Of a stretch of 64,000 nucleotides of DNA, positions 1 through 64,000 are shown piece by piece. Under the pieces are notes generated by a model, which was not told the DNA's origin, searched no databases, and was given only the letters and a program-made list of their open reading frames with translations. Position numbers and translations under genes: made by a program. How positions within the stretch are numbered: the stretch's first letter is position 1; the number at the start of each line of letters is the position of its first letter. Origin of the DNA: Acidobacteriota bacterium (GTDB lineage Bacteria > Acidobacteriota > UBA6911); contig OY761556.1 in assembly GCA_963664705.1 (NCBI GenBank), positions 5,856,001-5,920,000 on the forward strand. Direction: 5' to 3'.

Positions 1-179
1 CTTCCGTGCTCTGTACGGGTACGCCGGAGCAGGTGAAGGCTGATGTGAAGGAATTGATCGACCTCTTCAAAGATACGGGCGGCCTGATCATAGATGCCAC
101 GAATGGAGTGCCTGACGAGGCTCGTCCCGAGAATGTTCAGGCGATGACGGACGCGGTCATGGAATACGGCGCCTACTAA
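1..179 (+). CDS. Uroporphyrinogen decarboxylase/MtaA-CmuA family protein, C-terminal part (runs off window)
   Basis: Frame 3 reads SVLCTGTPEQVKADVKELID...GGLII...VPDEARPENVQAM..AVMEYGAY*, the typical URO-D family C-terminus. Confidence 0.8.
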   Translation, partial: SVLCTGTPEQVKADVKELIDLFKDTGGLIIDATNGVPDEARPENVQAMTDAVMEYGAY

Positions 180-225
180 GAAGATAAGAAATATTTGCCT
201 TATCGGTTTCGACTTATCCTGCGAA

Positions 226-462
226 ATGTTGTTGGCCGCATCGAGGCTGGCGAAGGCATTAGGCTCGTACCAGACTGTGAATCAACTGCTCCGAGAGCGG
301 CGCGCTGTTACACCGGAGATGGCTATTCGACTTGCTCGCTCGTTTGGCAACACGCCTGAGTTCTGGCTCAAAGCTCAGCGAGCAGTCGACCTCCGGGACG
401 CCGAGGGAATTCTCAAGAAAAGCATCCATCATCTAACCGTTATCTTTCCGAAAGCAACGTAA
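226..462 (+). pseudogene. HigA-family antitoxin remnant lacking its N-terminus; no partner toxin
   Basis: LAKALG..QTVNQLLRERRAVTPEMAIRLARSFGNTPEFWL motif present; the PxHPGExL start of HigA is missing. Confidence 0.7.
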
Positions 463-621
463 GAAATACGGTTCCAGGTCCAAGGCTTTCCAGTTTTTCG
501 TCCATCTCTTAGGTGGATCGGCCATGGTTCAGCCATCAACAGGAGCCGGTTTACGACGCCACAATTCCTGTTCGGGAAATGCGGAGATAATAGTAAAGTG
601 AAGATACTTCAAAGGGGGACT

Positions 622-1827
622 ATGTCGCGCTGTGCCATTGTCGGCTTCACTCTGCTGGTCCTGACATTGACAGGATGCGGCTTTTTTCCCCGCCGCGAGG
701 CGGCGGCCGTGCATCCCGAACGCCGGGAGCTTGTAGAGTATGTGGTTGCTAGCGGGCAACTGCGGTCGGTACGCCAGAGCGATATCGGCGCTGAAACCGC
801 GGGCACGGTTGACCGTGTGCTTGCCGATGAAGGAGACCGTGTCCGTGCCGGCCAGATCCTGATCGTGCTGCGCCAGGGCGAGATGGCGCGACAGGTCGAG
901 CAGGCCAGGCTTGCGCTGGAAACAACCCGCCGGCAGCTGGAGCAGGTTCGTCGGGGAGCCCTTCCCGATGAAATCAGTCGCGAGCGTGCGGAATTGGATC
1001 GAAGGCGCAGCGCGCGCGAACTGGAAGAACAGAATCTCGAGCGTGCCAGCAAGTTGTTTGAGAAAAACCTGGTGGCAAAGGCGGATTTGGACCGCGCACG
1101 AAGCTCTCTTGATCAAGCGCGTGCCTCGGAACAGTCCGGCCAGCACAACCTGCAGGTCCTGCTGGCCCAGCCGAGACCCGAGGATCTTGCTGTCGCCGAA
1201 GCCCGTGTCCGGGAATCCGAGGCCATGCTCAGAGTCTATCAGGAACAGCTTCAAAAGAGGATCATCCCTTCCCCCTCGGATGCGTTGATATTGAAACGAA
1301 AGGTCGAGCCGGGACAGAGCGTCATCCCGGGAAACTCCCTCATGGTGCTGTCCATCACTGACAAATCCGAAGTGTATGTGGAAACGGACGAGAATAATCT
1401 CCGCAAACTGCGTGTCGGGCAGAAAGCAATCGTCGTTGCCCCTTCCTTTCCGGACAGGCCTTTTCAGGCTGTCCTGACCCAGATTGAGCCTCAGGTCGAT
1501 TACGCGAGAGGCGTAGTTGGCCTGCGGTTTCGCCCGGAATCTCTGCCCGATTTTGCGCGTGTGGATATGACGCTGGATGTCAGTATTGAAGTAGCCCGGA
1601 TCCGGGACGCGCTAACCCTCCCGGCCACGGCAGTGCTTCAACAGGACGGAAAGGCTTCCGTGCTGAAATTCCGCAATGATAGTCTGGAGGCGACTCCAGT
1701 GCACCTCATCGGAAAAGGCTCCGAACGTGTCGCGGTTTCAGGCCTGGCCGAAGGCGATCTGGTGGCGCTCCGGGCTGTGGAAGTCAAAGCAGGAGATTCG
1801 GTCCGGCCCAAGGAGAACCCGCAATAA
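622..1827 (+). CDS. Efflux periplasmic adaptor subunit (HlyD/MacA-like lipoprotein)
   Basis: Lipobox LTGC, biotinyl-lipoyl-like motif VLADEGDRVRAGQIL, long coiled coil; RBS AGGGGG before ATG 622. Confidence 0.9.
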   Translation: MSRCAIVGFTLLVLTLTGCGFFPRREAAAVHPERRELVEYVVASGQLRSVRQSDIGAETAGTVDRVLADEGDRVRAGQILIVLRQGEMARQVEQARLALETTRRQLEQVRRGALPDEISRERAELDRRRSARELEEQNLERASKLFEKNLVAKADLDRARSSLDQARASEQSGQHNLQVLLAQPRPEDLAVAEARVRESEAMLRVYQEQLQKRIIPSPSDALILKRKVEPGQSVIPGNSLMVLSITDKSEVYVETDENNLRKLRVGQKAIVVAPSFPDRPFQAVLTQIEPQVDYARGVVGLRFRPESLPDFARVDMTLDVSIEVARIRDALTLPATAVLQQDGKASVLKFRNDSLEATPVHLIGKGSERVAVSGLAEGDLVALRAVEVKAGDSVRPKENPQ

Positions 1828-1828
1828 T

Positions 1829-3085
1829 ATGCTCGATTTTTTCACTCTGTCCTTTGCGGAACGCAATCTTCGCTACAATTTTCGTCAAAGTCTTCTCACG
1901 GTCAGCATTGTTACAATCAGCGTGACGCTTATCATTTTTCTTACGGCACTAATTTCGGGTCTGCAGCGACGGCTCGTCTCCGATGTGACGGATGCGGTCG
2001 CCCACATTGTAGTCCGGCCGGCCGAAAGGCTGCCGATTGCAGCATGGAAGCTCGGACCGAGCGATGAGAAAAATTCAATCTCTGTCGGGGAGACTGTCCG
2101 GCTCGAGCAGCGCAAGAGAAAGATCGAAGACTGGCAGATCTGGGCTCCAAAGCTTGAAAATTTCGATCCCAGGGTGCTTGCAGTTTCTCCGGTGGCGGAA
2201 GGACAGGGAATTCTTTCGCGAGGCGAGAAGCGCCAGGGAGTGCTGATTTCCGGAGGCATTCCCGAAAAATATAATCGTGTAGTAGAGCTTCAGTCCAAGC
2301 TGGTGAAGGGGAGATTTTTCGGGCTCAACGCAGGGGAACTTGTACTCGGGTGGAAACTGGCCGAGGACTTTGCGGTCCAGATCGGCGACCGAGTCCGGCT
2401 GGTCAGTTCCGACGACAATTCCGGTTCCTACGTGGTTGCCGGAATTTTCGACTCGGGATTCTCCGGGCTGGACGGCAACACGGTTATCCTTGCGCTGCGC
2501 GACGCACAGTCGCTTTTCGGTCTGGGAAATGCCGTGACCAGCATCGGCCTGAAGATCGGGAATGTTTTTCAGGCAGAGGACATCGCATCTAAAATTGCTC
2601 TGCAGGTGCCATACGAAGCGCGTCCGTGGACGCTGGATAATAAATCTCTGCTGTCCGGCCTAAACGCTCAAAGCCAATCGTCTTACCTGATTATCGCCTT
2701 CACTGTGGTGGCATCCGGTATGGCGGTTGCCGCCATTCTGGTCATGATGGTAATAGGAAAAATGCGCGAGCTGGGAATATTAAAGGCTATGGGTGCTACC
2801 CGCAGGCAGATCCTGGGCGTATTCGCGATTCAGGGTACACTCCTGGCCTTGACCGGTGGAGTGTTTGGATCGGTAATTGGCACAGGCTTCTGCCTTTTCC
2901 TGGGAAAATTTACGAATACGGCTAGCGCCACCGGAAGACAGGTGCAGCTTTTCCCGATGGAGCTGAGCGCCGGTACGGTTCTGGGGGCGATTGGGCTGGC
3001 CGCTGTGACCGGTCTTGCAGCATCTCTCCTGCCGGCATGGCGCGCGGCACGGATCAATCCGATCGAAGTGATACGGCCATCATGA
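1829..3085 (+). CDS. ABC transporter permease (FtsX/LolC-E/MacB type)
   Basis: RELGILKAMGA motif, C-terminal PAWRAARINPIEVIR; starts 1 nt after the adaptor stop. Confidence 0.9.
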   Translation: MLDFFTLSFAERNLRYNFRQSLLTVSIVTISVTLIIFLTALISGLQRRLVSDVTDAVAHIVVRPAERLPIAAWKLGPSDEKNSISVGETVRLEQRKRKIEDWQIWAPKLENFDPRVLAVSPVAEGQGILSRGEKRQGVLISGGIPEKYNRVVELQSKLVKGRFFGLNAGELVLGWKLAEDFAVQIGDRVRLVSSDDNSGSYVVAGIFDSGFSGLDGNTVILALRDAQSLFGLGNAVTSIGLKIGNVFQAEDIASKIALQVPYEARPWTLDNKSLLSGLNAQSQSSYLIIAFTVVASGMAVAAILVMMVIGKMRELGILKAMGATRRQILGVFAIQGTLLALTGGVFGSVIGTGFCLFLGKFTNTASATGRQVQLFPMELSAGTVLGAIGLAAVTGLAASLLPAWRAARINPIEVIRPS

Positions 3086-3759
3086 TGGAATCTTCCCCGA
3101 TCGAGCTTCATGGTATTTACAAAACCTATTATGGAGAAGTTCCCACTCCGGTCTTGTTCGATATCAATCTGCAGGTGCGCGCGGGCGAGTTCGTGGCCAT
3201 CGTCGGCGCTTCCGGTTCGGGGAAAACGACACTGCTGAACATCATCGGGCTGCTTGATTCTCCAACTTCCGGGGAAATCCGGCTGGGTGGCCGTGACGTG
3301 TCGAAGATGACGGAAACCGAGCGATCGCTGCTTCGCCGCGATTACCTTGGATTCATTTTCCAGTTTCATTATCTTCTGCTTGAATTCAATGTGCTCGAAA
3401 ATGCGTTGATGCCATGCAGGCTGCGCGGGAGAAGCTACAGGGACTTGCGCAGATCCTATATGTCGGATCTGCTGACGCGCGTTGGTCTGGGCCAACGTCT
3501 GAAATACCGGCCTTCGCAGCTTTCAGGCGGCCAGCAGCAAAGAGTTGCCATTGTGCGGGCCATGGCCAATGATCCCGTTATCATACTGGCCGATGAGCCC
3601 ACGGGAAACCTGGACAGCAAAAATGGCAGCGAAGTTTTTTCTCTCATGCGCGAGCTGAATCGGCTGACCGGAAAGGCCTTCCTGGTGGTTACGCACGATG
3701 AGCATTTTGCAGGCGAAGCTGACCGGATTGTACGCCTCCGAGACGGGCGAATAGAATAG
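3082..3759 (+). CDS. ABC transporter ATP-binding protein (LolD/MacB-like)
   Basis: Walker A GASGSGKT, signature LSGGQQQR, ILADEPTGNLD, VTHD. Confidence 0.95.
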   Translation: MMESSPIELHGIYKTYYGEVPTPVLFDINLQVRAGEFVAIVGASGSGKTTLLNIIGLLDSPTSGEIRLGGRDVSKMTETERSLLRRDYLGFIFQFHYLLLEFNVLENALMPCRLRGRSYRDLRRSYMSDLLTRVGLGQRLKYRPSQLSGGQQQRVAIVRAMANDPVIILADEPTGNLDSKNGSEVFSLMRELNRLTGKAFLVVTHDEHFAGEADRIVRLRDGRIE

Positions 3760-3884
3760 TGACAATGGATGCAGATTCCCTGGGTTTGAGTCCCAAGGAG
3801 AAGAAATGAATCAAAGAATCTGCGGACAAGAGCCGTATAAAAAAGATGGCCACTCCTCTCGGGTTTCAGGTGCCGGCATCCGCA

Positions 3885-4667
3885 TCACTTGCGCTGCCAC
3901 TGCTCCTCGCCAGGCAGGCAGTACCGAGTCAGAGCGGCTGACCAGGGACGTCCACCAATTGCCAGGGCCTGTTTCTCCTTCAGGCTCAACATAAGCCGCT
4001 CTAATTTCTTTCGGTTTTTCCCATCGACGTACAGCAGATAAGTCTCGTATCCGATGAAGGTCCTCGTGGAGGCATCGGTCAGGTCAGGCCATCCTTTGGG
4101 CCAGGGCAGTGGTTTCCCATCGGATTCTACGGATGGGAAGATCCGAACCTCTACACGGAGCGGCTCCCAAACCTTGGAGCCCGTGGGTGCAAACGACACC
4201 ATACGATCGAATAGCTCGACAAATGTTTTTGGAGCTCTCGCCCGATCCTTGTTCTCACGCATCGGGCCGCTCACGGCTATTCTCCGTATGTCTCCATCAT
4301 GTCGGTATTTGATGACGCTAATCGGTTGCTCTAACCTCATATTGAGAGAATAGGATTCACTAAGATCCCAAAACCCGCTTTGTTCGATCAAGCCGATCCA
4401 CTCCTCAATTTCTACTCTCGTCAGCCGGCTTGAGCGCACCTCTGTTGAGTTCCGTGCCGTCCGGAAGAGCACAAGCCCGTCGTCGTATAATACAAAGGTC
4501 GGCAGGATGATGTTCTCCTGCCAGAATCTACTTTGAGGAAGCTCTCGCTGGGGACTCGCCTCCTGCAAGACCAGCAGTGGCGTACCGGCAAGAAGCCCCA
4601 GGGGCATCAGCCACAGCATGGTTCCAACGACGGCCATCGATGCGACTCTCTTTTTGGGCGTATGCAT
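3885..4667 (-). CDS. Hypothetical exported protein
   Basis: 260-aa ORF with N-terminal hydrophobic signal. Confidence 0.65.
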   Translation of the reverse strand: MHTPKKRVASMAVVGTMLWLMPLGLLAGTPLLVLQEASPQRELPQSRFWQENIILPTFVLYDDGLVLFRTARNSTEVRSSRLTRVEIEEWIGLIEQSGFWDLSESYSLNMRLEQPISVIKYRHDGDIRRIAVSGPMRENKDRARAPKTFVELFDRMVSFAPTGSKVWEPLRVEVRIFPSVESDGKPLPWPKGWPDLTDASTRTFIGYETYLLYVDGKNRKKLERLMLSLKEKQALAIGGRPWSAALTRYCLPGEEQWQRK

Positions 4668-4781
4668 ACCAACTTCTCCGATCAGTGCGTTTTACGTCCA
4701 ACTGGCAGGTAGCCGATCAGCCTACAAAAGGCTGCAAATGTGCAGCGGGAATAAAAAAAGGAAATACCGGACATCGCATCA

Positions 4782-5333
4782 TTATGAGGCGACGCCCTGT
4801 TTGTTTTGCGCAGGCTCAATGCTGCCCTTTTTTCTGATAGGCCGCCATAGCTCCATTTCAGCGTTGGTAGAGATGTTCGGGTAAACTTCGTATTCACCTA
4901 TCGCGGCCTCCCAGTCTTGTGATTCTTTTATCCATTGCTCCAAACGCGTGTATGCGATGCCGATTGTTGCTCCTGCATCAGGAGAGGTGACCTTGATGCA
5001 GGCATAATCCCCTGCTGGTATTGAATAGCATTTCGTTGATTCAGGCATCCTGCTTTCGTCAGCCGGTCCATATATCTGAACACCTGTGATATAGGTAAAT
5101 TCGATGATATTGTCGTAATAAATATGTCCAATACATAATCCGAAACGTATGACGGGTTCTTTTTTGTTTCCTATTTTTGATGAGATATCTTCCGCGTTGA
5201 ATTTGGCGATTAACGCATTGATAGCCGGGAAGCATTCGGGGGTGCCATGCTTGACTCTCACCTCCCGGCCTGCGATATAAACAGGCATGTCCAGCTTCAT
5301 TCGCTCGATATCATAAACCGTTTTGTTATCCAA
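4782..5333 (-). CDS. GyrI-like small-molecule-binding domain protein
   Basis: FTYITGVQ, YSIPAGDYAC, AYTRLEQWI, EYEVY, ELWRPI pattern. Confidence 0.75.
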   Translation of the reverse strand: MDNKTVYDIERMKLDMPVYIAGREVRVKHGTPECFPAINALIAKFNAEDISSKIGNKKEPVIRFGLCIGHIYYDNIIEFTYITGVQIYGPADESRMPESTKCYSIPAGDYACIKVTSPDAGATIGIAYTRLEQWIKESQDWEAAIGEYEVYPNISTNAEMELWRPIRKKGSIEPAQNKQGVAS

Positions 5334-5588
5334 TATTCAGTCTCCCTGCGAATTTCGTTATATTCACGTCCTGAGAATTCATAAGCTAACATATAGCTCA
5401 CTTTTTGGCATTCGGATGAGTTGCGCCAGGCACAGGACCTGTATCCGCGCTTCAAATACATGCCGAAGGCCGGAAGGGAAGAGTCTAGTTTTACGATCCG
5501 ATAGGTTCGGAAAACTGGACGCTCCAACTGCTGCATAATTACCGAACCATAGCCTTTGCCCTGGTAGGTAGTATAATAGAGATGCTAA

Positions 5589-5626
5589 CCGCATATTCTG
5601 AGAACGCCCGCATATTCTGAGAACGC
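5589..5626 (+). repeat. Perfect 19-bp tandem duplication
   Basis: CCGCATATTCTGAGAACGC x2 at 5589-5607 and 5608-5626. Confidence 0.95.
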
Positions 5627-5653
5627 GTCCCCATTATCAAAAAGGAGGACGTT

Positions 5654-6367
5654 ATGAAACAATTTCAAAGCCTATTGATACGTATTGTCCATTCCGTTTT
5701 TCTGGCCGGGATTACTTTGCCGCTTTTCCTCGTTTCTTTTTTACTTCAAACAGGTTTTGCGGAATCAAAACCCGCTGCGGTCAATGATTCTCCGAAGGAA
5801 ATGAGTTCTTCCGCAGTACTTCCTGAACCTGTGTCAACAAACGGGCCCTGCAAAAAGGCGCCAGCGCATTGCAGCTCGCTTTGCGAAGAAAATCTCTTGG
5901 CTCAAGCTCAAGCCGCAGAGCTTGACAAATCCTCCCAAAAAGCTCGTAAAGAAGCAGATAAAGCTGCAAAAAAAGCAGCATCTATGGAAAAAAAGGTAAA
6001 CAAGAACCTCGGGAAAAAGGATTCATCAACAAATGCGAGCAACTCTGGAGTTGCAAATCCTGAGGACAAACCCATCTGGAAAGTGGCCGGAGCGATTCCG
6101 CGACTGTTTGTCTCTCACGAAGCCAGAACTCGCGCGAATGAGCAGGAAAAACAAGCCAGAAAATCTGGTGTGAATTCGAGTCCCGGGCATGTAAGTCAAG
6201 AGCCCTGGGCATTGCTGCTGATGGCGGCTAAAACGGCGGAGGATACACAAAAGGTTGCGGCTGATGCCAAGACCTGGGCTGACCAGGCACGCGCCTATGC
6301 CGACAACTTGCGGCAATCCTATAAACGCTGCTTGAGTGAAGGGGAGTCCCAATCCAACTCTCGATGA
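5654..6367 (+). CDS. Hypothetical exported Ala/Lys-rich coiled-coil protein
   Basis: Strong RBS AAGGAGG, signal-like N-terminus. Confidence 0.7.
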   Translation: MKQFQSLLIRIVHSVFLAGITLPLFLVSFLLQTGFAESKPAAVNDSPKEMSSSAVLPEPVSTNGPCKKAPAHCSSLCEENLLAQAQAAELDKSSQKARKEADKAAKKAASMEKKVNKNLGKKDSSTNASNSGVANPEDKPIWKVAGAIPRLFVSHEARTRANEQEKQARKSGVNSSPGHVSQEPWALLLMAAKTAEDTQKVAADAKTWADQARAYADNLRQSYKRCLSEGESQSNSR

Positions 6368-6390
6368 TGAAAAGGGCGACATCCCCATTT

Positions 6391-7233
6391 TCACCTGGAG
6401 GCGGCAAGTGTAGAAGGAAATATCCAAAACAGGATACCGACACGACCTTCCTGTTCTGCTTCGTCAGTGAAAACTTTAATATTGAAGCCCGTGATCTTTT
6501 TAAGTCGGTCAGCCTCATGCTTGAGGTCCTCAGGCATGAAGAGAAGATTAGGTCTTATAGAGCCTTTGGCGAGTTCTGTTTTCAGCCATTCCTGCTGGGT
6601 TTGATCGCCTCCTACGAAGGCCACATACGAAATAAAATGATAATACCCCGGGTCAATGGTGACAGATAGAGACATCGTTCTTTGCTGTTCATCAAAAACT
6701 TGCTCTGGAAGGCACGACACCTGAAGGTACCCACTGTTCTCATATATCTGCTTGACCTTATCGAGACCCGACTTAATTTTGTTAAGATTCACAATGTCTC
6801 CTGGGCGAATGTCGAACGCATTTGCCAGATTTACCGCCCTGAATGGTCCATCGGGAAGAACTTTTATATTCAGACTATTACCTTTAAAAGCGAGAGATCC
6901 AAGACGATATTGCGGCCCCTCTGATACGGCTATGTGCAGGTCAACAACTTGTGCGGTACGGGGGATCTCTTTGAATGTGACAATGCAATGAAGGAACCCG
7001 TGTTCTTTCAGAAACCCCTTTAGGTTCACCTCAATATCCCACTCAATTATCGCTGTGGTAAGGCTCATACCCTCCCGAACCCTTTTTAATTGTGCTTTTA
7101 GAATTTGCGAATCAAAGACTTTATTCCCAATAATCTCTATCGAGTTTACTCTGCTTGCCGTTAGGTCCTGAGCGAGTGAGGGGTGCCCAAACGTAAGCGC
7201 AAACAGGACTGTTGCTTTTAGTAAGTTCCGCAT
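6391..7233 (-). CDS. Stand-alone POTRA-domain protein (BamA-like POTRA repeats, no barrel)
   Basis: Signal peptide; RVNSIEIIGNKVF, YLKEHGF-like, VSEGPQYRLGSLAFKGN, YENSGYL; RBS GGAGG before ATG 7233. Confidence 0.75.
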   Translation of the reverse strand: MRNLLKATVLFALTFGHPSLAQDLTASRVNSIEIIGNKVFDSQILKAQLKRVREGMSLTTAIIEWDIEVNLKGFLKEHGFLHCIVTFKEIPRTAQVVDLHIAVSEGPQYRLGSLAFKGNSLNIKVLPDGPFRAVNLANAFDIRPGDIVNLNKIKSGLDKVKQIYENSGYLQVSCLPEQVFDEQQRTMSLSVTIDPGYYHFISYVAFVGGDQTQQEWLKTELAKGSIRPNLLFMPEDLKHEADRLKKITGFNIKVFTDEAEQEGRVGILFWIFPSTLAASR

Positions 7234-7465
7234 AATCCGCCTCCAAATGGGGGTTAATTTGATATTAATACGACAGACCGAGCGTACTAGATGCAAGAAA
7301 GTTCGATCCTGGAAATGCAGATAGACGGTAGAATTCACGATTGATGGAGGGAATTGCCACGAAAACAAACGCTAGTAACAAAAAGTTTAGGCAGCGTCAA
7401 TATTCACTCTCATCTTAGACCTGCTTCATCAATAAGTTCCTGGAGTGAAAGGCGCACGAATTGCT

Positions 7466-7520
7466 CCGGTGTAATTGTCCTTCAAATGGCCTTGGGGGAA
7501 GTACGCGCTCCAGTTAAATC
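7466..7520 (-). repeat. Cassette-boundary repeat, divergent reverse-strand copy
   Basis: Reverse complement GATTTAACTGGAGCGCGTACTTCCCCCAAGGCCATTTGAAGGACAATTAC aligns with the 27200 and 44594 copies. Confidence 0.45.
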
Positions 7521-7548
7521 TATGCTCGACGCCGGCTGGGGTCTATGA

Positions 7549-9099
7549 CTAACCCTTAGGCAGGAGCGCCGGAGTTCCTAAAGCAATTTCCAACAGTTTC
7601 GGCATATTCAGGTGCATCCTGAAATGCTCGGCCAGAAGGTTGTACTGACGCTCTTTGAAAGACGCCTCATCTTCCTGATAGCGGATATCCTGTTCCAGCC
7701 GCAGTTCCGGCTTCAGCGCATTAAGAAATGTCAGCCGGAAATCGGAAAGATCGAAGAGGCCGTGAAAGTAAGAACCCCAGATTGAGCCGTCAATGGAAAA
7801 AGCGCCATCCACATCATGGACAGCCTGGCCGTTCCTGCCGGTCACGCGGAGGACAGGCCGCGAATTATCCATTCCTTCGGTCGTGCCCATATGAATTTCA
7901 TAGCCTTCCACCTTTTTGTTATAGGCTGTCCAGACACCTGTCGAGCGCGAGAGCATCTTTTCCCGCGAGAGCGTTGTCTGTACATTCAGGAAACCAAGCC
8001 CAGGCGTCTCGCCGGGCGCACCTTCCATCCCGTAAGGATCGCGTATCAGGCGACCCAGCATCTGATATCCTCCGCAAATCCCGCCGATTTTACCTTTCCC
8101 AGCGGCGTACGCCTCAATGTGTGCGGTCCAACCGACATTGCGCAGCCATTCAAGATCACTTCGGACGTTCTTGGATCCCGGCAGAAATACGATATCGTAC
8201 CCTTCAAGAGAACGAGGGCGTGCCAGATAATGCAGGGCGACAACATGCTCGCGAGCCAGGGGAGCGAAATCGGTAAAATTAGAAATGTGTGGGGAACGTA
8301 TTACGGCAACATTAATTTTGTCAGGCGAAGGCTTGGATTGAGGATCGATAACAACGTCCAGCGGCATCCCGTCTTCTGAGTCGATTTCGATGTGCCGATA
8401 ATAAGGAATCAATCCCAATACGGGCAGTCCCGTTCGCTTCTCCAGGTATTCGATCCCATCCGCAAAAAGGCGCGCATCGCCACGGAAGCGATTGATCAGA
8501 ATCCCCCGGATGCGTTTTCGATCCTCCGGCGGAATTACCTCCATGGTTCCGACAACCTGGGCGAATACACCGCCTCGATCGATATCCGCGGCCAGAATTA
8601 CGGGAGCATCTGCTGCATGTGCCATCCTGAAATTGACAAAATCGCGATCCCGCAGATTCACCTCCGCGCAAGATCCGGCTCCTTCCATGACAATGAGATC
8701 ATAGTCCGTGCGCAACCGCTCCAGGCTGATCATCGCCTGCTGGAATAAGTAGGAGGTGTCTGAAAAATATGTCGAGGCTTCGCTATTTCCTATCGCCTTT
8801 CCGTGCAGGACCACCTGGGCGCCGGTATCCGTACATGGCTTTAGAAGCACCGGGTTCATATCCACATGGACCGGGATGCGCGCCGCCTCGGCCTGGACCA
8901 CCTGGGCCCTCCCCACTTCTCCGCCCAGCATCGTGACGTAGGAATTGTTGGACATATTTTGGGCTTTGAAAGGCGCGACCCGCATCCCCAGATTGCTGAA
9001 GATCCGGCAGAGCGCGGCGACAATAACGCTCTTGCCCACATCGGATCCCGTTCCCAGAATGGCCAGGCATTTAGCCGCAGGCCCAGGCGTTGATGCCAT
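7549..9099 (-). CDS. cobQ: Cobyric acid synthase
   Basis: GTGSDVGKS, PFKAQNMSNNS, EGAGSCAEVNL, DIDRGGVFA, ISNFTDF, GICGGYQMLG, GYEIHMG, YFHGLFD. Confidence 0.97.
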   Translation of the reverse strand: MASTPGPAAKCLAILGTGSDVGKSVIVAALCRIFSNLGMRVAPFKAQNMSNNSYVTMLGGEVGRAQVVQAEAARIPVHVDMNPVLLKPCTDTGAQVVLHGKAIGNSEASTYFSDTSYLFQQAMISLERLRTDYDLIVMEGAGSCAEVNLRDRDFVNFRMAHAADAPVILAADIDRGGVFAQVVGTMEVIPPEDRKRIRGILINRFRGDARLFADGIEYLEKRTGLPVLGLIPYYRHIEIDSEDGMPLDVVIDPQSKPSPDKINVAVIRSPHISNFTDFAPLAREHVVALHYLARPRSLEGYDIVFLPGSKNVRSDLEWLRNVGWTAHIEAYAAGKGKIGGICGGYQMLGRLIRDPYGMEGAPGETPGLGFLNVQTTLSREKMLSRSTGVWTAYNKKVEGYEIHMGTTEGMDNSRPVLRVTGRNGQAVHDVDGAFSIDGSIWGSYFHGLFDLSDFRLTFLNALKPELRLEQDIRYQEDEASFKERQYNLLAEHFRMHLNMPKLLEIALGTPALLPKG

Positions 9100-9126
9100 A
9101 AGTAAACCTCTCGATGGATATGTGAG

Positions 9127-9159
9127 AAGGCGGTCCGGCGCAGCCGCCGGACCGCTTTT
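9127..9159. terminator. GC-rich hairpin between btuB and cobQ (terminator or mRNA stabiliser)
   Basis: GCGGTCCGGCG-CAGC-CGCCGGACCGC, perfect 11-bp stem; the T-tract is on the + strand. Confidence 0.55.
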
Positions 9160-9168
9160 GTCCTCATA

Positions 9169-11118
9169 CTAAAACAAGACCTTAAGACCACCAAAGGCAG
9201 ATGCTCCGGCGGTGCCGTATCCTTTGGCCTCTTCATATTTCTGATTGAGCAGGTTTTCGACCCTCACAAATAATTGAAGATGTTCGGCAATCGGATAGGA
9301 TATTGCACAACGAACGAGAGTGTAGAGGTCCAGCGTCACCGGGATGGCAGGATATGTCGAGGAATCGTTATCCGGCCTTTCGCCTGTGAATACAAGGCCG
9401 AAAGTCGCATTGCCTTTGAGCAGACGGGAGCTCAGGTCGAACCCGACCTTGTTTTTCGGCCTTCTCACAAGCTGTCTGCCCGTGGTTTGATCCTTGGAAC
9501 TGGTATAGGTATAACTGGCACGCAGATCAAGGCCATCCTTCAGCTGCATGGATCCAAACATTTCGACCCCTTTGGCTTTAGCTTGGGAAACATTGTTGTA
9601 CTTCATAGCCCAGAGATCGAAATCGATCATATTGCCAAATTCGTTATTGAAATAGGTAGCGCCCAGGGAAAGCCGCTCGCCCTTCAGGAATTGTTCTAGC
9701 CCGAGCTCCCACCCGGTGCTTGTCTCCGGGCTCAGGTTCTTATCGCCGTAGTCGGAATAAAGCTGGTACAGGGATGGAGCCTTGAAACCTGTTCCATAGC
9801 TCCCCTTTATTTTCGTGGCAGTCTGTTTGAAAACAAAGGAAGAGGCGATGTGGTATGTGCCTTCCATTCCAAATGTGCTGTGATTGTCTCCGCGAAGGCC
9901 GACAGTGGTGATCCAGGAGTCGATTGGCTCCATCTGGCCTTGTATATACAATCCGGTGGATCGCGCCGACCTGCTGGGAAAGCTGGAAGTGTAGGAGCCG
10001 TAGGCGCTTTTGGAATAGGTAACCGAATCGCCCTTTTCTACTTCCGTTTCGATCCCGAATGTTATCGCATGCCTCTTTTTTATGCGGAGATTATTTTGCC
10101 AATCAACTTTCAGCTGCTGAGAGTCGAAATTGTACCAGCTGCTGTCGTTTGGATGCGCACTATCCGTATCGTTGCGGCTGTCCCGGATATGCTTGGCTGC
10201 GGTAAATCCGAGTTTCTGCTCCCATATATTGTCAAACAGCATCAGCCGCCCTTGCGTTCTGAAGAACACCTGTTTCGTTTCCGTAGTATAGTTGGGATCA
10301 TCCCCTCCGACGCCTGCTCTATTATCGAGATCTGCCTTGGCGTTTACGTAACGTATCGTGGAGTCGAGATCGAAATACCGGGCAGGGGTGATTCCCAGTC
10401 TTCCGGATATGGAGGTATTTTCATAACCGTCCCTCTCCATGTTTCCATATTTTGCTCCGGCCGCGGATATTCCATCCGAGTTCTCATGGCTGAATCCCAG
10501 CGAATAGCGGAACAGCTTGTTGCCTCCGCTCGCACCTGCGCGCTCTTCGGCGGTATTGAAAGAGCCTCCTCCCAAAGAGGCAAAACCCGTGGTTCTGCCT
10601 TCTCCACTTTTTGTGATGATATTGATGACACCCCCGATGGCGTCTGAGCCATACAGCGTGCTTTGAGGTCCGCGCATCACTTCGACGCGCTCGATGTTGT
10701 CGCTGGTCAAGTTGGCGAAATCAAAATATCGGCCGGTGGCCATAGGATCATTCATCTCAATGCCGTCGATCAAAACGAGTGTATGTTCCGATTTTGCACC
10801 GCGAATAAAAACCGACGTCGGGCTTCCGGGACTGCCCGCCTGAACAATATCCAGCCCCGGAATAGTCCGGAGGATTTCAAACACCGTGGTTTTCTGCATC
10901 TTTTCGATTTCGTCGCTTGTGACGACTGTAATCGAGCTGTTCGCTTCCTTGAGCGGCATTTCCAGGCGCGTGGAGGTAACAATAACTTCATTGTAAATCC
11001 TGATTTGGTCTTTATCCGCCGCTGTTCCATCCGAGGGGTTCTGGTTGTCCGAAGCAAAAACAGATGACGCCGTCAACAGCGCCAGCGCCTGAACTGCAGC
11101 AAGCAATATCTTTTTCAT
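9169..11118 (-). CDS. btuB: TonB-dependent cobalamin receptor
   Basis: EVIVTSTR TonB box region, plug (IERVEVMRGPQSTLYGSDAIGGVINIIT), C-terminal Phe; downstream of B12 riboswitches and upstream of cobQ. Confidence 0.9.
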   Translation of the reverse strand: MKKILLAAVQALALLTASSVFASDNQNPSDGTAADKDQIRIYNEVIVTSTRLEMPLKEANSSITVVTSDEIEKMQKTTVFEILRTIPGLDIVQAGSPGSPTSVFIRGAKSEHTLVLIDGIEMNDPMATGRYFDFANLTSDNIERVEVMRGPQSTLYGSDAIGGVINIITKSGEGRTTGFASLGGGSFNTAEERAGASGGNKLFRYSLGFSHENSDGISAAGAKYGNMERDGYENTSISGRLGITPARYFDLDSTIRYVNAKADLDNRAGVGGDDPNYTTETKQVFFRTQGRLMLFDNIWEQKLGFTAAKHIRDSRNDTDSAHPNDSSWYNFDSQQLKVDWQNNLRIKKRHAITFGIETEVEKGDSVTYSKSAYGSYTSSFPSRSARSTGLYIQGQMEPIDSWITTVGLRGDNHSTFGMEGTYHIASSFVFKQTATKIKGSYGTGFKAPSLYQLYSDYGDKNLSPETSTGWELGLEQFLKGERLSLGATYFNNEFGNMIDFDLWAMKYNNVSQAKAKGVEMFGSMQLKDGLDLRASYTYTSSKDQTTGRQLVRRPKNKVGFDLSSRLLKGNATFGLVFTGERPDNDSSTYPAIPVTLDLYTLVRCAISYPIAEHLQLFVRVENLLNQKYEEAKGYGTAGASAFGGLKVLF

Positions 11119-11167
11119 GCAACTGCTCTCCTATCCTCCCAAGAGGATTAATGGATTAAATACCCGT

Positions 11168-11310
11168 GGAGCAGGTCTCCTGGCTTCCGGTTCCGTCTAC
11201 CAGCCGCGCCTTCCCATCCAAACGGACAGTGGCATGTTGCGGCTTTCGTCCCGATTACAGTCGCTGGGCGGCGGGAGCTTTACACCCCCTTCTCTTTTCC
11301 AGGGCAACGT
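11168..11310 (-). ncRNA. Cobalamin riboswitch (gene-proximal copy)
   Basis: Minus strand ...GCGACTGTAA...GCCACTG...GGGAAGG...AAGCCAGGAGACCTGC (B12 box). Confidence 0.9.
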
Positions 11311-11355
11311 TAGATTATTAAGTTTCCATGCTTCCTTCCGAATCAGGCAGTGGGC

Positions 11356-11387
11356 AAAAAAAACCCGGACCTGATTGCAAGCCCGGG
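11356..11387 (-). terminator. Intrinsic terminator, expression platform of the distal riboswitch
   Basis: CCCGGGCTTG-CAAT-CAGGTCCGGG followed by T8 on the minus strand. Confidence 0.85.
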
Positions 11388-11454
11388 GATTCCGTTTTTA
11401 TCCTCGATGTAATAGTCGTCGTCCCTAGTCCACGAGCGCGCGACTATGCTTTAT

Positions 11455-11610
11455 CGAGCAGGTCTTCCGGCTTCCGGATCAATCTACTTGCCGCGCCTTC
11501 CCATCCAAACGGACAGTGGCATTGATTTCGACTTTCGTCCCCGGTTACGGCGGCGGGACCGCGACGGCTTTTCACCGTCTTCCCTATTAAGGCCCAAGGG
11601 CCGCTCAAGA
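11455..11610 (-). ncRNA. Cobalamin riboswitch (distal copy)
   Basis: Minus strand AATAGGGAAGACGGTGAAAAGCCGTCGCGGTCCCGCCGCCGTAA...GCCACTG...GGGAAGG...AAGCCGGAAGACCTGC. Confidence 0.93.
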
Positions 11611-11760
11611 AGGCCTCATGCTACTTAGGATTCAACAGAGCGTCAAGAGATAATCGGAACGAGAAAGAGGTATTTATTCCTAAAGCCATCGTGAACGAAT
11701 TAGTTTGCGGCCCATTATTGTAATTCACGAGATATCTGAAAAACTGTCAAGCCGGCCACC

Positions 11761-11810
11761 TGCATCAGAGACGCTATTGCATTTTGGCACAATCGTCTCT
11801 TTCGACTCGG
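11761..11810 (+). repeat. Cassette-boundary repeat, degenerate copy
   Basis: CTATTGCAT-TTTGGCA-CAATCGTC...CGAC. Confidence 0.45.
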
Positions 11811-11954
11811 TGGGAGTAATCGAACTTAATCTCCGCGGACACCAAGCTCCAGCAACGACCTGATTTCAACTGCAAGGCCCAGCTTTTGGGAACTTCTTTC
11901 TCTGAAAGGTGTCCATACGAAATATCGTCCCAATCATCGATTCTCGGAGGAACT

Positions 11955-13874
11955 ATGCCGCGCTGCGTCCTCGCTATTTTTCTCTTAGTGGCAACTGGTG
12001 GTGCACAAGATATCTCCCGAATGGACAAGGCGGTACAATCGGTTGTGGCAAACAAGCAGTTCATGGGATCCGTACTGGTGGCTCGAGGGGATCAGGTTCT
12101 TTTCAGCAAAGGCTATGGCTTCGCCAATCTCGAATGGAATATTCCGAACACTCCGGATACCAAATATCGGATCGGCTCCATGACCAAGCAATTCACAGCT
12201 GCGGCGATTCTTTTGCTTGAACAACAAGGCAAAATAAAGGTTGGAGACCCCATCAGGAAGTACCTGCCCGATGATCCGCCAACTTGGGACAAAATCACCA
12301 TCTACCACTTGCTGACCCACACCTCGGGAATTGTGGATCTTCTCAATACGCCTGGCATACAGAATATGATCCCGCTCCCGCAGACTCCGGAACAGCTGTT
12401 GGCTTTAGTGCGCGATAAGCCGCTACAATTCGAGCCCGGAACGAAATTTCTGTACAGCAGCTCCGGCTACAATCTTCTTGGCCGTTTGATAGAGAAGATC
12501 ACTGGTCAGCGCTATCAGGATTACATGCAGAAGAATATCTTCATGCCGCTTGGAATGAAAGACTCCGGGTACGACACAAACATTGACATCCTCCCAAAGC
12601 GGGCATCCGGCTACACGCCTGGCCCCAAAGGACCGGAGAATGCGCAATATGTTCACATGAGCAATACGTACTCAGCCGGTGGCTTATACTCTACTAGTGA
12701 AGACCTGCTGCGCTGGGAACAAGGTCTTTTTGGCGGGAAGATTCTATCCACGGAGTCTCTTTCAAAAATGACTACTCCGAATTTGAATGGATATGCATTC
12801 GGATTATATGTTGGAACGGCAAAGGGGCGCAGGCGCATCATACATGAAGGCGGAGTGCCCGGTTTTAACTCCTGCATGGTTTACTTTCCTGAAACTAAGG
12901 TCACGATCGCAGTTTTATCAAACATGTTCCGTCCTGAAGTTGCTGGAGAGATAGTTGCTCTGCTTTCAGATCTCGCCTACGGGGATAAAGTAATTCTCAC
13001 ATCGGAACTTAACGCAATTGCCGTCTCGCCAAAGATTCTATCGAGCTATGTTGGTACGTACAATTTTCCGTCAAGAGGCAACGTGAGAATTAGCCTGGAG
13101 AACGGAAATCTGCTTTTGAGGACCGGGCAGCTGATGGGGTATGTGAATACAACTGCACTGTCTGCCAGTTCCGAAACTTACTTTTTTTCGAAAGAAACGG
13201 GCATTCAGCTGGAATTCACCAAAGATAGAGGAACCACAACGCATATTGTCCAGCACCGGATTGGTGATGATGATCTCAAAGGTATGAGAGTCAGCGATAC
13301 CGTTTCAGAGCCACCACATGTTCCCCGTGACGTCCTTGAGCAATACGCAGGTGTCTACAAATTACCCCCGGGTTTTGAGTTAGTGTTCTCAGTTGAAAAC
13401 AATGAACTGATTCTCCATCGGACATGGCAATTCCTTCGATATCGGGCAGTGCCTGAGTCGGAGAGCAGGTTTTCTCTAGGGGAGTTGGATGACACATTTG
13501 AATTCATAAAGGATGCGGGCGGTACTGTAACGCATCTTATTCTTCGGAACGGCAATTCGGAAATTATAGCTCCCCGCACTCGTGAAATTGCCGAAGTCGA
13601 CGGTGCGTGGACTGGCAATGAACTATTTTATATTTTCAAGGCAGAAGGAAATACACTTGCTGGAAACTTTGCGTCGAAAGCAGGGGAAGGATGGATATCG
13701 GAGGGCAAGATTGATGGACAAAGGATTTCTTTCATCTTGAACATTGGGTCATCGGCCATTAGAACCGACGCCCGCCTCTCCGGCGATCTGATCACCATAA
13801 CCCAGACAAATGGTAACGGGACAAGCACATCTACAGTTCGCCGGGTTAGGCCAAAGATGACGACAATGCGCTAG
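11955..13874 (+). CDS. Serine hydrolase (beta-lactamase class C/PBP family) with DUF3471-like C-terminal domains
   Basis: IGSMTK (SxxK), LLTHTSGI, YSSSGY, HEGG; RBS GGAGG. Confidence 0.9.
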   Translation: MPRCVLAIFLLVATGGAQDISRMDKAVQSVVANKQFMGSVLVARGDQVLFSKGYGFANLEWNIPNTPDTKYRIGSMTKQFTAAAILLLEQQGKIKVGDPIRKYLPDDPPTWDKITIYHLLTHTSGIVDLLNTPGIQNMIPLPQTPEQLLALVRDKPLQFEPGTKFLYSSSGYNLLGRLIEKITGQRYQDYMQKNIFMPLGMKDSGYDTNIDILPKRASGYTPGPKGPENAQYVHMSNTYSAGGLYSTSEDLLRWEQGLFGGKILSTESLSKMTTPNLNGYAFGLYVGTAKGRRRIIHEGGVPGFNSCMVYFPETKVTIAVLSNMFRPEVAGEIVALLSDLAYGDKVILTSELNAIAVSPKILSSYVGTYNFPSRGNVRISLENGNLLLRTGQLMGYVNTTALSASSETYFFSKETGIQLEFTKDRGTTTHIVQHRIGDDDLKGMRVSDTVSEPPHVPRDVLEQYAGVYKLPPGFELVFSVENNELILHRTWQFLRYRAVPESESRFSLGELDDTFEFIKDAGGTVTHLILRNGNSEIIAPRTREIAEVDGAWTGNELFYIFKAEGNTLAGNFASKAGEGWISEGKIDGQRISFILNIGSSAIRTDARLSGDLITITQTNGNGTSTSTVRRVRPKMTTMR

Positions 13875-14008
13875 CTCCTAATTATGCTGTTTTCTCTGAC
13901 GATGATCCGAACATAAGATAATTTATTATCAGTCCTATACGGCAACAAACCCGGACCATTTCATCCAAAACGGTCATCAAAGAAGAAAAAGGCAGGCGCA
14001 GGAATACA

Positions 14009-14060
14009 GTCCGAATGCAGCAATTTACCTTTTGGCGTTATCTCTCCGAACGCGACCTAG
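14009..14060 (+). repeat. Cassette-boundary repeat
   Basis: GTCCGAATGCA-GCAATT-TACCT-TTTGGCG-TTATCTCT-CCGAACGCGAC. Confidence 0.8.
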
Positions 14061-14146
14061 AACGATCATCCTGGCCGTTGCCATCCTCCTGAGGGTAGTG
14101 GTAGGCTCAGGAGGATTCCAATCTTATCTCTTGGGAGAAAGTTACA

Positions 14147-14812
14147 ATGCTTTTCTTCCGTGTCCACAAATGCTCAGGTTTCCAGCCAATCATTTGGGGA
14201 TGCCTAATAGTGGCCCTTCTGTGTTCTGCCTTTTTGCTGCAATCGGTGGCACAAACAGATAGAGATTCGACGTTTAAGCCATTTATTGCCGAAATCAAAC
14301 GGGGACAGATATTTCGTAGATCATTGACCCCGCAGATCAGCTTTGAAGTTAAACCGCTCGACGCTAAACATGATGGTCGGATAGGAGTACATATTTCTGT
14401 CCTTAACCGCAGGAATCCAAAAGGTTACAAATTCGTCGTACTCCCCAAGGTGGATAATGGTGGAGACGCTAATTGGGTTGGTATCGACGTAAGCAGGACG
14501 AAAGAAAGGCCAGGTGCAGATAGCTTGCGCTCTGCCCTTGACCACTATTCCGGTATTGGTCTTTGCGTAACCTATTTCACAGATAATTTAAGCCGTTCTG
14601 AGCTTGAAAATGTCCGTGGGGCTTGGGCGATGCTGCATCGCCGCGGAGGCAAAGAAGAAGAGTATCAGCAAGCCGATGAGGTATTAAACAGCCTCCACCG
14701 TGTAAGCGGGCTTTTTTCGGTACTGGAATACAAAATTGCCGATAATCCTTTGCGAATTGAGCATCTGAAATTTTCTTTTGATCCTTGCGATCCACGAACT
14801 TGTGATGAGTGA
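14147..14812 (+). CDS. Hypothetical exported protein
   Basis: 221-aa ORF with signal-like segment, RBS GGGAG; lies alone between two repeats. Confidence 0.65.
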   Translation: MLFFRVHKCSGFQPIIWGCLIVALLCSAFLLQSVAQTDRDSTFKPFIAEIKRGQIFRRSLTPQISFEVKPLDAKHDGRIGVHISVLNRRNPKGYKFVVLPKVDNGGDANWVGIDVSRTKERPGADSLRSALDHYSGIGLCVTYFTDNLSRSELENVRGAWAMLHRRGGKEEEYQQADEVLNSLHRVSGLFSVLEYKIADNPLRIEHLKFSFDPCDPRTCDE

Positions 14813-14932
14813 AGCGAATTTAGGAAGATGATTGGGATGCTCCCCCTCTCGTTCTCCTTTGTTTTTTTGCAGTTAGCGCTGGGCAGGCGCAAGGGCAAAG
14901 GTACTCGACCAACACCGGGAACGTGGATAGGC

Positions 14933-14999
14933 GCAGAATGCAGTACTGATGCCGGATTTGACATTTTGGCGTAACTCCCCGCACCGCGACTTCGGGGGA
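14933..14999 (+). repeat. Cassette-boundary repeat
   Basis: GCAGAATGCAGTACTGATGCCGGATTT-GACAT-TTTGGCG-TAACTCCC-CGCACCGCGAC-TTCGGGGGA. Confidence 0.85.
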
Positions 15000-15079
15000 A
15001 CCTGACTGGACGTGCCCGCCAAAGCGGTAAATATCAATACAATAATCGAAATCAGATTTGTCGAAATATTCCGCAACAT
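14990..15079 (-). pseudogene. N-terminal (signal peptide) gene fragment running into the repeat
   Basis: MLRNISTNLISIIVLIFTALAGTSSQ, then the frame reads through repeat sequence. Confidence 0.45.
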
Positions 15080-15180
15080 CCTTGATGGAGTAAGAACGAT
15101 TGCTTGAATATAATACTATATAGTAATATCCTACATAGAAGGAGGAGCTTCATCTGATAAAAAAAACGAACGGTGGCTTC

Positions 15181-15600
15181 TTGATTAGCAAGATAAAGCA
15201 AATCCAAGGCAGGGTTTTTGAAAAACTTCTCGCCGCCCACGGCATCGACCAATTCAACGGGGCGCAGGGAAGGATTCTCTTTGTGCTTTGGGAGGAGGAC
15301 GGCATCCCCATCCGCAGTCTCTCGGAGCGGACGGGCCTAGCCACCACGACCTTGACCAGTATGCTGGACCGCCTGGAGGCCTCAGGCCACATCGAGCGGA
15401 TCTTGGATCCGACCGACCGCCGCAAGATCCGGATCCGGCTCACGCAAAACGCACTGGGGCTGAAGGACGATTATCAAGCCGTATCCCGGCAAATGAACGG
15501 CATCTTTTACGAGGGCTTCACGGATTCTGAGATCAAGGTCTTTGAAGGCGCGCTCCGCCGAATTCTTGAAAACCTCACGGGAAAGGTAAAAACGCAATGA
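15181..15600 (+). CDS. MarR-family transcriptional regulator (start may be a few codons upstream)
   Basis: QGRILFVLW, LSERTGLATTTLTSMLDRLE, DRRKIRIRLT. Confidence 0.9.
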   Translation: MISKIKQIQGRVFEKLLAAHGIDQFNGAQGRILFVLWEEDGIPIRSLSERTGLATTTLTSMLDRLEASGHIERILDPTDRRKIRIRLTQNALGLKDDYQAVSRQMNGIFYEGFTDSEIKVFEGALRRILENLTGKVKTQ

Positions 15601-16031
15601 ATGAAGCGATCGCATCCGAAGTCCGCGCATTGCGCGAAAACAGCGCAGTGGCCTATGTGGCATCCATTAACGAGCAGGGTTTCCCCCAGGTCAAAGCCAT
15701 GCTTGTATTGGAACATGAAAGTTCGCGAACGCAGCTTTTTTCAACAACTCTCAGTTCTAAGCGGGCGCAGCAGTTTCTAAAAAACCCAAAAGCCTCTGTC
15801 TATTACTGCGACGGCCCGCACTTCAAGGGAGCGCTGTTCACCGGGACCATGGAGGTCCGCAGGGACCGCGAGACCAAGGTCCAGCTCTGGCGCGAAGGAT
15901 TTGAGATTTATTATCCCAAAGGTGTGGATGACCCGGATTATTGCGTGCTCGCATTTACCGCCGACACGGTCAACTATTACCACGGCCTGAGCAATACAAC
16001 CCTGTCTGTGGAGGAGCTTCTAGTTAGCTGA
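15597..16031 (+). CDS. Pyridoxamine 5'-phosphate oxidase-like FMN-binding protein
   Basis: VASINEQGFPQ, NPKASVYY, YYPKGVDDPDYCVL; overlaps marR stop. Confidence 0.85.
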   Translation: MNEAIASEVRALRENSAVAYVASINEQGFPQVKAMLVLEHESSRTQLFSTTLSSKRAQQFLKNPKASVYYCDGPHFKGALFTGTMEVRRDRETKVQLWREGFEIYYPKGVDDPDYCVLAFTADTVNYYHGLSNTTLSVEELLVS

Positions 16032-16090
16032 ATTATACAATCCATTTATTTTATTCACTTCAGTAAGCATAAATCGGCGTAGCACGCACC

Positions 16091-16150
16091 GTATTGATGA
16101 CGGCAATTGACAAGTTGGCGGTATCTCCGCGAGCGCGACTTCTGGACAGT
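16091..16150 (+). repeat. Cassette-boundary repeat
   Basis: GTATTGATGACGGCAATT-GACAA-GTTGGCG-GTATCTCC-GCGAGCGCGAC-TTCTGGACA. Confidence 0.8.
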
Positions 16151-16248
16151 CATCGACTATGCTAGACCCATTAATGACTTTGGAAGGGAAATGAACTGGT
16201 CACTCCCGGAAGACAGCCGCTTAAAGCGCCATGCCGCGCTCAGCGGAA

Positions 16249-16794
16249 CTATCTCTTGGTGTACTTCTGTCGCCAATACTTGGGTGTGCCGCCATCGCTC
16301 GTGATCAAGCGCTGCTTGATGAGCCAGCGGCCGTCGCGCTTCACGAGCTTCGTGGAGTCTCGACCCTGCTCTTGGAACTGCGGCAGCTTTTCTATGCTTT
16401 CGTTGAGGACTTTCGTATAGATCAACGAACAGCTCGCCTCGTTGCCGTTGACGTCGATAAGCACATTCGTCACGAGCGTATGGACTGTGCCTTTGTGAGC
16501 TTCGCCCGTCTTCTCGGCGGTCAAGCTGTAGACTTTTTCGATCTCGTTGCGGCCCTTGTACACCATGCCATTGACGTCGAGGACGCCGTCTTCGGTGTAG
16601 TGCCGAGCCATTTTCTCGCCGCTCGTCTTACCGAGGTCGGCATAGTATCGAACCATCATGTCCTGGATCCGAATCTGGTCGAGCAGAGCTTGGTCGGTAG
16701 CGGGCTTGTCCTGGGCAAAGGTCGTGCCCGGCAGCAGAAACAGCAGAACGGCGGCGACGCCAACGATGCAATGAACGGCGATGCGCATCTTCAT
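16249..16794 (-). CDS. NTF2/SnoaL-like exported protein
   Basis: Signal peptide, IQDMMVRY, YTEDGVL, GRNEI, HTLVTN, LVKRDGRWLI. Confidence 0.8.
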   Translation of the reverse strand: MKMRIAVHCIVGVAAVLLFLLPGTTFAQDKPATDQALLDQIRIQDMMVRYYADLGKTSGEKMARHYTEDGVLDVNGMVYKGRNEIEKVYSLTAEKTGEAHKGTVHTLVTNVLIDVNGNEASCSLIYTKVLNESIEKLPQFQEQGRDSTKLVKRDGRWLIKQRLITSDGGTPKYWRQKYTKR

Positions 16795-17249
16795 GATATC
16801 TCCCTGGTGCTCGAAGTTCGTCGAAGGTTTCTTTGAGTTGCTCGAGGTTGTCAATCCTCGCCTCAACCGACGTATAAGTGGAATAGATGGCGTCTTTACG
16901 GTTCGCCATCCTTCCCCGGGTTCATCGAGCTTCCGATAAGGTTTCGTTTATGTCATCTGGTTCGGACCCTTCAAGGCAATAGACTTGATTTTAAAGCGGG
17001 ATTGGAGAAAAGAGATACTTAATTTCGAGAAACAAAAGCAAATTTACTTTTTCAAACCGAAATCCCTGCATAGGATCGGATTGCTTTCTACGGATCGAAG
17101 GGGCGACTCAGTACTGAAAATTTCTTGATCGGCGAAGGGGCCCAATCGCTCTTTTTCTCAATTATTCGTCTGCGCTTCTGCCAGGCGGCTTTCGGAATGC
17201 CTCGCATTCATTTGAATTCGCGGGCGAGTGTGTGATTCACTAAGATCAG

Positions 17250-17942
17250 GTGACGACAATGGATAAAGTTAAGGACCACTTTGAGAGTGAAGCACAGGAA
17301 TTCGAGCGGATCATTCTGGCGCTGATACCGCATTATTCAACCATGGTGCGGGCACTAGCTGAAGCAATTCCGTTTGGGAGAGACGATTCTATACGCGTCA
17401 TTGACCTGGGCTGTGGCACAGGGACGATCTCGGCACAGATTCTGGAGCTCTTTCCTAAGGCACAAATTACATGCCTCGATTTTGCTGAAAACATGATCGC
17501 GCATGCCCGGGCAAAGTTGGCTCGATATCCACACGTCAAATATTTAACGGCCGATTTCCGTGCCTTCGATTGGTGCGGGCAATTTGACGTGGTGATCTCA
17601 TCCCTGGCTCTGCACCATATAGTCACGAATGAGGAAAAGCAAAAGTTTTATTGCCGCATATACGAGAGCCTCAGCTCAGGCGGCGTCTTCTACAATGCCG
17701 ATGTGGTGTTGGCCTCCAGCGGCTATTTGCAGAACTTCTATATGCGTGAGTGGCGACGTTTCATGTCGCTGAGAGTGCCCCATGAGGAAATCGAGGGCAA
17801 GTGGATTCCCAAGTACCACGAAGAGGATAATCCGGCGAAATTGCTTGATCATTTTGATTGGATGAAGGACGCCGGATTTTCTGATATAGACGTGGTCTGG
17901 AAGTATTTCAATTTTGCGGTTTATGGCGGGGTCCGCCGATAA
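17250..17942 (+). CDS. Class I SAM-dependent methyltransferase (CmoA-like)
   Basis: VIDLGCGTG, LDFAENM, FDVVISSLALHH, GGVFYNAD. Confidence 0.9.
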   Translation: MTTMDKVKDHFESEAQEFERIILALIPHYSTMVRALAEAIPFGRDDSIRVIDLGCGTGTISAQILELFPKAQITCLDFAENMIAHARAKLARYPHVKYLTADFRAFDWCGQFDVVISSLALHHIVTNEEKQKFYCRIYESLSSGGVFYNADVVLASSGYLQNFYMREWRRFMSLRVPHEEIEGKWIPKYHEEDNPAKLLDHFDWMKDAGFSDIDVVWKYFNFAVYGGVRR

Positions 17943-17945
17943 CCC

Positions 17946-17996
17946 GGCATTGCAAACTGGATTGACATTGTGGCGCAATGTCGCGAATGGGACTTC
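17946..17996 (+). repeat. Cassette-boundary repeat with perfectly palindromic core
   Basis: GACATTG-TGGCG-CAATGTC at 17964-17982, followed by CGAATGGGACTTC. Confidence 0.8.
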
Positions 17997-18121
17997 TTAG
18001 GAGTTATCTATTCAATGGTAAATATAAATAGGCTCTGACAGCCGTCGATCAATAATGCAGATTAGAAACAAAATGCAAGACGCACTTTTGCCCTGAGTAC
18101 CTGAGAGCTATTCCCTTTCCA

Positions 18122-19693
18122 TTAGCGTGAAACCTCAAAAGCACCGATATCACACCTACTGGATCGACTAAGCCCGCGCTGGTCGGTAGAGATAAGCACA
18201 CCATCATGATCTGTGCAGCCTGCGGGATTGCCGCCATTTATTGCGGGACTGGATGGCAGCAAGGCATGAGTGCAAGTATCACCACCATTTTGTCTAAGCG
18301 ATCCCAGTTTAGGGTTAACCTTTGATATGTCTCCTGGTCCGGCTAGGCCACAGCTTTCGTCAGAATCTAGATTATAGCCTCCTGAAACCAATGGAGCGTC
18401 ACAGTTTGCGCCAGAAGAACTGTCGCTTAGTATTGTGTTCTTAATTGTAATCACTGTGGATTTGTTGACATCCAAAGTCTTTCCGCGGGGCAAGAGGACG
18501 GGGCGATAGATTGCCCCACCTGAACCAATCGCTCGGCTCTTTCCTCGTATCATTCCGCCCGGTGAACCCCCCTGTGCCGCATTGCCGTAATACGTGCAGT
18601 TGCTTATCCATGCATCATTCACAAAATAGCTTGCCCCGCCCTGTCCATTACCACCATCTCCCGCACAATCAGCATAAACGGGAGCGTACATGTAATTTCC
18701 AGAGACACAAACACCCCCTGCGCCGCCTTTAGCCCGGTTCTGTGAAAAAGTGCTGTTGACTAAACTGACCGCAGCACTGGCGTACAGCGCTCCTCCAATC
18801 CCATCGCCTCCTTTTTGCAACTGGTCTCTTCCTGCTGCTCCTATAGCTGCGTTCTTATAGAAAGTGCAATTTGAAACAGCGCCTGCACCGGCTAAATACA
18901 GTGCGCCTCCCATCCCATTGCCCCCGGGGCCCCTTGGAATTCCATTTTGCACGGTATCACCGGGATTCCCTCCGATTGCCTGATTTTCTGCAAACGTGCT
19001 GTCCGTCAATACAATAGACCCACTGCTGAATATTGCCCCGCCGAACGCAGTGCCGCCAACTCCGGGTGCTACCGGCATTAAAGTGTGGTCGGGCCATGCG
19101 CCAAATCCGCCTGATCCTCCAATGGCGCGGTTAGTTGAAAATGTGCTGTTGATAATGGTTACAATGCCTTTATCGTTATATAGTCCGCCACCCTTAGCCG
19201 GACCGCCCGCTTGTCCGCTTACGCTTAGTTGTTGAGTGCCGCTTGCTCCCTGGGTTCCGATTGTATAGCCCTTCGTGACAATGAGGTTTCTCAATATAAA
19301 ATGAACTTCGGGGTTAACATAGAATACGCGTACGGCATCGTTGCCGCTGATCGTAATAGATTTGGTTCCCGGGCCACTGATAGCTATATTCTTGATAATG
19401 TTCAGGGTGCTGCTCAGAGTAATTGTGCCGACTAATCCGGGTGCGAAATCAATGACATCGTCGGAGACGGCTGCCCCAAGCGCTTCGCGCAATGAGCAGT
19501 CAGAATCGCATGCCCCGTCATTGGTATCAGCCAGCTTGGTTACAGTGTGTGGAGTTGGCGATGCCAGTGTTGAAAAAGACAATCGAAATAAGAACACGGC
19601 CAAGACAACCGCGCGTAAAAACTGTCGTTCGATTATTGACGCAATCGAACGACCCTGTTTATTGTCAAGGCGTCTGAGCATTTTGTCGATCAT
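18122..19693 (-). CDS. CSLREA-domain, Gly-rich beta-helix surface protein with choice-of-anchor-Q-like tail
   Basis: DTNDGACDSDCSLREAL; GGA(I/L)Y repeats; NGGDTCTHALLPSSPAING...DQRG...CDIGAFE. Confidence 0.85.
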   Translation of the reverse strand: MIDKMLRRLDNKQGRSIASIIERQFLRAVVLAVFLFRLSFSTLASPTPHTVTKLADTNDGACDSDCSLREALGAAVSDDVIDFAPGLVGTITLSSTLNIIKNIAISGPGTKSITISGNDAVRVFYVNPEVHFILRNLIVTKGYTIGTQGASGTQQLSVSGQAGGPAKGGGLYNDKGIVTIINSTFSTNRAIGGSGGFGAWPDHTLMPVAPGVGGTAFGGAIFSSGSIVLTDSTFAENQAIGGNPGDTVQNGIPRGPGGNGMGGALYLAGAGAVSNCTFYKNAAIGAAGRDQLQKGGDGIGGALYASAAVSLVNSTFSQNRAKGGAGGVCVSGNYMYAPVYADCAGDGGNGQGGASYFVNDAWISNCTYYGNAAQGGSPGGMIRGKSRAIGSGGAIYRPVLLPRGKTLDVNKSTVITIKNTILSDSSSGANCDAPLVSGGYNLDSDESCGLAGPGDISKVNPKLGSLRQNGGDTCTHALLPSSPAINGGNPAGCTDHDGVLISTDQRGLSRSSRCDIGAFEVSR

Positions 19694-20356
19694 GAGAAGT
19701 CCTCCTCGACATCGAACACCAGTGCCATGCAGTTGGAGCATTCTAGAAGTTGCTTGATTATAACGATATACAATCAAAAGGAGCAACGGTGATTAGGAGA
19801 GACTCCAGCATTTAGAAATCCACTGATTACTCGTGGCAACAACTCGAATTACAATGCTGTTATCCTTAGGATCGGCGGAAAATCTTCATAGGATAATTGT
19901 TCGCCTGCACAAAGGATGGTGGTCTGGCAGTTGAGCGGGAAGCTATAAATAGTCAGAGCAGGCATAATCAAAGATAATGCTCTCAATGTTCGAACTGAGT
20001 GGACTCTTTTCAGGGCCACAATCAAACTCCTAGCGGGATACAGATTCCTCGGTATGAGAGCGCGGTGAACATTCGTAAGTCCAATCGAGTCTAAGGCAAT
20101 CATGTATTGAAAAATTCAATACGGATCCTTTATGTCATAGGGAGAAAATGAGGGCTTTGATTGCGCTGCATCGGGAGAAAGAAGCTTTATCGCATTGCGT
20201 AATTGCTGAAAAGATAACATCAGATCTTATAAAACAATATAAGAAGAAGCTTGATAGCGGCCCAAACGAACTGACCAAGTCTCGTTTATGTCTGGTTAGC
20301 GCTGCTAGGATGTATTTGTTCCGAGTCTGTCCGCCAAAGTAGACAATATTTATCTG

Positions 20357-20415
20357 ACTCTGATGTGATTTACATTTTGGCGTTATCTCCCAGATTTGGA
20401 CATCAGGACAATTGC
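20357..20415 (+). repeat. Cassette-boundary repeat
   Basis: CTGATGTGATT-TACAT-TTTGGCG-TTATCTCC-CAGATTTGGAC-ATCAGGACAATTGC. Confidence 0.88.
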
Positions 20416-20560
20416 GATTACTTTTCCCTGGTAATATGCTGACTTTTAAGTGGCTGAGGAGATTCTCTTGAAGGAAAAGCCTTTTCAAATGCTATTCTGC
20501 GGCTGAAGAGTCTCTTTAGAATCAGATGTCAATTGAAGCGAAACGAGAGTGGAAAAAAAC

Positions 20561-21211
20561 ATGCGACATTTATTAAGAACAGCAGTTGTTGTCGTTTTGA
20601 TTTATGCCATTTTCATTGGTAATGTTTTGGCCCAGGGGGTTCCAAGGCCTACGGCTAAAATTCCCCGAGGATTGATGATTTTAGTGCCCGAAAATTATGA
20701 ACTCCAATCGCCCAGCACTTTTGCTTCAGGCACTAATGGAAGTGTTAGCTTTATTGCCAGCAAGCATATTGCCGGCCGTCGTGATGTCTACACCAGCGAA
20801 TACCATTTTGACCTGAGCATGATGGACAAGCCGCAGGTATTGGTTCAATCGCAAGGCCCGATTTATCGGAATAAAGTGGAGCAGGATTCCCAAAATGCCT
20901 TTAACAACGGCAACCAGAAAACTGAAATTGTCAATCCGGCTGTCGGTTATGACAAGCCTCAACTGACGAAGTATCCTTGGGGGAACGGAGTTACCCAGCG
21001 AGTGGTTCACAAATATATGGGTGCCGGCAAAGGCCAGGATGAGATCGAGTTCAGTTGCAGTTACTTTGGATTGATTATTAGCGGCAATAATTTCAAATTG
21101 TTTAAATTATCTGTCTCGGGAGTGGATAGCCGCGAGATAGCCGATCAATGGGCGGATAAGGCTGCAACAAGCATTGCCAAGATAACGCCGGGAGATCTCA
21201 ACGCTAAATAG
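20561..21211 (+). CDS. Hypothetical exported protein
   Basis: Signal peptide MRHLLRTAVVVVLIYAIFIGNVLAQ. Confidence 0.7.
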   Translation: MRHLLRTAVVVVLIYAIFIGNVLAQGVPRPTAKIPRGLMILVPENYELQSPSTFASGTNGSVSFIASKHIAGRRDVYTSEYHFDLSMMDKPQVLVQSQGPIYRNKVEQDSQNAFNNGNQKTEIVNPAVGYDKPQLTKYPWGNGVTQRVVHKYMGAGKGQDEIEFSCSYFGLIISGNNFKLFKLSVSGVDSREIADQWADKAATSIAKITPGDLNAK

Positions 21212-21213
21212 GA

Positions 21214-21251
21214 AGCGGTGGCTCCGGTTGTTTGGACAGCTTCCCAAAGGA
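21214..21251 (-). mobile_element. Solo 38-bp right end of the IS3-family element found at 35676 and 51562
   Basis: AGCGGTGGCTCCGGTTGTTTGGACAGCTTCCCAAAGGA identical to 51562-51599. Confidence 0.95.
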
Positions 21252-21264
21252 CTTCGTTATCTCC
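21252..21264 (+). repeat. Right half of the repeat core abutting the IS end
   Basis: CTTCG-TTATCTCC directly follows the point where IS identity stops. Confidence 0.6.
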
Positions 21265-21493
21265 TGGAGTGTAGAGGGTTTCACACGAACAGATCCTGCG
21301 GTGCTGGGCTGCGACACCGGGCGAAGGAGATATCACTACAGACGGTGATGGTAGCGCTCCGCCAGCAGCTTTATGGTATCAATACTGGCCGCGTCGATTC
21401 ACTCTCATGGCTCATCAGAGTTGCACTGACCATACTCCCTTCCCCCAGCAATATCTCGCATTGAATGAGAAGCAGTCGAGACGGACGCCGTGG

Positions 21494-22930
21494 CTAATCA
21501 ATGACCCGTCGAGTTCTTTCTATCGACCAAAGAATAATCGCGAAGGCAAAAAGATAGAATCCAACGGCCGGGAGAATCAGATCGGAACCCCGCATGTGCC
21601 ATGGTGACTGCCCGGTCCACCTTTCCCAACGCAGGTAAAGGACCGTCAGGATGAGAGGGAATTGGATTAACATGATCGCGTAGAACAGCTGATTTGCCTT
21701 TTCCTGTTTCTGGAGAAGAACCTGTCTGCTAAGGAGGAAGGCAGTTAGTACAATTGCGAAAATGGAAGAAGCAGCCATTGAGTCATGCGCTTTCGCTGCA
21801 TATACGGAAAGGTAGGCAAATGGATTGCCGAAGGTTGAGCCCAATAGCCATGCATATACATTCCACTTGAATCCCTTCGAATTCGGATCACCAAATGGCC
21901 GTTTGGTATCAGCCTTCTCTTGAACTTGCCCTTGCTCATTTTGAATCTTCCGACGGAGGCGTTTTGTCAAAATAATGCCGGCCGCAAGTACCAAAAGGCC
22001 GCCGACGAATTGAATAAAAAAGATGCGTTCATCCTTGCCGAACCAATGATAGGCCGCCAATCCACTGACAACAATAAAGAGGAATGCCGCCTCTGTAAGT
22101 ATCCAAAGCTTTCTCTCGCGCAGTGAACGGGCGCTGTTTATGGTGCCTATCATGGAAAGGAATCCGGCAAGCGTTGCAAGAATCGGCGTCAGCATGCCGG
22201 CAAGGAAGCCCAACAAAGAACCGGACTTTGCCGCTGCGGAACCCTTCGCGGCTGCAACACCGATCGCCGACGTTCCCGTCGGTAAAGTCAGTATCGGCAA
22301 TCCGGCCAAAACAGCCAATGTAAATCGCTTTCCGGGAACAGACTGCCTGAGTGCAGTTTCAACAAAAGATTCTACCTCCATCTTCAGGAGTTTGCGCCCG
22401 CGTGATAGTCGCTGCTTCACCACCTCCTCCGATAGCTCTAGCGACCCCGCCACACTTTCGATGGATTTCCCTTCGCGATAAAACAATATGATCGGTTCGC
22501 GATAAATTTGCGGGATGTGCTCCAGGGAACGCCAAAGAATGGATTCTTCTTCGTTGCTGATGGCGTAGTCCTCGGGCAACGCTTCCGCCGAAGGAAGATA
22601 GGCCGCCTCATCGAGCGGTTCGGAGTGATATGCCGGTTCCTGCTTCCGGCTTCGCACGGCATCGGCGATAATATTGCGTGCGATGCTGCACAGCCAGGAC
22701 CGGAGTTTCTCCGGGTCCCGCAGCGTTTGCAATCCCTTCCACGCTGCAATGAATGTTTCCTGTGCAAGATCTTCACTTTGGCTCAAACTGCCGGTAGCGC
22801 TATAGGCCAACGAACATACCAGCGACTGATAGCGCGTAACAATTTGAGCAAAGGCATCCCGCTGGCCGGCTACGGCTTGAGCTGTCAGTTCGGAATCCGT
22901 GGAGTTTGAATCTTTCAAGATATTGACCAT
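21494..22930 (-). CDS. ECF RNA polymerase sigma factor with long C-terminal multi-TM extension
   Basis: AFAQIVTRY, SEDLAQETF, SWLCSIARN, VKQRLSRGR; about 7 hydrophobic helices after residue ~235. Confidence 0.88.
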   Translation of the reverse strand: MVNILKDSNSTDSELTAQAVAGQRDAFAQIVTRYQSLVCSLAYSATGSLSQSEDLAQETFIAAWKGLQTLRDPEKLRSWLCSIARNIIADAVRSRKQEPAYHSEPLDEAAYLPSAEALPEDYAISNEEESILWRSLEHIPQIYREPIILFYREGKSIESVAGSLELSEEVVKQRLSRGRKLLKMEVESFVETALRQSVPGKRFTLAVLAGLPILTLPTGTSAIGVAAAKGSAAAKSGSLLGFLAGMLTPILATLAGFLSMIGTINSARSLRERKLWILTEAAFLFIVVSGLAAYHWFGKDERIFFIQFVGGLLVLAAGIILTKRLRRKIQNEQGQVQEKADTKRPFGDPNSKGFKWNVYAWLLGSTFGNPFAYLSVYAAKAHDSMAASSIFAIVLTAFLLSRQVLLQKQEKANQLFYAIMLIQFPLILTVLYLRWERWTGQSPWHMRGSDLILPAVGFYLFAFAIILWSIERTRRVID

Positions 22931-23184
22931 GGTAGAGTGCCTCTGGCTAAATGTCTATAAAGCAGTGAACCCGCCGGGTTATTGAGATTTCATCTACTCT
23001 TTCAGACAACGTATAGGTCGCAACCTCAAAAGAAAAGGTGACGGAAATTCTTTGGTGGATTCAATAATTGATGCAGGAGATTCGAACTTTCCTGCCCTTA
23101 TAAACCAGTATCGCAGCCCTTGTCGCAGGATTCGGTCAACGCCGCGAGGATCCGTAATTGCGGAGTATTCTGGTAGGAAAAAGG

Positions 23185-23224
23185 GGAATTGCCATTTTGG
23201 CGCAATGTCCCTGATTCGCAGGAC
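23185..23224 (+). repeat. Cassette-boundary repeat
   Basis: GGAATT-GCCAT-TTTGGCG-CAATGTCC-CTGATTCG. Confidence 0.8.
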
Positions 23225-23293
23225 CTATCTGGTCCATGATGGAATGCCGCCGTGTTTCCAGCACAAATCTGATGGCTCAAAGGAGACGCTATC

Positions 23294-23450
23294 GTGAAGA
23301 CATTGGCTCTGATGCTGGCGCTATTTTCATACTCCAGTCTTGCCCAAGAATCATCCCAATACCGTGCCTGCAATCAGAAGGCAAAGACTCCGGCAGAGAT
23401 GAGCATTTGTGCCAGCAGCGAAGGCTGATGCGCGTCTGAACGAAATCAAG
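23294..23450 (+). pseudogene. LprI/DUF1311-like lysozyme inhibitor fragment
   Basis: RBS AGGAG, GTG; KTLALMLALFSYSSLAQ..ACNQKAKTPAEMSICAS* with ADARLNEI in another frame. Confidence 0.55.
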
Positions 23451-23525
23451 GATTAGGCTGCAGGATTTGGGCTGCCGGTATCAGGGAATTTCTGGAAAAT
23501 CAAACTAATGAATGGCCTCACTAGA

Positions 23526-24536
23526 TCAGTTTTCGGTCGGCTTTTTCTCAATGTGATCGATGATGAGCTTCTCCACGGGCGCTTTTCGCGATTCCAGCTT
23601 CAAGCCCAGTTTCTCGACTGCTCGAAAGACTACCCCACTGGAGGGATCTGAGGCGGCCATCCCCGCATCCGTGGCGGGAGCAGGTGTGGGTGGTGCGCCA
23701 AAGGGGTTGGACATCGAGCCGAGTGCCGGATTCCGAGGCAGACTCCGCATGGTGTCCTTCATAAGTGCCTCAAATGGAACCTCCATTGTCACGTGGTAAA
23801 AACCCTTCAATCTGGTTTGATTAATGACTGGCCGATCCGGCACCATTCCCGCAAGCGTCTCTTCGGCGAAAGCATCCATGGTAACCCTGACTAAATCCAT
23901 CCGCATGCTGCCATTTGCGCCGTATTTGGTGCGCACGGTGCCCTCGGGCCCGCCAGTTCTAACTGACGTTCCATCAGGTTCCCGGCTGGTAGTGATCTGC
24001 TGTCCATCCCTTCTGTAGAGCGCCGTTTCGCTTGCGCTACCACTACTGTTCAATTCTGGGGACGTAGAAGGAGCCGCGGGCTCAACGGCCTTCTGCAACT
24101 TCGGGCCATTCTTGGCCACAACAAGCGCATATACCGGCTGGTCTCTTTTTTCTCTGTGAATTGCTATCTTGAACCTGTCCGCCAGAAGCGACTGAAGCAT
24201 CTGTGGAATCTGATCCTTCGTTGCACCATCAGGCATTTGTGCCTGAATTTCAAACCGCTCGGAATCCAGCCAATCAGGCCCGGCAATTTGAAGTGGAGTT
24301 TTGAGACGATATGCAGTTGCGACCCAATCAATTAGCCGCAGAGTGCCATCGACTCGATTGCCCACAATTTTCATCCCGGGTAGTCGCGGTGTTCCAGGCG
24401 GGATCTCCCTAACCGATGCAACCACAAAGGCTGGGTGGCGATCAGTTGTGGCTTGAGAGGCAATGGGCATCGCTGTAGCACCAATTGCCGGAAGGAGCGT
24501 AGCTAAGAAAATGCCATAGATAACAGATGTCTTCAT
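23526..24536 (-). CDS. TIGR03435-family protein
   Basis: FVVASVR, GPDWLDSERFEIQA, MLQSLLADRFK, PVYALVVAKNGPKL, LGLKLESRKAPVE..IDHIEKKPTEN. Confidence 0.92.
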   Translation of the reverse strand: MKTSVIYGIFLATLLPAIGATAMPIASQATTDRHPAFVVASVREIPPGTPRLPGMKIVGNRVDGTLRLIDWVATAYRLKTPLQIAGPDWLDSERFEIQAQMPDGATKDQIPQMLQSLLADRFKIAIHREKRDQPVYALVVAKNGPKLQKAVEPAAPSTSPELNSSGSASETALYRRDGQQITTSREPDGTSVRTGGPEGTVRTKYGANGSMRMDLVRVTMDAFAEETLAGMVPDRPVINQTRLKGFYHVTMEVPFEALMKDTMRSLPRNPALGSMSNPFGAPPTPAPATDAGMAASDPSSGVVFRAVEKLGLKLESRKAPVEKLIIDHIEKKPTEN

Positions 24537-24803
24537 TGCACCCTCGTTTCTTGTCAGACGCAGCGATTTGCAAACCATTGGCTTAGATAAAGCAAAATCG
24601 TCGAGCTTTCATTATCATAGATGCAAGAAGCGATGGATTAGTCTATGCAATGTGCTAAAAACTAAAAATAATCGCTGAATGACATTATCTGGAAAGGGCA
24701 ATCCCACCCAGGATCCAAACCGCTTTTTATTGTAGGATCTAAGGAGCGCCAGTAATCGCAAGCTGGCACTGCTGCCCCGAGACGGCGAACGAAGTGGATT
24801 GAA

Positions 24804-25526
24804 CTATGAGGCTGCAGCTGCTTTTCGCTTGGCCGTATAGTTCACGACTACGCTGCCCAGAATTCCGGCGCCGAGAAGGAAGTAGAAATCGCGCACCCGC
24901 AGGGTGATGGCAAAAACCGTGGAAGCCGAAGCGAACCCCCACATCATGCATTCGGTGACGAAGCCCTGCAGCCAGCGTGGGGGCACATTCCCCTGCGGAA
25001 GACGGGGCGTCAATGCAGGCAACAGCCGTGGGACCAAGTTCACATACTGGCGGTAAGAATCGCCCTGCGTGCCCAGCAGCCCGGCTTCTTCCCGCTCTAT
25101 CAACCGCAGCAGGAACAGCGCGTTTCCGATAATCAGCACAACGGCACCGACCCGGCTTGCCATAAAAGCAAAGCCGATAGCGAGCAGAATATTCCCCAGG
25201 TACAGCGGATTGCGGCAGTAGCGGTATGGACCATCCGCGATCAGGCGGTTGGTCTGCATTCCTGGCTGGTGAACGACTATGCCACCAAGATAAGCTGAAG
25301 CCCAGCTCCGCAGCAACGCGTTGAGAATGGTCAATGCCGCGCCGATCGCAAACGCCCAGTGAAAGACCGTGTCCGAAGCCCACTGATTGCCGTGACGCTG
25401 TGCGATCCAGTGCAGCACGCTGGCAACACTGTTCCGGTCGTGGAAGGCATAGAGAAAGAAGCTGAAATTATAAATGACGGCAATCAACCACCAGCGATTG
25501 CGGAATTCAAACTCGGTTGCCTTCAT
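24804..25526 (-). CDS. Isoprenylcysteine carboxyl methyltransferase (ICMT/PEMT) family membrane protein
   Basis: LIADGPYRYCRNPLYLG, EREE..L, YRQY..VPRL. Confidence 0.85.
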   Translation of the reverse strand: MKATEFEFRNRWWLIAVIYNFSFFLYAFHDRNSVASVLHWIAQRHGNQWASDTVFHWAFAIGAALTILNALLRSWASAYLGGIVVHQPGMQTNRLIADGPYRYCRNPLYLGNILLAIGFAFMASRVGAVVLIIGNALFLLRLIEREEAGLLGTQGDSYRQYVNLVPRLLPALTPRLPQGNVPPRWLQGFVTECMMWGFASASTVFAITLRVRDFYFLLGAGILGSVVVNYTAKRKAAAAS

Positions 25527-25711
25527 CGCGAGTTTCCTTTGATTGCATAATGGGATTGAATATGGCGACTCCATACCGTGTTCCCATCATCGCAGATAGT
25601 CGCAACGCCCTCAAGTTCCAATTCTCACATCGGACTTCATCGCTTCGGCAAGCGCCATCTCCGCCTCGCCTGCCAACCCCTGGGGTGCGTCTCTGCTCAC
25701 GGGAGGCGGGG

Positions 25712-25748
25712 GGTAACTTCTCCGATGGCGATTTATGGAAAACCATGA
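25712..25748 (+). repeat. Possible right half of the cassette-boundary repeat
   Basis: GTAACTTCTCCGATGGCGATTTATGGAAAACCATG aligns without gaps to 39312-39346. Confidence 0.4.
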
Positions 25749-25792
25749 CAAGGAGCAGTTATAGTTAACAGCATTACCGGAGCTGCCATAGG

Positions 25793-26295
25793 ATGAATTC
25801 ATCTCGCATACTTCGCACAATTCTTGTCTTGCTAATTCTGATTTGCACGGCAGGGTGCGATCAGGTTACAAAGCATATTGCCCGATCCGAGCTTTGTAAA
25901 ACGGGTCCGGTCATGCTGCCTGGTCGATTCATCGAGTTCACACTTGCCGATAACCCAGGTGCCTTTCTTAGCCTGGGCGCCTCATTGCCCCAAATTGCTC
26001 GAGTTGTCCTTACAATCTTTTTAGGTGTTGGCCTTGCATTCTGTTCGTTTTTCTCATTCGAACGTCCGGACTGCAATGGATCTCCTTTTTAGGGCTGGCG
26101 TTTACATTTTCTGGAGGAATGAGCAATCTCTTTGACCGTCTGGTTCGCCATGGGTTCGTCACAGATTTTATGGTTGTGCAGGTCGGTCCATTTCACACGG
26201 GCATTTTTAACGCCGCAGACTTCAACATTCTGCTCGGTATGCTTATGTTCTTTATGTCCACGGTGCTGACTCGGCAAAAGTCGAAGGTTAACTAA
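25793..26295 (+). pseudogene. lspA: Signal peptidase II, frameshifted near 26040
   Basis: DQVTK, NPGAFLS in the first frame; GGMSNLFDRL..GFVTDF..GIFNAAD in the second frame; a 1-nt deletion restores the frame. Confidence 0.85.
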
Positions 26296-26413
26296 GGGTG
26301 TTATCCGGTTCCTTTTATATGCGATCGAAAGGACATTGGGCTAAAATCCTCTCTTTAGATCGGGCAAAAGCAACAATTCGTGGCTGCGCCCATAGTATCG
26401 CAAGGTAGCGAGA

Positions 26414-27052
26414 ATGCAAGGATCTGAGACCATATACCTTATTCGTCACGCTCAGAGCATGCCGCGCAAATCCGAATTGTTTTCACAATGGAATCTGAGC
26501 GCGCTAGGTATGCAGCAGGCTGCTGCATTGGCAGCGTTGCTCGCACCGTTGGGAATTACGCGCATTTACTCCAGTCCTTTTATTCGAAGCATGGAAACCG
26601 CTAAGCCACTGAGCCATAGGATTGGAGCGGATGTACAGATTGTCGATGGTCTTCGGGAGCGACAGCCGCTGATTGACAAGGGACTGCCGCTCGGTGCGGA
26701 ATGGTATCAGGCATGGTGCCGCGCATGGGAAGATTTCAATTTCGCTCCGCCCGGCTGCGAGTCATCGTTTGCGGCGCAGGAGAGAGTTGTTAAGGCTATT
26801 GAAGATATCGCGAGGAAGAATACAGACGTAACGGCTGTATTCACGCACGGACATGTCATGGCTCTATTCCTTAACGCAGTCACGAGGGGTATGTTTGATC
26901 GGAAAGACGCGGAGGCGCTGACCAATCCTGATGTGATGAGGATCGAGTGGAAAGATCCGGCGTTTATATGGGACCAGCATTTTCGGCTCCCAGGACTTGA
27001 GAAAATCACGACGCAGCACGAGGAGACGCCTCTAGAGAAAACCACATCCTGA
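26414..27052 (+). CDS. Histidine phosphatase (phosphoglycerate mutase-like) family protein
   Basis: LIRHAQ, YSSPFIRSMETA, LRER, FTHG. Confidence 0.9.
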   Translation: MQGSETIYLIRHAQSMPRKSELFSQWNLSALGMQQAAALAALLAPLGITRIYSSPFIRSMETAKPLSHRIGADVQIVDGLRERQPLIDKGLPLGAEWYQAWCRAWEDFNFAPPGCESSFAAQERVVKAIEDIARKNTDVTAVFTHGHVMALFLNAVTRGMFDRKDAEALTNPDVMRIEWKDPAFIWDQHFRLPGLEKITTQHEETPLEKTTS

Positions 27053-27199
27053 ATAGTCCAGGCGATGACAGCAATAGGCGTTTTTTGTTTTGCCCCCCCC
27101 AAACGGATGTTGTCTCGACTGTTAGGAGAAACCAATCATGATGAACCGCGGCCCCGGAGTCGTGGTCCCTAAGCGGCAAGCCTGGAAATGTCATTGCAT

Positions 27200-27266
27200 A
27201 GAATGCAAATATTGAAGGCGGCAATTTACATGTTCGCGTTATCTCCCCCAAGGCGACTTCGCACAA
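27200..27266 (+). repeat. Cassette-boundary repeat
   Basis: AGAATGCAAATATTGAAGGCGGCAATT-TACAT-GTTCGCG-TTATCTCC-CCCAAGGCGAC-TTC. Confidence 0.85.
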
Positions 27267-27365
27267 GCTTGCTAGTTCGAATCGTGCAGATGCCTCCACA
27301 GCATTACCATCATGTTGAGTTAGAAAGCTGAAAAAGGGGATGTTTTGCAGCTGAAACCTTGATAT

Positions 27366-27830
27366 ATGCTAGTACGTATTCAGGGCCATGAGTTCGTTTT
27401 CGGAGTGATTGTGTTCGACCCAAATGCTCGGCTCAATGCACAATTATTGGATAAATTTCAGCAACTGGTAGAACGATTGGAGTTCCCAGGGAAAAATGGG
27501 CTCCGGTTTATAACTACCATCGTGGCAATTATTGCAACCCTTGCCATATGGTTCATTCATCTCAATCGGCCATTATCGCTGGGCAGATATGGTGTCGATG
27601 TGTGGATTTTAGGCTTTATTGTAGCGTTCATTCCTCCCTTTCTGGCCTTTTTGTGCATCGGATTTTCCATATTCCCGCCCAAAAGAAAGGATCAGGATGT
27701 TATATTGCCGATATCATCTAGCATTGAAAATCCATCTGCTGATAGGCGCCAGAGAATAATGCTTATCGCAGGAGTTTTAGGCACTGTTAATTACCTATTG
27801 ATGCTGGCCACGAGCCACATCGGACTGTGA
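27366..27830 (+). CDS. Hypothetical membrane protein (start uncertain)
   Basis: ORF with three hydrophobic segments, alone between two repeats. Confidence 0.55.
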   Translation: MLVRIQGHEFVFGVIVFDPNARLNAQLLDKFQQLVERLEFPGKNGLRFITTIVAIIATLAIWFIHLNRPLSLGRYGVDVWILGFIVAFIPPFLAFLCIGFSIFPPKRKDQDVILPISSSIENPSADRRQRIMLIAGVLGTVNYLLMLATSHIGL

Positions 27831-28007
27831 TCGAAAGATCCATGGATTCGGTCCAGCCCTGCTGGCGCAGTCACGACATAGATAATCAAGACACCTCATG
27901 GCCAAAATGTCAGACATGAAAAGGCTTATTCAAATCAGAGATCGGTCGCAATGCCGTAAGGAACGGGAAACGGCAGATATCTGTCGGGAAGCTTCACAAC
28001 CGATGAC

Positions 28008-28060
28008 CAGCACTGACGGGCAATTAACATTTTGGCGTTATCTCCCAGAACTTCAGGACA
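28008..28060 (+). repeat. Cassette-boundary repeat
   Basis: CAGCACTGACGGGCAATT-AACAT-TTTGGCG-TTATCTCC-CAGAAC-TTCAGGACA. Confidence 0.88.
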
Positions 28061-28149
28061 GCATCGTTCGTTTCATCGAATGCCAGAGCGGAAAGAGAAC
28101 ACTATTATGCTCGGTTTTCAGTTATCACTTAGAAAACATAGGGGAAGCA

Positions 28150-28479
28150 ATGTCTCTGTGGATTCGGCATAGGAACAAATCAGGCAGGCATTTGTGGTTG
28201 ATCGATACGCATCCGGTTTTGCTGTTATTTGTGATAGCTGCATTAATGATTGCCGCAGTAAGGTATGCGGAATTATTTGCGAAGACGACGCTGGTCATCA
28301 TGGGGAGCGGCCTAATATGTCTTACTGTCGCTAAAGTTTCGCTTTTTAGACGAGGGATTTGGATCTCGTAGAGGTCTCATTATATGACGAGAATGAATGC
28401 CGTGATCTATAAAACGGGATACGCATTGTTGGGCAGTGGCGCGGTCCTCCTATTGCTGGTGAGCTTCACGATAAAATAG
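28150..28479 (+). pseudogene. Small membrane protein with internal TAG at 28369
   Basis: MSLWIRHR...RRGIWIS*RSHYMT...YKTGYALLGSGAVLLLLVSFTIK*; the hydrophobic reading continues past the stop. Confidence 0.55.
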
Positions 28480-28525
28480 ATTGTGATAATCGCAAAAGGC
28501 GCGCTGTAGCAATTTGGCCGCAGAG

Positions 28526-28574
28526 CAACTTCCTCGAATCAGACTGCAGGACAATTGCATTCGGATTTCGGGGA
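28526..28574 (+). repeat. Cassette-boundary repeat, full right arm with degenerate core
   Basis: CAACTTCC-TCGAATCAGAC-TGCAGGACAATTGCATTCGGATTTCGGGGA. Confidence 0.75.
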
Positions 28575-28578
28575 AACT

Positions 28579-28844
28579 GGACTTCGAGTGGAACTCGAAC
28601 AAGAATCCGATGGGCGTTGGATTGCGGAAGTAACCGAATTGCCCGGTGTACTTGCTTACGGCGAAACTCCTGGAGATGCGCGTGCAAAAGCGCAGGCCCT
28701 CGCACTCCGAGTGGTTGCCGATCGCCTCGAACACGGCGAGGCTGGCCGGACTTTGTTTTCGCATTCCATGATGGAGAGGAAATCGGTCCACACATGCTGG
28801 CACGAATTGCCAAAGAGACAGGTCTTCATTCTAAGGATCTCTAA
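28579..28844 (+). pseudogene. hicB-hicA toxin-antitoxin remnant fused by internal deletion
   Basis: HicB ELEQESDGRWIAEVTELPGVLAYG...RLEHGEA joined out of frame to HicA C-terminus GWPDFVFAFHDGEEIGPHMLARIAKETGL. Confidence 0.85.
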
Positions 28845-28909
28845 AACGCACGCTGAAAAATTGTGAAATCATACGAGCCTAATTTCAAAGCTGCCCAGGC
28901 GCAGTTTCA

Positions 28910-30283
28910 TTACAAGGCGCTGACAGCCTCTTTACGTGAACCGATTTCCTCCTGCATTTGAAGAACCTGCTTGTCCTCCAACCGGTATCCAAAGTAGAAG
29001 ACGATTGCTGCAATACAGCACGTAGCCGCCGGGATGATCGTTATCAGGGATTTGATACCGCTGACCACGCCCGGAGTCGGGGCAGTGTTGGCCACAAATC
29101 CTATTGCCACCAGGCCAACACTCAAAAGAACGCTTCTCAGGAATACGCCCACTTTGATAGGCAAATTGATCAAAGCCATGGTAAAGGCTCGTATGTTTTT
29201 CCCTGTCTTCCATTCTCCATAAATGACCGTATCTGAAAACAGCGCCGTGATCATTGATCCTGAGACTGAGAAAGCCATCATGGCCAGCGAGATCATAAGG
29301 GTAAAACCCCAGGAGGTTCCGCTCGTAAGCCTGGCAAGCAAGAACAGGAATGCGGCAACAAGCAGAAATATCCAATAGCAGCCCCGTTTGCCGATTCTGA
29401 TGCCTATCCAGCTTGCCACCAAGGTCCCGGCAAACCGTCCGACGCTGATGATCAGTATAAACATGGAAACAAAGGATGGATTGTTCTGCACATACGTGAA
29501 GTAATAGATCGCAAGCGCTGTAACCATAAAAAGGCTGGTGAGGTTGAACGTCTGAGCAATAATCAGACCCAGCAGCGGAGGGTTTTTAAATACCAGCCCG
29601 ACAATTTCACGGAGCGAAGGTCCTCTGGCTCCGGAAACGGCGGGTGATTCGTCGTACGGGTCTTTGCCAGCCGTGAGCCGGTAAATGTACAGATACCCCG
29701 CGACGGTGGCTATTCCGTAGATGGCCGTTGCGAGGGAAAACCCGGTTATCCGATCAGTCAGTTTGCCGAAATAAATAATGAGCGGCATTCCGGTGACCGA
29801 AAAGAGCAGTCCGGCAGCGGCCATGCCCTGAGCGCGACTGCTGGACAGAATCGTGCGCTCATCCGGCAACCGGCTCAGTCTGCCGATCATGGAACCGTTT
29901 GCCGCCGCCACCACATTCCAGAGGAGATGGCTCGTCACGAATCCAAACATAATGATTGCCACCGCAGTCACGTCGGTGCCTATTTTGGTAAACTGCAGCA
30001 CCGCCAGGGGAAAAAACATTAGCGGCCCGACCAGGAACCACGACCGGTATTTGCCGCCGAACCTGAGGGCAATTTTTTGCAGTATGATTCCCCCGGTCAG
30101 GGCACAGACTATGTCTCCCAAGCTGGTGATGATAAGAATGTTGCCGACGATCGCGAGCGAAAATGCAGCATAATCGGTTAGGAATGCTGTAAAAAAATAA
30201 AGCTCCATGCTGGTCAGCATGACGAAAAACATGTCGGCAATTCCATAAGTGTAAAGCAACGGCTTGGCTAATCGTTCAGCCAT
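28910..30283 (-). CDS. MFS transporter, GPH (MelB-like) family
   Basis: YTYGIADM, GKYRSWFL, ERTILSSSR, DTVIYGEWKTG; about 12 TM. Confidence 0.9.
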   Translation of the reverse strand: MAERLAKPLLYTYGIADMFFVMLTSMELYFFTAFLTDYAAFSLAIVGNILIITSLGDIVCALTGGIILQKIALRFGGKYRSWFLVGPLMFFPLAVLQFTKIGTDVTAVAIIMFGFVTSHLLWNVVAAANGSMIGRLSRLPDERTILSSSRAQGMAAAGLLFSVTGMPLIIYFGKLTDRITGFSLATAIYGIATVAGYLYIYRLTAGKDPYDESPAVSGARGPSLREIVGLVFKNPPLLGLIIAQTFNLTSLFMVTALAIYYFTYVQNNPSFVSMFILIISVGRFAGTLVASWIGIRIGKRGCYWIFLLVAAFLFLLARLTSGTSWGFTLMISLAMMAFSVSGSMITALFSDTVIYGEWKTGKNIRAFTMALINLPIKVGVFLRSVLLSVGLVAIGFVANTAPTPGVVSGIKSLITIIPAATCCIAAIVFYFGYRLEDKQVLQMQEEIGSRKEAVSAL

Positions 30284-30630
30284 TTACAGACACTCCTTTT
30301 CAAAATGGTGCTGTTTGAAAGATCAACCATCATTATTCATAGCTGTACTCCCGAGGACAACATGATTGATCGTGACTTGGCGGCAGTGGTTGCTGTCAAA
30401 GCCTCTGGAGGAGGTCCAGAAATCCTACTTGGCAGCAAGTAACCCAAAGGATGTCGAAGCCCATCTGGGCAAGCATTTCGATCAGATGAAATACCATGAT
30501 TTCCTAGTCTCCCACATGCTGTCATTCGATTTGCTTCGTAAGTCTGTTATGGATGATTTCGTCAAACGGTCGAGATAGATTGTTAAGGAATAAGTAATGT
30601 CACTGGAAACGCTAAAGTCAGCCGCGAGAA

Positions 30631-30711
30631 CAGCATTGGCTCCTTTATTTAGCAATTTAGCGCATTTCTCAGATCGGGACTACAGGACAATTGCATTCGG
30701 ACCTTTGGGGA
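30631..30711 (+). repeat. Cassette-boundary repeat with full right arm
   Basis: CAGCATTG...AGCAA-TTTAGCG-CATTTCTC-AGATCGGGAC-TACAGGACAATTGCATTCGGACCTTTGGGGA. Confidence 0.8.
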
Positions 30712-30762
30712 GTTGCGGTAAAACCAATGCCAGGAAATTCTTTTGAGGGCATACTAGAAGGC

Positions 30763-31782
30763 ATGAAAATTAGACGCTTTTTTTTGCTGCTGGCGTGCAT
30801 CTTTGGGCTTGTTCCCTTATTCGCACAACAATCACCCCGCGTCGGCTTTGAGGTAAAGGAACCAAAGCTACTTAAAACGGTTGCAATAGAATATCCGGAG
30901 GAGGCAAAGATTCTCGGATTGCAAGGTCCCGTAACTATTAAATTACTGATTAATAAAAAGGGACAAGTAGAAGACATCGATCCAGTGTTCTCTATTCCCT
31001 TGTTACTCGAACCCACAGTTGCTGCGGCAAAACACTTTCAGTTTGCGCCCACGGTTCAGAATGGTAAACCTATTGCAGTAACAGCGATCATGACAGTGCA
31101 CTTCGTTCTACGTCAAACGCCAGGGTTTCTGAAATTTCAGGATGGAAGTGGAATGCCGGGTGGATTATTGGTTGGATTAAGCCAGAAGGGATTGTCTCCC
31201 ATAATCGCCAGAATCGATCAGGATGGAAATTACATATCAGTTAGGGGGGAACGGAGCAACGCAAATCAACCATTGAGAATCATTCCAGCCCCACACATGG
31301 CGCTTTCCTTGCTGGAAGAAAGACTCAAAACAGCTCAGGATCGTTTCTCGCCTCCACACGAGCTATGGAGTCCTGAGTTTCGATTCCCGGACGGCAATAT
31401 ATCGTACTTTATGCAAAGGAAAGGGCTTCAGCAGCTTTATCATTCCACAATACTGGTAACGAATGGTTCTCATCTCATTCAACTTGCAGGTAACGATCCC
31501 GACGTGAAGCCTCCGCAGCTAGACCTCGACTTAACGAAACTTGGAGAGCAAGCCTTCGATCTTACATATCAAGGCGGATCTGCCTATTTCTGCACGTTGT
31601 TTGTTGATAAAGACGGCTCTATTCTCGGATTAGAACACCAGGGTTATCCCCTGGATCCTATTTATAAAGCACTTGCCAATGCGCATGTCATTAAGCCAGG
31701 TATGCGGCACGGAATTCCTGTACCGACTGCCGTTTTGGTGGCTATTCAAGTTCCTATTGTTTGGGCCAAGATCCAACACTAA
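30763..31782 (+). CDS. Exported protein with TonB C-terminal domain
   Basis: Signal peptide; YPEEAKILGLQGPVTIKLLINKKGQV...AAKHFQFAP..NGKPI. Confidence 0.8.
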   Translation: MKIRRFFLLLACIFGLVPLFAQQSPRVGFEVKEPKLLKTVAIEYPEEAKILGLQGPVTIKLLINKKGQVEDIDPVFSIPLLLEPTVAAAKHFQFAPTVQNGKPIAVTAIMTVHFVLRQTPGFLKFQDGSGMPGGLLVGLSQKGLSPIIARIDQDGNYISVRGERSNANQPLRIIPAPHMALSLLEERLKTAQDRFSPPHELWSPEFRFPDGNISYFMQRKGLQQLYHSTILVTNGSHLIQLAGNDPDVKPPQLDLDLTKLGEQAFDLTYQGGSAYFCTLFVDKDGSILGLEHQGYPLDPIYKALANAHVIKPGMRHGIPVPTAVLVAIQVPIVWAKIQH

Positions 31783-31828
31783 AAGTGGCAATTAACAATT
31801 TGGCGTTATCTCCTACAACTTCGGGGGA
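31771..31828 (+). repeat. Cassette-boundary repeat overlapping the TonB-gene stop codon
   Basis: ATCCAACACTAAAAGTGGCAATT-AACAA-TTTGGCG-TTATCTCC-TACAAC-TTCGGGGGA. Confidence 0.88.
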
Positions 31829-31966
31829 TTGTCGAATATTTCACATCTTCGAGTAGTGCGCATTTCGAACAAGTAAGCCTGCAAAAGGCTGTGGGATCAG
31901 CAATCCCGGCAGCCCTGTTCTTTCCGCGTACGGGCGTGTTCAACTTTCAGTCCGACTGGCTCAATA

Positions 31967-32935
31967 TCAACCTCGGCTTAGATGATGTTTGAAAATAGTG
32001 GGCCAGTCGGATTGCTCTGGCCCCTCTGAATCGTGGAAGCGCAGGTTGAGCTTGCCGATATCCCTAAGCAACCAGAGTCCGTATAGGAATAGCGGGATCA
32101 TCACCAGCGTGGAGATGATCGCACTTCTCCACGCTGCCTCTGGCGTATCAATGAGCGCGGCGGCCGGAACGACGTCTCCCCTCGTCAATACAGCGGGAAG
32201 CAGGTTCGTGCACACCATGCCAGCGTGTGCCACCATGATGAGCCAGACACAGCGCGTGCGCAGCACGACGGCACAGAAGCCCACGCCGGCGAGGGTCGCG
32301 TAAACGATATTTGCAAGGACGTGCTGCCACGGGACGCCGACCCATAATGTCGTAATATGCCAGAGCCCGAACAGCATACTCGAGAATAGGACAGCACCAA
32401 TGACCTCCGCGTGCGTTCGGTGAAAGCGGTTGAGCAGGATGGCGAGAATTAGGCACCGAAATACAGATTCCTCGATGAGCGGGACGCTCACGGTTGATGC
32501 GACCACCTGCAGCCATGGTGTCCAACCGATTGGCGCCTGTAGTGTTTTGCCCAGCAAGTTAACCAGGTTGAGCAGGGCATAAAGGGCCGGAAGCCATAGA
32601 AGCCAAACCTCTCGCCATTGTCCTGGCCCATTCAGCCCCACATGCAACGCCCAGCCCTTGAGCGCAAGGACTTTCCAGACCGTCAGCAGATAAGCGCCGG
32701 CCACAAGAATAAGAGCAACCTGGCCGACAACTGTGCTCGCCCGGCCCTCGATTGCGCCGAGGGCCAGTGACGTCGGAATGGTAAGGACAAGCCCGAAGGC
32801 TGGTATCAGGACCGCTGGAGCAAACTTTGCGAGCACAAGGATGGCCACGCTGCCGATCCGCGGATACTGCTCGAATAACCAGTTGAGCCGGTCGGTGAAA
32901 TCTAGGGGCACGGGAGACTCCTTTGGGGGACCCAC
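31967..32935 (-). CDS. CPBP (CAAX/Abi) intramembrane metalloprotease
   Basis: EESVFR, FGLWH, HAGM motifs; multi-TM. Confidence 0.85.
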   Translation of the reverse strand: MGPPKESPVPLDFTDRLNWLFEQYPRIGSVAILVLAKFAPAVLIPAFGLVLTIPTSLALGAIEGRASTVVGQVALILVAGAYLLTVWKVLALKGWALHVGLNGPGQWREVWLLWLPALYALLNLVNLLGKTLQAPIGWTPWLQVVASTVSVPLIEESVFRCLILAILLNRFHRTHAEVIGAVLFSSMLFGLWHITTLWVGVPWQHVLANIVYATLAGVGFCAVVLRTRCVWLIMVAHAGMVCTNLLPAVLTRGDVVPAAALIDTPEAAWRSAIISTLVMIPLFLYGLWLLRDIGKLNLRFHDSEGPEQSDWPTIFKHHLSRG

Positions 32936-33074
32936 AGATTAGTTGCAGGCGAGCAAATTAGTACCAGGGTGATGCTAACCTAAATATATAAGACGCTCCA
33001 GCGCCGACAATATTACTACAGAAGATGTCTCAAGTTGCTTGTTGATACCTTGGTATTCGATGTATGATGGGATC

Positions 33075-33386
33075 ATGAATTTCAAGGGTAGTTTGCCAAC
33101 GTTGATTCTGCATAACCTTCTCCAAGGGCCCAACTATGGCTACCAGATCGCTCAGGAAATCAAAAAGAAATCCCAAGGCGTCCTGGATTTCAAGGAAGGC
33201 ACGTTATATCCGGCTTTGCATGGATTGGAGGCGAAGGGATTAATTATTTCTTACACCAGCACCGCGAACGGACGCACCCGACTTTGCTATAAACTCACTG
33301 AAAAAGGGAGGAAAGTACTGGCTAAACAGGTGGAGGAATGGGATCAATTTACCGGTGCAATAAGCCTGATTCTTAAGGAGGCGTAA
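33075..33386 (+). CDS. PadR-family transcriptional regulator
   Basis: YGYQI, EGTLYPALHGLE, YKLTEKG. Confidence 0.92.
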   Translation: MNFKGSLPTLILHNLLQGPNYGYQIAQEIKKKSQGVLDFKEGTLYPALHGLEAKGLIISYTSTANGRTRLCYKLTEKGRKVLAKQVEEWDQFTGAISLILKEA

Positions 33387-34132
33387 TGGGTATCTGGGAG
33401 AGACAACCGTATGAGCTTCAAGCGTGGCTGAGAATTGCCACTAAAGAGTTGGCAACCCGTGCAGAGGAGCGCATCCGATTGGAGATTGAAGCACACTATG
33501 CCGAAGCGGTATCAGATCACCTGAGGAAAGGATTTTCTCAATCAGATGCCCGGAGAGCGGCGCTTGCCGAATTGGGCAATGCGCGCAAGGCGGCCAAGTG
33601 TTTCCGCGAGTGCCACCTGACCAAGTGGGAAGCCGAGGGACTCCAGAGGACATTTAGCCGGCAGGGGAGCCGCTGGTGGTTGTTGTTCAATTACATCTAT
33701 TGCGCATGTTTGTTTTTTGCTGCCAAAACACAGTATAAGAGCTTCTTAATTCCCCTAGCTGTATTGTTCATAGCAACCGTCATTATTCCCACATTCAACT
33801 TTGTTATGGTTCGGCGCAAGATCAAAAACGTTTGCTCTAGCATCCTTATGGTGATACTTGCCTGGTATGCCTTTGGGCTCTCCTTGATGCTCTCTGGTTT
33901 TTATCTTGCGTATGGCCTGCAGGCGCGGCTCTCGGCTGCGTCTGGCGGCCATGCAGCAACGGGGCACGGAATGCTTTCCCAATCTCACCTACCTGCTGGT
34001 TATTCATTCTTCTTGGTAAACAGCGGCTCCCTTGTCGCCCTTATTATCTGCCTTATTCCTGCTCTTCGCAGCTGGCTCAGACTTCGGCATGTTGCGAATA
34101 TTTGGGATGAGCTTCCTCTACGGAACGAATAG
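33386..34132 (+). CDS. Membrane protein with permease-prefix-like N-domain (PadR partner)
   Basis: IRLEIEAHY...ARRAALAELG, then TM helices; coupled to padR. Confidence 0.75.
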   Translation: MGIWERQPYELQAWLRIATKELATRAEERIRLEIEAHYAEAVSDHLRKGFSQSDARRAALAELGNARKAAKCFRECHLTKWEAEGLQRTFSRQGSRWWLLFNYIYCACLFFAAKTQYKSFLIPLAVLFIATVIIPTFNFVMVRRKIKNVCSSILMVILAWYAFGLSLMLSGFYLAYGLQARLSAASGGHAATGHGMLSQSHLPAGYSFFLVNSGSLVALIICLIPALRSWLRLRHVANIWDELPLRNE

Positions 34133-34250
34133 TAGTATTGACCAGCTGCGCTGGGGCCTCCTTGATAAAACAGGATTCTTGCGATTAATAGAAACTGCGG
34201 TCCAGAAACGGCCATGCAGGAAGCATGGATCGGTCTTAATTGGCAATAGA

Positions 34251-34293
34251 CAGATAACTTTTGGGCGTTTTCTCCCAGATTCGGACTTAGGGC
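34251..34293 (+). repeat. Cassette-boundary repeat
   Basis: CAGAT-AACTT-TTGGGCG-TTTTCTCC-CAGATTCGGAC-TTAGGG. Confidence 0.8.
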
Positions 34294-34351
34294 TCGGAAC
34301 AGTTTGCTGAACCTTAAATAATGTGCCTATGATATCACCTTAGGGGCAAGC

Positions 34352-34684
34352 ATGATTCTTCTTCAATTGATTGCTTCGATACTCGTCCCTTTCGCCGCTG
34401 CAAATATGACTCAATGGAAACCCAGTGATTCCGATTGGAATAAAGCTGCGAACGAAATCCGGCATCCTTCACCCAGCTCTTTCATTGAACTGCCCAGCGA
34501 AATAATAGGAGAATTAGACCGGAGGCAATGCACAATTCCACAGGTTGATAGATCTCCTCGATCCCATAATGTTATCAAAGGTAGCTTCACCGGCCAGGGA
34601 CAGACCGACTGGGCCGTGCTCTGTTCCCATCGCGGCGAGTCAAGCATCTTGGTTTTCAAAGGCGAATCAAGTAAGTCGCCCTAG
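34352..34684 (+). CDS. Hypothetical exported protein, probably C-terminally truncated
   Basis: Signal peptide; CTIPQ..HNVIKGSF..GQTDWAVLCS; ends abruptly at 110 aa. Confidence 0.5.
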   Translation: MILLQLIASILVPFAAANMTQWKPSDSDWNKAANEIRHPSPSSFIELPSEIIGELDRRQCTIPQVDRSPRSHNVIKGSFTGQGQTDWAVLCSHRGESSILVFKGESSKSP

Positions 34685-34715
34685 TGCAGACCCTCGGAGA
34701 GTAGGGGTAAGTCGT

Positions 34716-35326
34716 CTACTTTGAGTGCCTATCAAAATACTCCTTAAAAATTGGATAGCTCATTTGTTGCGGGTTTTCTACCTTCTGCTTTGCACCAGAA
34801 TAATAGACAAACATCGTAGGCGTTCCGCGAACTCCACTTGCAGTCGCTAATGCGATACCTCGTCGGATTGACTGGTCAATGCTCGGTTCACGCAGGTTTG
34901 ACTTAATTTTGGCAAATTCCTGCTTCGATATAGCCTTAGAGAGAACCGCTTCGATCTTTCCATCTTCGGACCACTGATCTTGGTTTGAAAACAGAGCATC
35001 CATTACCTTCAGCGCCTGATTGCGCCCAATCAGGTAGGCCGCTTCACAATAGCGGGCAGCATTCGGAGCATATCTGTGCTGGCTGAGAGGATACTCGTGA
35101 TAGATAACGCAAACTTTGTCCCTGCTTGCATATTCCTGAAGTGTTGGTGCAACCACCTCTTGTAAAACAGACGGCAACCAGGACACTGAAAATCAGAGAA
35201 GATTTCAATTCTTACTGGAGCATTAAGAGATCCGCCCAAAATCATGCCAGAATTCTGGTCAGACGCATATGCTGCTGCTGATGCTAATAGCAGCAGGGCC
35301 ATGGCCGAAAATATTGCTCGGTTCAT
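34716..35326 (-). pseudogene. DsbA/thioredoxin-fold protein, frameshifted near 35160
   Basis: Signal + IEIFSDFQCPGC in one frame; HEYPL..H, GVRGTPT in the other; RBS GAGGGAGG. Confidence 0.85.
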
Positions 35327-35763
35327 CCTATCCTCCCTCGCATGAAAAACAGCGTTTCATTGCTGCCATATTTGTTGAGCTCAAACGTGACGAAAGACTA
35401 CTTGTCCGTCCGAATATCGATCCGGCTGGCTTTCAATACATCATTCTCGTTCTTACCGATAACAGCTGGTTGCACACCCTCTTTCAAACTATTAACGCCA
35501 GCTAAAGGAACCACCGTCTTTCTCCATTTGAGCTGGAATTTTCCCCTCTTCTGGGCGTGCCTCAACACTCCAACGGTCTGTTTCTATCCAGCTCGGTGCC
35601 CGTAGTATTTGAAAATCGCGAACGTTGTAGGCAATGGTGATTAGTGTACGAAGCGGCATATAACCGGCATTGAATAGAGCCGGATTCGGGAAACTGGACA
35701 AGGGGATAAGTGGTAATCTTGCCTAACTGAGGGGCTGGAAACAGCCGAAAGAAGGAGCATCAG

Positions 35764-36066
35764 ATGGCAAGAAGACAACGCAGGAATCATAGTTCAGTAT
35801 TCAAAGCAAAAGTCGCCCTGGCGGCCCTGAAGGGCGACAAGACGATTGCCGAACTCGCCGAGCAGTTTGAAGTACATCCCAACCAAATCACCGACTGGAA
35901 ACGGCAGCTCCAGGAAAATGCGGCCATTGCGTTCGGGGAAAAGCCCGAAAAAGAAAAAGGGCCGGATATCCAGCGCATGCAAGCCAAGATCGGGCAGCTC
36001 AGTCTCGAGAATGATTTTTTAGAGAATGCGCTTATCAAGGCGGGACTGCTGAGCGCAAAAAGATGA
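35764..36066 (+). CDS. IS3 transposase OrfA (HTH)
   Basis: [14 protein letters not shown]...[17 protein letters not shown]. Confidence 0.95.
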
Positions 36067-36893
36067 TCGACCGCAAGGCCAAGATCTCCATAAAACGACA
36101 ATGCACGTTGCTGAAACTGCCGCGATCAACGGCCTACTACAGACCCGTAGAGGTTCCCCAGTCAGACCTTGAGCTGATGAAGCGAATCGACGAGCTGCAT
36201 CTTCAATGGCCTTTTGCCGGGAGCCGGATGATGCGAGATTTATTGAGGCAGGACAGCTACAAGGTCGGCCGTCGGCATGTCCGAACGTTGATGAGAAAAA
36301 TGGGGATCGATGTTTTGTATCGAAAACCCAATACAAGCCGTAGGCAGGCCGGGCACCATATCTATCCCTATCTCCTGCGGGATTTGAAGGTTGTTCGACC
36401 CGATCAAGCTTGGTCGGCAGACATCACGTATATTCCGATGCGTCGAGGCTTTGTTTATCTGTTTGTCGTCCAGGACTGGTACTCCCGCCGCGTTCTTTCC
36501 TGGCGACTTTCCAACACGCTTACGACGGACTTCTGTATAGAAGCACTGGAGGAGGCTATAGCGAATTATGGCTGTCCTGATATCTTCAACACGGACCAGG
36601 GCTGCCAGTTCACCAGTGTCGAGTTCACAGGCTTTCTCAAAGCGAATGGAATTCAAATCAGCATGGATGGCAAAGGCTGTTGGCGCGATAACGTTTTCGT
36701 TGAACGCCTCTGGCGGACCGTCAAATATGAGCACGTATATCTTTATGCTTACAGCTCGATGAATGAAGCCAAAGAACGTTTGAAGGTGTATCTGGAGTTT
36801 TATAACGGCAAACGACCGCATCAATCACTTGACGGCAAGACTCCTGATGCGGTTTATTTTGAAACCGTCCGCGAAGAAAAGCAGGCGGCGTAA
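36063..36893 (+). CDS. IS3 transposase OrfB (DDE integrase core)
   Basis: [38 protein letters not shown]. Confidence 0.95.
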
Positions 36894-37347
36894 GTCATGG
36901 CTGAGTCGGGCGCTGTGCCTCCAGCCTTCGGCTTCCGGGTACGCGCCCGACATTTTAACTGCGCAAGATTACACTTAATTCCTTTGGGAAGCTGTCCAAA
37001 CAACCGGAGCCACCGCTAATCGCCCTCCGGGCTTTACACGCAATTGAATATTTCCTGATGTGTCAGGCTTGACCGATGCTACTTCAAATCCTGGTTTCGT
37101 ATTGACCTGTGCCTGCACATTAATTGCAATGTTAAATACAAAGAGATTAAGGGTAGCCAGCATTATGATCAAACGATCCATACAGTATCTCCCTGTATTT
37201 GATTTGATACACAAATCAGGTAACTTCTCGTATGGATGTTGGATTTATGTAAATAGTCTAAATATTTGTTGATTCCTAGCATTTATCACAAACGGACCAG
37301 CAACTTCTTAGATGATTTGTCCTGAAACGACAATGTGGGAACCGATG

Positions 37348-38037
37348 CTACTCAACCCGATCTGGAGAATCATTGTTCTCACGGACAAATCCAAATTCTT
37401 TTTCCTTTAGCTCATGAAAGCCATCGGAACCAGAAATAAGCTGCGCAAGTGAACCGCTTAGATGACCAAAACCCAAGCCGCGAAGATGGCCGTTTGCATC
37501 TCGAAAATATTCGGGTGAAATTCGAGTTTCAAAACGACCAAAAACTGCGGCCCAATTAGTGAAGAAGCTTTGATAGTGGCTGTAATCTCCCAGGGATTTC
37601 AACTTTTTCAACAGTGTCCGGTCATCCCAACGAAAATCTTTTGGAAGATTAGGCGGCGGATCAGTTCTCTCCAAATATACTGTTAACGAAATATTTCCTC
37701 CCCAAACAACTCCATCAGTCGAAATCTTAGTATTGCATTCCTCCGAAAGCCAGGAACCCTCCATCGTCCGTACAGTTCTTCCAATCACGATAATGGGTTT
37801 GCCGTTGTACCTGACTCGATTCTGCAAAGCTTCACAGACAGTCAATATGGGAATGCTATTGCTGGGACCCTGTTCTGCAAAGGCGTGATCGCATGAACAG
37901 AGAAGCAAGAAGCCTAAGAGCAGTTTGGGAAGCAATCCGAATAAACAAAATTGCACTGTCGTGCACACATCTAATAGAGGCACCGAACCACTCGGAACTT
38001 GGTATCCGTTATTCTGTTTATATTGCATTGGCAACAT
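37348..38037 (-). CDS. Hypothetical exported protein (start uncertain)
   Basis: Long ORF with hydrophobic signal-like segment before PILTVCEAL. Confidence 0.55.
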   Translation of the reverse strand: MLPMQYKQNNGYQVPSGSVPLLDVCTTVQFCLFGLLPKLLLGFLLLCSCDHAFAEQGPSNSIPILTVCEALQNRVRYNGKPIIVIGRTVRTMEGSWLSEECNTKISTDGVVWGGNISLTVYLERTDPPPNLPKDFRWDDRTLLKKLKSLGDYSHYQSFFTNWAAVFGRFETRISPEYFRDANGHLRGLGFGHLSGSLAQLISGSDGFHELKEKEFGFVRENNDSPDRVE

Positions 38038-38107
38038 TTTACGGCCGAACTGAATGGGAAGGAAAGGAGTAGATCCTAAGAACCGCAATGTGGGAAGCGT
38101 GAATGGC

Positions 38108-38169
38108 GCAGAATGCAATATTGAAACGGGAATTGACGTTTTGGCGTTATCTCCCACAACTTTTGGGGA
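38108..38169 (+). repeat. Cassette-boundary repeat
   Basis: GCAGAATGCAATATTGAAACGGGAATT-GACGT-TTTGGCG-TTATCTCC-CACAAC-TTTTGGGGA. Confidence 0.88.
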
Positions 38170-38345
38170 TCTACTGGCAATTCCATTCTGCAAGCGGCAT
38201 GCTATTGGCCAACGTATGCAATTGTTAAATATCAAGCATCCCACAAAGCAAAAATCACGTAGAATGCGGTTATGGCACCCAAAATATACCTGATAGCCCT
38301 AATTGCGTGCTTGGCAGGCGTACCCGCCACTGTATTGCCAGATTT

Positions 38346-38699
38346 TTAAGCCTGCACCGCCGCCTTAAAACCGCCGTAGGCCATCCGCTTGACGTCGAAA
38401 GGCATGTCTTTGGGAATATCCGCTTTTTCTAATTCCTTCATCACTCTGGCGTTGACCCTGTCGCGGTGCGCGCGCGACTTGAACACGATGTAGGAAAACA
38501 CCACGGTCTCGCCGGGCTTTAGCTTCATCATCTTCGTGTAAGGCATCCCAATTTTGGATTTCAGGTCGTCGCCGATGCATTCCTTATAATCCAGCGCGCC
38601 GCACTTCAGCCAGACCTTCTTCCCTACCTGCGCCATCTTCACGTATGCTTTTAGATTCTTCTTGGGGACCGGCAAAACGTATCCATCCACGTAATCCAT
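38346..38699 (-). CDS. DUF1428 (YbaA-like) protein
   Basis: YVDGYVLPVP, GETVVFSYI, HRDRVNARVM, MPFDVKRMAYGGF; RBS AGGAGG. Confidence 0.92.
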   Translation of the reverse strand: MDYVDGYVLPVPKKNLKAYVKMAQVGKKVWLKCGALDYKECIGDDLKSKIGMPYTKMMKLKPGETVVFSYIVFKSRAHRDRVNARVMKELEKADIPKDMPFDVKRMAYGGFKAAVQA

Positions 38700-38989
38700 A
38701 ACTCCTCCTTTCAAACTTCAACTTCCTTACATTATTTTTTACGAAAATAGTATCAAACTAAAAGCGCGATGAAAACCTGAGCCACCGGGCACGGCGATTA
38801 AAGAGCCGCGCGATCTCAAGTCCATTCCGATTGGATAAGAAATACGCGAAAGGAATTTGAAACAGTTAGAAGCAAATGACGTTGATGGTGTAGTTGGCGT
38901 CTTGCCCCAATAGCTATGATGATCGCCCAGACTTCCCGAAACAAAAGGCTGGCTACAATACTGCCTTGGTTTGACGGATGGACACAGGA

Positions 38990-39273
38990 ATGGACAAAAC
39001 CGAAGCTCGCGCTATTCTGGCTCACCAGCTTGCGATATACCGGGCGTACTCCTATCTCGATCTTACGAAAATTGTCGGCAACAACTCGGTAATTCAGATT
39101 TGTGGACCATCTGGGGCCGAATAGCAAATTGAGCTCGAAGTGATGTGGAACTGCGGGACAAGACGGATATCCTGGTCATGGGATCAATTGATGACGGGCG
39201 ACTGCCCTGAGCCCTATTGCCATTGTGCGATTCCTTCATACTGGCGCCAGATGGAAGGTTCGTAGGTGAGTAA
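38990..39273 (+). pseudogene. Degraded conserved hypothetical gene (stops plus frameshift)
   Basis: MDKTEARAILAHQLAIYR...GPSGAE*QIELEVMW / DILVMGSIDDG..*..PLCDSFILAPDGRFVGE*. Confidence 0.6.
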
Positions 39274-39294
39274 AGCGATAGCGGCCAATCCGGT

Positions 39295-39347
39295 TAAATT
39301 AGCATTGTGGTGCAATCTCCCCGAATCCGACTTCGGGATAACCATGG
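39295..39347 (+). repeat. Cassette-boundary repeat
   Basis: TAAATT-AGCAT-TGTGGTG-CAATCTCC-CCGAATCCGAC-TTCGGGATA. Confidence 0.78.
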
Positions 39348-39443
39348 AAGTAACTGCCCCAGCAAGCGCATTTTGGGGCCATTTGGCTGCGTTTCTAATC
39401 CTCAAGCGTTGACTATAAATATGGCGATAAATCTCTTCCGCAA

Positions 39444-40580
39444 TCAGCATAATCTTAAAAAATTCCTTTTCCCCACCTGAAGGACGCCTTTTGAATCAAT
39501 TCTGGTCTCCACATCTGTTATGCGCTTGCCATTGAACCTGACTGCTCCCTGTTGGATCAGCCGCCGCGCTTGGCTCTTGCTGGATGCAAACTCTGCTTCA
39601 TGAATCAAGTCCACCAGCCACACGGGGCTTGATTGAATCTTCGACGCCATATCCTGTGGTAATCCACGCTTCTGGTGTATTGACGCAAAATGGGCCGCTG
39701 CTCTGTCGGCGGCCTCGTTTCCATCAAGCGCAGATACGATCTCCCATGCCAATTTCTTCTTTGCTTCCATGGGATGCAATTCTCCCGTGTCTACCGATTT
39801 CAGCAATGCATCGATTTGCACGGGCAGCCAACGAGTAACCAATTCGAACCAATTGCGCATGGCCGAATCCGGAATGGACATGGTTTTGCCGTATTTATCT
39901 TCCGGCTTTTCATCAATGCCGACATAATTGCCGGTGCTCTTCGACATGCGTAATACACCGTCAGTCCCCACCAGAATCGGGAACGTCAGGCAAACCTGCG
40001 GTTTTTGACCAAAGACCTCTTGCAGCTTACGACCGACCAAAAGGTTGAAAAGCTGTTCACTGCCGCCCAACTGCACATCGCATTTGACGTTCACGGCATC
40101 ATAGCCCTGCATCAATGCATAGAGAAATTCATGCAACCAGATTGGATCACCGCTTTTCTGTCGCCTCGAAAAGTTCTCTCGGACTAGAAACTGTTGGACG
40201 GTGAAATGCGATGCCAGGTTAATCACATCTGAAAAAGTCAGTTGAGATAACCAATCCGAATTGCGCAAAACTTCTGTTGTGGTTGAATCCAGAATACGGA
40301 AAGCCTGTTGGATATAGGTTTGAGCATTTTCTGCCAGTTCTTCAGCATGCCTAAGGGGCCGCGCTCGATCCTTATCCGAATTGTCACCAACCAAGCCCGT
40401 GAATGTGCCAATTAAAAATATGGAATGATGCCCCAACTCCTGGAATTGGCGGAGCTTTCGCATTGTAACAGTGTGACCCAGGTGGATATCGGGCGCCGTT
40501 GGATCATATCCACAATAAACCCGAAGTGGACTGCCCGTTTCTGCCGATTCCAGCAGACGACCAGATAATTCCTTGCGCAT
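39444..40580 (-). CDS. tyrS: Tyrosine--tRNA ligase (N-terminus possibly shortened)
   Basis: GYDPTAPDIHLGH (HIGH), LYALMQGYD, LGGSEQLFN, RMSKS (KMSKS), C-terminal S4 (SKSQARRLIQQGAV..QVGKR). Confidence 0.93.
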   Translation of the reverse strand: MRKELSGRLLESAETGSPLRVYCGYDPTAPDIHLGHTVTMRKLRQFQELGHHSIFLIGTFTGLVGDNSDKDRARPLRHAEELAENAQTYIQQAFRILDSTTTEVLRNSDWLSQLTFSDVINLASHFTVQQFLVRENFSRRQKSGDPIWLHEFLYALMQGYDAVNVKCDVQLGGSEQLFNLLVGRKLQEVFGQKPQVCLTFPILVGTDGVLRMSKSTGNYVGIDEKPEDKYGKTMSIPDSAMRNWFELVTRWLPVQIDALLKSVDTGELHPMEAKKKLAWEIVSALDGNEAADRAAAHFASIHQKRGLPQDMASKIQSSPVWLVDLIHEAEFASSKSQARRLIQQGAVRFNGKRITDVETRIDSKGVLQVGKRNFLRLC

Positions 40581-40754
40581 ACTCTCCTTTATTTGGCACA
40601 TTTCTCACTTGTAAGGAACGATATACGGGAATTGGGGGAGATGTGACGGGCACCCCATATCGAGACCCAGGATGGAACAAGAGTGCAGAACGCACAATTA
40701 TGAGATGTCCCAGGATTTCGGGGGCGTTAGGCGGAATCGTTTCCGTCGAGCCAA

Positions 40755-41030
40755 CTACGCAACGATCTTCTTCAACCTGCTAATCTCTCTTTCCAAGCGA
40801 TCGAGACGTGATTCGGTTTGCACGTCATTTTGAAGCGCACTGTTTAGGAGCCGGTTCAAGAGTCTCTGGTAGGGGACTCCTGTTTTGGCAGCTTTAGCCC
40901 GCAGAATTTCAAGATTGGCTTTGTCGATGTTTATCGTGATCTTGATCGACCTGGACGCTGCCATTTTTCGTCGAATCTGTTGCGTTCCTTTTTCATCCAT
41001 TGCAAGCTCATTGAGTTTCGGTTCTTTCAT
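40755..41030 (-). CDS. BrnA/CopG-like antitoxin
   Basis: KITINID...AAKTGVPYQRLLNRLL; overlaps brnT. Confidence 0.8.
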   Translation of the reverse strand: MKEPKLNELAMDEKGTQQIRRKMAASRSIKITINIDKANLEILRAKAAKTGVPYQRLLNRLLNSALQNDVQTESRLDRLEREISRLKKIVA

Positions 41031-41289
41031 TGTAAAACCTCGCAAATTTACGCCACCATACTGATCCTATAATTCGAATATTATCCCCGCGCCTGGTGAA
41101 ACGCGTCGTGAGGATTTTGCCCGATGCTGATTTGCCCACCCAGAAAAACCTCTCCTCGGTCGCGGAGTGTTTCGCATCAGTCAACTGAAAACCGTCAGGA
41201 TCCGAAAACGTCTCAACCGCTTCGGCAAAGGCAATACGATGTTTTTTGAAATTCTCGATCTCCTTGGACAAATCCCATTCAAATTCCAC
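41008..41289 (-). CDS. brnT: BrnT-family toxin
   Basis: MEFEWDLSKEIENFKKHRIAF, HSATEERF, RIIG. Confidence 0.9.
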   Translation of the reverse strand: MEFEWDLSKEIENFKKHRIAFAEAVETFSDPDGFQLTDAKHSATEERFFWVGKSASGKILTTRFTRRGDNIRIIGSVWWRKFARFYNERTETQ

Positions 41290-41483
41290 AAGGGGAAAAT
41301 ACCATATCTATATGGATAAATCCATATTGGAGGCAAATGCCGCGCTGTGCGCGTTTTCAAGAAACACCTTTAAATTGGACGCTGTTTCCCAAACTCATGG
41401 CTGCATCTATCCCGGAATTTTAGTTGACGGACTCGTTTTAACATTGTTAAAGTCTGTTTGAATAATAGTGAAATGGGAACAGC

Positions 41484-41783
41484 ATGCCTAAACTCGATTT
41501 GCCCGCCTGGGTCGCTAATCTCGAAGAAGAAGACTTACACTTTGTGAAACGGCTTGTTTTGGCGTCAGGTTCGCTAAAGGAACTCGCGGCCGAATACGGC
41601 GTTTCGTATCCAACCATACGCGCGCGTCTTGATGGAGTTATTGAACGCGTCAAAATACTCGACATGCATGATGGAGACGATCCGCTTGAGGCACGAATTC
41701 GGATCCTGGTCGCAAAGGGCGAGATGCAGCCCAAAATTGGTAAAGACTTATTAGCTCTTCACCGAAATTCTAGGAGGTCATGA
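41484..41783 (+). CDS. DUF2089-family HTH protein
   Basis: FVKRLVLASGSLKELAAEYGVSYPTIRARLD. Confidence 0.85.
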   Translation: MPKLDLPAWVANLEEEDLHFVKRLVLASGSLKELAAEYGVSYPTIRARLDGVIERVKILDMHDGDDPLEARIRILVAKGEMQPKIGKDLLALHRNSRRS

Positions 41784-42106
41784 TGGAAGCTTGGTTTAAT
41801 CCTCAAACTGCACGATGGTTTTCATACCTATCATTGTTTGCCCTGCTTGCCTGCTTATCAGAGTGTGCGAAAAGGGGTCTGTATCGATCCGGCGTACTGA
41901 CTGCTTATTGGGCGGCTTTCGGACTTGGGATTGCATCGTTGTTTGGGGCTGGAGCGGCATTCTTTATGCATCAACCAATCTACGTCGTCTTCTCTTTGGG
42001 ATTTAGCGGCCTTGTGATAACACCTGCAATGGGTGGGGGAATTATTGGAATTACCCGCGAATACCGCAGAACGGAAATGCGACAAAGCATTGCACCGGAT
42101 CTTTGA
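41780..42106 (+). CDS. Small membrane protein (DUF2089 partner)
   Basis: Three TM segments, ATGA overlap. Confidence 0.7.
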   Translation: MMEAWFNPQTARWFSYLSLFALLACLSECAKRGLYRSGVLTAYWAAFGLGIASLFGAGAAFFMHQPIYVVFSLGFSGLVITPAMGGGIIGITREYRRTEMRQSIAPDL

Positions 42107-42138
42107 TTAGGGATTCACTGATACCTTGGGTGATACGA

Positions 42139-42504
42139 TTACACGAATCGGGAAAATCGTTTTGGTTTGAGAACAAAGAGCAGTAGGGCAAGGCAGGCCG
42201 CGGTTATCATTCCGGTGCGCGTGGCCATAAATGCCCCGGCATGCCCAAAGATTGCATTCAGGGCGTTGGACAGCATGATCGAGCCCTTGATCAGTAACGG
42301 AGAGAGCGCCACGCAGCACGCCAATCCGAGCACGAGAAGCAGACTCTGGAGAATAACTTTCAGGAACCGCCGCCGCTGAATGCGTTTTAGAAGGTTGCCT
42401 ATAAACGGCTCCTCCGGCAGGCTTTGATTTCTTTCATGGAACAGGGAATGCAGATTCTTATCCAGTTCATCCTGCATCGCGACACCTACCATCAGCCGTT
42501 CCAT
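42139..42504 (-). CDS. Putative anti-sigma membrane protein
   Basis: Two TM segments; overlaps the end of the ECF gene. Confidence 0.6.
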   Translation of the reverse strand: MERLMVGVAMQDELDKNLHSLFHERNQSLPEEPFIGNLLKRIQRRRFLKVILQSLLLVLGLACCVALSPLLIKGSIMLSNALNAIFGHAGAFMATRTGMITAACLALLLFVLKPKRFSRFV

Positions 42505-43045
42505 AATCGGAAAGCAGGCTTCTCAGTTTTGAGGCTCCCCGGGAAACATTGGTCTTCACGGTTCCCAACGGGAGACCTGTCGCATCGGCAATCTCCGGGT
42601 GCGACATGCCATCATTATACGCCAGCACGATACACAAACGCATGGCCGGAGGCAACTGCGCCAGCGCGGCGTCCAAATCTACCCGTTCGCCGGGAGTATT
42701 CCTGGGCGCCTCCAAATCCGCCGATTCATCCCATTCGGCGATATCAAGCTTGTTGCGCCGGACGTCTTCAAGCCAGACTGACACCATGATTCTATTTAGC
42801 CAGCCGTGAAACGTGGCCGGCGTCCGGAGCTGCCGAAGAGATCTCCAGACCTTCATAAACACCTGCTGGGACAGGTCCTCAGCCAGATCCGGATGATTAC
42901 ACAAACGGCGCATGAAGTTTCTCACGCGGGTTTGGCACCGCCGGACAATTTCCGCAAAAGCCTCGCCATCCCCGGCGCGGGCAAGAGTGATCACAGCAGA
43001 TTCGGCAGCCTGGCGTAATTGGTGTGCCGATAATTCGTGTTTCAC
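42467..43045 (-). CDS. ECF RNA polymerase sigma factor
   Basis: GDGEAFAEIV, AEDLSQQVF, GMSHPEIADATGLPLGTVKT. Confidence 0.92.
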   Translation of the reverse strand: MKHELSAHQLRQAAESAVITLARAGDGEAFAEIVRRCQTRVRNFMRRLCNHPDLAEDLSQQVFMKVWRSLRQLRTPATFHGWLNRIMVSVWLEDVRRNKLDIAEWDESADLEAPRNTPGERVDLDAALAQLPPAMRLCIVLAYNDGMSHPEIADATGLPLGTVKTNVSRGASKLRSLLSDYGTADGRCRDAG

Positions 43046-43509
43046 CGATTGCTCTTTTTATCTGTGGCCGCATCTTCCGGCGGCTTGGGCGCAAAACGGG
43101 AGGCGAAAAAGAGGCCTATACCAATCATAATCAATATTGAGGCCGCTATCACAGCGCCCGCTGCGTCCTTGTCTATTTGTCCGCGAAAAAAACGCATCCA
43201 TGCGGCCGCGATTGCCAGCCCGAATGACAAGAATATAATAATAGATCCGAATATCCTCAATGTTCTATAGCCACTGCCGGGCGCCATATGCGAGTTCTCC
43301 TGGAATGCCCCCCAGCCGGATCCGCGAGGCGGATTCAGCAATTTCTCTATCTGCGCCTCATCCAGTTTCTGTTCTTTGGCAATGAGTTGGCGAAGCGTTT
43401 CATGTCGGATGGCTTCGCTGTTTTTCTGTCTCCAGATTCCCGCAACCACACACGCTGCGATAAAAAGCCAGAATGCCGCTGCTCCTAATTCCATTTGCAT
43501 TTCCTCCAT
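43042..43509 (-). CDS. Membrane protein (DUF6249-like) upstream of the ECF gene
   Basis: TM - RHETLRQLI - two TM; coupled to the sigma gene. Confidence 0.65.
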   Translation of the reverse strand: MEEMQMELGAAAFWLFIAACVVAGIWRQKNSEAIRHETLRQLIAKEQKLDEAQIEKLLNPPRGSGWGAFQENSHMAPGSGYRTLRIFGSIIIFLSFGLAIAAAWMRFFRGQIDKDAAGAVIAASILIMIGIGLFFASRFAPKPPEDAATDKKSNR

Positions 43510-43738
43510 TGGTATCTGGTTCTATCAATAAAGATGCAGCTTTGCTCAAAACAGATGCACTTACAGTAAAATGGGCTCTCCGTACCTCCGCGATAAACAC
43601 TCAATCGTATCATCAACGAGTGCGGGACAAACGAGTTCATGACCGTGAAGTCGCGAAACCGGACAAGTGCGGCCGACTAGGCCAGTTCCATGCATAAGGA
43701 ACAAGAAACGGCCATCCAGGAAACGTCAAGGTCGGCGG

Positions 43739-43805
43739 AGATGCAGCATTGAAGGCGGCAATAAGCATTTCGGCGCAAAGTCCGCCAACCGGACAATTGG
43801 ACAAG
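43739..43805 (+). repeat. Cassette-boundary repeat
   Basis: AGATGCAGCATTGAAGGCGGCAATA-AGCAT-TTCGGCG-CAAAGTCC-GCCAACCGGAC-AATTGGACAA. Confidence 0.8.
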
Positions 43806-43872
43806 AACAAGCATGCTTTAAGAAATGCCTAATTCCGTATGCCCTCAACTAAAGATTAGGAATGCCAGAAAA

Positions 43873-44184
43873 TCAAGCTGCTTCGAATTTTTTGACCTGA
43901 AATGATTTTCGTTTAGGCTCGACTTGGGCTAGGTCATACTGCAGCTGCTGAAGAAGCCAACTCTCAGCCGTGGTATTGAAAGCAATCGAGAGCCGGATAG
44001 CCATTTCTGCGCTTATTCCAGAACGTCCATTCAAGATACTCGATAGTGTTTTGCGGCTTACACCGAGTGCATCAGCGGCCTGCGTAACCGTCAGCCCAAG
44101 GGGATCAAGGCATAGCTCGCGCAAAATCTCTCCTGGGTGGGGTGGGTTGTGCATTTTTAGCGGCGATTTAGTGATAGTCTTCAT
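43873..44184 (-). CDS. higA: HigA antitoxin
   Basis: [38 protein letters not shown]. Confidence 0.92.
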
Positions 44185-44449
44185 AATCCACATCCTTGAC
44201 GTCGGGACCGGAAAACTCAAATGTAATGCGCCAGTTTTCGCTCACAATCAGAGACCAGGATCTCTTTCGATCTCCGGTCAATGGATGCAAGCGTAGCCCC
44301 GGCAATGCCACGTCCCGGGGCTCTGTTGCTACATGAAGTCGGCCCAGTATCAATCGCAGTTTTGCGACATGCTTCACCTGAATTCCAGCGGTATTCCCGC
44401 GCGTAAAGAAGCGTTCTAATCCCTTGTGTCGGAAATTCAGGATAGCCAC
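44168..44449 (-). CDS. higB: HigB/RelE-type killer toxin
   Basis: [35 protein letters not shown]. Confidence 0.92.
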
Positions 44450-44455
44450 ATCAAA

Positions 44456-44487
44456 GAGTGTAACACGTAACGTATCGGGTTACACTC
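44456..44487. promoter_or_regulatory. Palindromic operator upstream of higBA
   Basis: GAGTGTAAC-N14-GTTACACTC. Confidence 0.65.
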
Positions 44488-44593
44488 AGTTGCTGCGCTA
44501 ATTTGTTCGACAAAAGTTGCCAGGTAGCGGACTTACTCAAATCGTGCTTAACATTGTATTTTCAATGGCATACAAAAAACCGCGATATCACGC

Positions 44594-44654
44594 TCCTCGG
44601 AAACGGCCTTGGGGGAAATTACTCTGGCTTGGCAATTGTGGCGAATTGCATTCT
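44594..44654 (-). repeat. Cassette-boundary repeat, reverse-strand copy
   Basis: Reverse complement AGAATGCAATTCGCCACAATT-GCCAA-GCCAGAG-TAATTTCC-CCCAAGGCCGT-TTCCGAGGA; compare 27200. Confidence 0.6.
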
Positions 44655-44809
44655 TTGCGGGGAAGCCGATACGGTTGGCTTCTGCGGCGTCATTATGCCA
44701 ATTATCAGGCTACAAAGCGGCAGCGGCAAGCCAAGGAGAGGCCGTTTCAAATTGGCTTGGCGAGAATGAGCCGCGAAACCTGGCCCTATCCAAACATCTT
44801 GAGAAACGT

Positions 44810-45430
44810 TCAAACCATCTCCCGCAGCAGGCGCTCGGCTTTATGCTTGTTGAAAATGCCGCAGTCGCACAGGTCGCAGAGTTTCTCTGCGGCTGCCTCA
44901 TGCGTCATTTTTCCTTTGCCGATCCTTGTTACGAGATCGGCGACCAGGCTGCTGGAAATCATGGCGTGCCCGCACATGGTGGTAATGGCCAGCACCGGTT
45001 CGCTCGGAAGCTTTTCGACTTTACCGTGAATCCCCAACGAGTAATGGACGGTGTGAGGCCTCAATCCGACAGCGGAAGCCGCTTTCGCCAGGTCCTCGCA
45101 GCAGCCGGAAACAGACACTGAAATACCGAGATCCTGTTTCTGCAGCTCGCTTAGACAGGCGGCAAGTTGATCGCGATCGCTGAAAACCGCATGGATAATC
45201 CATGGATTGATGCGCTTGAACTCCGCAATTTGCTTTCTGTGGCGCCCACCTCCGTTCAGCGTCCCGAAATTCGCCAGCCCCGCCTCATATCGTGAAAGAA
45301 TGTCCCAGACTGCCGCCATTCTTTGCCGCACCATTTCTGTCGCCATGCGATCTCTGCCGGCCATTATCAGCATGACAAAGTCATCGCGCAGCTCCCCCTT
45401 GTCTCCTTTGCGGTGCAATGAGTGGGTCAT
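44810..45430 (-). CDS. Conserved hypothetical Cys-motif protein (partner of the Fe-S protein)
   Basis: MTHSLHRKG, DLGISVSVSG, TMCGH, CDCGIFN. Confidence 0.75.
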   Translation of the reverse strand: MTHSLHRKGDKGELRDDFVMLIMAGRDRMATEMVRQRMAAVWDILSRYEAGLANFGTLNGGGRHRKQIAEFKRINPWIIHAVFSDRDQLAACLSELQKQDLGISVSVSGCCEDLAKAASAVGLRPHTVHYSLGIHGKVEKLPSEPVLAITTMCGHAMISSSLVADLVTRIGKGKMTHEAAAEKLCDLCDCGIFNKHKAERLLREMV

Positions 45431-45431
45431 C

Positions 45432-46172
45432 TCAGATTTCTCCTTCCAGCCTTCTTCCAAGTCCCACGTTGACTTTCGCATGGAGACTGACGCGGAACCC
45501 GGCCTCCTCTGCGATGGAGACTGCGGCCGCGCTGGAATCCTCTTCCAGGAGATTCACAACGCTCAGCGAGAAGACTGTATCGATCTTCGAAGCCGCGCGT
45601 TTGATAGCTAGCAAAGCCTCCTTCAGCGAAGAGTTCTCGATGCGGCCGTGAATCATGACGCAAAGAGCCCTTTCACCCAAAACATCATCTCGGATTGTCC
45701 CGGTTTGAATGTCCGTCATAATTGTTGCGACCGAGCTCCCCGGATGCAGTCTTACACCGGCTCCGACCATTGCAATTGCGATGGTCTGAACGTCAAAGAA
45801 TGTCGTGCTAACACCCGGCCGCCCAACCTCCACGATAATTTCAGTGATTCCTCCGGGAATCAGACCGTTGATATCGTTCATCTTGATTTCCGGTGGGGCC
45901 GGCACGCCAGGCCTCGGCGCCGGGTGATAGTACGGATTGCCGAATTGGGCCCGGGCAAGCCTCGTCCATTCGAGTTCGGGCATGAAAATCGCGCTCTTCG
46001 GGCAGACTTCGGACCGCAGGCATGCGCCGCACTCCACGCATTCGGTTTGATTGATTTCGCTCTTGATCCTTCCATCCACCTTCAAGGCATAAATCGCGTT
46101 TTGAGTGCAAACAGGATGGCACGACTTGCAGCCAATACACTTTTCCATGTCGATCTTCACGTCAGTCCTCAC
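45432..46172 (-). CDS. 2x[4Fe-4S] ferredoxin-domain protein
   Basis: CIGCKSCHPVC, CVECGACLRSEVCP, EVGRPG. Confidence 0.85.
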   Translation of the reverse strand: MRTDVKIDMEKCIGCKSCHPVCTQNAIYALKVDGRIKSEINQTECVECGACLRSEVCPKSAIFMPELEWTRLARAQFGNPYYHPAPRPGVPAPPEIKMNDINGLIPGGITEIIVEVGRPGVSTTFFDVQTIAIAMVGAGVRLHPGSSVATIMTDIQTGTIRDDVLGERALCVMIHGRIENSSLKEALLAIKRAASKIDTVFSLSVVNLLEEDSSAAAVSIAEEAGFRVSLHAKVNVGLGRRLEGEI

Positions 46173-46313
46173 ACGTTCACTTTTCGCGTGATTGTTACTG
46201 AAAAGCGATGAAGAAACAACCCCCCAGGAAAATCAGCCGGAGCTTTTCATAGCCCGGGATCGGCCGGTATCTCTTTCTAAGCCGCGTGAAAGTAATGGGA
46301 TTTGTTTGTGTTT

Positions 46314-47102
46314 TTAGCCAAGATCCCTCGGCTCCGGAATTCGCCCGGGATCGAACGTTGCCCTGCGGATAAAAGCATAGGCGAAACCGACAACGCCGTA
46401 GGCCAAAAGAAGTGCGTACATATATTCCGGAAAAATCATGCCAAAGCCACAGACATATCCGCTGAGGACGGCCAGGAATTGGATCAGGTTTAGCAACCTC
46501 GTCTTGCGCTTGACGATCTTGGGAAAATATAGGGGGCTTACCATCAAAATGCCCAGGATGACGAGATTGAGCAGCAATAAATAATAGCCGCCGGCGAACC
46601 GCGCGGCTATGTGGTATTTATCGAAAAGTATGAGGCTGAGGGCTGTGAGCCCTCCAGCGAACGTGGACGGCATCCCCATGAAGACATTGGAGAGCACCTT
46701 GGCGTCCTTGGAGTTGTAACGTGCCAGGCGTATTGCCGTGCAGAGAACATAAATGGTGAGGGAGATGACGAGCAACCCTATGTGGGCGCCGGCCCAAATG
46801 GGTGCCTCATGTCGAAGATAGAAAAACACCAAAAGACAGGGTGCCACACCGAAGGATATGAGGTCTGCGAGGCTGTCGAACTGGGCTCCAAAATCAGAAA
46901 ATGCATGTAGGATCCTGGCCACAATGCCGTCGAGTTTATCCATCAGGTTGCACCAAACGATTATCCAGGCTGCACCCATGAGCGGAGTTTGGCCGAAGAT
47001 GGTCTGTTCGGACGTAGCTGCGATGAGGATGGCATAAATGCCCAGCGTGAAATTGATTCCCGTGAAGAAGTTGGGCAGAAAGAAACGGAACTTATTGGGC
47101 AA
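46314..47102 (-). CDS. CDP-alcohol phosphatidyltransferase (PssA-like)
   Basis: LPNFFT, DKLDGIVAR..SDFGAQFDSLADLISFGVAP, RLARYN, FMGMP; TTG start with RBS GGAGG. Confidence 0.88.
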   Translation of the reverse strand: MPNKFRFFLPNFFTGINFTLGIYAILIAATSEQTIFGQTPLMGAAWIIVWCNLMDKLDGIVARILHAFSDFGAQFDSLADLISFGVAPCLLVFFYLRHEAPIWAGAHIGLLVISLTIYVLCTAIRLARYNSKDAKVLSNVFMGMPSTFAGGLTALSLILFDKYHIAARFAGGYYLLLLNLVILGILMVSPLYFPKIVKRKTRLLNLIQFLAVLSGYVCGFGMIFPEYMYALLLAYGVVGFAYAFIRRATFDPGRIPEPRDLG

Positions 47103-47522
47103 GATGTATGTTCCTCCTAAACCGCATTCCCAAAATTGTATTGCGAGTACCGAGCCAGGGACCGACAACCAGGTTTGTCCGTTTGCCAATAGCCTCCATT
47201 GTACAAGCCGAAACATCCCCGCCCTTCATGAACACCGGCTTCACAACTCCTTGAGACGATGAACGGCTCAATCGGAGCGAGAGTGTTCATGTCGATACAG
47301 ACGTCCTATAATACCCCAACATCTCTCCGGGGCTGCATGATTGGTATGAAATGATTCCGTCATCGAACCGCCGGCGCAAGAGTTTTCCATATCTTCTCCC
47401 CAGGCTGGGGTTGGGAACTGCCCCTCGTAATCCAGAGCATTCCCGGAGCCTTCTCAGGTTGATCGACCGATTGGTTGATGAGCTCTCGTATGGGCTCCGG
47501 GATGGTTTCGGACACAATGCGC

Positions 47523-47570
47523 TTGACACTCATAGAACAATTCCTTTAAAGTAAGTAAGTACTGACTTAC
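47523..47570 (+). promoter_or_regulatory. Promoter (-35 TTGACA) and TetR operator
   Basis: TTGACA at 47523; near-perfect palindrome GTAAGTAAGTACTGACTTAC at 47551-47570. Confidence 0.7.
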
Positions 47571-47571
47571 A

Positions 47572-48294
47572 ATGATCTCCCAAAAACGAATGAAAACCAA
47601 ACAGAGCCATCCCCCGCAGAACCATTCTAATTCGAATAAACGACTCAAGGCAGGCGAGCGTCGAAGCCAGCTGCTCAGGGTTGCGAAAGAACTTTTTGCC
47701 AGACAGGGATTTGAGAATACGAGTACAAAGTCCATCGCGGCGGCCGCCGGAGTGACTGAAGCCATAATATTCAGGCACTTTGCGTCCAAACAGGAGCTTT
47801 ATGCCAATATTCTTGATCAAAGGGCGGATGAGATAGACATAAAGACCTGGCGCTCTGAGTTGGATCACCTTGCCCAATGCCAGGACGATGAAGCGCTGGT
47901 ACTTTCTGTAGTGAAACGTATACTGGAATCGGACCGCCAGGATCCGCAGTTTCAAAGAATGCTGCTCCAGGCAGCACTGAGTGGGCATCCCTTGCGAGAG
48001 ATCACGCGCCAGCGTCTTTTGCCCCTGTACCGATTCCTTTACCGCTACATCCGAAAACGGCAGAAACAGGGAGCATTTCAGAAATGCAACGCGAAGCTGG
48101 CGGCACAATCAATTGTCGGCATGCCCAGCTATCATGGCCTGGCGCAAATTTTGTTCGGAATTGATTTCCTCGGCATTTCGGAAGATCAGGCTGCACGCGA
48201 TTTTGCTCAGCTCATTCTGGAAGGCTTGCGGGCTCCCGGTGCCTCTTCGCAAAAAAGGGGAGGGAAGCAGGCCGAAGAATCCATGGAGGGATAG
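47572..48294 (+). CDS. TetR/AcrR-family regulator
   Basis: ELFARQGFENTSTKSIAAAAGVTEAIIFRHFASKQELY. Confidence 0.93.
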   Translation: MISQKRMKTKQSHPPQNHSNSNKRLKAGERRSQLLRVAKELFARQGFENTSTKSIAAAAGVTEAIIFRHFASKQELYANILDQRADEIDIKTWRSELDHLAQCQDDEALVLSVVKRILESDRQDPQFQRMLLQAALSGHPLREITRQRLLPLYRFLYRYIRKRQKQGAFQKCNAKLAAQSIVGMPSYHGLAQILFGIDFLGISEDQAARDFAQLILEGLRAPGASSQKRGGKQAEESMEG

Positions 48295-50039
48295 TGAATA
48301 CACGAATTGTATCGATTGCGTGCTTGCTGCTGTATGCATTGACCGCGGTATCGGCCCCGGCGCAGAAGAGCACCCTGTCATCCCGAGCTTCGGCCGCCGA
48401 GCCTGCCGACCTGATTCTACTGAACGGGCAAATCTATACGCCGAATGGATGGGAAGCGGCTCTCGCGATACGCAACGGTGTCATCATTGCGTTGGGAAGC
48501 GAAAGCGCTGTGGCACCGTTCCGGGCTCCAAAGACGCGTGTGATTGATCTGCACGGCGATACGGTCACCCCCGGGCTGCACGATATGCACGTCCACCCTT
48601 CGAGCGGAGGGATTCAGCAATTGACCTGCAATTTCCCGCAGGGAGCATCGCCTCAGCAGGTGCTTGATACTGTAAAGGGATGCGTTGCCAAGCGTGCCAA
48701 AGGAGAATGGATCACGGGCGGGCAGTGGGATACCGCTTCATTCGGCGAAAAAAGGGTGCACAAATCCATGCTGGATAGTGTTTCTCCGGATAATCCCGTA
48801 GTGCTTTCGGATATCAGCATGCACAGCGTATGGGCGAATTCGAGGGCACTTCAGCTTTCGAAAATCACCAGGGAAACGCCGGATCCGCCGGGCGGTATCA
48901 TCGAAAAAGACCAAAAGGGTGAGCCTTCGGGGGTTCTACGCGAATCTGCCGCCGGGATTGTGCGGGCTGCGGTGCCGCCATATACGAAGGAGCAGAATGC
49001 TCAAGCAATGCAGTGGGCGCTTTCCGAAATGCTGTCCTATGGAATTACAGCGTTCACCGATGCGGTCGTTGATGAAAACAACATGAAGGTTTATGCGGAT
49101 CTGGCGGACAAGGGGATTCTGAAACAACGGGTCCGAGGATGTATTCTATGGAGCCCGTCCGATTCGGCAGGCAACCAGAAACTGACGAACGAAGCCATTG
49201 AAAGACGGAACCTGTACGAACGGGCCCGTTTCAAGCCGGATTGCGTCAAAATCATTATCGACGGCGTGCCCACCGCGGGTCACACGGCCGCTATGGTGGA
49301 GCCCTATGCCGACACGGCGAATATGGATTCAGCCCGGGCCAGGGGCATGCTGCTGGTTTCTCCCCAAACGCTCAATGCGGCGGTTGCCGCTTTCGACGCG
49401 CGGGGATTGACGGTGAAGATCCACACAGCGGGAGATGCAGCGGTACGAGCGGGACTTAATGCCATAGAGTTCGCGAGAAAAGCGAACGGATTCAGCGGCA
49501 GTCTGCACAGTGTAGGCCACAACAGTTTTGTCCAGCCGGGCGATCTCGGGCGCGCGAAAGACATTCAGGCGGTGTTCGAGATGTCTCCCTACATCTGGTA
49601 CCCCAACCCGATCATTCCGGATATCGCCAAAGCAGTCGGCCCTGAACGCATGAAACGATGGACTCCCGTCAAAGAGGCAATCGATTCAGGGACTCTTGTC
49701 GTGGCCGGTTCGGACTGGAACGTCGTGCCTTCTGTGAATCCCTGGATTGCGATTGAGACGCTGGTTACAAGACAGATGCCTGGTGGTGGCGGCGAAACTT
49801 TGGCAGAGTCCGAAAAGATCACATTGCAGCAGGCCTTCGATCTTTTCACCGGGAATGCCGCACGGCAAATGGGGACGCGGAACAGGACCGGCAGCATCGA
49901 AAGGGGGCAGGCTGCGGATCTGATCGTGCTGGACCGCAACCCTTTCAAAATTCCAGTCACCCAAATACATCAAACCAAAGTAAAGCTGGTAATGATCAAT
50001 GGCGAAATCGTCCGCGAGGTGCGCGGGAATACTCGCTGA
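48294..50039 (+). CDS. Exported amidohydrolase (YtcJ-like)
   Basis: PGLHDMHVH, HSVWANS, KIIIDG, IHTAGD, GSDW, GSIERGQAADLIVLD. Confidence 0.9.
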   Translation: MNTRIVSIACLLLYALTAVSAPAQKSTLSSRASAAEPADLILLNGQIYTPNGWEAALAIRNGVIIALGSESAVAPFRAPKTRVIDLHGDTVTPGLHDMHVHPSSGGIQQLTCNFPQGASPQQVLDTVKGCVAKRAKGEWITGGQWDTASFGEKRVHKSMLDSVSPDNPVVLSDISMHSVWANSRALQLSKITRETPDPPGGIIEKDQKGEPSGVLRESAAGIVRAAVPPYTKEQNAQAMQWALSEMLSYGITAFTDAVVDENNMKVYADLADKGILKQRVRGCILWSPSDSAGNQKLTNEAIERRNLYERARFKPDCVKIIIDGVPTAGHTAAMVEPYADTANMDSARARGMLLVSPQTLNAAVAAFDARGLTVKIHTAGDAAVRAGLNAIEFARKANGFSGSLHSVGHNSFVQPGDLGRAKDIQAVFEMSPYIWYPNPIIPDIAKAVGPERMKRWTPVKEAIDSGTLVVAGSDWNVVPSVNPWIAIETLVTRQMPGGGGETLAESEKITLQQAFDLFTGNAARQMGTRNRTGSIERGQAADLIVLDRNPFKIPVTQIHQTKVKLVMINGEIVREVRGNTR

Positions 50040-50239
50040 TCCTCCAGACTCACTGCAATTCCAGTAACTCGGCGAAAGCTCGTGGAACACCGCAAATTCT
50101 ATTATGTGGATGCAGCCGATGGAGACGTTCGGTGTATTGCTTCAGCGTCTCTTGCCACGATATTGCCATTGTTAATGGGAATGTATTGAGTCGTGATTCG
50201 TCAGATCCCTCTCCGATTGAAATGGCCTGTGGCGGCCGG

Positions 50240-51460
50240 TTATGCGCTTGCTACTGCCTGGCTCTTCTGGGCTTGTAGTTTTGCAATAAGTTTTGCCCTC
50301 AGATTCTGATGAGGTAATTCATACTCACGAATCGCACGCTCAAGCCCGGTTATGCTGGCGATAGCTTTTACATGAGGATCAGACATAGGATCAAACGTAA
50401 TGCTAATCGAATCTTTATAATGGCCACCAATTTCGCGCTGTATGTGGGCAAAATATAGGTTCAGTGTAAGCGGATTAAAATGGGGGAAGTACTCATCAGG
50501 GCGAACAGTTGTCACCATGGTTACCTTGGCGAGATTATCCGACCACTTGGGAAGAGTCCCGTAGCGTGCGCCAGCTCCGATTTCGAGCAGATCATTGATC
50601 TCCGAGCAAGAATATGGAAGTAACTTGCCCAATGGTGCAAGAACATAGGTTTTTTCCGCAACTTCAAGCATTGCACTTTTCGTGTTGAGATGGTCTTCAT
50701 CGCGCGCGAGGATCCCGGCTGTAATACTAATATAGTTGCCCGTCATGATACTCATGGTGCTAATTTCGGCGGAAGGGTTTTCCGCGCGAATAGCTGTCTC
50801 AAATTCCTCTTTGGCGACAAAAAGGTCTTTTTCAGTTTTGTCATTTAGGGAAGCTTCGTATTGGGAATTAGCAAATCCGCTGAGTATTCGACACTGGAAG
50901 AGTGTGCGCGCCACCATAAAATCGCCTATTCGTCCATATCTGATGAGATCTGAAACACCGCGAAGATTGTTTGTAATTATCTTCAAACGACCTGCGTTCT
51001 TTCCATCAAACTGGAAATATGGATGGATGCACAATTGACGGAAAATAGGGTAGATTGTAGATCCGGCATCGAGCACCAAAATAACAAAGAGATTCTTGTT
51101 CTTCTCAATGAGGTCGGCAATGCGAATAACAACTTCCTTTGCGAGGAGCTCTTTTTCAGACGTGAAGTGCGAGCTGCGTCGATCAAACAATGAAACGTCG
51201 GCAGATATAGCTGAGCCAGAGGGCTGATGGTTTGGTATAACCACAAATTGCGGACCAACACTGGAAATTCGTTCCATCAGGCTTTTGCTGAACACCGACA
51301 TGTCTTCCAAAACCTGCTTTTGTCCCTCCCTAATTGTTTTCGAGTCTGCCTCCGTCTCTAGCTTTCTTTTGTTCAACTTAAAAACCATTTTCGATGCAAT
51401 GACGCTGGCAATTGCGGCGCATGCCGACAATATTGCTACGGCAAGAGTTAAGGCGAGCAT
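50240..51460 (-). CDS. Membrane-anchored protein with DeoR/GlpR C-terminal-like sensor domain
   Basis: N-terminal TM; RR..EKELLAK, LVLDAGST, LKIITNNL, KSAML..AEKTYVLA..GK; no HTH. Confidence 0.6.
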   Translation of the reverse strand: MLALTLAVAILSACAAIASVIASKMVFKLNKRKLETEADSKTIREGQKQVLEDMSVFSKSLMERISSVGPQFVVIPNHQPSGSAISADVSLFDRRSSHFTSEKELLAKEVVIRIADLIEKNKNLFVILVLDAGSTIYPIFRQLCIHPYFQFDGKNAGRLKIITNNLRGVSDLIRYGRIGDFMVARTLFQCRILSGFANSQYEASLNDKTEKDLFVAKEEFETAIRAENPSAEISTMSIMTGNYISITAGILARDEDHLNTKSAMLEVAEKTYVLAPLGKLLPYSCSEINDLLEIGAGARYGTLPKWSDNLAKVTMVTTVRPDEYFPHFNPLTLNLYFAHIQREIGGHYKDSISITFDPMSDPHVKAIASITGLERAIREYELPHQNLRAKLIAKLQAQKSQAVASA

Positions 51461-51685
51461 GTTATTCTCCTATATTCTTCATAGCATTGGGTTTGTTAAC
51501 ATCGCCTCCAAACGCACCTTGGTTTGAATATTCGGATGCAGCTTTTGAATCGGCCACACCTAGCGGTGGCTCCGGTTGTTTGGACAGCTTCCCAAAGGAA
51601 TTAAGTGTAATCTTGCGCAGTTAAAATGTCGGGCGCGTACCCGGAAGCCGAAGGCTGGAGGCACAGCGCCCGACTCAGCCATGAC

Positions 51686-52516
51686 TTACGCCGCCTGCTT
51701 TTCTTCGCGGACGGTTTCAAAATAAACCGCATCAGGAGTCTTGCCGTCAAGTGATTGATGCGGTCGTTTGCCGTTATAAAACTCCAGATACACCTTCAAA
51801 CGTTCTTTGGCTTCATTCATCGAGCTGTAAGCATAAAGATATACGTGCTCATATTTGACGGTCCGCCAGAGGCGTTCAACGAAAACGTTATCGCGCCAAC
51901 AGCCTTTGCCATCCATGCTGATTTGAATTCCATTCGCTTTGAGAAAGCCTGTGAACTCGACACTGGTGAACTGGCAGCCCTGGTCCGTGTTGAAGATATC
52001 AGGACAGCCATAATTCGCTATAGCCTCCTCCAGTGCTTCTATACAGAAGTCCGTCGTAAGCGTGTTGGAAAGTCGCCAGGAAAGAACGCGGCGGGAGTAC
52101 CAGTCCTGGACGACAAACAGATAAACAAAGCCTCGACGCATCGGAATATACGTGATGTCTGCCGACCAAGCTTGATCGGGTCGAACAACCTTCAAATCCC
52201 GCAGGAGATAGGGATAGATATGGTGCCCGGCCTGCCTACGGCTTGTATTGGGTTTTCGATACAAAACATCGATCCCCATTTTTCTCATCAACGTTCGGAC
52301 ATGCCGACGGCCGACCTTGTAGCTGTCCTGCCTCAATAAATCTCGCATCATCCGGCTCCCGGCAAAAGGCCATTGAAGATGCAGCTCGTCGATTCGCTTC
52401 ATCAGCTCAAGGTCTGACTGGGGAACCTCTACGGGTCTGTAGTAGGCCGTTGATCGCGGCAGTTTCAGCAACGTGCATTGTCGTTTTATGGAGATCTTGG
52501 CCTTGCGGTCGATCAT
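51686..52516 (-). CDS. IS3 transposase OrfB
   Basis: Protein identical to 36063..36893. Confidence 0.95.
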
Positions 52517-52815
52517 CTTTTTGCGCTCAGCAGTCCCGCCTTGATAAGCGCATTCTCTAAAAAATCATTCTCGAGACTGAGCTGCCCGATCTTGGCTTGC
52601 ATGCGCTGGATATCCGGCCCTTTTTCTTTTTCGGGCTTTTCCCCGAACGCAATGGCCGCATTTTCCTGGAGCTGCCGTTTCCAGTCGGTGATTTGGTTGG
52701 GATGTACTTCAAACTGCTCGGCGAGTTCGGCAATCGTCTTGTCGCCCTTCAGGGCCGCCAGGGCGACTTTTGCTTTGAATACTGAACTATGATTCCTGCG
52801 TTGTCTTCTTGCCAT
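52513..52815 (-). CDS. IS3 transposase OrfA
   Basis: Protein identical to 35764..36066. Confidence 0.95.
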
Positions 52816-53127
52816 CTGATGCTCCTTCTTTCGGCTGTTTCCAGCCCCTCAGTTAGGCAAGATTACCACTTATCCCCTTGTCCAGTTTCCCGAATCCGGC
52901 TCTCCTGTAACAATTCTGGCCTTAGGCATATAGATCTCTGATTGCAATCTATAAGAGCTCAGAACTTCTTAGCTGTCTATGGAAAACTTTTGTTCTACTC
53001 GGCCGCTTGTGATCACTGCCTCCATTGCCATTTTGTTTATAAAGGAAAAAATCATGGTTCCACATGCTGTACATACGGCTATTTGTTCGGGCAAAATGTG
53101 ACTCTATTTTCAGGAGAGGAGTAGCCG

Positions 53128-53559
53128 ATGCCCAAAACCAGCCGATTGATCCGCTTTGGCGTTTCCATGGAAAAGGAGCTGCTGGACCAATTTGATTCCC
53201 TGTGTTCAGCCAGGGGGTATGAGAATCGTTCGGAGGCGATTCGAGACATGGTCCGGAATCTCCTGATCGAGAACAAGTTGAAGGAGGAGAACACTGAAGG
53301 AGTCGGAACCCTAACGCTTGTCTATAACCATCATCAGCGGGAGCTGGAAGAAAAGCTGACGGAATATCAGCATCATCATTTGAACGTGATCGTCTCGAGC
53401 GTGCACCTTCATCTGACCGCTCATCTTTGCCTCGAAGTTCTGCTTCTTCGTGGAAAGGCGAAAGAAATCAAGAAAGTCGCCGATGGATTGATCGCCACCA
53501 AAGGTGTTCAGCACGGGAAGCTCGTCATGACCACCATGGCCGGCGGCGACAGCCTTTAA
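53128..53559 (+). CDS. nikR: Nickel-responsive regulator
   Basis: RFGVSM, NRSEAIRD, VYNHH, HLHL...CLEV, GVQHGKL. Confidence 0.95.
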   Translation: MPKTSRLIRFGVSMEKELLDQFDSLCSARGYENRSEAIRDMVRNLLIENKLKEENTEGVGTLTLVYNHHQRELEEKLTEYQHHHLNVIVSSVHLHLTAHLCLEVLLLRGKAKEIKKVADGLIATKGVQHGKLVMTTMAGGDSL

Positions 53560-53571
53560 TGCCGATGAGTT

Positions 53572-55878
53572 CTATTTTCCCGCCAGATGAAACGTAAGTC
53601 CGGCCGCAAATCCTGCCGGAAAACCGGGAGTTCCATGGATACGCGCCACCGCAGGACCCGCTGGAAGCAAACGCGACTCGAAATAGTTCTGTGTTTCGTA
53701 ATATGTCTTGTTCAGTAGATTGTCGATCGAGAGATTCAGATCAATCCATGGACGCACTTTCTTCAGCATGCTGAAATCAACAACCGTCAGCCCCGAGGCA
53801 CGAATCCCCGCATCCAGTTCGTCAAGACGGTAATTGCTGACATAGTTCAGCCTCACGGAACCGCTGAAGCCTTTCCACTGTGATAGAGTCAAGGCGGCAT
53901 TGCCAACTATGTGCGGCGCGTTACTGACATAAGCTCTGGGATATGTTCCCCGATAGAAGGAGTTGGCAACTTTTGTGATTCCGCCATTGAATGTGAGCAG
54001 GCGGGTAATCTCCGTTGAGACCTTCAACTCGTACCCATACGATCGGCTGGGGCCTTTGAATTCCAGACTCCCATCGTCGGGGACGTAGACCTGCTCATTG
54101 GACCGGTCTATCCAAAACATGTCCGCCGTTGCCGAAAACCGCCTGAACCGCCGCACAAGCCCGAACTGATAGAAGTCCGTGGTGGATATCCTCACACCCG
54201 ATGGATTTCGAATGATCCCGCGGGCATCCTGGCTTGAGATGCCGCGGCCATAATTGAGGTGCAGTGACAAAGGCACCTGTTTGAATGGAGTGAAGGACAG
54301 GTTTAGCTTTGGTTGAATCCTCCCTGCAGGCTGCCTTCCCGAGAGTTCAGGCGATATCTTCTCTTCCACACTGAAGCGGAAATAGTCGTATCGGAGCCCT
54401 CCTTCGAGGTGAAGGCGGCCCTGCAGCAAATCCATACTCTGCTGCAGGTACCCTGCCGCATTGGTAACGTCTGCATCCGCGCGGGTAGACACTCCTTTGG
54501 GGGAACGCCCTATTCTCGGATACAGGCCGACGTTTATCTGGTTTGCATGAAAGTTGCCGCCTGCGATGAAAAGCGCGTTTTTACCAAATAAAGTATATGG
54601 ACGCAGGTATTGCAGGTTGGCGCCCTGCTGCAACCGTGAATCGTGCTGCTGGAAGGCATCTCCGTTCTGGGGGTCGTTGAGGTAAAACGTGAAATTCGAA
54701 TAGAGATCCAGAAGCGAGCGGGAAAGGAAACCATCCAGTTTGAGCACTGCCCCGGAATCCGCCTGGCTCCGGTAATAGGCTCCGAAGGTTCCACTCCGCG
54801 CATTGCCGCCGCCCGTTGGATCTATATAACCAAAGCGGTCAAGCCGACCTGCGGCCACTTCATCCAGCGGAATCTGCCCGGATGAATAAAAGTTATTTCT
54901 GCCTCCGTTCAGCTTGAAGCCCAGGGCCCGATTTGAATCCACGTGCAAGGTGAGGTTTCCCGTCACGTTGTCGCGTTGATAGCGCGAAGGGTTCTGAAAC
55001 GGCCCGTCCGTACGCGCGCTTTCATAAGCGAGGAGCGAATCGGCCTTGTCTCCTTTCGGGCTGTAGGCCAGCATTGCGCGATAGCTCCCAAAAGAGCCGC
55101 TCTGAATCCGGATTGTGCCCTGGTCGGGAAGAGACTCTTTCAGTCGAACATGCACCACTCCCAGCCCTGAAAAGTCGCCGTACTCCGCGCTGAATGGCCC
55201 ATTCAGGATATTCACTTCCTGTACCAGTTCTGGAGTCAGGGTCTTTAACTGTCCCAGATACCCTTGGCCGTGACCCTGAGTTCCCTGGTTCTGCTGAACA
55301 TTGTCGACCAGAACTTTCAGACCGCCTGAAACACCTCCGTGATCTAGGTTAAAGCCGAAGCGGCGGACCTCGATGGATTTACCTCCGCCCTCATGCTGCC
55401 CCGCATTGATGCCGCCATCCAGCGTTTGGAAGACCTGATCGTCTCGAGAGAAAAGCGTGTCTTTGTAAACTGTTTCGTTTCTCCGGTCGATATCGGGTTC
55501 GGTTGCTGATGCCTCTATCACAACACTATCATGCCTGGGCGGGATTCTGACCTCGACAACGATGCGGATTTTCTCGACAGGATCACCATCTTTGATGTCG
55601 ATTGTTGTCCGACCGATGTACCTTCCCTCGATCTGAAGAGAAACCGGATTGCCTTCCACCCCTTTGAAGTAAAACTTGCCGTCAGTCCCGGTTATCATTT
55701 TCTGCTCGCCGGACGGTGTGGTCGCCGTGACTGTCGCACGATCGATTGTTTCGCCCGATGCTGTAACCACGGTTCCCGACAGAATTCCCGATCTGGTTTT
55801 GAATTGAGCCGCATCCTGGGCAATTCCCGAAGATGCAAGGAACCACAACAAAAGCAAAGGAGCACTCAGCAATTTCAA
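53572..55878 (-). CDS. TonB-dependent receptor, probably for nickel
   Basis: Signal, carboxypeptidase-regulatory-like N-domain, QHEGGGK..RFGFNLDHG..HGQGY plug; NikR-type box upstream. Confidence 0.85.
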   Translation of the reverse strand: MKLLSAPLLLLWFLASSGIAQDAAQFKTRSGILSGTVVTASGETIDRATVTATTPSGEQKMITGTDGKFYFKGVEGNPVSLQIEGRYIGRTTIDIKDGDPVEKIRIVVEVRIPPRHDSVVIEASATEPDIDRRNETVYKDTLFSRDDQVFQTLDGGINAGQHEGGGKSIEVRRFGFNLDHGGVSGGLKVLVDNVQQNQGTQGHGQGYLGQLKTLTPELVQEVNILNGPFSAEYGDFSGLGVVHVRLKESLPDQGTIRIQSGSFGSYRAMLAYSPKGDKADSLLAYESARTDGPFQNPSRYQRDNVTGNLTLHVDSNRALGFKLNGGRNNFYSSGQIPLDEVAAGRLDRFGYIDPTGGGNARSGTFGAYYRSQADSGAVLKLDGFLSRSLLDLYSNFTFYLNDPQNGDAFQQHDSRLQQGANLQYLRPYTLFGKNALFIAGGNFHANQINVGLYPRIGRSPKGVSTRADADVTNAAGYLQQSMDLLQGRLHLEGGLRYDYFRFSVEEKISPELSGRQPAGRIQPKLNLSFTPFKQVPLSLHLNYGRGISSQDARGIIRNPSGVRISTTDFYQFGLVRRFRRFSATADMFWIDRSNEQVYVPDDGSLEFKGPSRSYGYELKVSTEITRLLTFNGGITKVANSFYRGTYPRAYVSNAPHIVGNAALTLSQWKGFSGSVRLNYVSNYRLDELDAGIRASGLTVVDFSMLKKVRPWIDLNLSIDNLLNKTYYETQNYFESRLLPAGPAVARIHGTPGFPAGFAAGLTFHLAGK

Positions 55879-55908
55879 GATTTCAATCCTCCACGGTTGG
55901 ATTGAAAG

Positions 55909-55937
55909 GGTAGCACGAAAAGAGAAAAGGTGCTACC
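55909..55937. promoter_or_regulatory. Probable NikR operator
   Basis: GGTAGCAC-N13-GTGCTACC perfect dyad 31 nt upstream of the receptor start. Confidence 0.75.
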
Positions 55938-56139
55938 AGTGATTTTGTTGCAAATTATCTATGAATAGACGGTCCCGAAAAGTGAGCTTTTGCGAGCATG
56001 TCCAGTGCTGAAGACAGACTGGCCTTTCCTGCGTCTGGGCTGCAATGGTGTTGTCCGTGGAAATTCGGGAACAGGGAAGGTATTATGGGCGACCGGATAG
56101 GCATGCCTGCAGCAAAGTGCTGGAACCATGGGGATACGG

Positions 56140-57171
56140 ATGAAAGTCGATCAAAAAACGTTAGGCATTCTCGATAGGGCCCAGAGCGGCCGCGCTCCCG
56201 GCAAAGAGGAATGTATCGTTCTGTTGCAGTTTGCCGAGACATCTCTCGAAGCCGCCCTAGTTCGTGCTGTTGGCGATTCCATAACAAGGCAACGGTTCGA
56301 GAATCAGAGCTTTGTCCTTGGACAGATAGGCGTCGAGATTGGCCCCTGTCCCGGCAAGTGCAAGTTCTGCAGTTTTGGTGAGGGGCATACAACATTTGAA
56401 GCCAGTCTAATGGACGAAGAGGATATCCTCCGGAGTGCCGACATCTTCACGGCTTCGGAGGAGCTTTATGCCCTATTTCTCATGACGATGCATGTTTTCG
56501 ATTTTGAGCGGCTGATTCGTATTGTGCATATGCTGAAAAAGAGAATGCCGCAGGAAACTCAGATCGTCGTCAATGTCGGAGATTTCGACAAAGCTCAGGC
56601 GCGGGACTTGAAAGCCGCAGGCGCAAGCGGTGCGTATCACATCTGCCGCCTTCGGGAAGGAGTTGATACTGCACTCAATCCTGAGAATAGAAAGTCGACC
56701 ATCAGAGCTATCAAGGATTCCGGACTGGACTGGTATTACTGTTGCGAACCGATCGGACCTGAACACAGCCCGCAGGAACTTGTTGATCAGATATTCCTCG
56801 GACTTGAATACGGATGCTTCCAGCATGCCGCAATGCGACGTGTGTATCTACCATCGGCCCCGCTATCTCCGCACGGACAGATTTCCGAACTCCGGCTGGC
56901 GCAAATAACGGCCGTGGTAGCGCTGGCATCTTTAGCTTGTCCTGAAACAAGGAGCATTGCAGTTCATGAGCCCAATCTGCTCGGGCTTACAGCAGGTGCC
57001 AACACGGTATACGCGGAAACCGGAGCCAATCCGAGAGACACGGAAAGGGAAACCACCGGACATCGCGGACGGGACATCAAGGACTGCAAACGCATGCTCT
57101 ATGAGGCAGGCTTCGAGCACCTGATGATTTCACCACGGAAAAGAATCTCGCTTATCGATAGCTATCGATAA
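56140..57171 (+). CDS. Radical SAM enzyme, BioB/PylB/HydE-like
   Basis: CPGKCKFC (CxxxCxxC), YHICRLREG, CCEPIGPEH, AGAN..YAETGANPRD. Confidence 0.85.
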   Translation: MKVDQKTLGILDRAQSGRAPGKEECIVLLQFAETSLEAALVRAVGDSITRQRFENQSFVLGQIGVEIGPCPGKCKFCSFGEGHTTFEASLMDEEDILRSADIFTASEELYALFLMTMHVFDFERLIRIVHMLKKRMPQETQIVVNVGDFDKAQARDLKAAGASGAYHICRLREGVDTALNPENRKSTIRAIKDSGLDWYYCCEPIGPEHSPQELVDQIFLGLEYGCFQHAAMRRVYLPSAPLSPHGQISELRLAQITAVVALASLACPETRSIAVHEPNLLGLTAGANTVYAETGANPRDTERETTGHRGRDIKDCKRMLYEAGFEHLMISPRKRISLIDSYR

Positions 57172-57220
57172 GCGAGATCATGGATCAGTGACTAATTTTC
57201 CCTGTGCATTGTGCTGCGAC

Positions 57221-58441
57221 TCAGTGAGTCTCGAGCCAATGCCTGGCTACAACAAGAGCGGCATCGCCACACGCTTTGCCGCCGGCAGGATCGCCTTCAT
57301 TCGAGGCAGTGAGGATGGCGAAATTCTTTTCCGGCGCGATTCCTATGGTGGCGTACCATGAGCCTTCAGATCCAGCGTGCTCCAGTACCGTGCCGGCCCA
57401 ATCGTATCGATTCACTCCCCATCCGGAGGCCATCTGCAATTCAGTGGAGAAAGAATGCAGGTGCTGGAATGCCTCACATCGGAGAATTCTGCAATGACCG
57501 CGTGCCGCATCGAGGTGCAGAACTGCAAATCTCGCCCAATCCTCCAGTGACAAGCTGACGTTGCCTGCTGCTGCTGCCGCCAAAGGCACGTGCGTTTCCG
57601 AATCCGTTCTGAGACGGGCCAGGGGAAATCGGATCACTCGGTGTCCCCAGGGCTGATTTGGGTTTTGTCCGCTTCCCGGCGATCCAAACCCAGCGGATTT
57701 CATCTGAAGGGGATCAAAAATGCACTGGCGCATCCTATCCTCCCAGGAGTGGCCTGTGACGCGTTCCACTACGGCGCCAAGGATGCTGTAACCCATGTTC
57801 GAATAGACTGTACTGGAGCCTGGCGCTGCGGCGGGGGGCAGTTGCAGGCCAATGGATACGAGTTCCATGCGCTGTTGACGAAGTGTCCCATTCAAATGGA
57901 GCAGCCGGTCGTATAGGCGGATATCCTCGCGGTCATCGGGTAACCCCGATCGATGATGAAGCAGTTGATCGATAGTCACGCTGCAATATTCGGGCCTCAT
58001 CTTTCCGGAGAGTTCCGGGAAAATATCGGAAAGCTTTGCTTCCCAATTCAGCAGACCTCGGTCCACAAGGATGCCGATCAATGTGGCTGTCATTGATTTT
58101 GTGCAGGAGCCGATGTGAAACCGGTCGGAAAGCTCGATAGGATCCGACCTGCCTGCGACCCTTACTCCAACGGCTCCCATTGCCACAATCCGATCGCCTC
58201 GGATAACAGCGCATGCGAGTGCGGGGACATGATATTTGGCTCGCACTATACTCAGTTCAGAATCAAGCGAGCTGACACCTGGCGGGAAAGGATGAGCCTT
58301 TGTTCTCCTGGTTGCGGCATAAGCTGGATCAAAGTCGAGGCTCAGCGTTCCTGCCAGCCTGTACCAGATTATCGTTCCTGCAATAAGCGAGAGCCCCAGA
58401 CATGAAAGGAGTACCCATCGTATGGGATGGCGGAGGGTCAT
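57221..58441 (-). CDS. Serine hydrolase (beta-lactamase family)
   Basis: IGSCTKS, LLHHRSGL, YSNMGY, HAGS. Confidence 0.9.
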   Translation of the reverse strand: MTLRHPIRWVLLSCLGLSLIAGTIIWYRLAGTLSLDFDPAYAATRRTKAHPFPPGVSSLDSELSIVRAKYHVPALACAVIRGDRIVAMGAVGVRVAGRSDPIELSDRFHIGSCTKSMTATLIGILVDRGLLNWEAKLSDIFPELSGKMRPEYCSVTIDQLLHHRSGLPDDREDIRLYDRLLHLNGTLRQQRMELVSIGLQLPPAAAPGSSTVYSNMGYSILGAVVERVTGHSWEDRMRQCIFDPLQMKSAGFGSPGSGQNPNQPWGHRVIRFPLARLRTDSETHVPLAAAAAGNVSLSLEDWARFAVLHLDAARGHCRILRCEAFQHLHSFSTELQMASGWGVNRYDWAGTVLEHAGSEGSWYATIGIAPEKNFAILTASNEGDPAGGKACGDAALVVARHWLETH

Positions 58442-58673
58442 TGGCGCCTCATGGGAAATCGAAAAATGCAATCCGGTATACGATTATAGCTCGGTTCAGG
58501 CGATTATCTGTGGCCTTGTAGTCCTAGGAAAGCCTCTGCCATTGGAATTAATATTTTTGCCGCGGAAGCGCGGAGGATTTACTTCCAGGATCAGACCCCG
58601 TGATAGGCGAGCGTGTCCCCTCAAGCCAAAAGAAGCGTTGTCTATCTGGAATCTTCGGGTGTAAAAACAGCGT

Positions 58674-59300
58674 ATGCGATTCGATCACCTGGTACTCGCA
58701 TTGCTGTGGAGCACATACTGTTTTGTTCACAGTGCCCTGATTTCTGTGAGGGTGACGGAATTATTCAGACGCGCACTCGGAAAGGGCTATGCTTATTACC
58801 GGTTGGTCTTCAACGCCTTCTCTCTGGTTACCTTCGCACCTCTGCTCTTGTATTCCCGTTCGCCCCGTTTCCAGCACCCGACAATATTTGAATGGTCCGG
58901 AGGCTGGCAATTCCTCCGATACTCAATGATTCTCCTGTCGGCTGCGCTCATAGTCAGCGGATCCCGGCATTACAGCTTCAGTCAATTTCTGGGTTTTCGA
59001 CAGATCCGATCCGGTTCAAGCCAGGGAGGGATTACCGAAACCGGCAATATTGATACGACTGGAGTGTTGGGCATTACCAGGCATCCGTGGTATGTGGCGG
59101 TGTTCCTTTTGCTCTGGGTCAATAATCTGAGCGCTGCGACGATAGTGGTTAATGTTGTTCTTTCCTCCTATCTCGTGATTGGAACGCTGCTTGAAGAGCG
59201 CAAACTTGTGCTGGAATTCGGCGACAGGTACCGCGTTTACCAAAAGAATGTGTCGATGTTTATCCCGACGAAGTGGCTTAAAGCCAAAATGCAAAACTGA
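58674..59300 (+). CDS. ICMT/NnrU/methanethiol S-methyltransferase-like membrane protein
   Basis: FVHSAL, YYRLVFN, TRHPWY, LEERKLVLEFGDRYRVYQKNVSMFIP. Confidence 0.8.
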   Translation: MRFDHLVLALLWSTYCFVHSALISVRVTELFRRALGKGYAYYRLVFNAFSLVTFAPLLLYSRSPRFQHPTIFEWSGGWQFLRYSMILLSAALIVSGSRHYSFSQFLGFRQIRSGSSQGGITETGNIDTTGVLGITRHPWYVAVFLLLWVNNLSAATIVVNVVLSSYLVIGTLLEERKLVLEFGDRYRVYQKNVSMFIPTKWLKAKMQN

Positions 59301-59562
59301 ATTGCGGATCGGAAATAATTTCAAAGCTGATTTTTCCGGCTGTGCTGTTCATACGCGACACAGCGCCACTCTTGAGAGCATCAAATGTCTTCCAGCCATC
59401 GATTGTGGGGGATTTCAAATCATCAAACCCGTTGAATTCATGGCTTCATCAGAATTCCGGCGACAGACACCGCTCAACGCCAAAAAATTTGGACTGATAA
59501 TTATACTTGATGATATACACTGTAGCGTATATAGTATGTGACATACAGTATGAGGCTATCGC

Positions 59563-59892
59563 ATGACCGTTACGGAAAACCTCTTTGAGAATCTGAGACT
59601 CGAGCTCCGCCGCGGCTGTCTGGCATTGGCGGTTTTGGCCCAACTCCGCCGGGAGCATTACGGATACACCCTCCGCAAAGCCTTGGTAGACCATGGCCTG
59701 GAGATTGAGGAAAGCACGCTCTATCCACTTCTGCGACGACTGGAATCTCAGGGTCTGCTGGTCAGCGAATGGCGCGAGGAGGACAAGCGCAGGAAGCGCT
59801 TCTACAAGCTCTCCAAAGAGGGCTCGGGTATTCTCGCCCGGCTTCTGCAGGAATGGCAGACGATCAACGCCTCAATAGACAACATTTTATAA
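59563..59892 (+). CDS. PadR-family regulator
   Basis: ELRRGCL, YGYTL, TLYPLLRRLESQGLL. Confidence 0.92.
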   Translation: MTVTENLFENLRLELRRGCLALAVLAQLRREHYGYTLRKALVDHGLEIEESTLYPLLRRLESQGLLVSEWREEDKRRKRFYKLSKEGSGILARLLQEWQTINASIDNIL

Positions 59893-59905
59893 GAAGGAAA
59901 ACGTC

Positions 59906-60925
59906 ATGGAATTGCTCGACCGCTATCTTGAAGCAGTGCGCAAAAACCTGCCCTGGAAGCGGCAGGACGACCTTCTGGCCGAGTTGCGCGCCAACCTCGA
60001 AGCCCAACTGGAAGACAAGGAGTCTGCGCTTGGCCGCCCGTTGACCAAGGAGGAAGCCGAGGATTGGTTGAAGCAGTTGGGCTCACCCACGCAGATGGCA
60101 TCTCGGTACCAGCCGCAGCAGTATCTAATCGGCCCATTGCTCTTTCCAATCTATCGGCTGGTGATGAGAATCGCGCTCCCCTGGTTTACCCTGCTTTACG
60201 TGGTGGTTGGATTGATTCAGTCGGTAGGAAGCGAGAATCCCGGCAGTGCGTTGCTGGGAGCCGCAGCCCGCTTGCCCTGGCAGTTGTTGGGCGCTGCTGC
60301 TTGGATCACATTTGGTTTTGCCGTCGCTGAGTTTCTGGCTGTGCACAACCCTGGCAAGCTGTCGCCGAAGCCGCGGGAATGGTCGCCAAGTTCGCTCCCG
60401 CCGCTCGAGGAGAAACCTTCGGGACCGAAACCGCGCACGCGCGCGCAGGCCATTGCCGGACTGGTTTTCAGTATTGTCGGTGCTGCCTTCTGGCTGCTGG
60501 TGCCGATCTATCCCTCCCTCCTGCTCGGGCCCGGCGCCGCTTATCTGAAACAGATTCCGTTCGAGTTCGCTCCTGTTTGCGTGACGTTCTACTGGTGGGT
60601 AGTGGCGATCAGTATTCTTCAGAGCGCATGGCGTGCGGTCGAGTTGGTGTTCGGATTGTGGCCGCGCACCGTCGGCATCAACCGAGTGGCATTTGCGGTC
60701 CTGGCACTGATCCCGCAGTCCATCATGCTGTTTGCGCCGGGTCACGTGTACTTCACCCTGAGCCTTACGGCGAACGGCGCGCGGTCCACCGACTCCTTGA
60801 GTTCTTTAAACCATGGAATCCATATGTTCTTTTCCGTGATTGTCGCTATCACCGTGCTGCAACTCCTGCGCTTCGGATGGCAATTGGCGATGAACGCGTG
60901 GAAGCGGAGCATGACACAGGCATAG
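59906..60925 (+). CDS. Membrane protein (PadR partner, HAAS-like N-terminus)
   Basis: MELLDRYLEAV, LGSP..MASRY..YLIGP; multi-TM. Confidence 0.8.
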   Translation: MELLDRYLEAVRKNLPWKRQDDLLAELRANLEAQLEDKESALGRPLTKEEAEDWLKQLGSPTQMASRYQPQQYLIGPLLFPIYRLVMRIALPWFTLLYVVVGLIQSVGSENPGSALLGAAARLPWQLLGAAAWITFGFAVAEFLAVHNPGKLSPKPREWSPSSLPPLEEKPSGPKPRTRAQAIAGLVFSIVGAAFWLLVPIYPSLLLGPGAAYLKQIPFEFAPVCVTFYWWVVAISILQSAWRAVELVFGLWPRTVGINRVAFAVLALIPQSIMLFAPGHVYFTLSLTANGARSTDSLSSLNHGIHMFFSVIVAITVLQLLRFGWQLAMNAWKRSMTQA

Positions 60926-61040
60926 AGAAAGGCCAGCGATACAGCAGTACCGGGAGCGATAGGGACCTTCCGCCAGACCCATGAGATTACCATTCGGGAA
61001 TTGGACTTAAGGCTGGGCGTAGAACTCTTGAGGCGCCACG

Positions 61041-61652
61041 CTATTCCAGTTCGTCTCGACGGAAATTCTCGCGCTTGGCGGTGGTCGCAACGAAATGCGT
61101 CCTATATCCTAATTGCAGGTCGAAACTGTGAACCGTTTTAGTGACCGAGTAAGGTCTTTCGTATGTCTGGCCTGCTCCGCGGATCCATACTGTCGAACCC
61201 TTTCGAAGCTCAGGATTCCCTTCAATCGTTCCACTGCAATCGATGGAAACCTTTCCGGACAGGATCGCCGGCCGGAACTCCAGAAGTTCTCTGCCGAATG
61301 TTGCCGTAAGCGTCGTGTCCGTTTTGTATGGCAGTCCGTTGGCTTCGATTTGGATAGTCGATGGTTTGTCGGATGTAAAATTCGGGGCGATGGCGCTTAT
61401 CTTGCCTTCAAAGATCCTTTTGGGATTGTCGGCACCGAAATCGAAATGGAGTTCAAGCCGTTTTCCAAGTCGGATCAAGTTCCCTTCGCTGTAGGGATAC
61501 TCCAGGCCGTTTCCCCCTGATTTCAGGTTATTCAGCGTGATCCTCAACCTGTCGATTCCATCATCGTAGCTTGCCGAAATAAGGTTCCTGGAAAGCTCTG
61601 CGTTGATCTGTCCATCTAATGCCAGCATGGGGCGGGAAGCTATATAGGGCAT
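61041..61652 (-). CDS. Shortened phage late-control D / contractile-injection-system hub-like protein
   Basis: LRITLNN, LGKRLEL..IFEGKISAI, FGRELLEFRP, GTIEGNPELRKG..IRGAG..YSVTKTVHSFD..GYRTHF. Confidence 0.65.
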   Translation of the reverse strand: MPYIASRPMLALDGQINAELSRNLISASYDDGIDRLRITLNNLKSGGNGLEYPYSEGNLIRLGKRLELHFDFGADNPKRIFEGKISAIAPNFTSDKPSTIQIEANGLPYKTDTTLTATFGRELLEFRPAILSGKVSIDCSGTIEGNPELRKGSTVWIRGAGQTYERPYSVTKTVHSFDLQLGYRTHFVATTAKRENFRRDELE

Positions 61653-62066
61653 CTATTCTCCTTCTGTTTACAAACCTATCATATTGTTGCGTCAATTTGA
61701 GCTCACATTACGAAGAGGCCCGGATTTCTGGTCCAAAGCATTTAAGCCAAAAAATAGAGCCTTAGCCAAAGGAAGTTGCCTCCAGGAGCGAATTTGCGCA
61801 ACTCCGATATGAAGAGATTGAACGCTTTTTGTGGAGGGCGCAGCGCAAACCCTACGCTCGTCAATGGCGCTCGATCCTGTTGACCGCAAAGGGAAATTGT
61901 TTAATGATCGGACCTCAGGAAAAGGGGAAAAATGCCCGTAACGCATGTTTGGGAGCGTTTTTCGTCGGTTGGCTTTCTATGCTTTTGTGGACCTCCCATT
62001 TTACGTCCAAGCCACCAGAGACTAGCTCAGGAATTTGGTTAGGGTGAACTATGCCAGGGAGAAGTT

Positions 62067-64000
62067 ATGAGTCCTGAAAAAGGTGTCCGGCCCGACTGGC
62101 TGATCGGCGGCGGAGAGACCGGAGAGTGGATCCGTTCCATGGATTGGGCCTCCACATCGTTGGGTCCGCGTGCCGCCTGGCCTCAGTACCTGCGAACCGT
62201 GGTTAACCTGGTTCTGTCCTGCCGCTATCCGATGGCCATCCTATGGGGAGGCGAACGGACTCTTATATACAACAATGCTTACCGCTTCATCGTTGCGGAC
62301 CACCATCCGGGAGCGCTGGGGATGTCAATCCGCGAGGTGCGATCGGGAATCTGGGATGATGTCGAACCGGTTCTCGAGCGGGTGATGACGCAAGGGGAAA
62401 CGGTTCATTTGGAAAACCAGCCGTTCCGCATCACACGCAGCAGTCATGTGGATGATGCATACTTTGACGTGTCCTATAGCCCCATTTACAACGAGGAAGG
62501 CCAGACTGGCGGTACCTTGCTGGTGCTTATCGAGACTACCGAGCGCGTAGTGTTGGAGCAGCGGCTAAAGCAGGTGAACGAAGCCCTTGAGGCGCAGATA
62601 GCAGAGCAGAATCAGGTGAAGGATTCGTTGCGGAAGAGCGAGATTCAACGAAGAGAATCCCAGCAGATTGTCGAGGGGATTCTCAATGCAATGCCGGTGA
62701 GGGTGTTTTGGAAGAATAGGGACCTCGCGTATCGCGGCTGCAATGCGGCATTTGCCCGGGATGCCGGATTTGCCGATGCGAAGGACATCATTGGGAAAGA
62801 CGATTATCAGATGGGCTGGCGCGACCAGGCGGAATTATATCGTAGCGATGATCGTCAAGTCATCGAGAGCGGCTGCGACAAGATTCTCATCGAGGAACCG
62901 CAGACAACACCCGAAGGGAACACCATTACTCTCCTTACGAGCAAGATACCTCTCCGCAATTCTATTGGAGAGATTACCGGAATACTCGGAACGTATTTGG
63001 ATATTACTGAGAGAAAACGGGCCGAAGAGGCGCTGCGTGAAAGCGAGGAAATATTTCGTCTGACATTTGATGCCAGCCCCGATGCAGTGAACATCAATCG
63101 CATGGAGGATGGCCTTTATGTAGACATCAATGAGGGCTTTACCCGGGTTACCGGCTTTACCCGTGAGGATGTGATTGGGAAAGCCTCATTGGACCTGAAT
63201 ATATGGCATGATTCCGCGGATCGGCAAAAGCTTGTGAGCCGTTTGCAGGAAATGGGCAGTTATGAAAACCTCGAGGCCGTATTTCGAAGGAAAGATGGCA
63301 GTCTGCTGACGGGCTTGATGTCAGCCAGAGTGATCTGGTTGAGAGGAGCGGCGCATATAATCTCCATCACGCGCGATATCAGCGACCGCAAGCGAGTCGA
63401 CGAAGAAAGGGCCAAACTCGAAGCCCAGCTATATCAAGCCCAGCGGTTGGAATCGGTGGGGCGACTGGCGGGCGGCGTAGCGCATGATTTCAATAATATG
63501 CTGGGTGTGATACTTGGCCATGCGGAGATGGCTCTCGAGCAGGTTGACTCTATGCAACCGCTCTATGAGGACCTGACGGAAATCCAGAAAGCAGCCAAAC
63601 ACTCCTCCGATCTTACCCGCCAGCTGCTGGCTTTTGCCCGCAAGCAGACCATCGTACCCAAAGTCGTGGATCTGAACGAGGCTATAGGGGGCATGCTCAA
63701 GATGCTCGAGCGGCTCATCGGCGAGGATATTCTTCTCCATTGGCAGCCGACTGACAATCTATGGCCGGTCAGGGTGGACCCGTCTCAGATCGACCAGATC
63801 CTTGCCAACCTGTGCGTCAATGCGCGGGATGCCATTGCCGGAGTCGGCAAGATTACTCTCCAAACGGGGCATAGCACCTTCGATGAAGCGTACTGCGCCG
63901 CTCACGACGGTTTTATGCCCGGAGAATATGTGCGCTTTGCGGTGAGCGACGACGGTCGCGGCATGGATAGAGAAACCTTGGGCCATATCTTTGAGCCCTT
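62067..64000 (+). CDS. Multi-PAS sensor histidine kinase (runs off window; absent from the ORF track)
   Basis: DWASTSLGP..WP N-domain, three PAS, H-box LAGGVAHDFNNML, N-box QILANLCVNARDA, G1 VSDDGRGM. Confidence 0.93.
   Translation, partial: MSPEKGVRPDWLIGGGETGEWIRSMDWASTSLGPRAAWPQYLRTVVNLVLSCRYPMAILWGGERTLIYNNAYRFIVADHHPGALGMSIREVRSGIWDDVEPVLERVMTQGETVHLENQPFRITRSSHVDDAYFDVSYSPIYNEEGQTGGTLLVLIETTERVVLEQRLKQVNEALEAQIAEQNQVKDSLRKSEIQRRESQQIVEGILNAMPVRVFWKNRDLAYRGCNAAFARDAGFADAKDIIGKDDYQMGWRDQAELYRSDDRQVIESGCDKILIEEPQTTPEGNTITLLTSKIPLRNSIGEITGILGTYLDITERKRAEEALRESEEIFRLTFDASPDAVNINRMEDGLYVDINEGFTRVTGFTREDVIGKASLDLNIWHDSADRQKLVSRLQEMGSYENLEAVFRRKDGSLLTGLMSARVIWLRGAAHIISITRDISDRKRVDEERAKLEAQLYQAQRLESVGRLAGGVAHDFNNMLGVILGHAEMALEQVDSMQPLYEDLTEIQKAAKHSSDLTRQLLAFARKQTIVPKVVDLNEAIGGMLKMLERLIGEDILLHWQPTDNLWPVRVDPSQIDQILANLCVNARDAIAGVGKITLQTGHSTFDEAYCAAHDGFMPGEYVRFAVSDDGRGMDRETLGHIFEP

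Follow-up and report, generated by a model that had tools for sequence, protein, structure and literature searches.

Accessory-gene modules separated by two types of dif-like site in an Acidobacteriota genome, and a candidate tyrosine recombinase from its relatives

A 64,000-nucleotide stretch of an Acidobacteriota chromosome (the window) holds unrelated genes separated by a recurring intergenic repeat, and the question is what this repeat is and which enzyme could move the genes between its copies. An initial annotation had taken the motif AATT-RACAT-TTTGGCG as the repeat of a gene-capture array. The motif was found at the places named, but it is the flank of the conserved core, which lies further to the right. 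The candidate crossover core is a 28-bp dif-like site of 11-6-11 design (two 11-bp arms around a 6-bp spacer); the motif is an accessory element in front of many T1 sites, with the core just downstream. The motif itself, read with a spacer of 5 or 7 bp, was ruled out as the core, since breakpoints fall further right. At a guess, the accessory motif is a directionality site or the site of a bending protein.

Sites of two types were distinguished. T1 sites have the spacer xxxGAC, with 17 copies in the window, all on the + strand; T2 sites have the spacer xxxCGT, with 7 copies, all on the − strand (Table 1). The consensus was drawn from 217 T1 and 70 T2 sites, and the spacer ended in GAC in 207 of the T1 calls and in CGT in 59 of the T2 calls. 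The arms of both types are quasi-symmetric and, unlike dif, drift between lineages. Of 18 + strand copies listed originally, 17 correspond to T1 sites: 11 are full sites, those at 11790 and 23205 are degenerate, that at 17978 has a 1-bp deletion, and the cores at 28040, 31808 and 38149 share an identical 5-bp deletion. The listed copy at 21252 is no site and adjoins a 41-bp IS3 end fragment. The copies thought to be reversed, at 7466 and 44594, are real, but they belong to the separate spacer type T2 and are not the same repeat reversed; five further T2 sites (27189, 34224, 37343, 38098 and 43724) had been missed.

Table 1. Sites, cargo and mobile elements in the window
Feature	Position	Strand	Context
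T2 site arm1-GGCCAT-arm2, left boundary (copy first placed at 7466)	7475..7502	−	
cobQ, btuB-type TonB receptor, two cobalamin riboswitches; possibly a module	7549..11623	−	between T2 7502 and degenerate T1 11790
Degenerate accessory motif + T1 site	11772..11817	+	
Cassette gene: serine hydrolase (beta-lactamase fold, DUF3471)	11886..13874	+	
Accessory motif (14022-14039) + T1 core (14040-14067)	14022..14067	+	
Accessory motif + T1 core (14974-15001)	14956..15001	+	
Cassette: MarR regulator + PNPOx-like gene	15181..16031	+	
Accessory motif + T1 core (16123-16150)	16105..16150	+	
Accessory motif + T1 core with 1-bp deletion	17960..18004	+	
Cassette gene: CSLREA / choice-of-anchor Q protein	18122..19786	−	
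Accessory motif + T1 core (20385-20412)	20367..20412	+	
Accessory motif + degenerate T1 core	23187..23232	+	
T1 core without accessory motif	25716..25743	+	
Back-to-back pair: T2 (−, 27162-27189), short linker with accessory motif, T1 (+, 27241-27268)	27162..27268		"empty" module
Accessory motif + T1 core with 5-bp deletion	28022..28062	+	
T1 core, decayed accessory motif	28528..28555	+	
T1 core, decayed accessory motif	30664..30691	+	
Accessory motif + T1 core with 5-bp deletion	31790..31830	+	
Back-to-back pair: T2 (−, 34197-34224), T1 (+, 34270-34297)	34197..34297		
IS3-family element	35676..37018	+	within array; second copy 51561-52903
T2 core	37316..37343	−	
Back-to-back pair: T2 (−, 38071-38098), T1 with 5-bp deletion (+, 38149-38171)	38071..38171		
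Accessory motif + T1 core (39315-39342)	39297..39342	+	
Cargo: second tyrosyl-tRNA synthetase	39444..40601	−	30% identical to other copy at G000:71720
BrnT toxin / CopG-type antitoxin pair	40755..41289	−	
Back-to-back pair: T2 (−, 43697-43724), T1 (+, 43778-43805)	43697..43805		
HigB/HigA toxin-antitoxin module	43873..44449	−	between facing T1 43778 and T2 44619
T2 site, right boundary (copy first placed at 44594)	44592..44619	−	

The sites lie at gene boundaries, as had been claimed: 23 of the 24 site centres fall outside the chosen ORF list (ORFs, 74% coding), and the single centre inside an ORF falls in a doubtful one. Genes downstream of the sites face both ways, and no strong copy was found in the window beyond 44.7 kb. 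Toxin-antitoxin pairs, described as abundant, number two only (BrnT/CopG-type and HigB/HigA). Scanning of 71 window ORFs bore out the claim that the window encodes no tyrosine or serine recombinase; only IS3 transposases were present, and no Tn3 transposase. Besides the cobalamin riboswitches, no Rfam family was found in the window. The MarR/PNPOx cassette has a 91% identical copy beside array C (G000:5611013-5611919; G000 is the genome of the window).

In G000 the sites are concentrated in about six chromosomal regions. A 27-bp matrix built from 12 window copies gave 32 genome matches above 20 bits, compared with none in 2 Mb of shuffled sequence. When a model was trained only on 205 sites from other genomes, 34 of 36 T1 matches (>16 bits) and 17 of 20 T2 matches (>18 bits) fell within 124 kb of the 6.89-Mb genome, in intervals taken from earlier scans of the same genome; the T1 result shows that the motif is not spread evenly. 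Sites are present in 20 of 29 same-genus genomes, and G000 is the richest of the genomes searched, with 41 matches to a model built from its own copies. When 101 genomes of the class were searched with a Terriglobia-type arm pattern, 15 of them had just one or two matches each, which is not enough for an array call. In metagenomes a longer site pattern had no match and a shorter one matched 79 stretches; the T1 pattern had no exact match in viral contigs.

The orientation of the sites follows a rule. Among neighbours less than 5 kb apart, counted over partly redundant loci, same-type pairs were direct in 94 of 105 cases (T1/T1, 84/94; T2/T2, 10/11) and T1/T2 pairs were inverted in 104 of 106, with 45 of 53 back-to-back T1/T2 pairs spaced by 120 bp or less. 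Direct repeats made up 96 of the 211 neighbouring pairs overall, a figure that missed decayed sites could inflate. The idea that T1 neighbours avoid identical spacers for stability was discarded, as the reverse was seen (18/95 identical versus 8.2 expected). Identical neighbouring spacers fit insertion at a matching spacer, and genome-specific spacer usage may inflate their count.

Comparison with relatives located the breakpoints. Cassettes common to relatives switch neighbours within the 6-bp spacer, 12 to 17 bp downstream of the TTGGCG stretch in which breakpoints had been anticipated. Site pairs alike only upstream (n = 16, 9 of them from five contigs with a common 3′ end of YRc, the candidate recombinase) had identities of 0.89 in arm1 and 0.54 in arm2; pairs alike only downstream (n = 5) had 0.65 and 0.87, and unrelated pairs (the baseline) 0.68 and 0.54. 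Homology to the window begins at 14991, the first base of arm2, in one wetland contig; at 16135-16136, inside the spacer, in three; and at 34284, the G of the spacer's GAC, in two. Both neighbours of a 468-bp T1-to-T1 cassette differ between loci L104 and L262, and in array A another T1 site is preceded by a copy (86%) of the 300 bp upstream of the T1 site at 20385-20412 but followed by different DNA. The right-flank Fer4 gene, used as an empty-site probe, matched in 0 of 29 relatives at E<=1e-30. Site-to-site joints in sequencing data rest on 22 to 36 matching letters and are read as other repeat copies, so an excision reading of them was rejected; a site search of one raw-read run returned one read, and no cassette circle was seen in these data.

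Clustering, strand rules and breakpoints in relatives, together with the lack of attC and IntI, support the original proposal of a non-integron, site-specific gene-module system. Integrons consist of IntI, attI and attC cassettes, the attC sites having RYYYAAC/GTTRRRY boxes and a single-strand hairpin. In the 200-nt surroundings of 11 sites we found one lone RYYYAAC and one lone GTTRRRY, never a pair, in agreement with the initial annotation. No protein of G000 matched IntI over the TIGR02249 cut-off, and YRc itself scored 43.5 bits against a cut-off of 265. When nine T2-linker-T1 composites were folded on both strands, z ranged from +0.6 to −1.2 with one exception of −2.4; eight of the nine thus fold no better than shuffles, and an attC-like hairpin of the back-to-back pairs was rejected. 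With neither a box pair nor a stable hairpin, the repeat does not match known attC or REP models. The arrays resemble integrons and CALINs in their tandem cassettes at directly repeated sites, with neighbours that change in relatives; integrons in the variable first cassette behind a recombinase-linked site, the toxin-antitoxin cassettes and the mobile elements that target sites; and CALINs in persisting without a recombinase. Unlike integrons, they have no box pair, hairpin or IntI, their cassette genes face both ways, and they have two site types and lie on both sides of the recombinase gene.

YRc is a 324-aa Xer-like tyrosine recombinase found in relatives between outward-pointing sites. 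Its catalytic motif R-K-H-R-H-Y is intact, it is 29% identical to host XerC, and it scores under the XerC, XerD and IntI cut-offs. Eight of the 29 same-genus genomes encode it, and each of these belongs to the 20 that have sites; it was found neither in the 9 genomes without sites nor in 12 of the 20 site-bearing relatives. In G000 it is absent from the whole genome, with no remnant by tblastn or blastn. The suggestion that a recombinase acts in trans from outside the window is favoured, but the candidate enzyme is missing from the entire genome and not just from the window. Among 28 YRc loci obtained by protein search (five found via the site pattern were excluded), 14 have a GAC-type site no more than 190 nt from the YRc stop, compared with 7.6% of 1926 control windows; the remaining 14 have no adjoining downstream site by the pattern used. 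T2 or T1 sites upstream of YRc point away from the gene. Near-identical YRc genes are followed by T1 and then by at least six different arm2/first cassettes, as behind attI.

The arms vary with YRc, whereas the dif site hardly changes within the family. Behind YRc at least 71% identical to the query the arms end mostly in CGAA/AGAT (12 loci), and behind YRc 60 to 67% identical they end in GGTTA/GGTAA/GGTTT/GGGAT/CGCTA (7 loci). Both variants occur with their own arms within one genome in G067 (L355, L360 versus L364) and in G262 (L327 versus L340); at L348 a single YRc is followed by both arm types, spaced 57 bp apart. As the arm/YRc split is one change on the YRc tree, it counts as one event plus two within-genome contrasts and not as many independent ones. 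We regard YRc as the likeliest enzyme for module exchange, with moderate confidence and with host XerC/XerD as its main rival. On sequence evidence, the window comprises accessory-gene modules split by two-type 28-bp sites, whose exchange YRc, absent here, likely catalyses as a homotetramer.

The rival reading, in which host XerC, with or without XerD, shuffles the modules as in the chromosomal dif-module system of Acinetobacter and YRc is a passenger, appears unlikely. It would account for arrays in genomes that lack YRc, the 11-6-11 geometry is that of dif, and XerC and XerD are, arm-type integrases aside, the only tyrosine recombinases certainly common to G000 and three well-assembled relatives. 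In other Terriglobia-type genomes arm1 is near-identical to the XerC arm, its consensus ATGTCCGRTAA matching the dif XerC arm found there, but in this genus it agrees with its own XerC arm at a mean of only 6.1 of 11 positions. Read in reverse, this genome's XerD arm agrees with the accessory motif at 8 of 11 positions; arm2, however, agrees with that arm at means of 4.8/11 (T1) and 4.4/11 (T2). Moreover, alternation of the sites is lacking, 84 of 94 T1 neighbours being direct; a single genome with one XerCD can hold YRc variants with different arms; and the arrays lie megabases away from dif (2.04 Mb).

Empty modules, toxin-antitoxin modules and site-hunting elements parallel Acinetobacter and favour the host enzymes (PMC13141974, PMC10132070). 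The Acinetobacter papers describe dif modules and chromosomal dif module islands with pdif sites and host XerC/XerD (PMC13141974, PMC12907356, PMC11705084), pdif sites that retain the XerD arm almost intact (PMC13141974) and an IS1202 family that hunts them (PMC10132070). The present system is like those modules, as described there, in its 28-bp 11-6-11 sites with crossover in the spacer, one to few unrelated genes per module, linear arrays on chromosome and plasmid, empty and toxin-antitoxin modules, modules without a recombinase, a spacer sequence that would govern compatibility, and mobile elements that hunt the sites. It is unlike them in having no XerD arm, long direct-site runs in place of a strict alternation of C and D, two fixed spacer keys that are linked to orientation, and a dedicated recombinase gene linked in relatives.

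Two unrelated recombinase-bearing mobile elements insert into T1/T2 sites, so YRc could be a third tenant and not the landlord. One, an IS91-like element with a 288-aa recombinase, begins at a T1 or T2 site; it was found in 12 of the 29 same-genus genomes, every one site-bearing. It ends in a pair of inverted dif-like sites, which form a long folded hairpin interrupted by a bulge of 5 nt, and only the last 3-4 spacer bases are common with the target. IMEX elements (CTXphi, TLC) integrate at dif; the folded pair of inverted dif-like sites is IMEX-like, a likeness that concerns the tenant and not the cargo modules, but this tenant targets array sites, not dif, and encodes its own recombinase. 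The other, a 3.5-kb element, is bounded by short inverted repeats and encodes two simple tyrosine recombinases plus a small ORF, an arrangement that is Tn554-type/RIT-like (PMC8138268) in this tenant only. All four full G000 copies lie at the spacer/arm2 boundary of T1, and relatives across Acidobacteria insert likewise at lineage-specific palindromes.

That the recombinase of either element moves cargo modules in trans is decidedly improbable. Both target T1/T2 sites, and of the candidates only the two-recombinase element remains intact in G000; its close copies, however, occur in only 3 of 30 genus genomes, for which reason it was rejected as sole driver. Each element possesses fixed ends and transposition genes of its own (an IR pair; a Y2 transposase with a folding end), cargo modules have the ends of neither, and the elements' own att arms do not track the arm type of the host genus, which fits parasites. 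It is barely credible that the repeat is a promoter, regulator site, REP or MITE that builds up in accessory regions and plays no part in recombination: all copies are intergenic and a TTGACA-like hexamer occurs in the accessory motif, but a promoter scan of 11700-31600 gave 22 sites versus 22.2 expected and none at the repeat (no enrichment, so a promoter reading of the motif was rejected, and with downstream genes in both orientations its position does not track promoters), the copies are clustered and obey the orientation rule, contrary to REP/BIME/MITE dispersal in both orientations, and the breakpoints in the spacer contradict it.

For YRc, a similar layout is that of TnpI/IRS of Tn4430, for which PMC2847244 describes a simple tyrosine recombinase, an inverted core with an adjacent accessory motif, and a gene beside the site. 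Core plus accessory motif and a recombinase gene adjoining the site recur here, with binding of the motif by the recombinase putative; unlike the one resolution site of that Tn3-family transposon, dozens of sites here delimit cargo genes.

We propose that the full platform would be T2 <- YRc gene -> T1. A circular cassette with one T1 would be inserted at a T1 site and one with T2 at a T2 site, so that arrays would extend in both directions. Recombination of T1 with T2 would be blocked by the final three bases of the spacer (GAC or CGT), which would serve as keys, and a block framed by facing T1 and T2 could therefore be swapped by double crossover, as in engineered cassette exchange. Short back-to-back T2/T1 pairs may be platforms minus the recombinase gene, and the G000 arrays would be integrase-less stores, comparable to CALINs, that are still landing sites for other mobile elements. 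We lean slightly towards a third class of gene cassette beside integrons and dif modules, with a mobile YRc between two incompatible sites, two-way arrays, natural cassette exchange across Acidobacteriota, site arms that co-evolve with the enzyme, and a guild of parasites that have recombinases of their own and exploit the sites, among them an IS91-like element with CTXphi-like integration. A full-text literature search, with most subscription papers outside its scope, returned no published description of this system.

Acidobacteriota, which rank among the commonest soil bacteria, have accessory genomes that are large and variable, and they carry many "phage integrase" genes that have no prophage to explain them (PMC3469429). 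The YRc-type recombinase comprises at least 8000 sequence clusters; if the proposal is true, a cassette system of this size, which integron finders would miss, would supply a mechanism for acidobacterial accessory variability. Likewise, cassette exchange would gain a ready-made tool in a recombinase that acts as a single protein and has arm variants and two natural sites that do not interact. The system is testable, since plasmid pACIX905 of the cultured Granulicella tundricola carries a YRc gene, ACIX9_RS23090 (protein WP_013573308.1), together with 8 sites whose arms are of a third type, all within 25 kb and in the same layout.

The repeat copies reported by the initial annotation were found in the window sequence, and a matrix built from 12 of them gave 32 matches above 20 bits in the single-contig, 6.89-Mb genome (G000), whereas 2 Mb of shuffled sequence yielded no such match. 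The matches cluster at approximately 2.91 to 2.94, 5.02 to 5.03, 5.61 to 5.63, 5.87 to 5.90 (the window), and 6.71 Mb, with additional lone sites. The annotated repeat therefore exists, but its true core lies further right: column conservation extends about 30 bases past the motif, and many copies retain only the right-hand part. The core is an 11-6-11 quasi-palindrome (arm1, spacer, and arm2) of two types, in which the spacer ends 3' in GAC (T1) or CGT (T2) and its first three bases vary. The T1 consensus (217 calls) is ATTTCCCAGAA CGCGAC TTCGGGGGAGT, and the T2 consensus (70 calls) is GTTTCCCAGAT GGCCGT TTCTTGGGAGT. The originally annotated AATT-RACAT-TTTGGCG repeat is an accessory motif occupying the 18 bases that precede arm1 of T1. 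Of 214 T1 calls, 138 were preceded by it, compared with none of 70 T2 calls; the T1 share is inflated by metagenome loci retrieved with a pattern that included the motif, and G000:5612089, which combines the motif with a T2-like spacer, was counted as T1. All 17 T1 sites of the window lie on the + strand and all 7 T2 sites on the - strand. A model trained solely on 205 sites of other genomes gave 36 T1 hits in G000, 34 of them confined to 124 kb of the genome, as were 17 of its 20 T2 hits.

Orientation was compared for neighboring sites less than 5 kb apart; the sample, which is partly redundant, comprised the arrays of G000 together with 20 loci from relatives and 75 from metagenomes. T1/T1 neighbors were direct in 84 of 94 cases and T2/T2 neighbors in 10 of 11, while T1/T2 neighbors were inverted in 104 of 106. 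Of 53 T2/T1 pairs arranged back to back, 45 were spaced by at most 120 bp. Because of these orientation counts, we describe the array unit as a run of T1 sites followed by inverted T2 sites, with units joined by short gene-free linkers. No single-strand folding of the T2-linker-T1 composites was found. The attC boxes are absent, as initially annotated, and so is IntI.

To locate the crossover, we compared arms among 287 sites in pairs sharing DNA on one side only (80% identity across the adjoining 30 bases; element-filled sites excluded). Where only upstream DNA was shared (n = 16, 9 of them from five related contigs), identity was 0.89 in arm1 and 0.54, equal to background, in arm2. Where only downstream DNA was shared (n = 5), it was 0.87 in arm2 and 0.65 in arm1 (background, 0.68). 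The match of wetland contigs to the window starts at 14991, 16135-16136, and 34284, each within a spacer or at the first base of arm2. A 468-bp cassette has different neighbors in two loci (L104 and L262), and two cassettes reappear at other G000 arrays with 91% and 86% identity. Together, these observations point to crossover in the spacer; the arm identities and contig starts place it there and not in the TTGGCG stretch, where breakpoints had been anticipated. Adjacent T1 sites had identical spacers in 18 of 95 cases (8.2 expected by chance), an excess consistent with insertion into sites whose spacer matches. Judged from sequence, T1 and T2 are very probably recombination sites bounding mobile gene modules.

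The repeat model matched 20 of 29 same-genus genomes, and the strict pattern was present in 12 of 29 but in none of 31 genomes from other genera. Arrays of relatives obey the same T1/T2 grammar as G000. More distant Acidobacteria have an identical layout and the same GAC/CGT keys with different arms; one of them (G063) has four T1 sites spaced by about 1.1 kb. The sites resemble dif modules in geometry and integrons in the tandem stacking of cassettes, and the two-type system departs from each of them in defining features. In the literature searched, no account of such a two-key system from Acidobacteria came up.

It is possible that host XerC and XerD act on these sites, since T1/T2 geometry is that of dif, arm1 is the XerC arm in other lineages, and the accessory motif looks like a reversed XerD arm. 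We presume that this motif is also similar to the IHF consensus. The arms of this genus, however, agree with the XerC and XerD arms at merely 6.1 and 4.8 of 11 positions, and T1/T2 sites lack the alternation in orientation that Acinetobacter pdif sites must have (PMC13141974).

A 324-aa Xer-like tyrosine recombinase, YRc, is a reasonably likely candidate for the enzyme acting at T1/T2 sites. Its only domain is a phage integrase domain with a complete catalytic motif; it is 29% identical to host XerC, scores far under the XerC, XerD, and IntI cutoffs, and has at least 8000 related sequence clusters. In locus L263, the accessory motif and a T1 site lie about 96 bp past its stop codon. The T1 sites behind near-identical YRc genes are continued by no fewer than six different arm2 sequences and first cassettes. 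Among 28 loci retrieved by protein search, 14 have a GAC-type site no more than 190 bases from the stop codon, compared with 7.6% of control windows; T2 or T1 sites upstream of YRc point away from the gene. YRc loci of at least 71% identity (n = 12) have arms of this genus's type and those of 60 to 67% (n = 7) another type, both pairings occurring together within G067 and within G262. Across the family, nearly all of the 30 loci read have ACTTCTGATAA or a close variant of it as the XerC arm of dif. In these sequences, arm type follows the recombinase variant while the dif XerC arm stays near-constant. Plasmid pACIX905 of cultured Granulicella tundricola encodes a YRc at 63.6%; the eight sites within 25 kb, six of them T1 and two T2, have a third arm type and are oriented away from the gene. 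Counting against YRc are its occurrence in just 8 of 20 site-bearing relatives (and 0 of 9 site-less ones), its absence from G000, the half of YRc loci beside which no site was detected, and the arm-type split being a single change on the YRc tree.

Coordinates of features in G000 (window, G000:5856001-5920000), in relatives, and in extracted loci (L numbers)
Feature	Location	Remarks
YRc gene	L263:3874-4848	
Chromosomal dif	G000:2036985-2037012 (L010)	~2.5 kb from xerD, close to GC-skew terminus
Additional dif-like site	L289 (G014:C4:234376)	near-canonical XerD arm; outside T1/T2 family; also twice in G002
Two-recombinase element	G000:2926824, 5024283, 5618132, 5622469 (L002-L004)	
IS91-like elements	L108:979-3057; also L128, L147	hairpin-only mini-derivatives in L111, L012
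RIT-like three-recombinase elements	L126:7138-10402; L128:7673-10940	within G063 arrays
Integrase/primase elements	L005:5139-14050; L006/L007	
79-bp shared sequence	window:7391-7469; G000:2938228-2938307	99% identity, each adjoining a T2 site
Tandem cobalamin riboswitches (two)	window:11153-11623	
Second tyrosyl-tRNA synthetase	window:39444-40601	array cargo; 30% identity to other copy
IS3	window:35676-37018, 51561-52903	two identical copies, inverted
Lone IS3 end, 41 bp	window:21214-21254	
REP-like intergenic repeat	G000:2946549-2946905	distinct, high copy

Two unrelated recombinase-bearing elements insert into these sites. The first, of 3.5 kb with 13-bp inverted ends, carries genes for two tyrosine recombinases plus an ORF of 124 aa, and all 4 full copies in G000 lie at the spacer/arm2 boundary. 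Its relatives (80 kept of 315 matches) are inserted in lineage-specific 11-6-11 palindromes, with which homology covers the last three spacer bases only. The element is widespread in Acidobacteria, with close copies in 3 of 30 genus genomes. The second, IS91-like, encodes a 288-aa recombinase and an IS91-type Y2 transposase, the tyrosine recombinase being upstream. Its insertion is site specific, beginning at the spacer/arm2 boundary of T1 or T2. The far end folds into a long hairpin that bears a bulge of 5 bases and presumably resembles CTXphi attP. The bulge may be linked to a 5-bp deletion spanning arm1 and spacer that is identical in three window T1 sites (28040, 31808, and 38149). This element occurs in 12 of 29 relatives, every one site bearing; G000 has no intact copy, and its T2 sites bear scars of both elements.

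Integrase/primase elements hold or border arrays E and F, two site clusters of G000, and related integrase remnants flank arrays of G014 and G028; such elements may therefore carry arrays between cells. The riboswitches in the window precede a btuB-type receptor gene and cobQ, a block bounded by a T2 site on one side and a degenerate T1 site on the other. The REP-like repeat has well over 100 matches in the genome.
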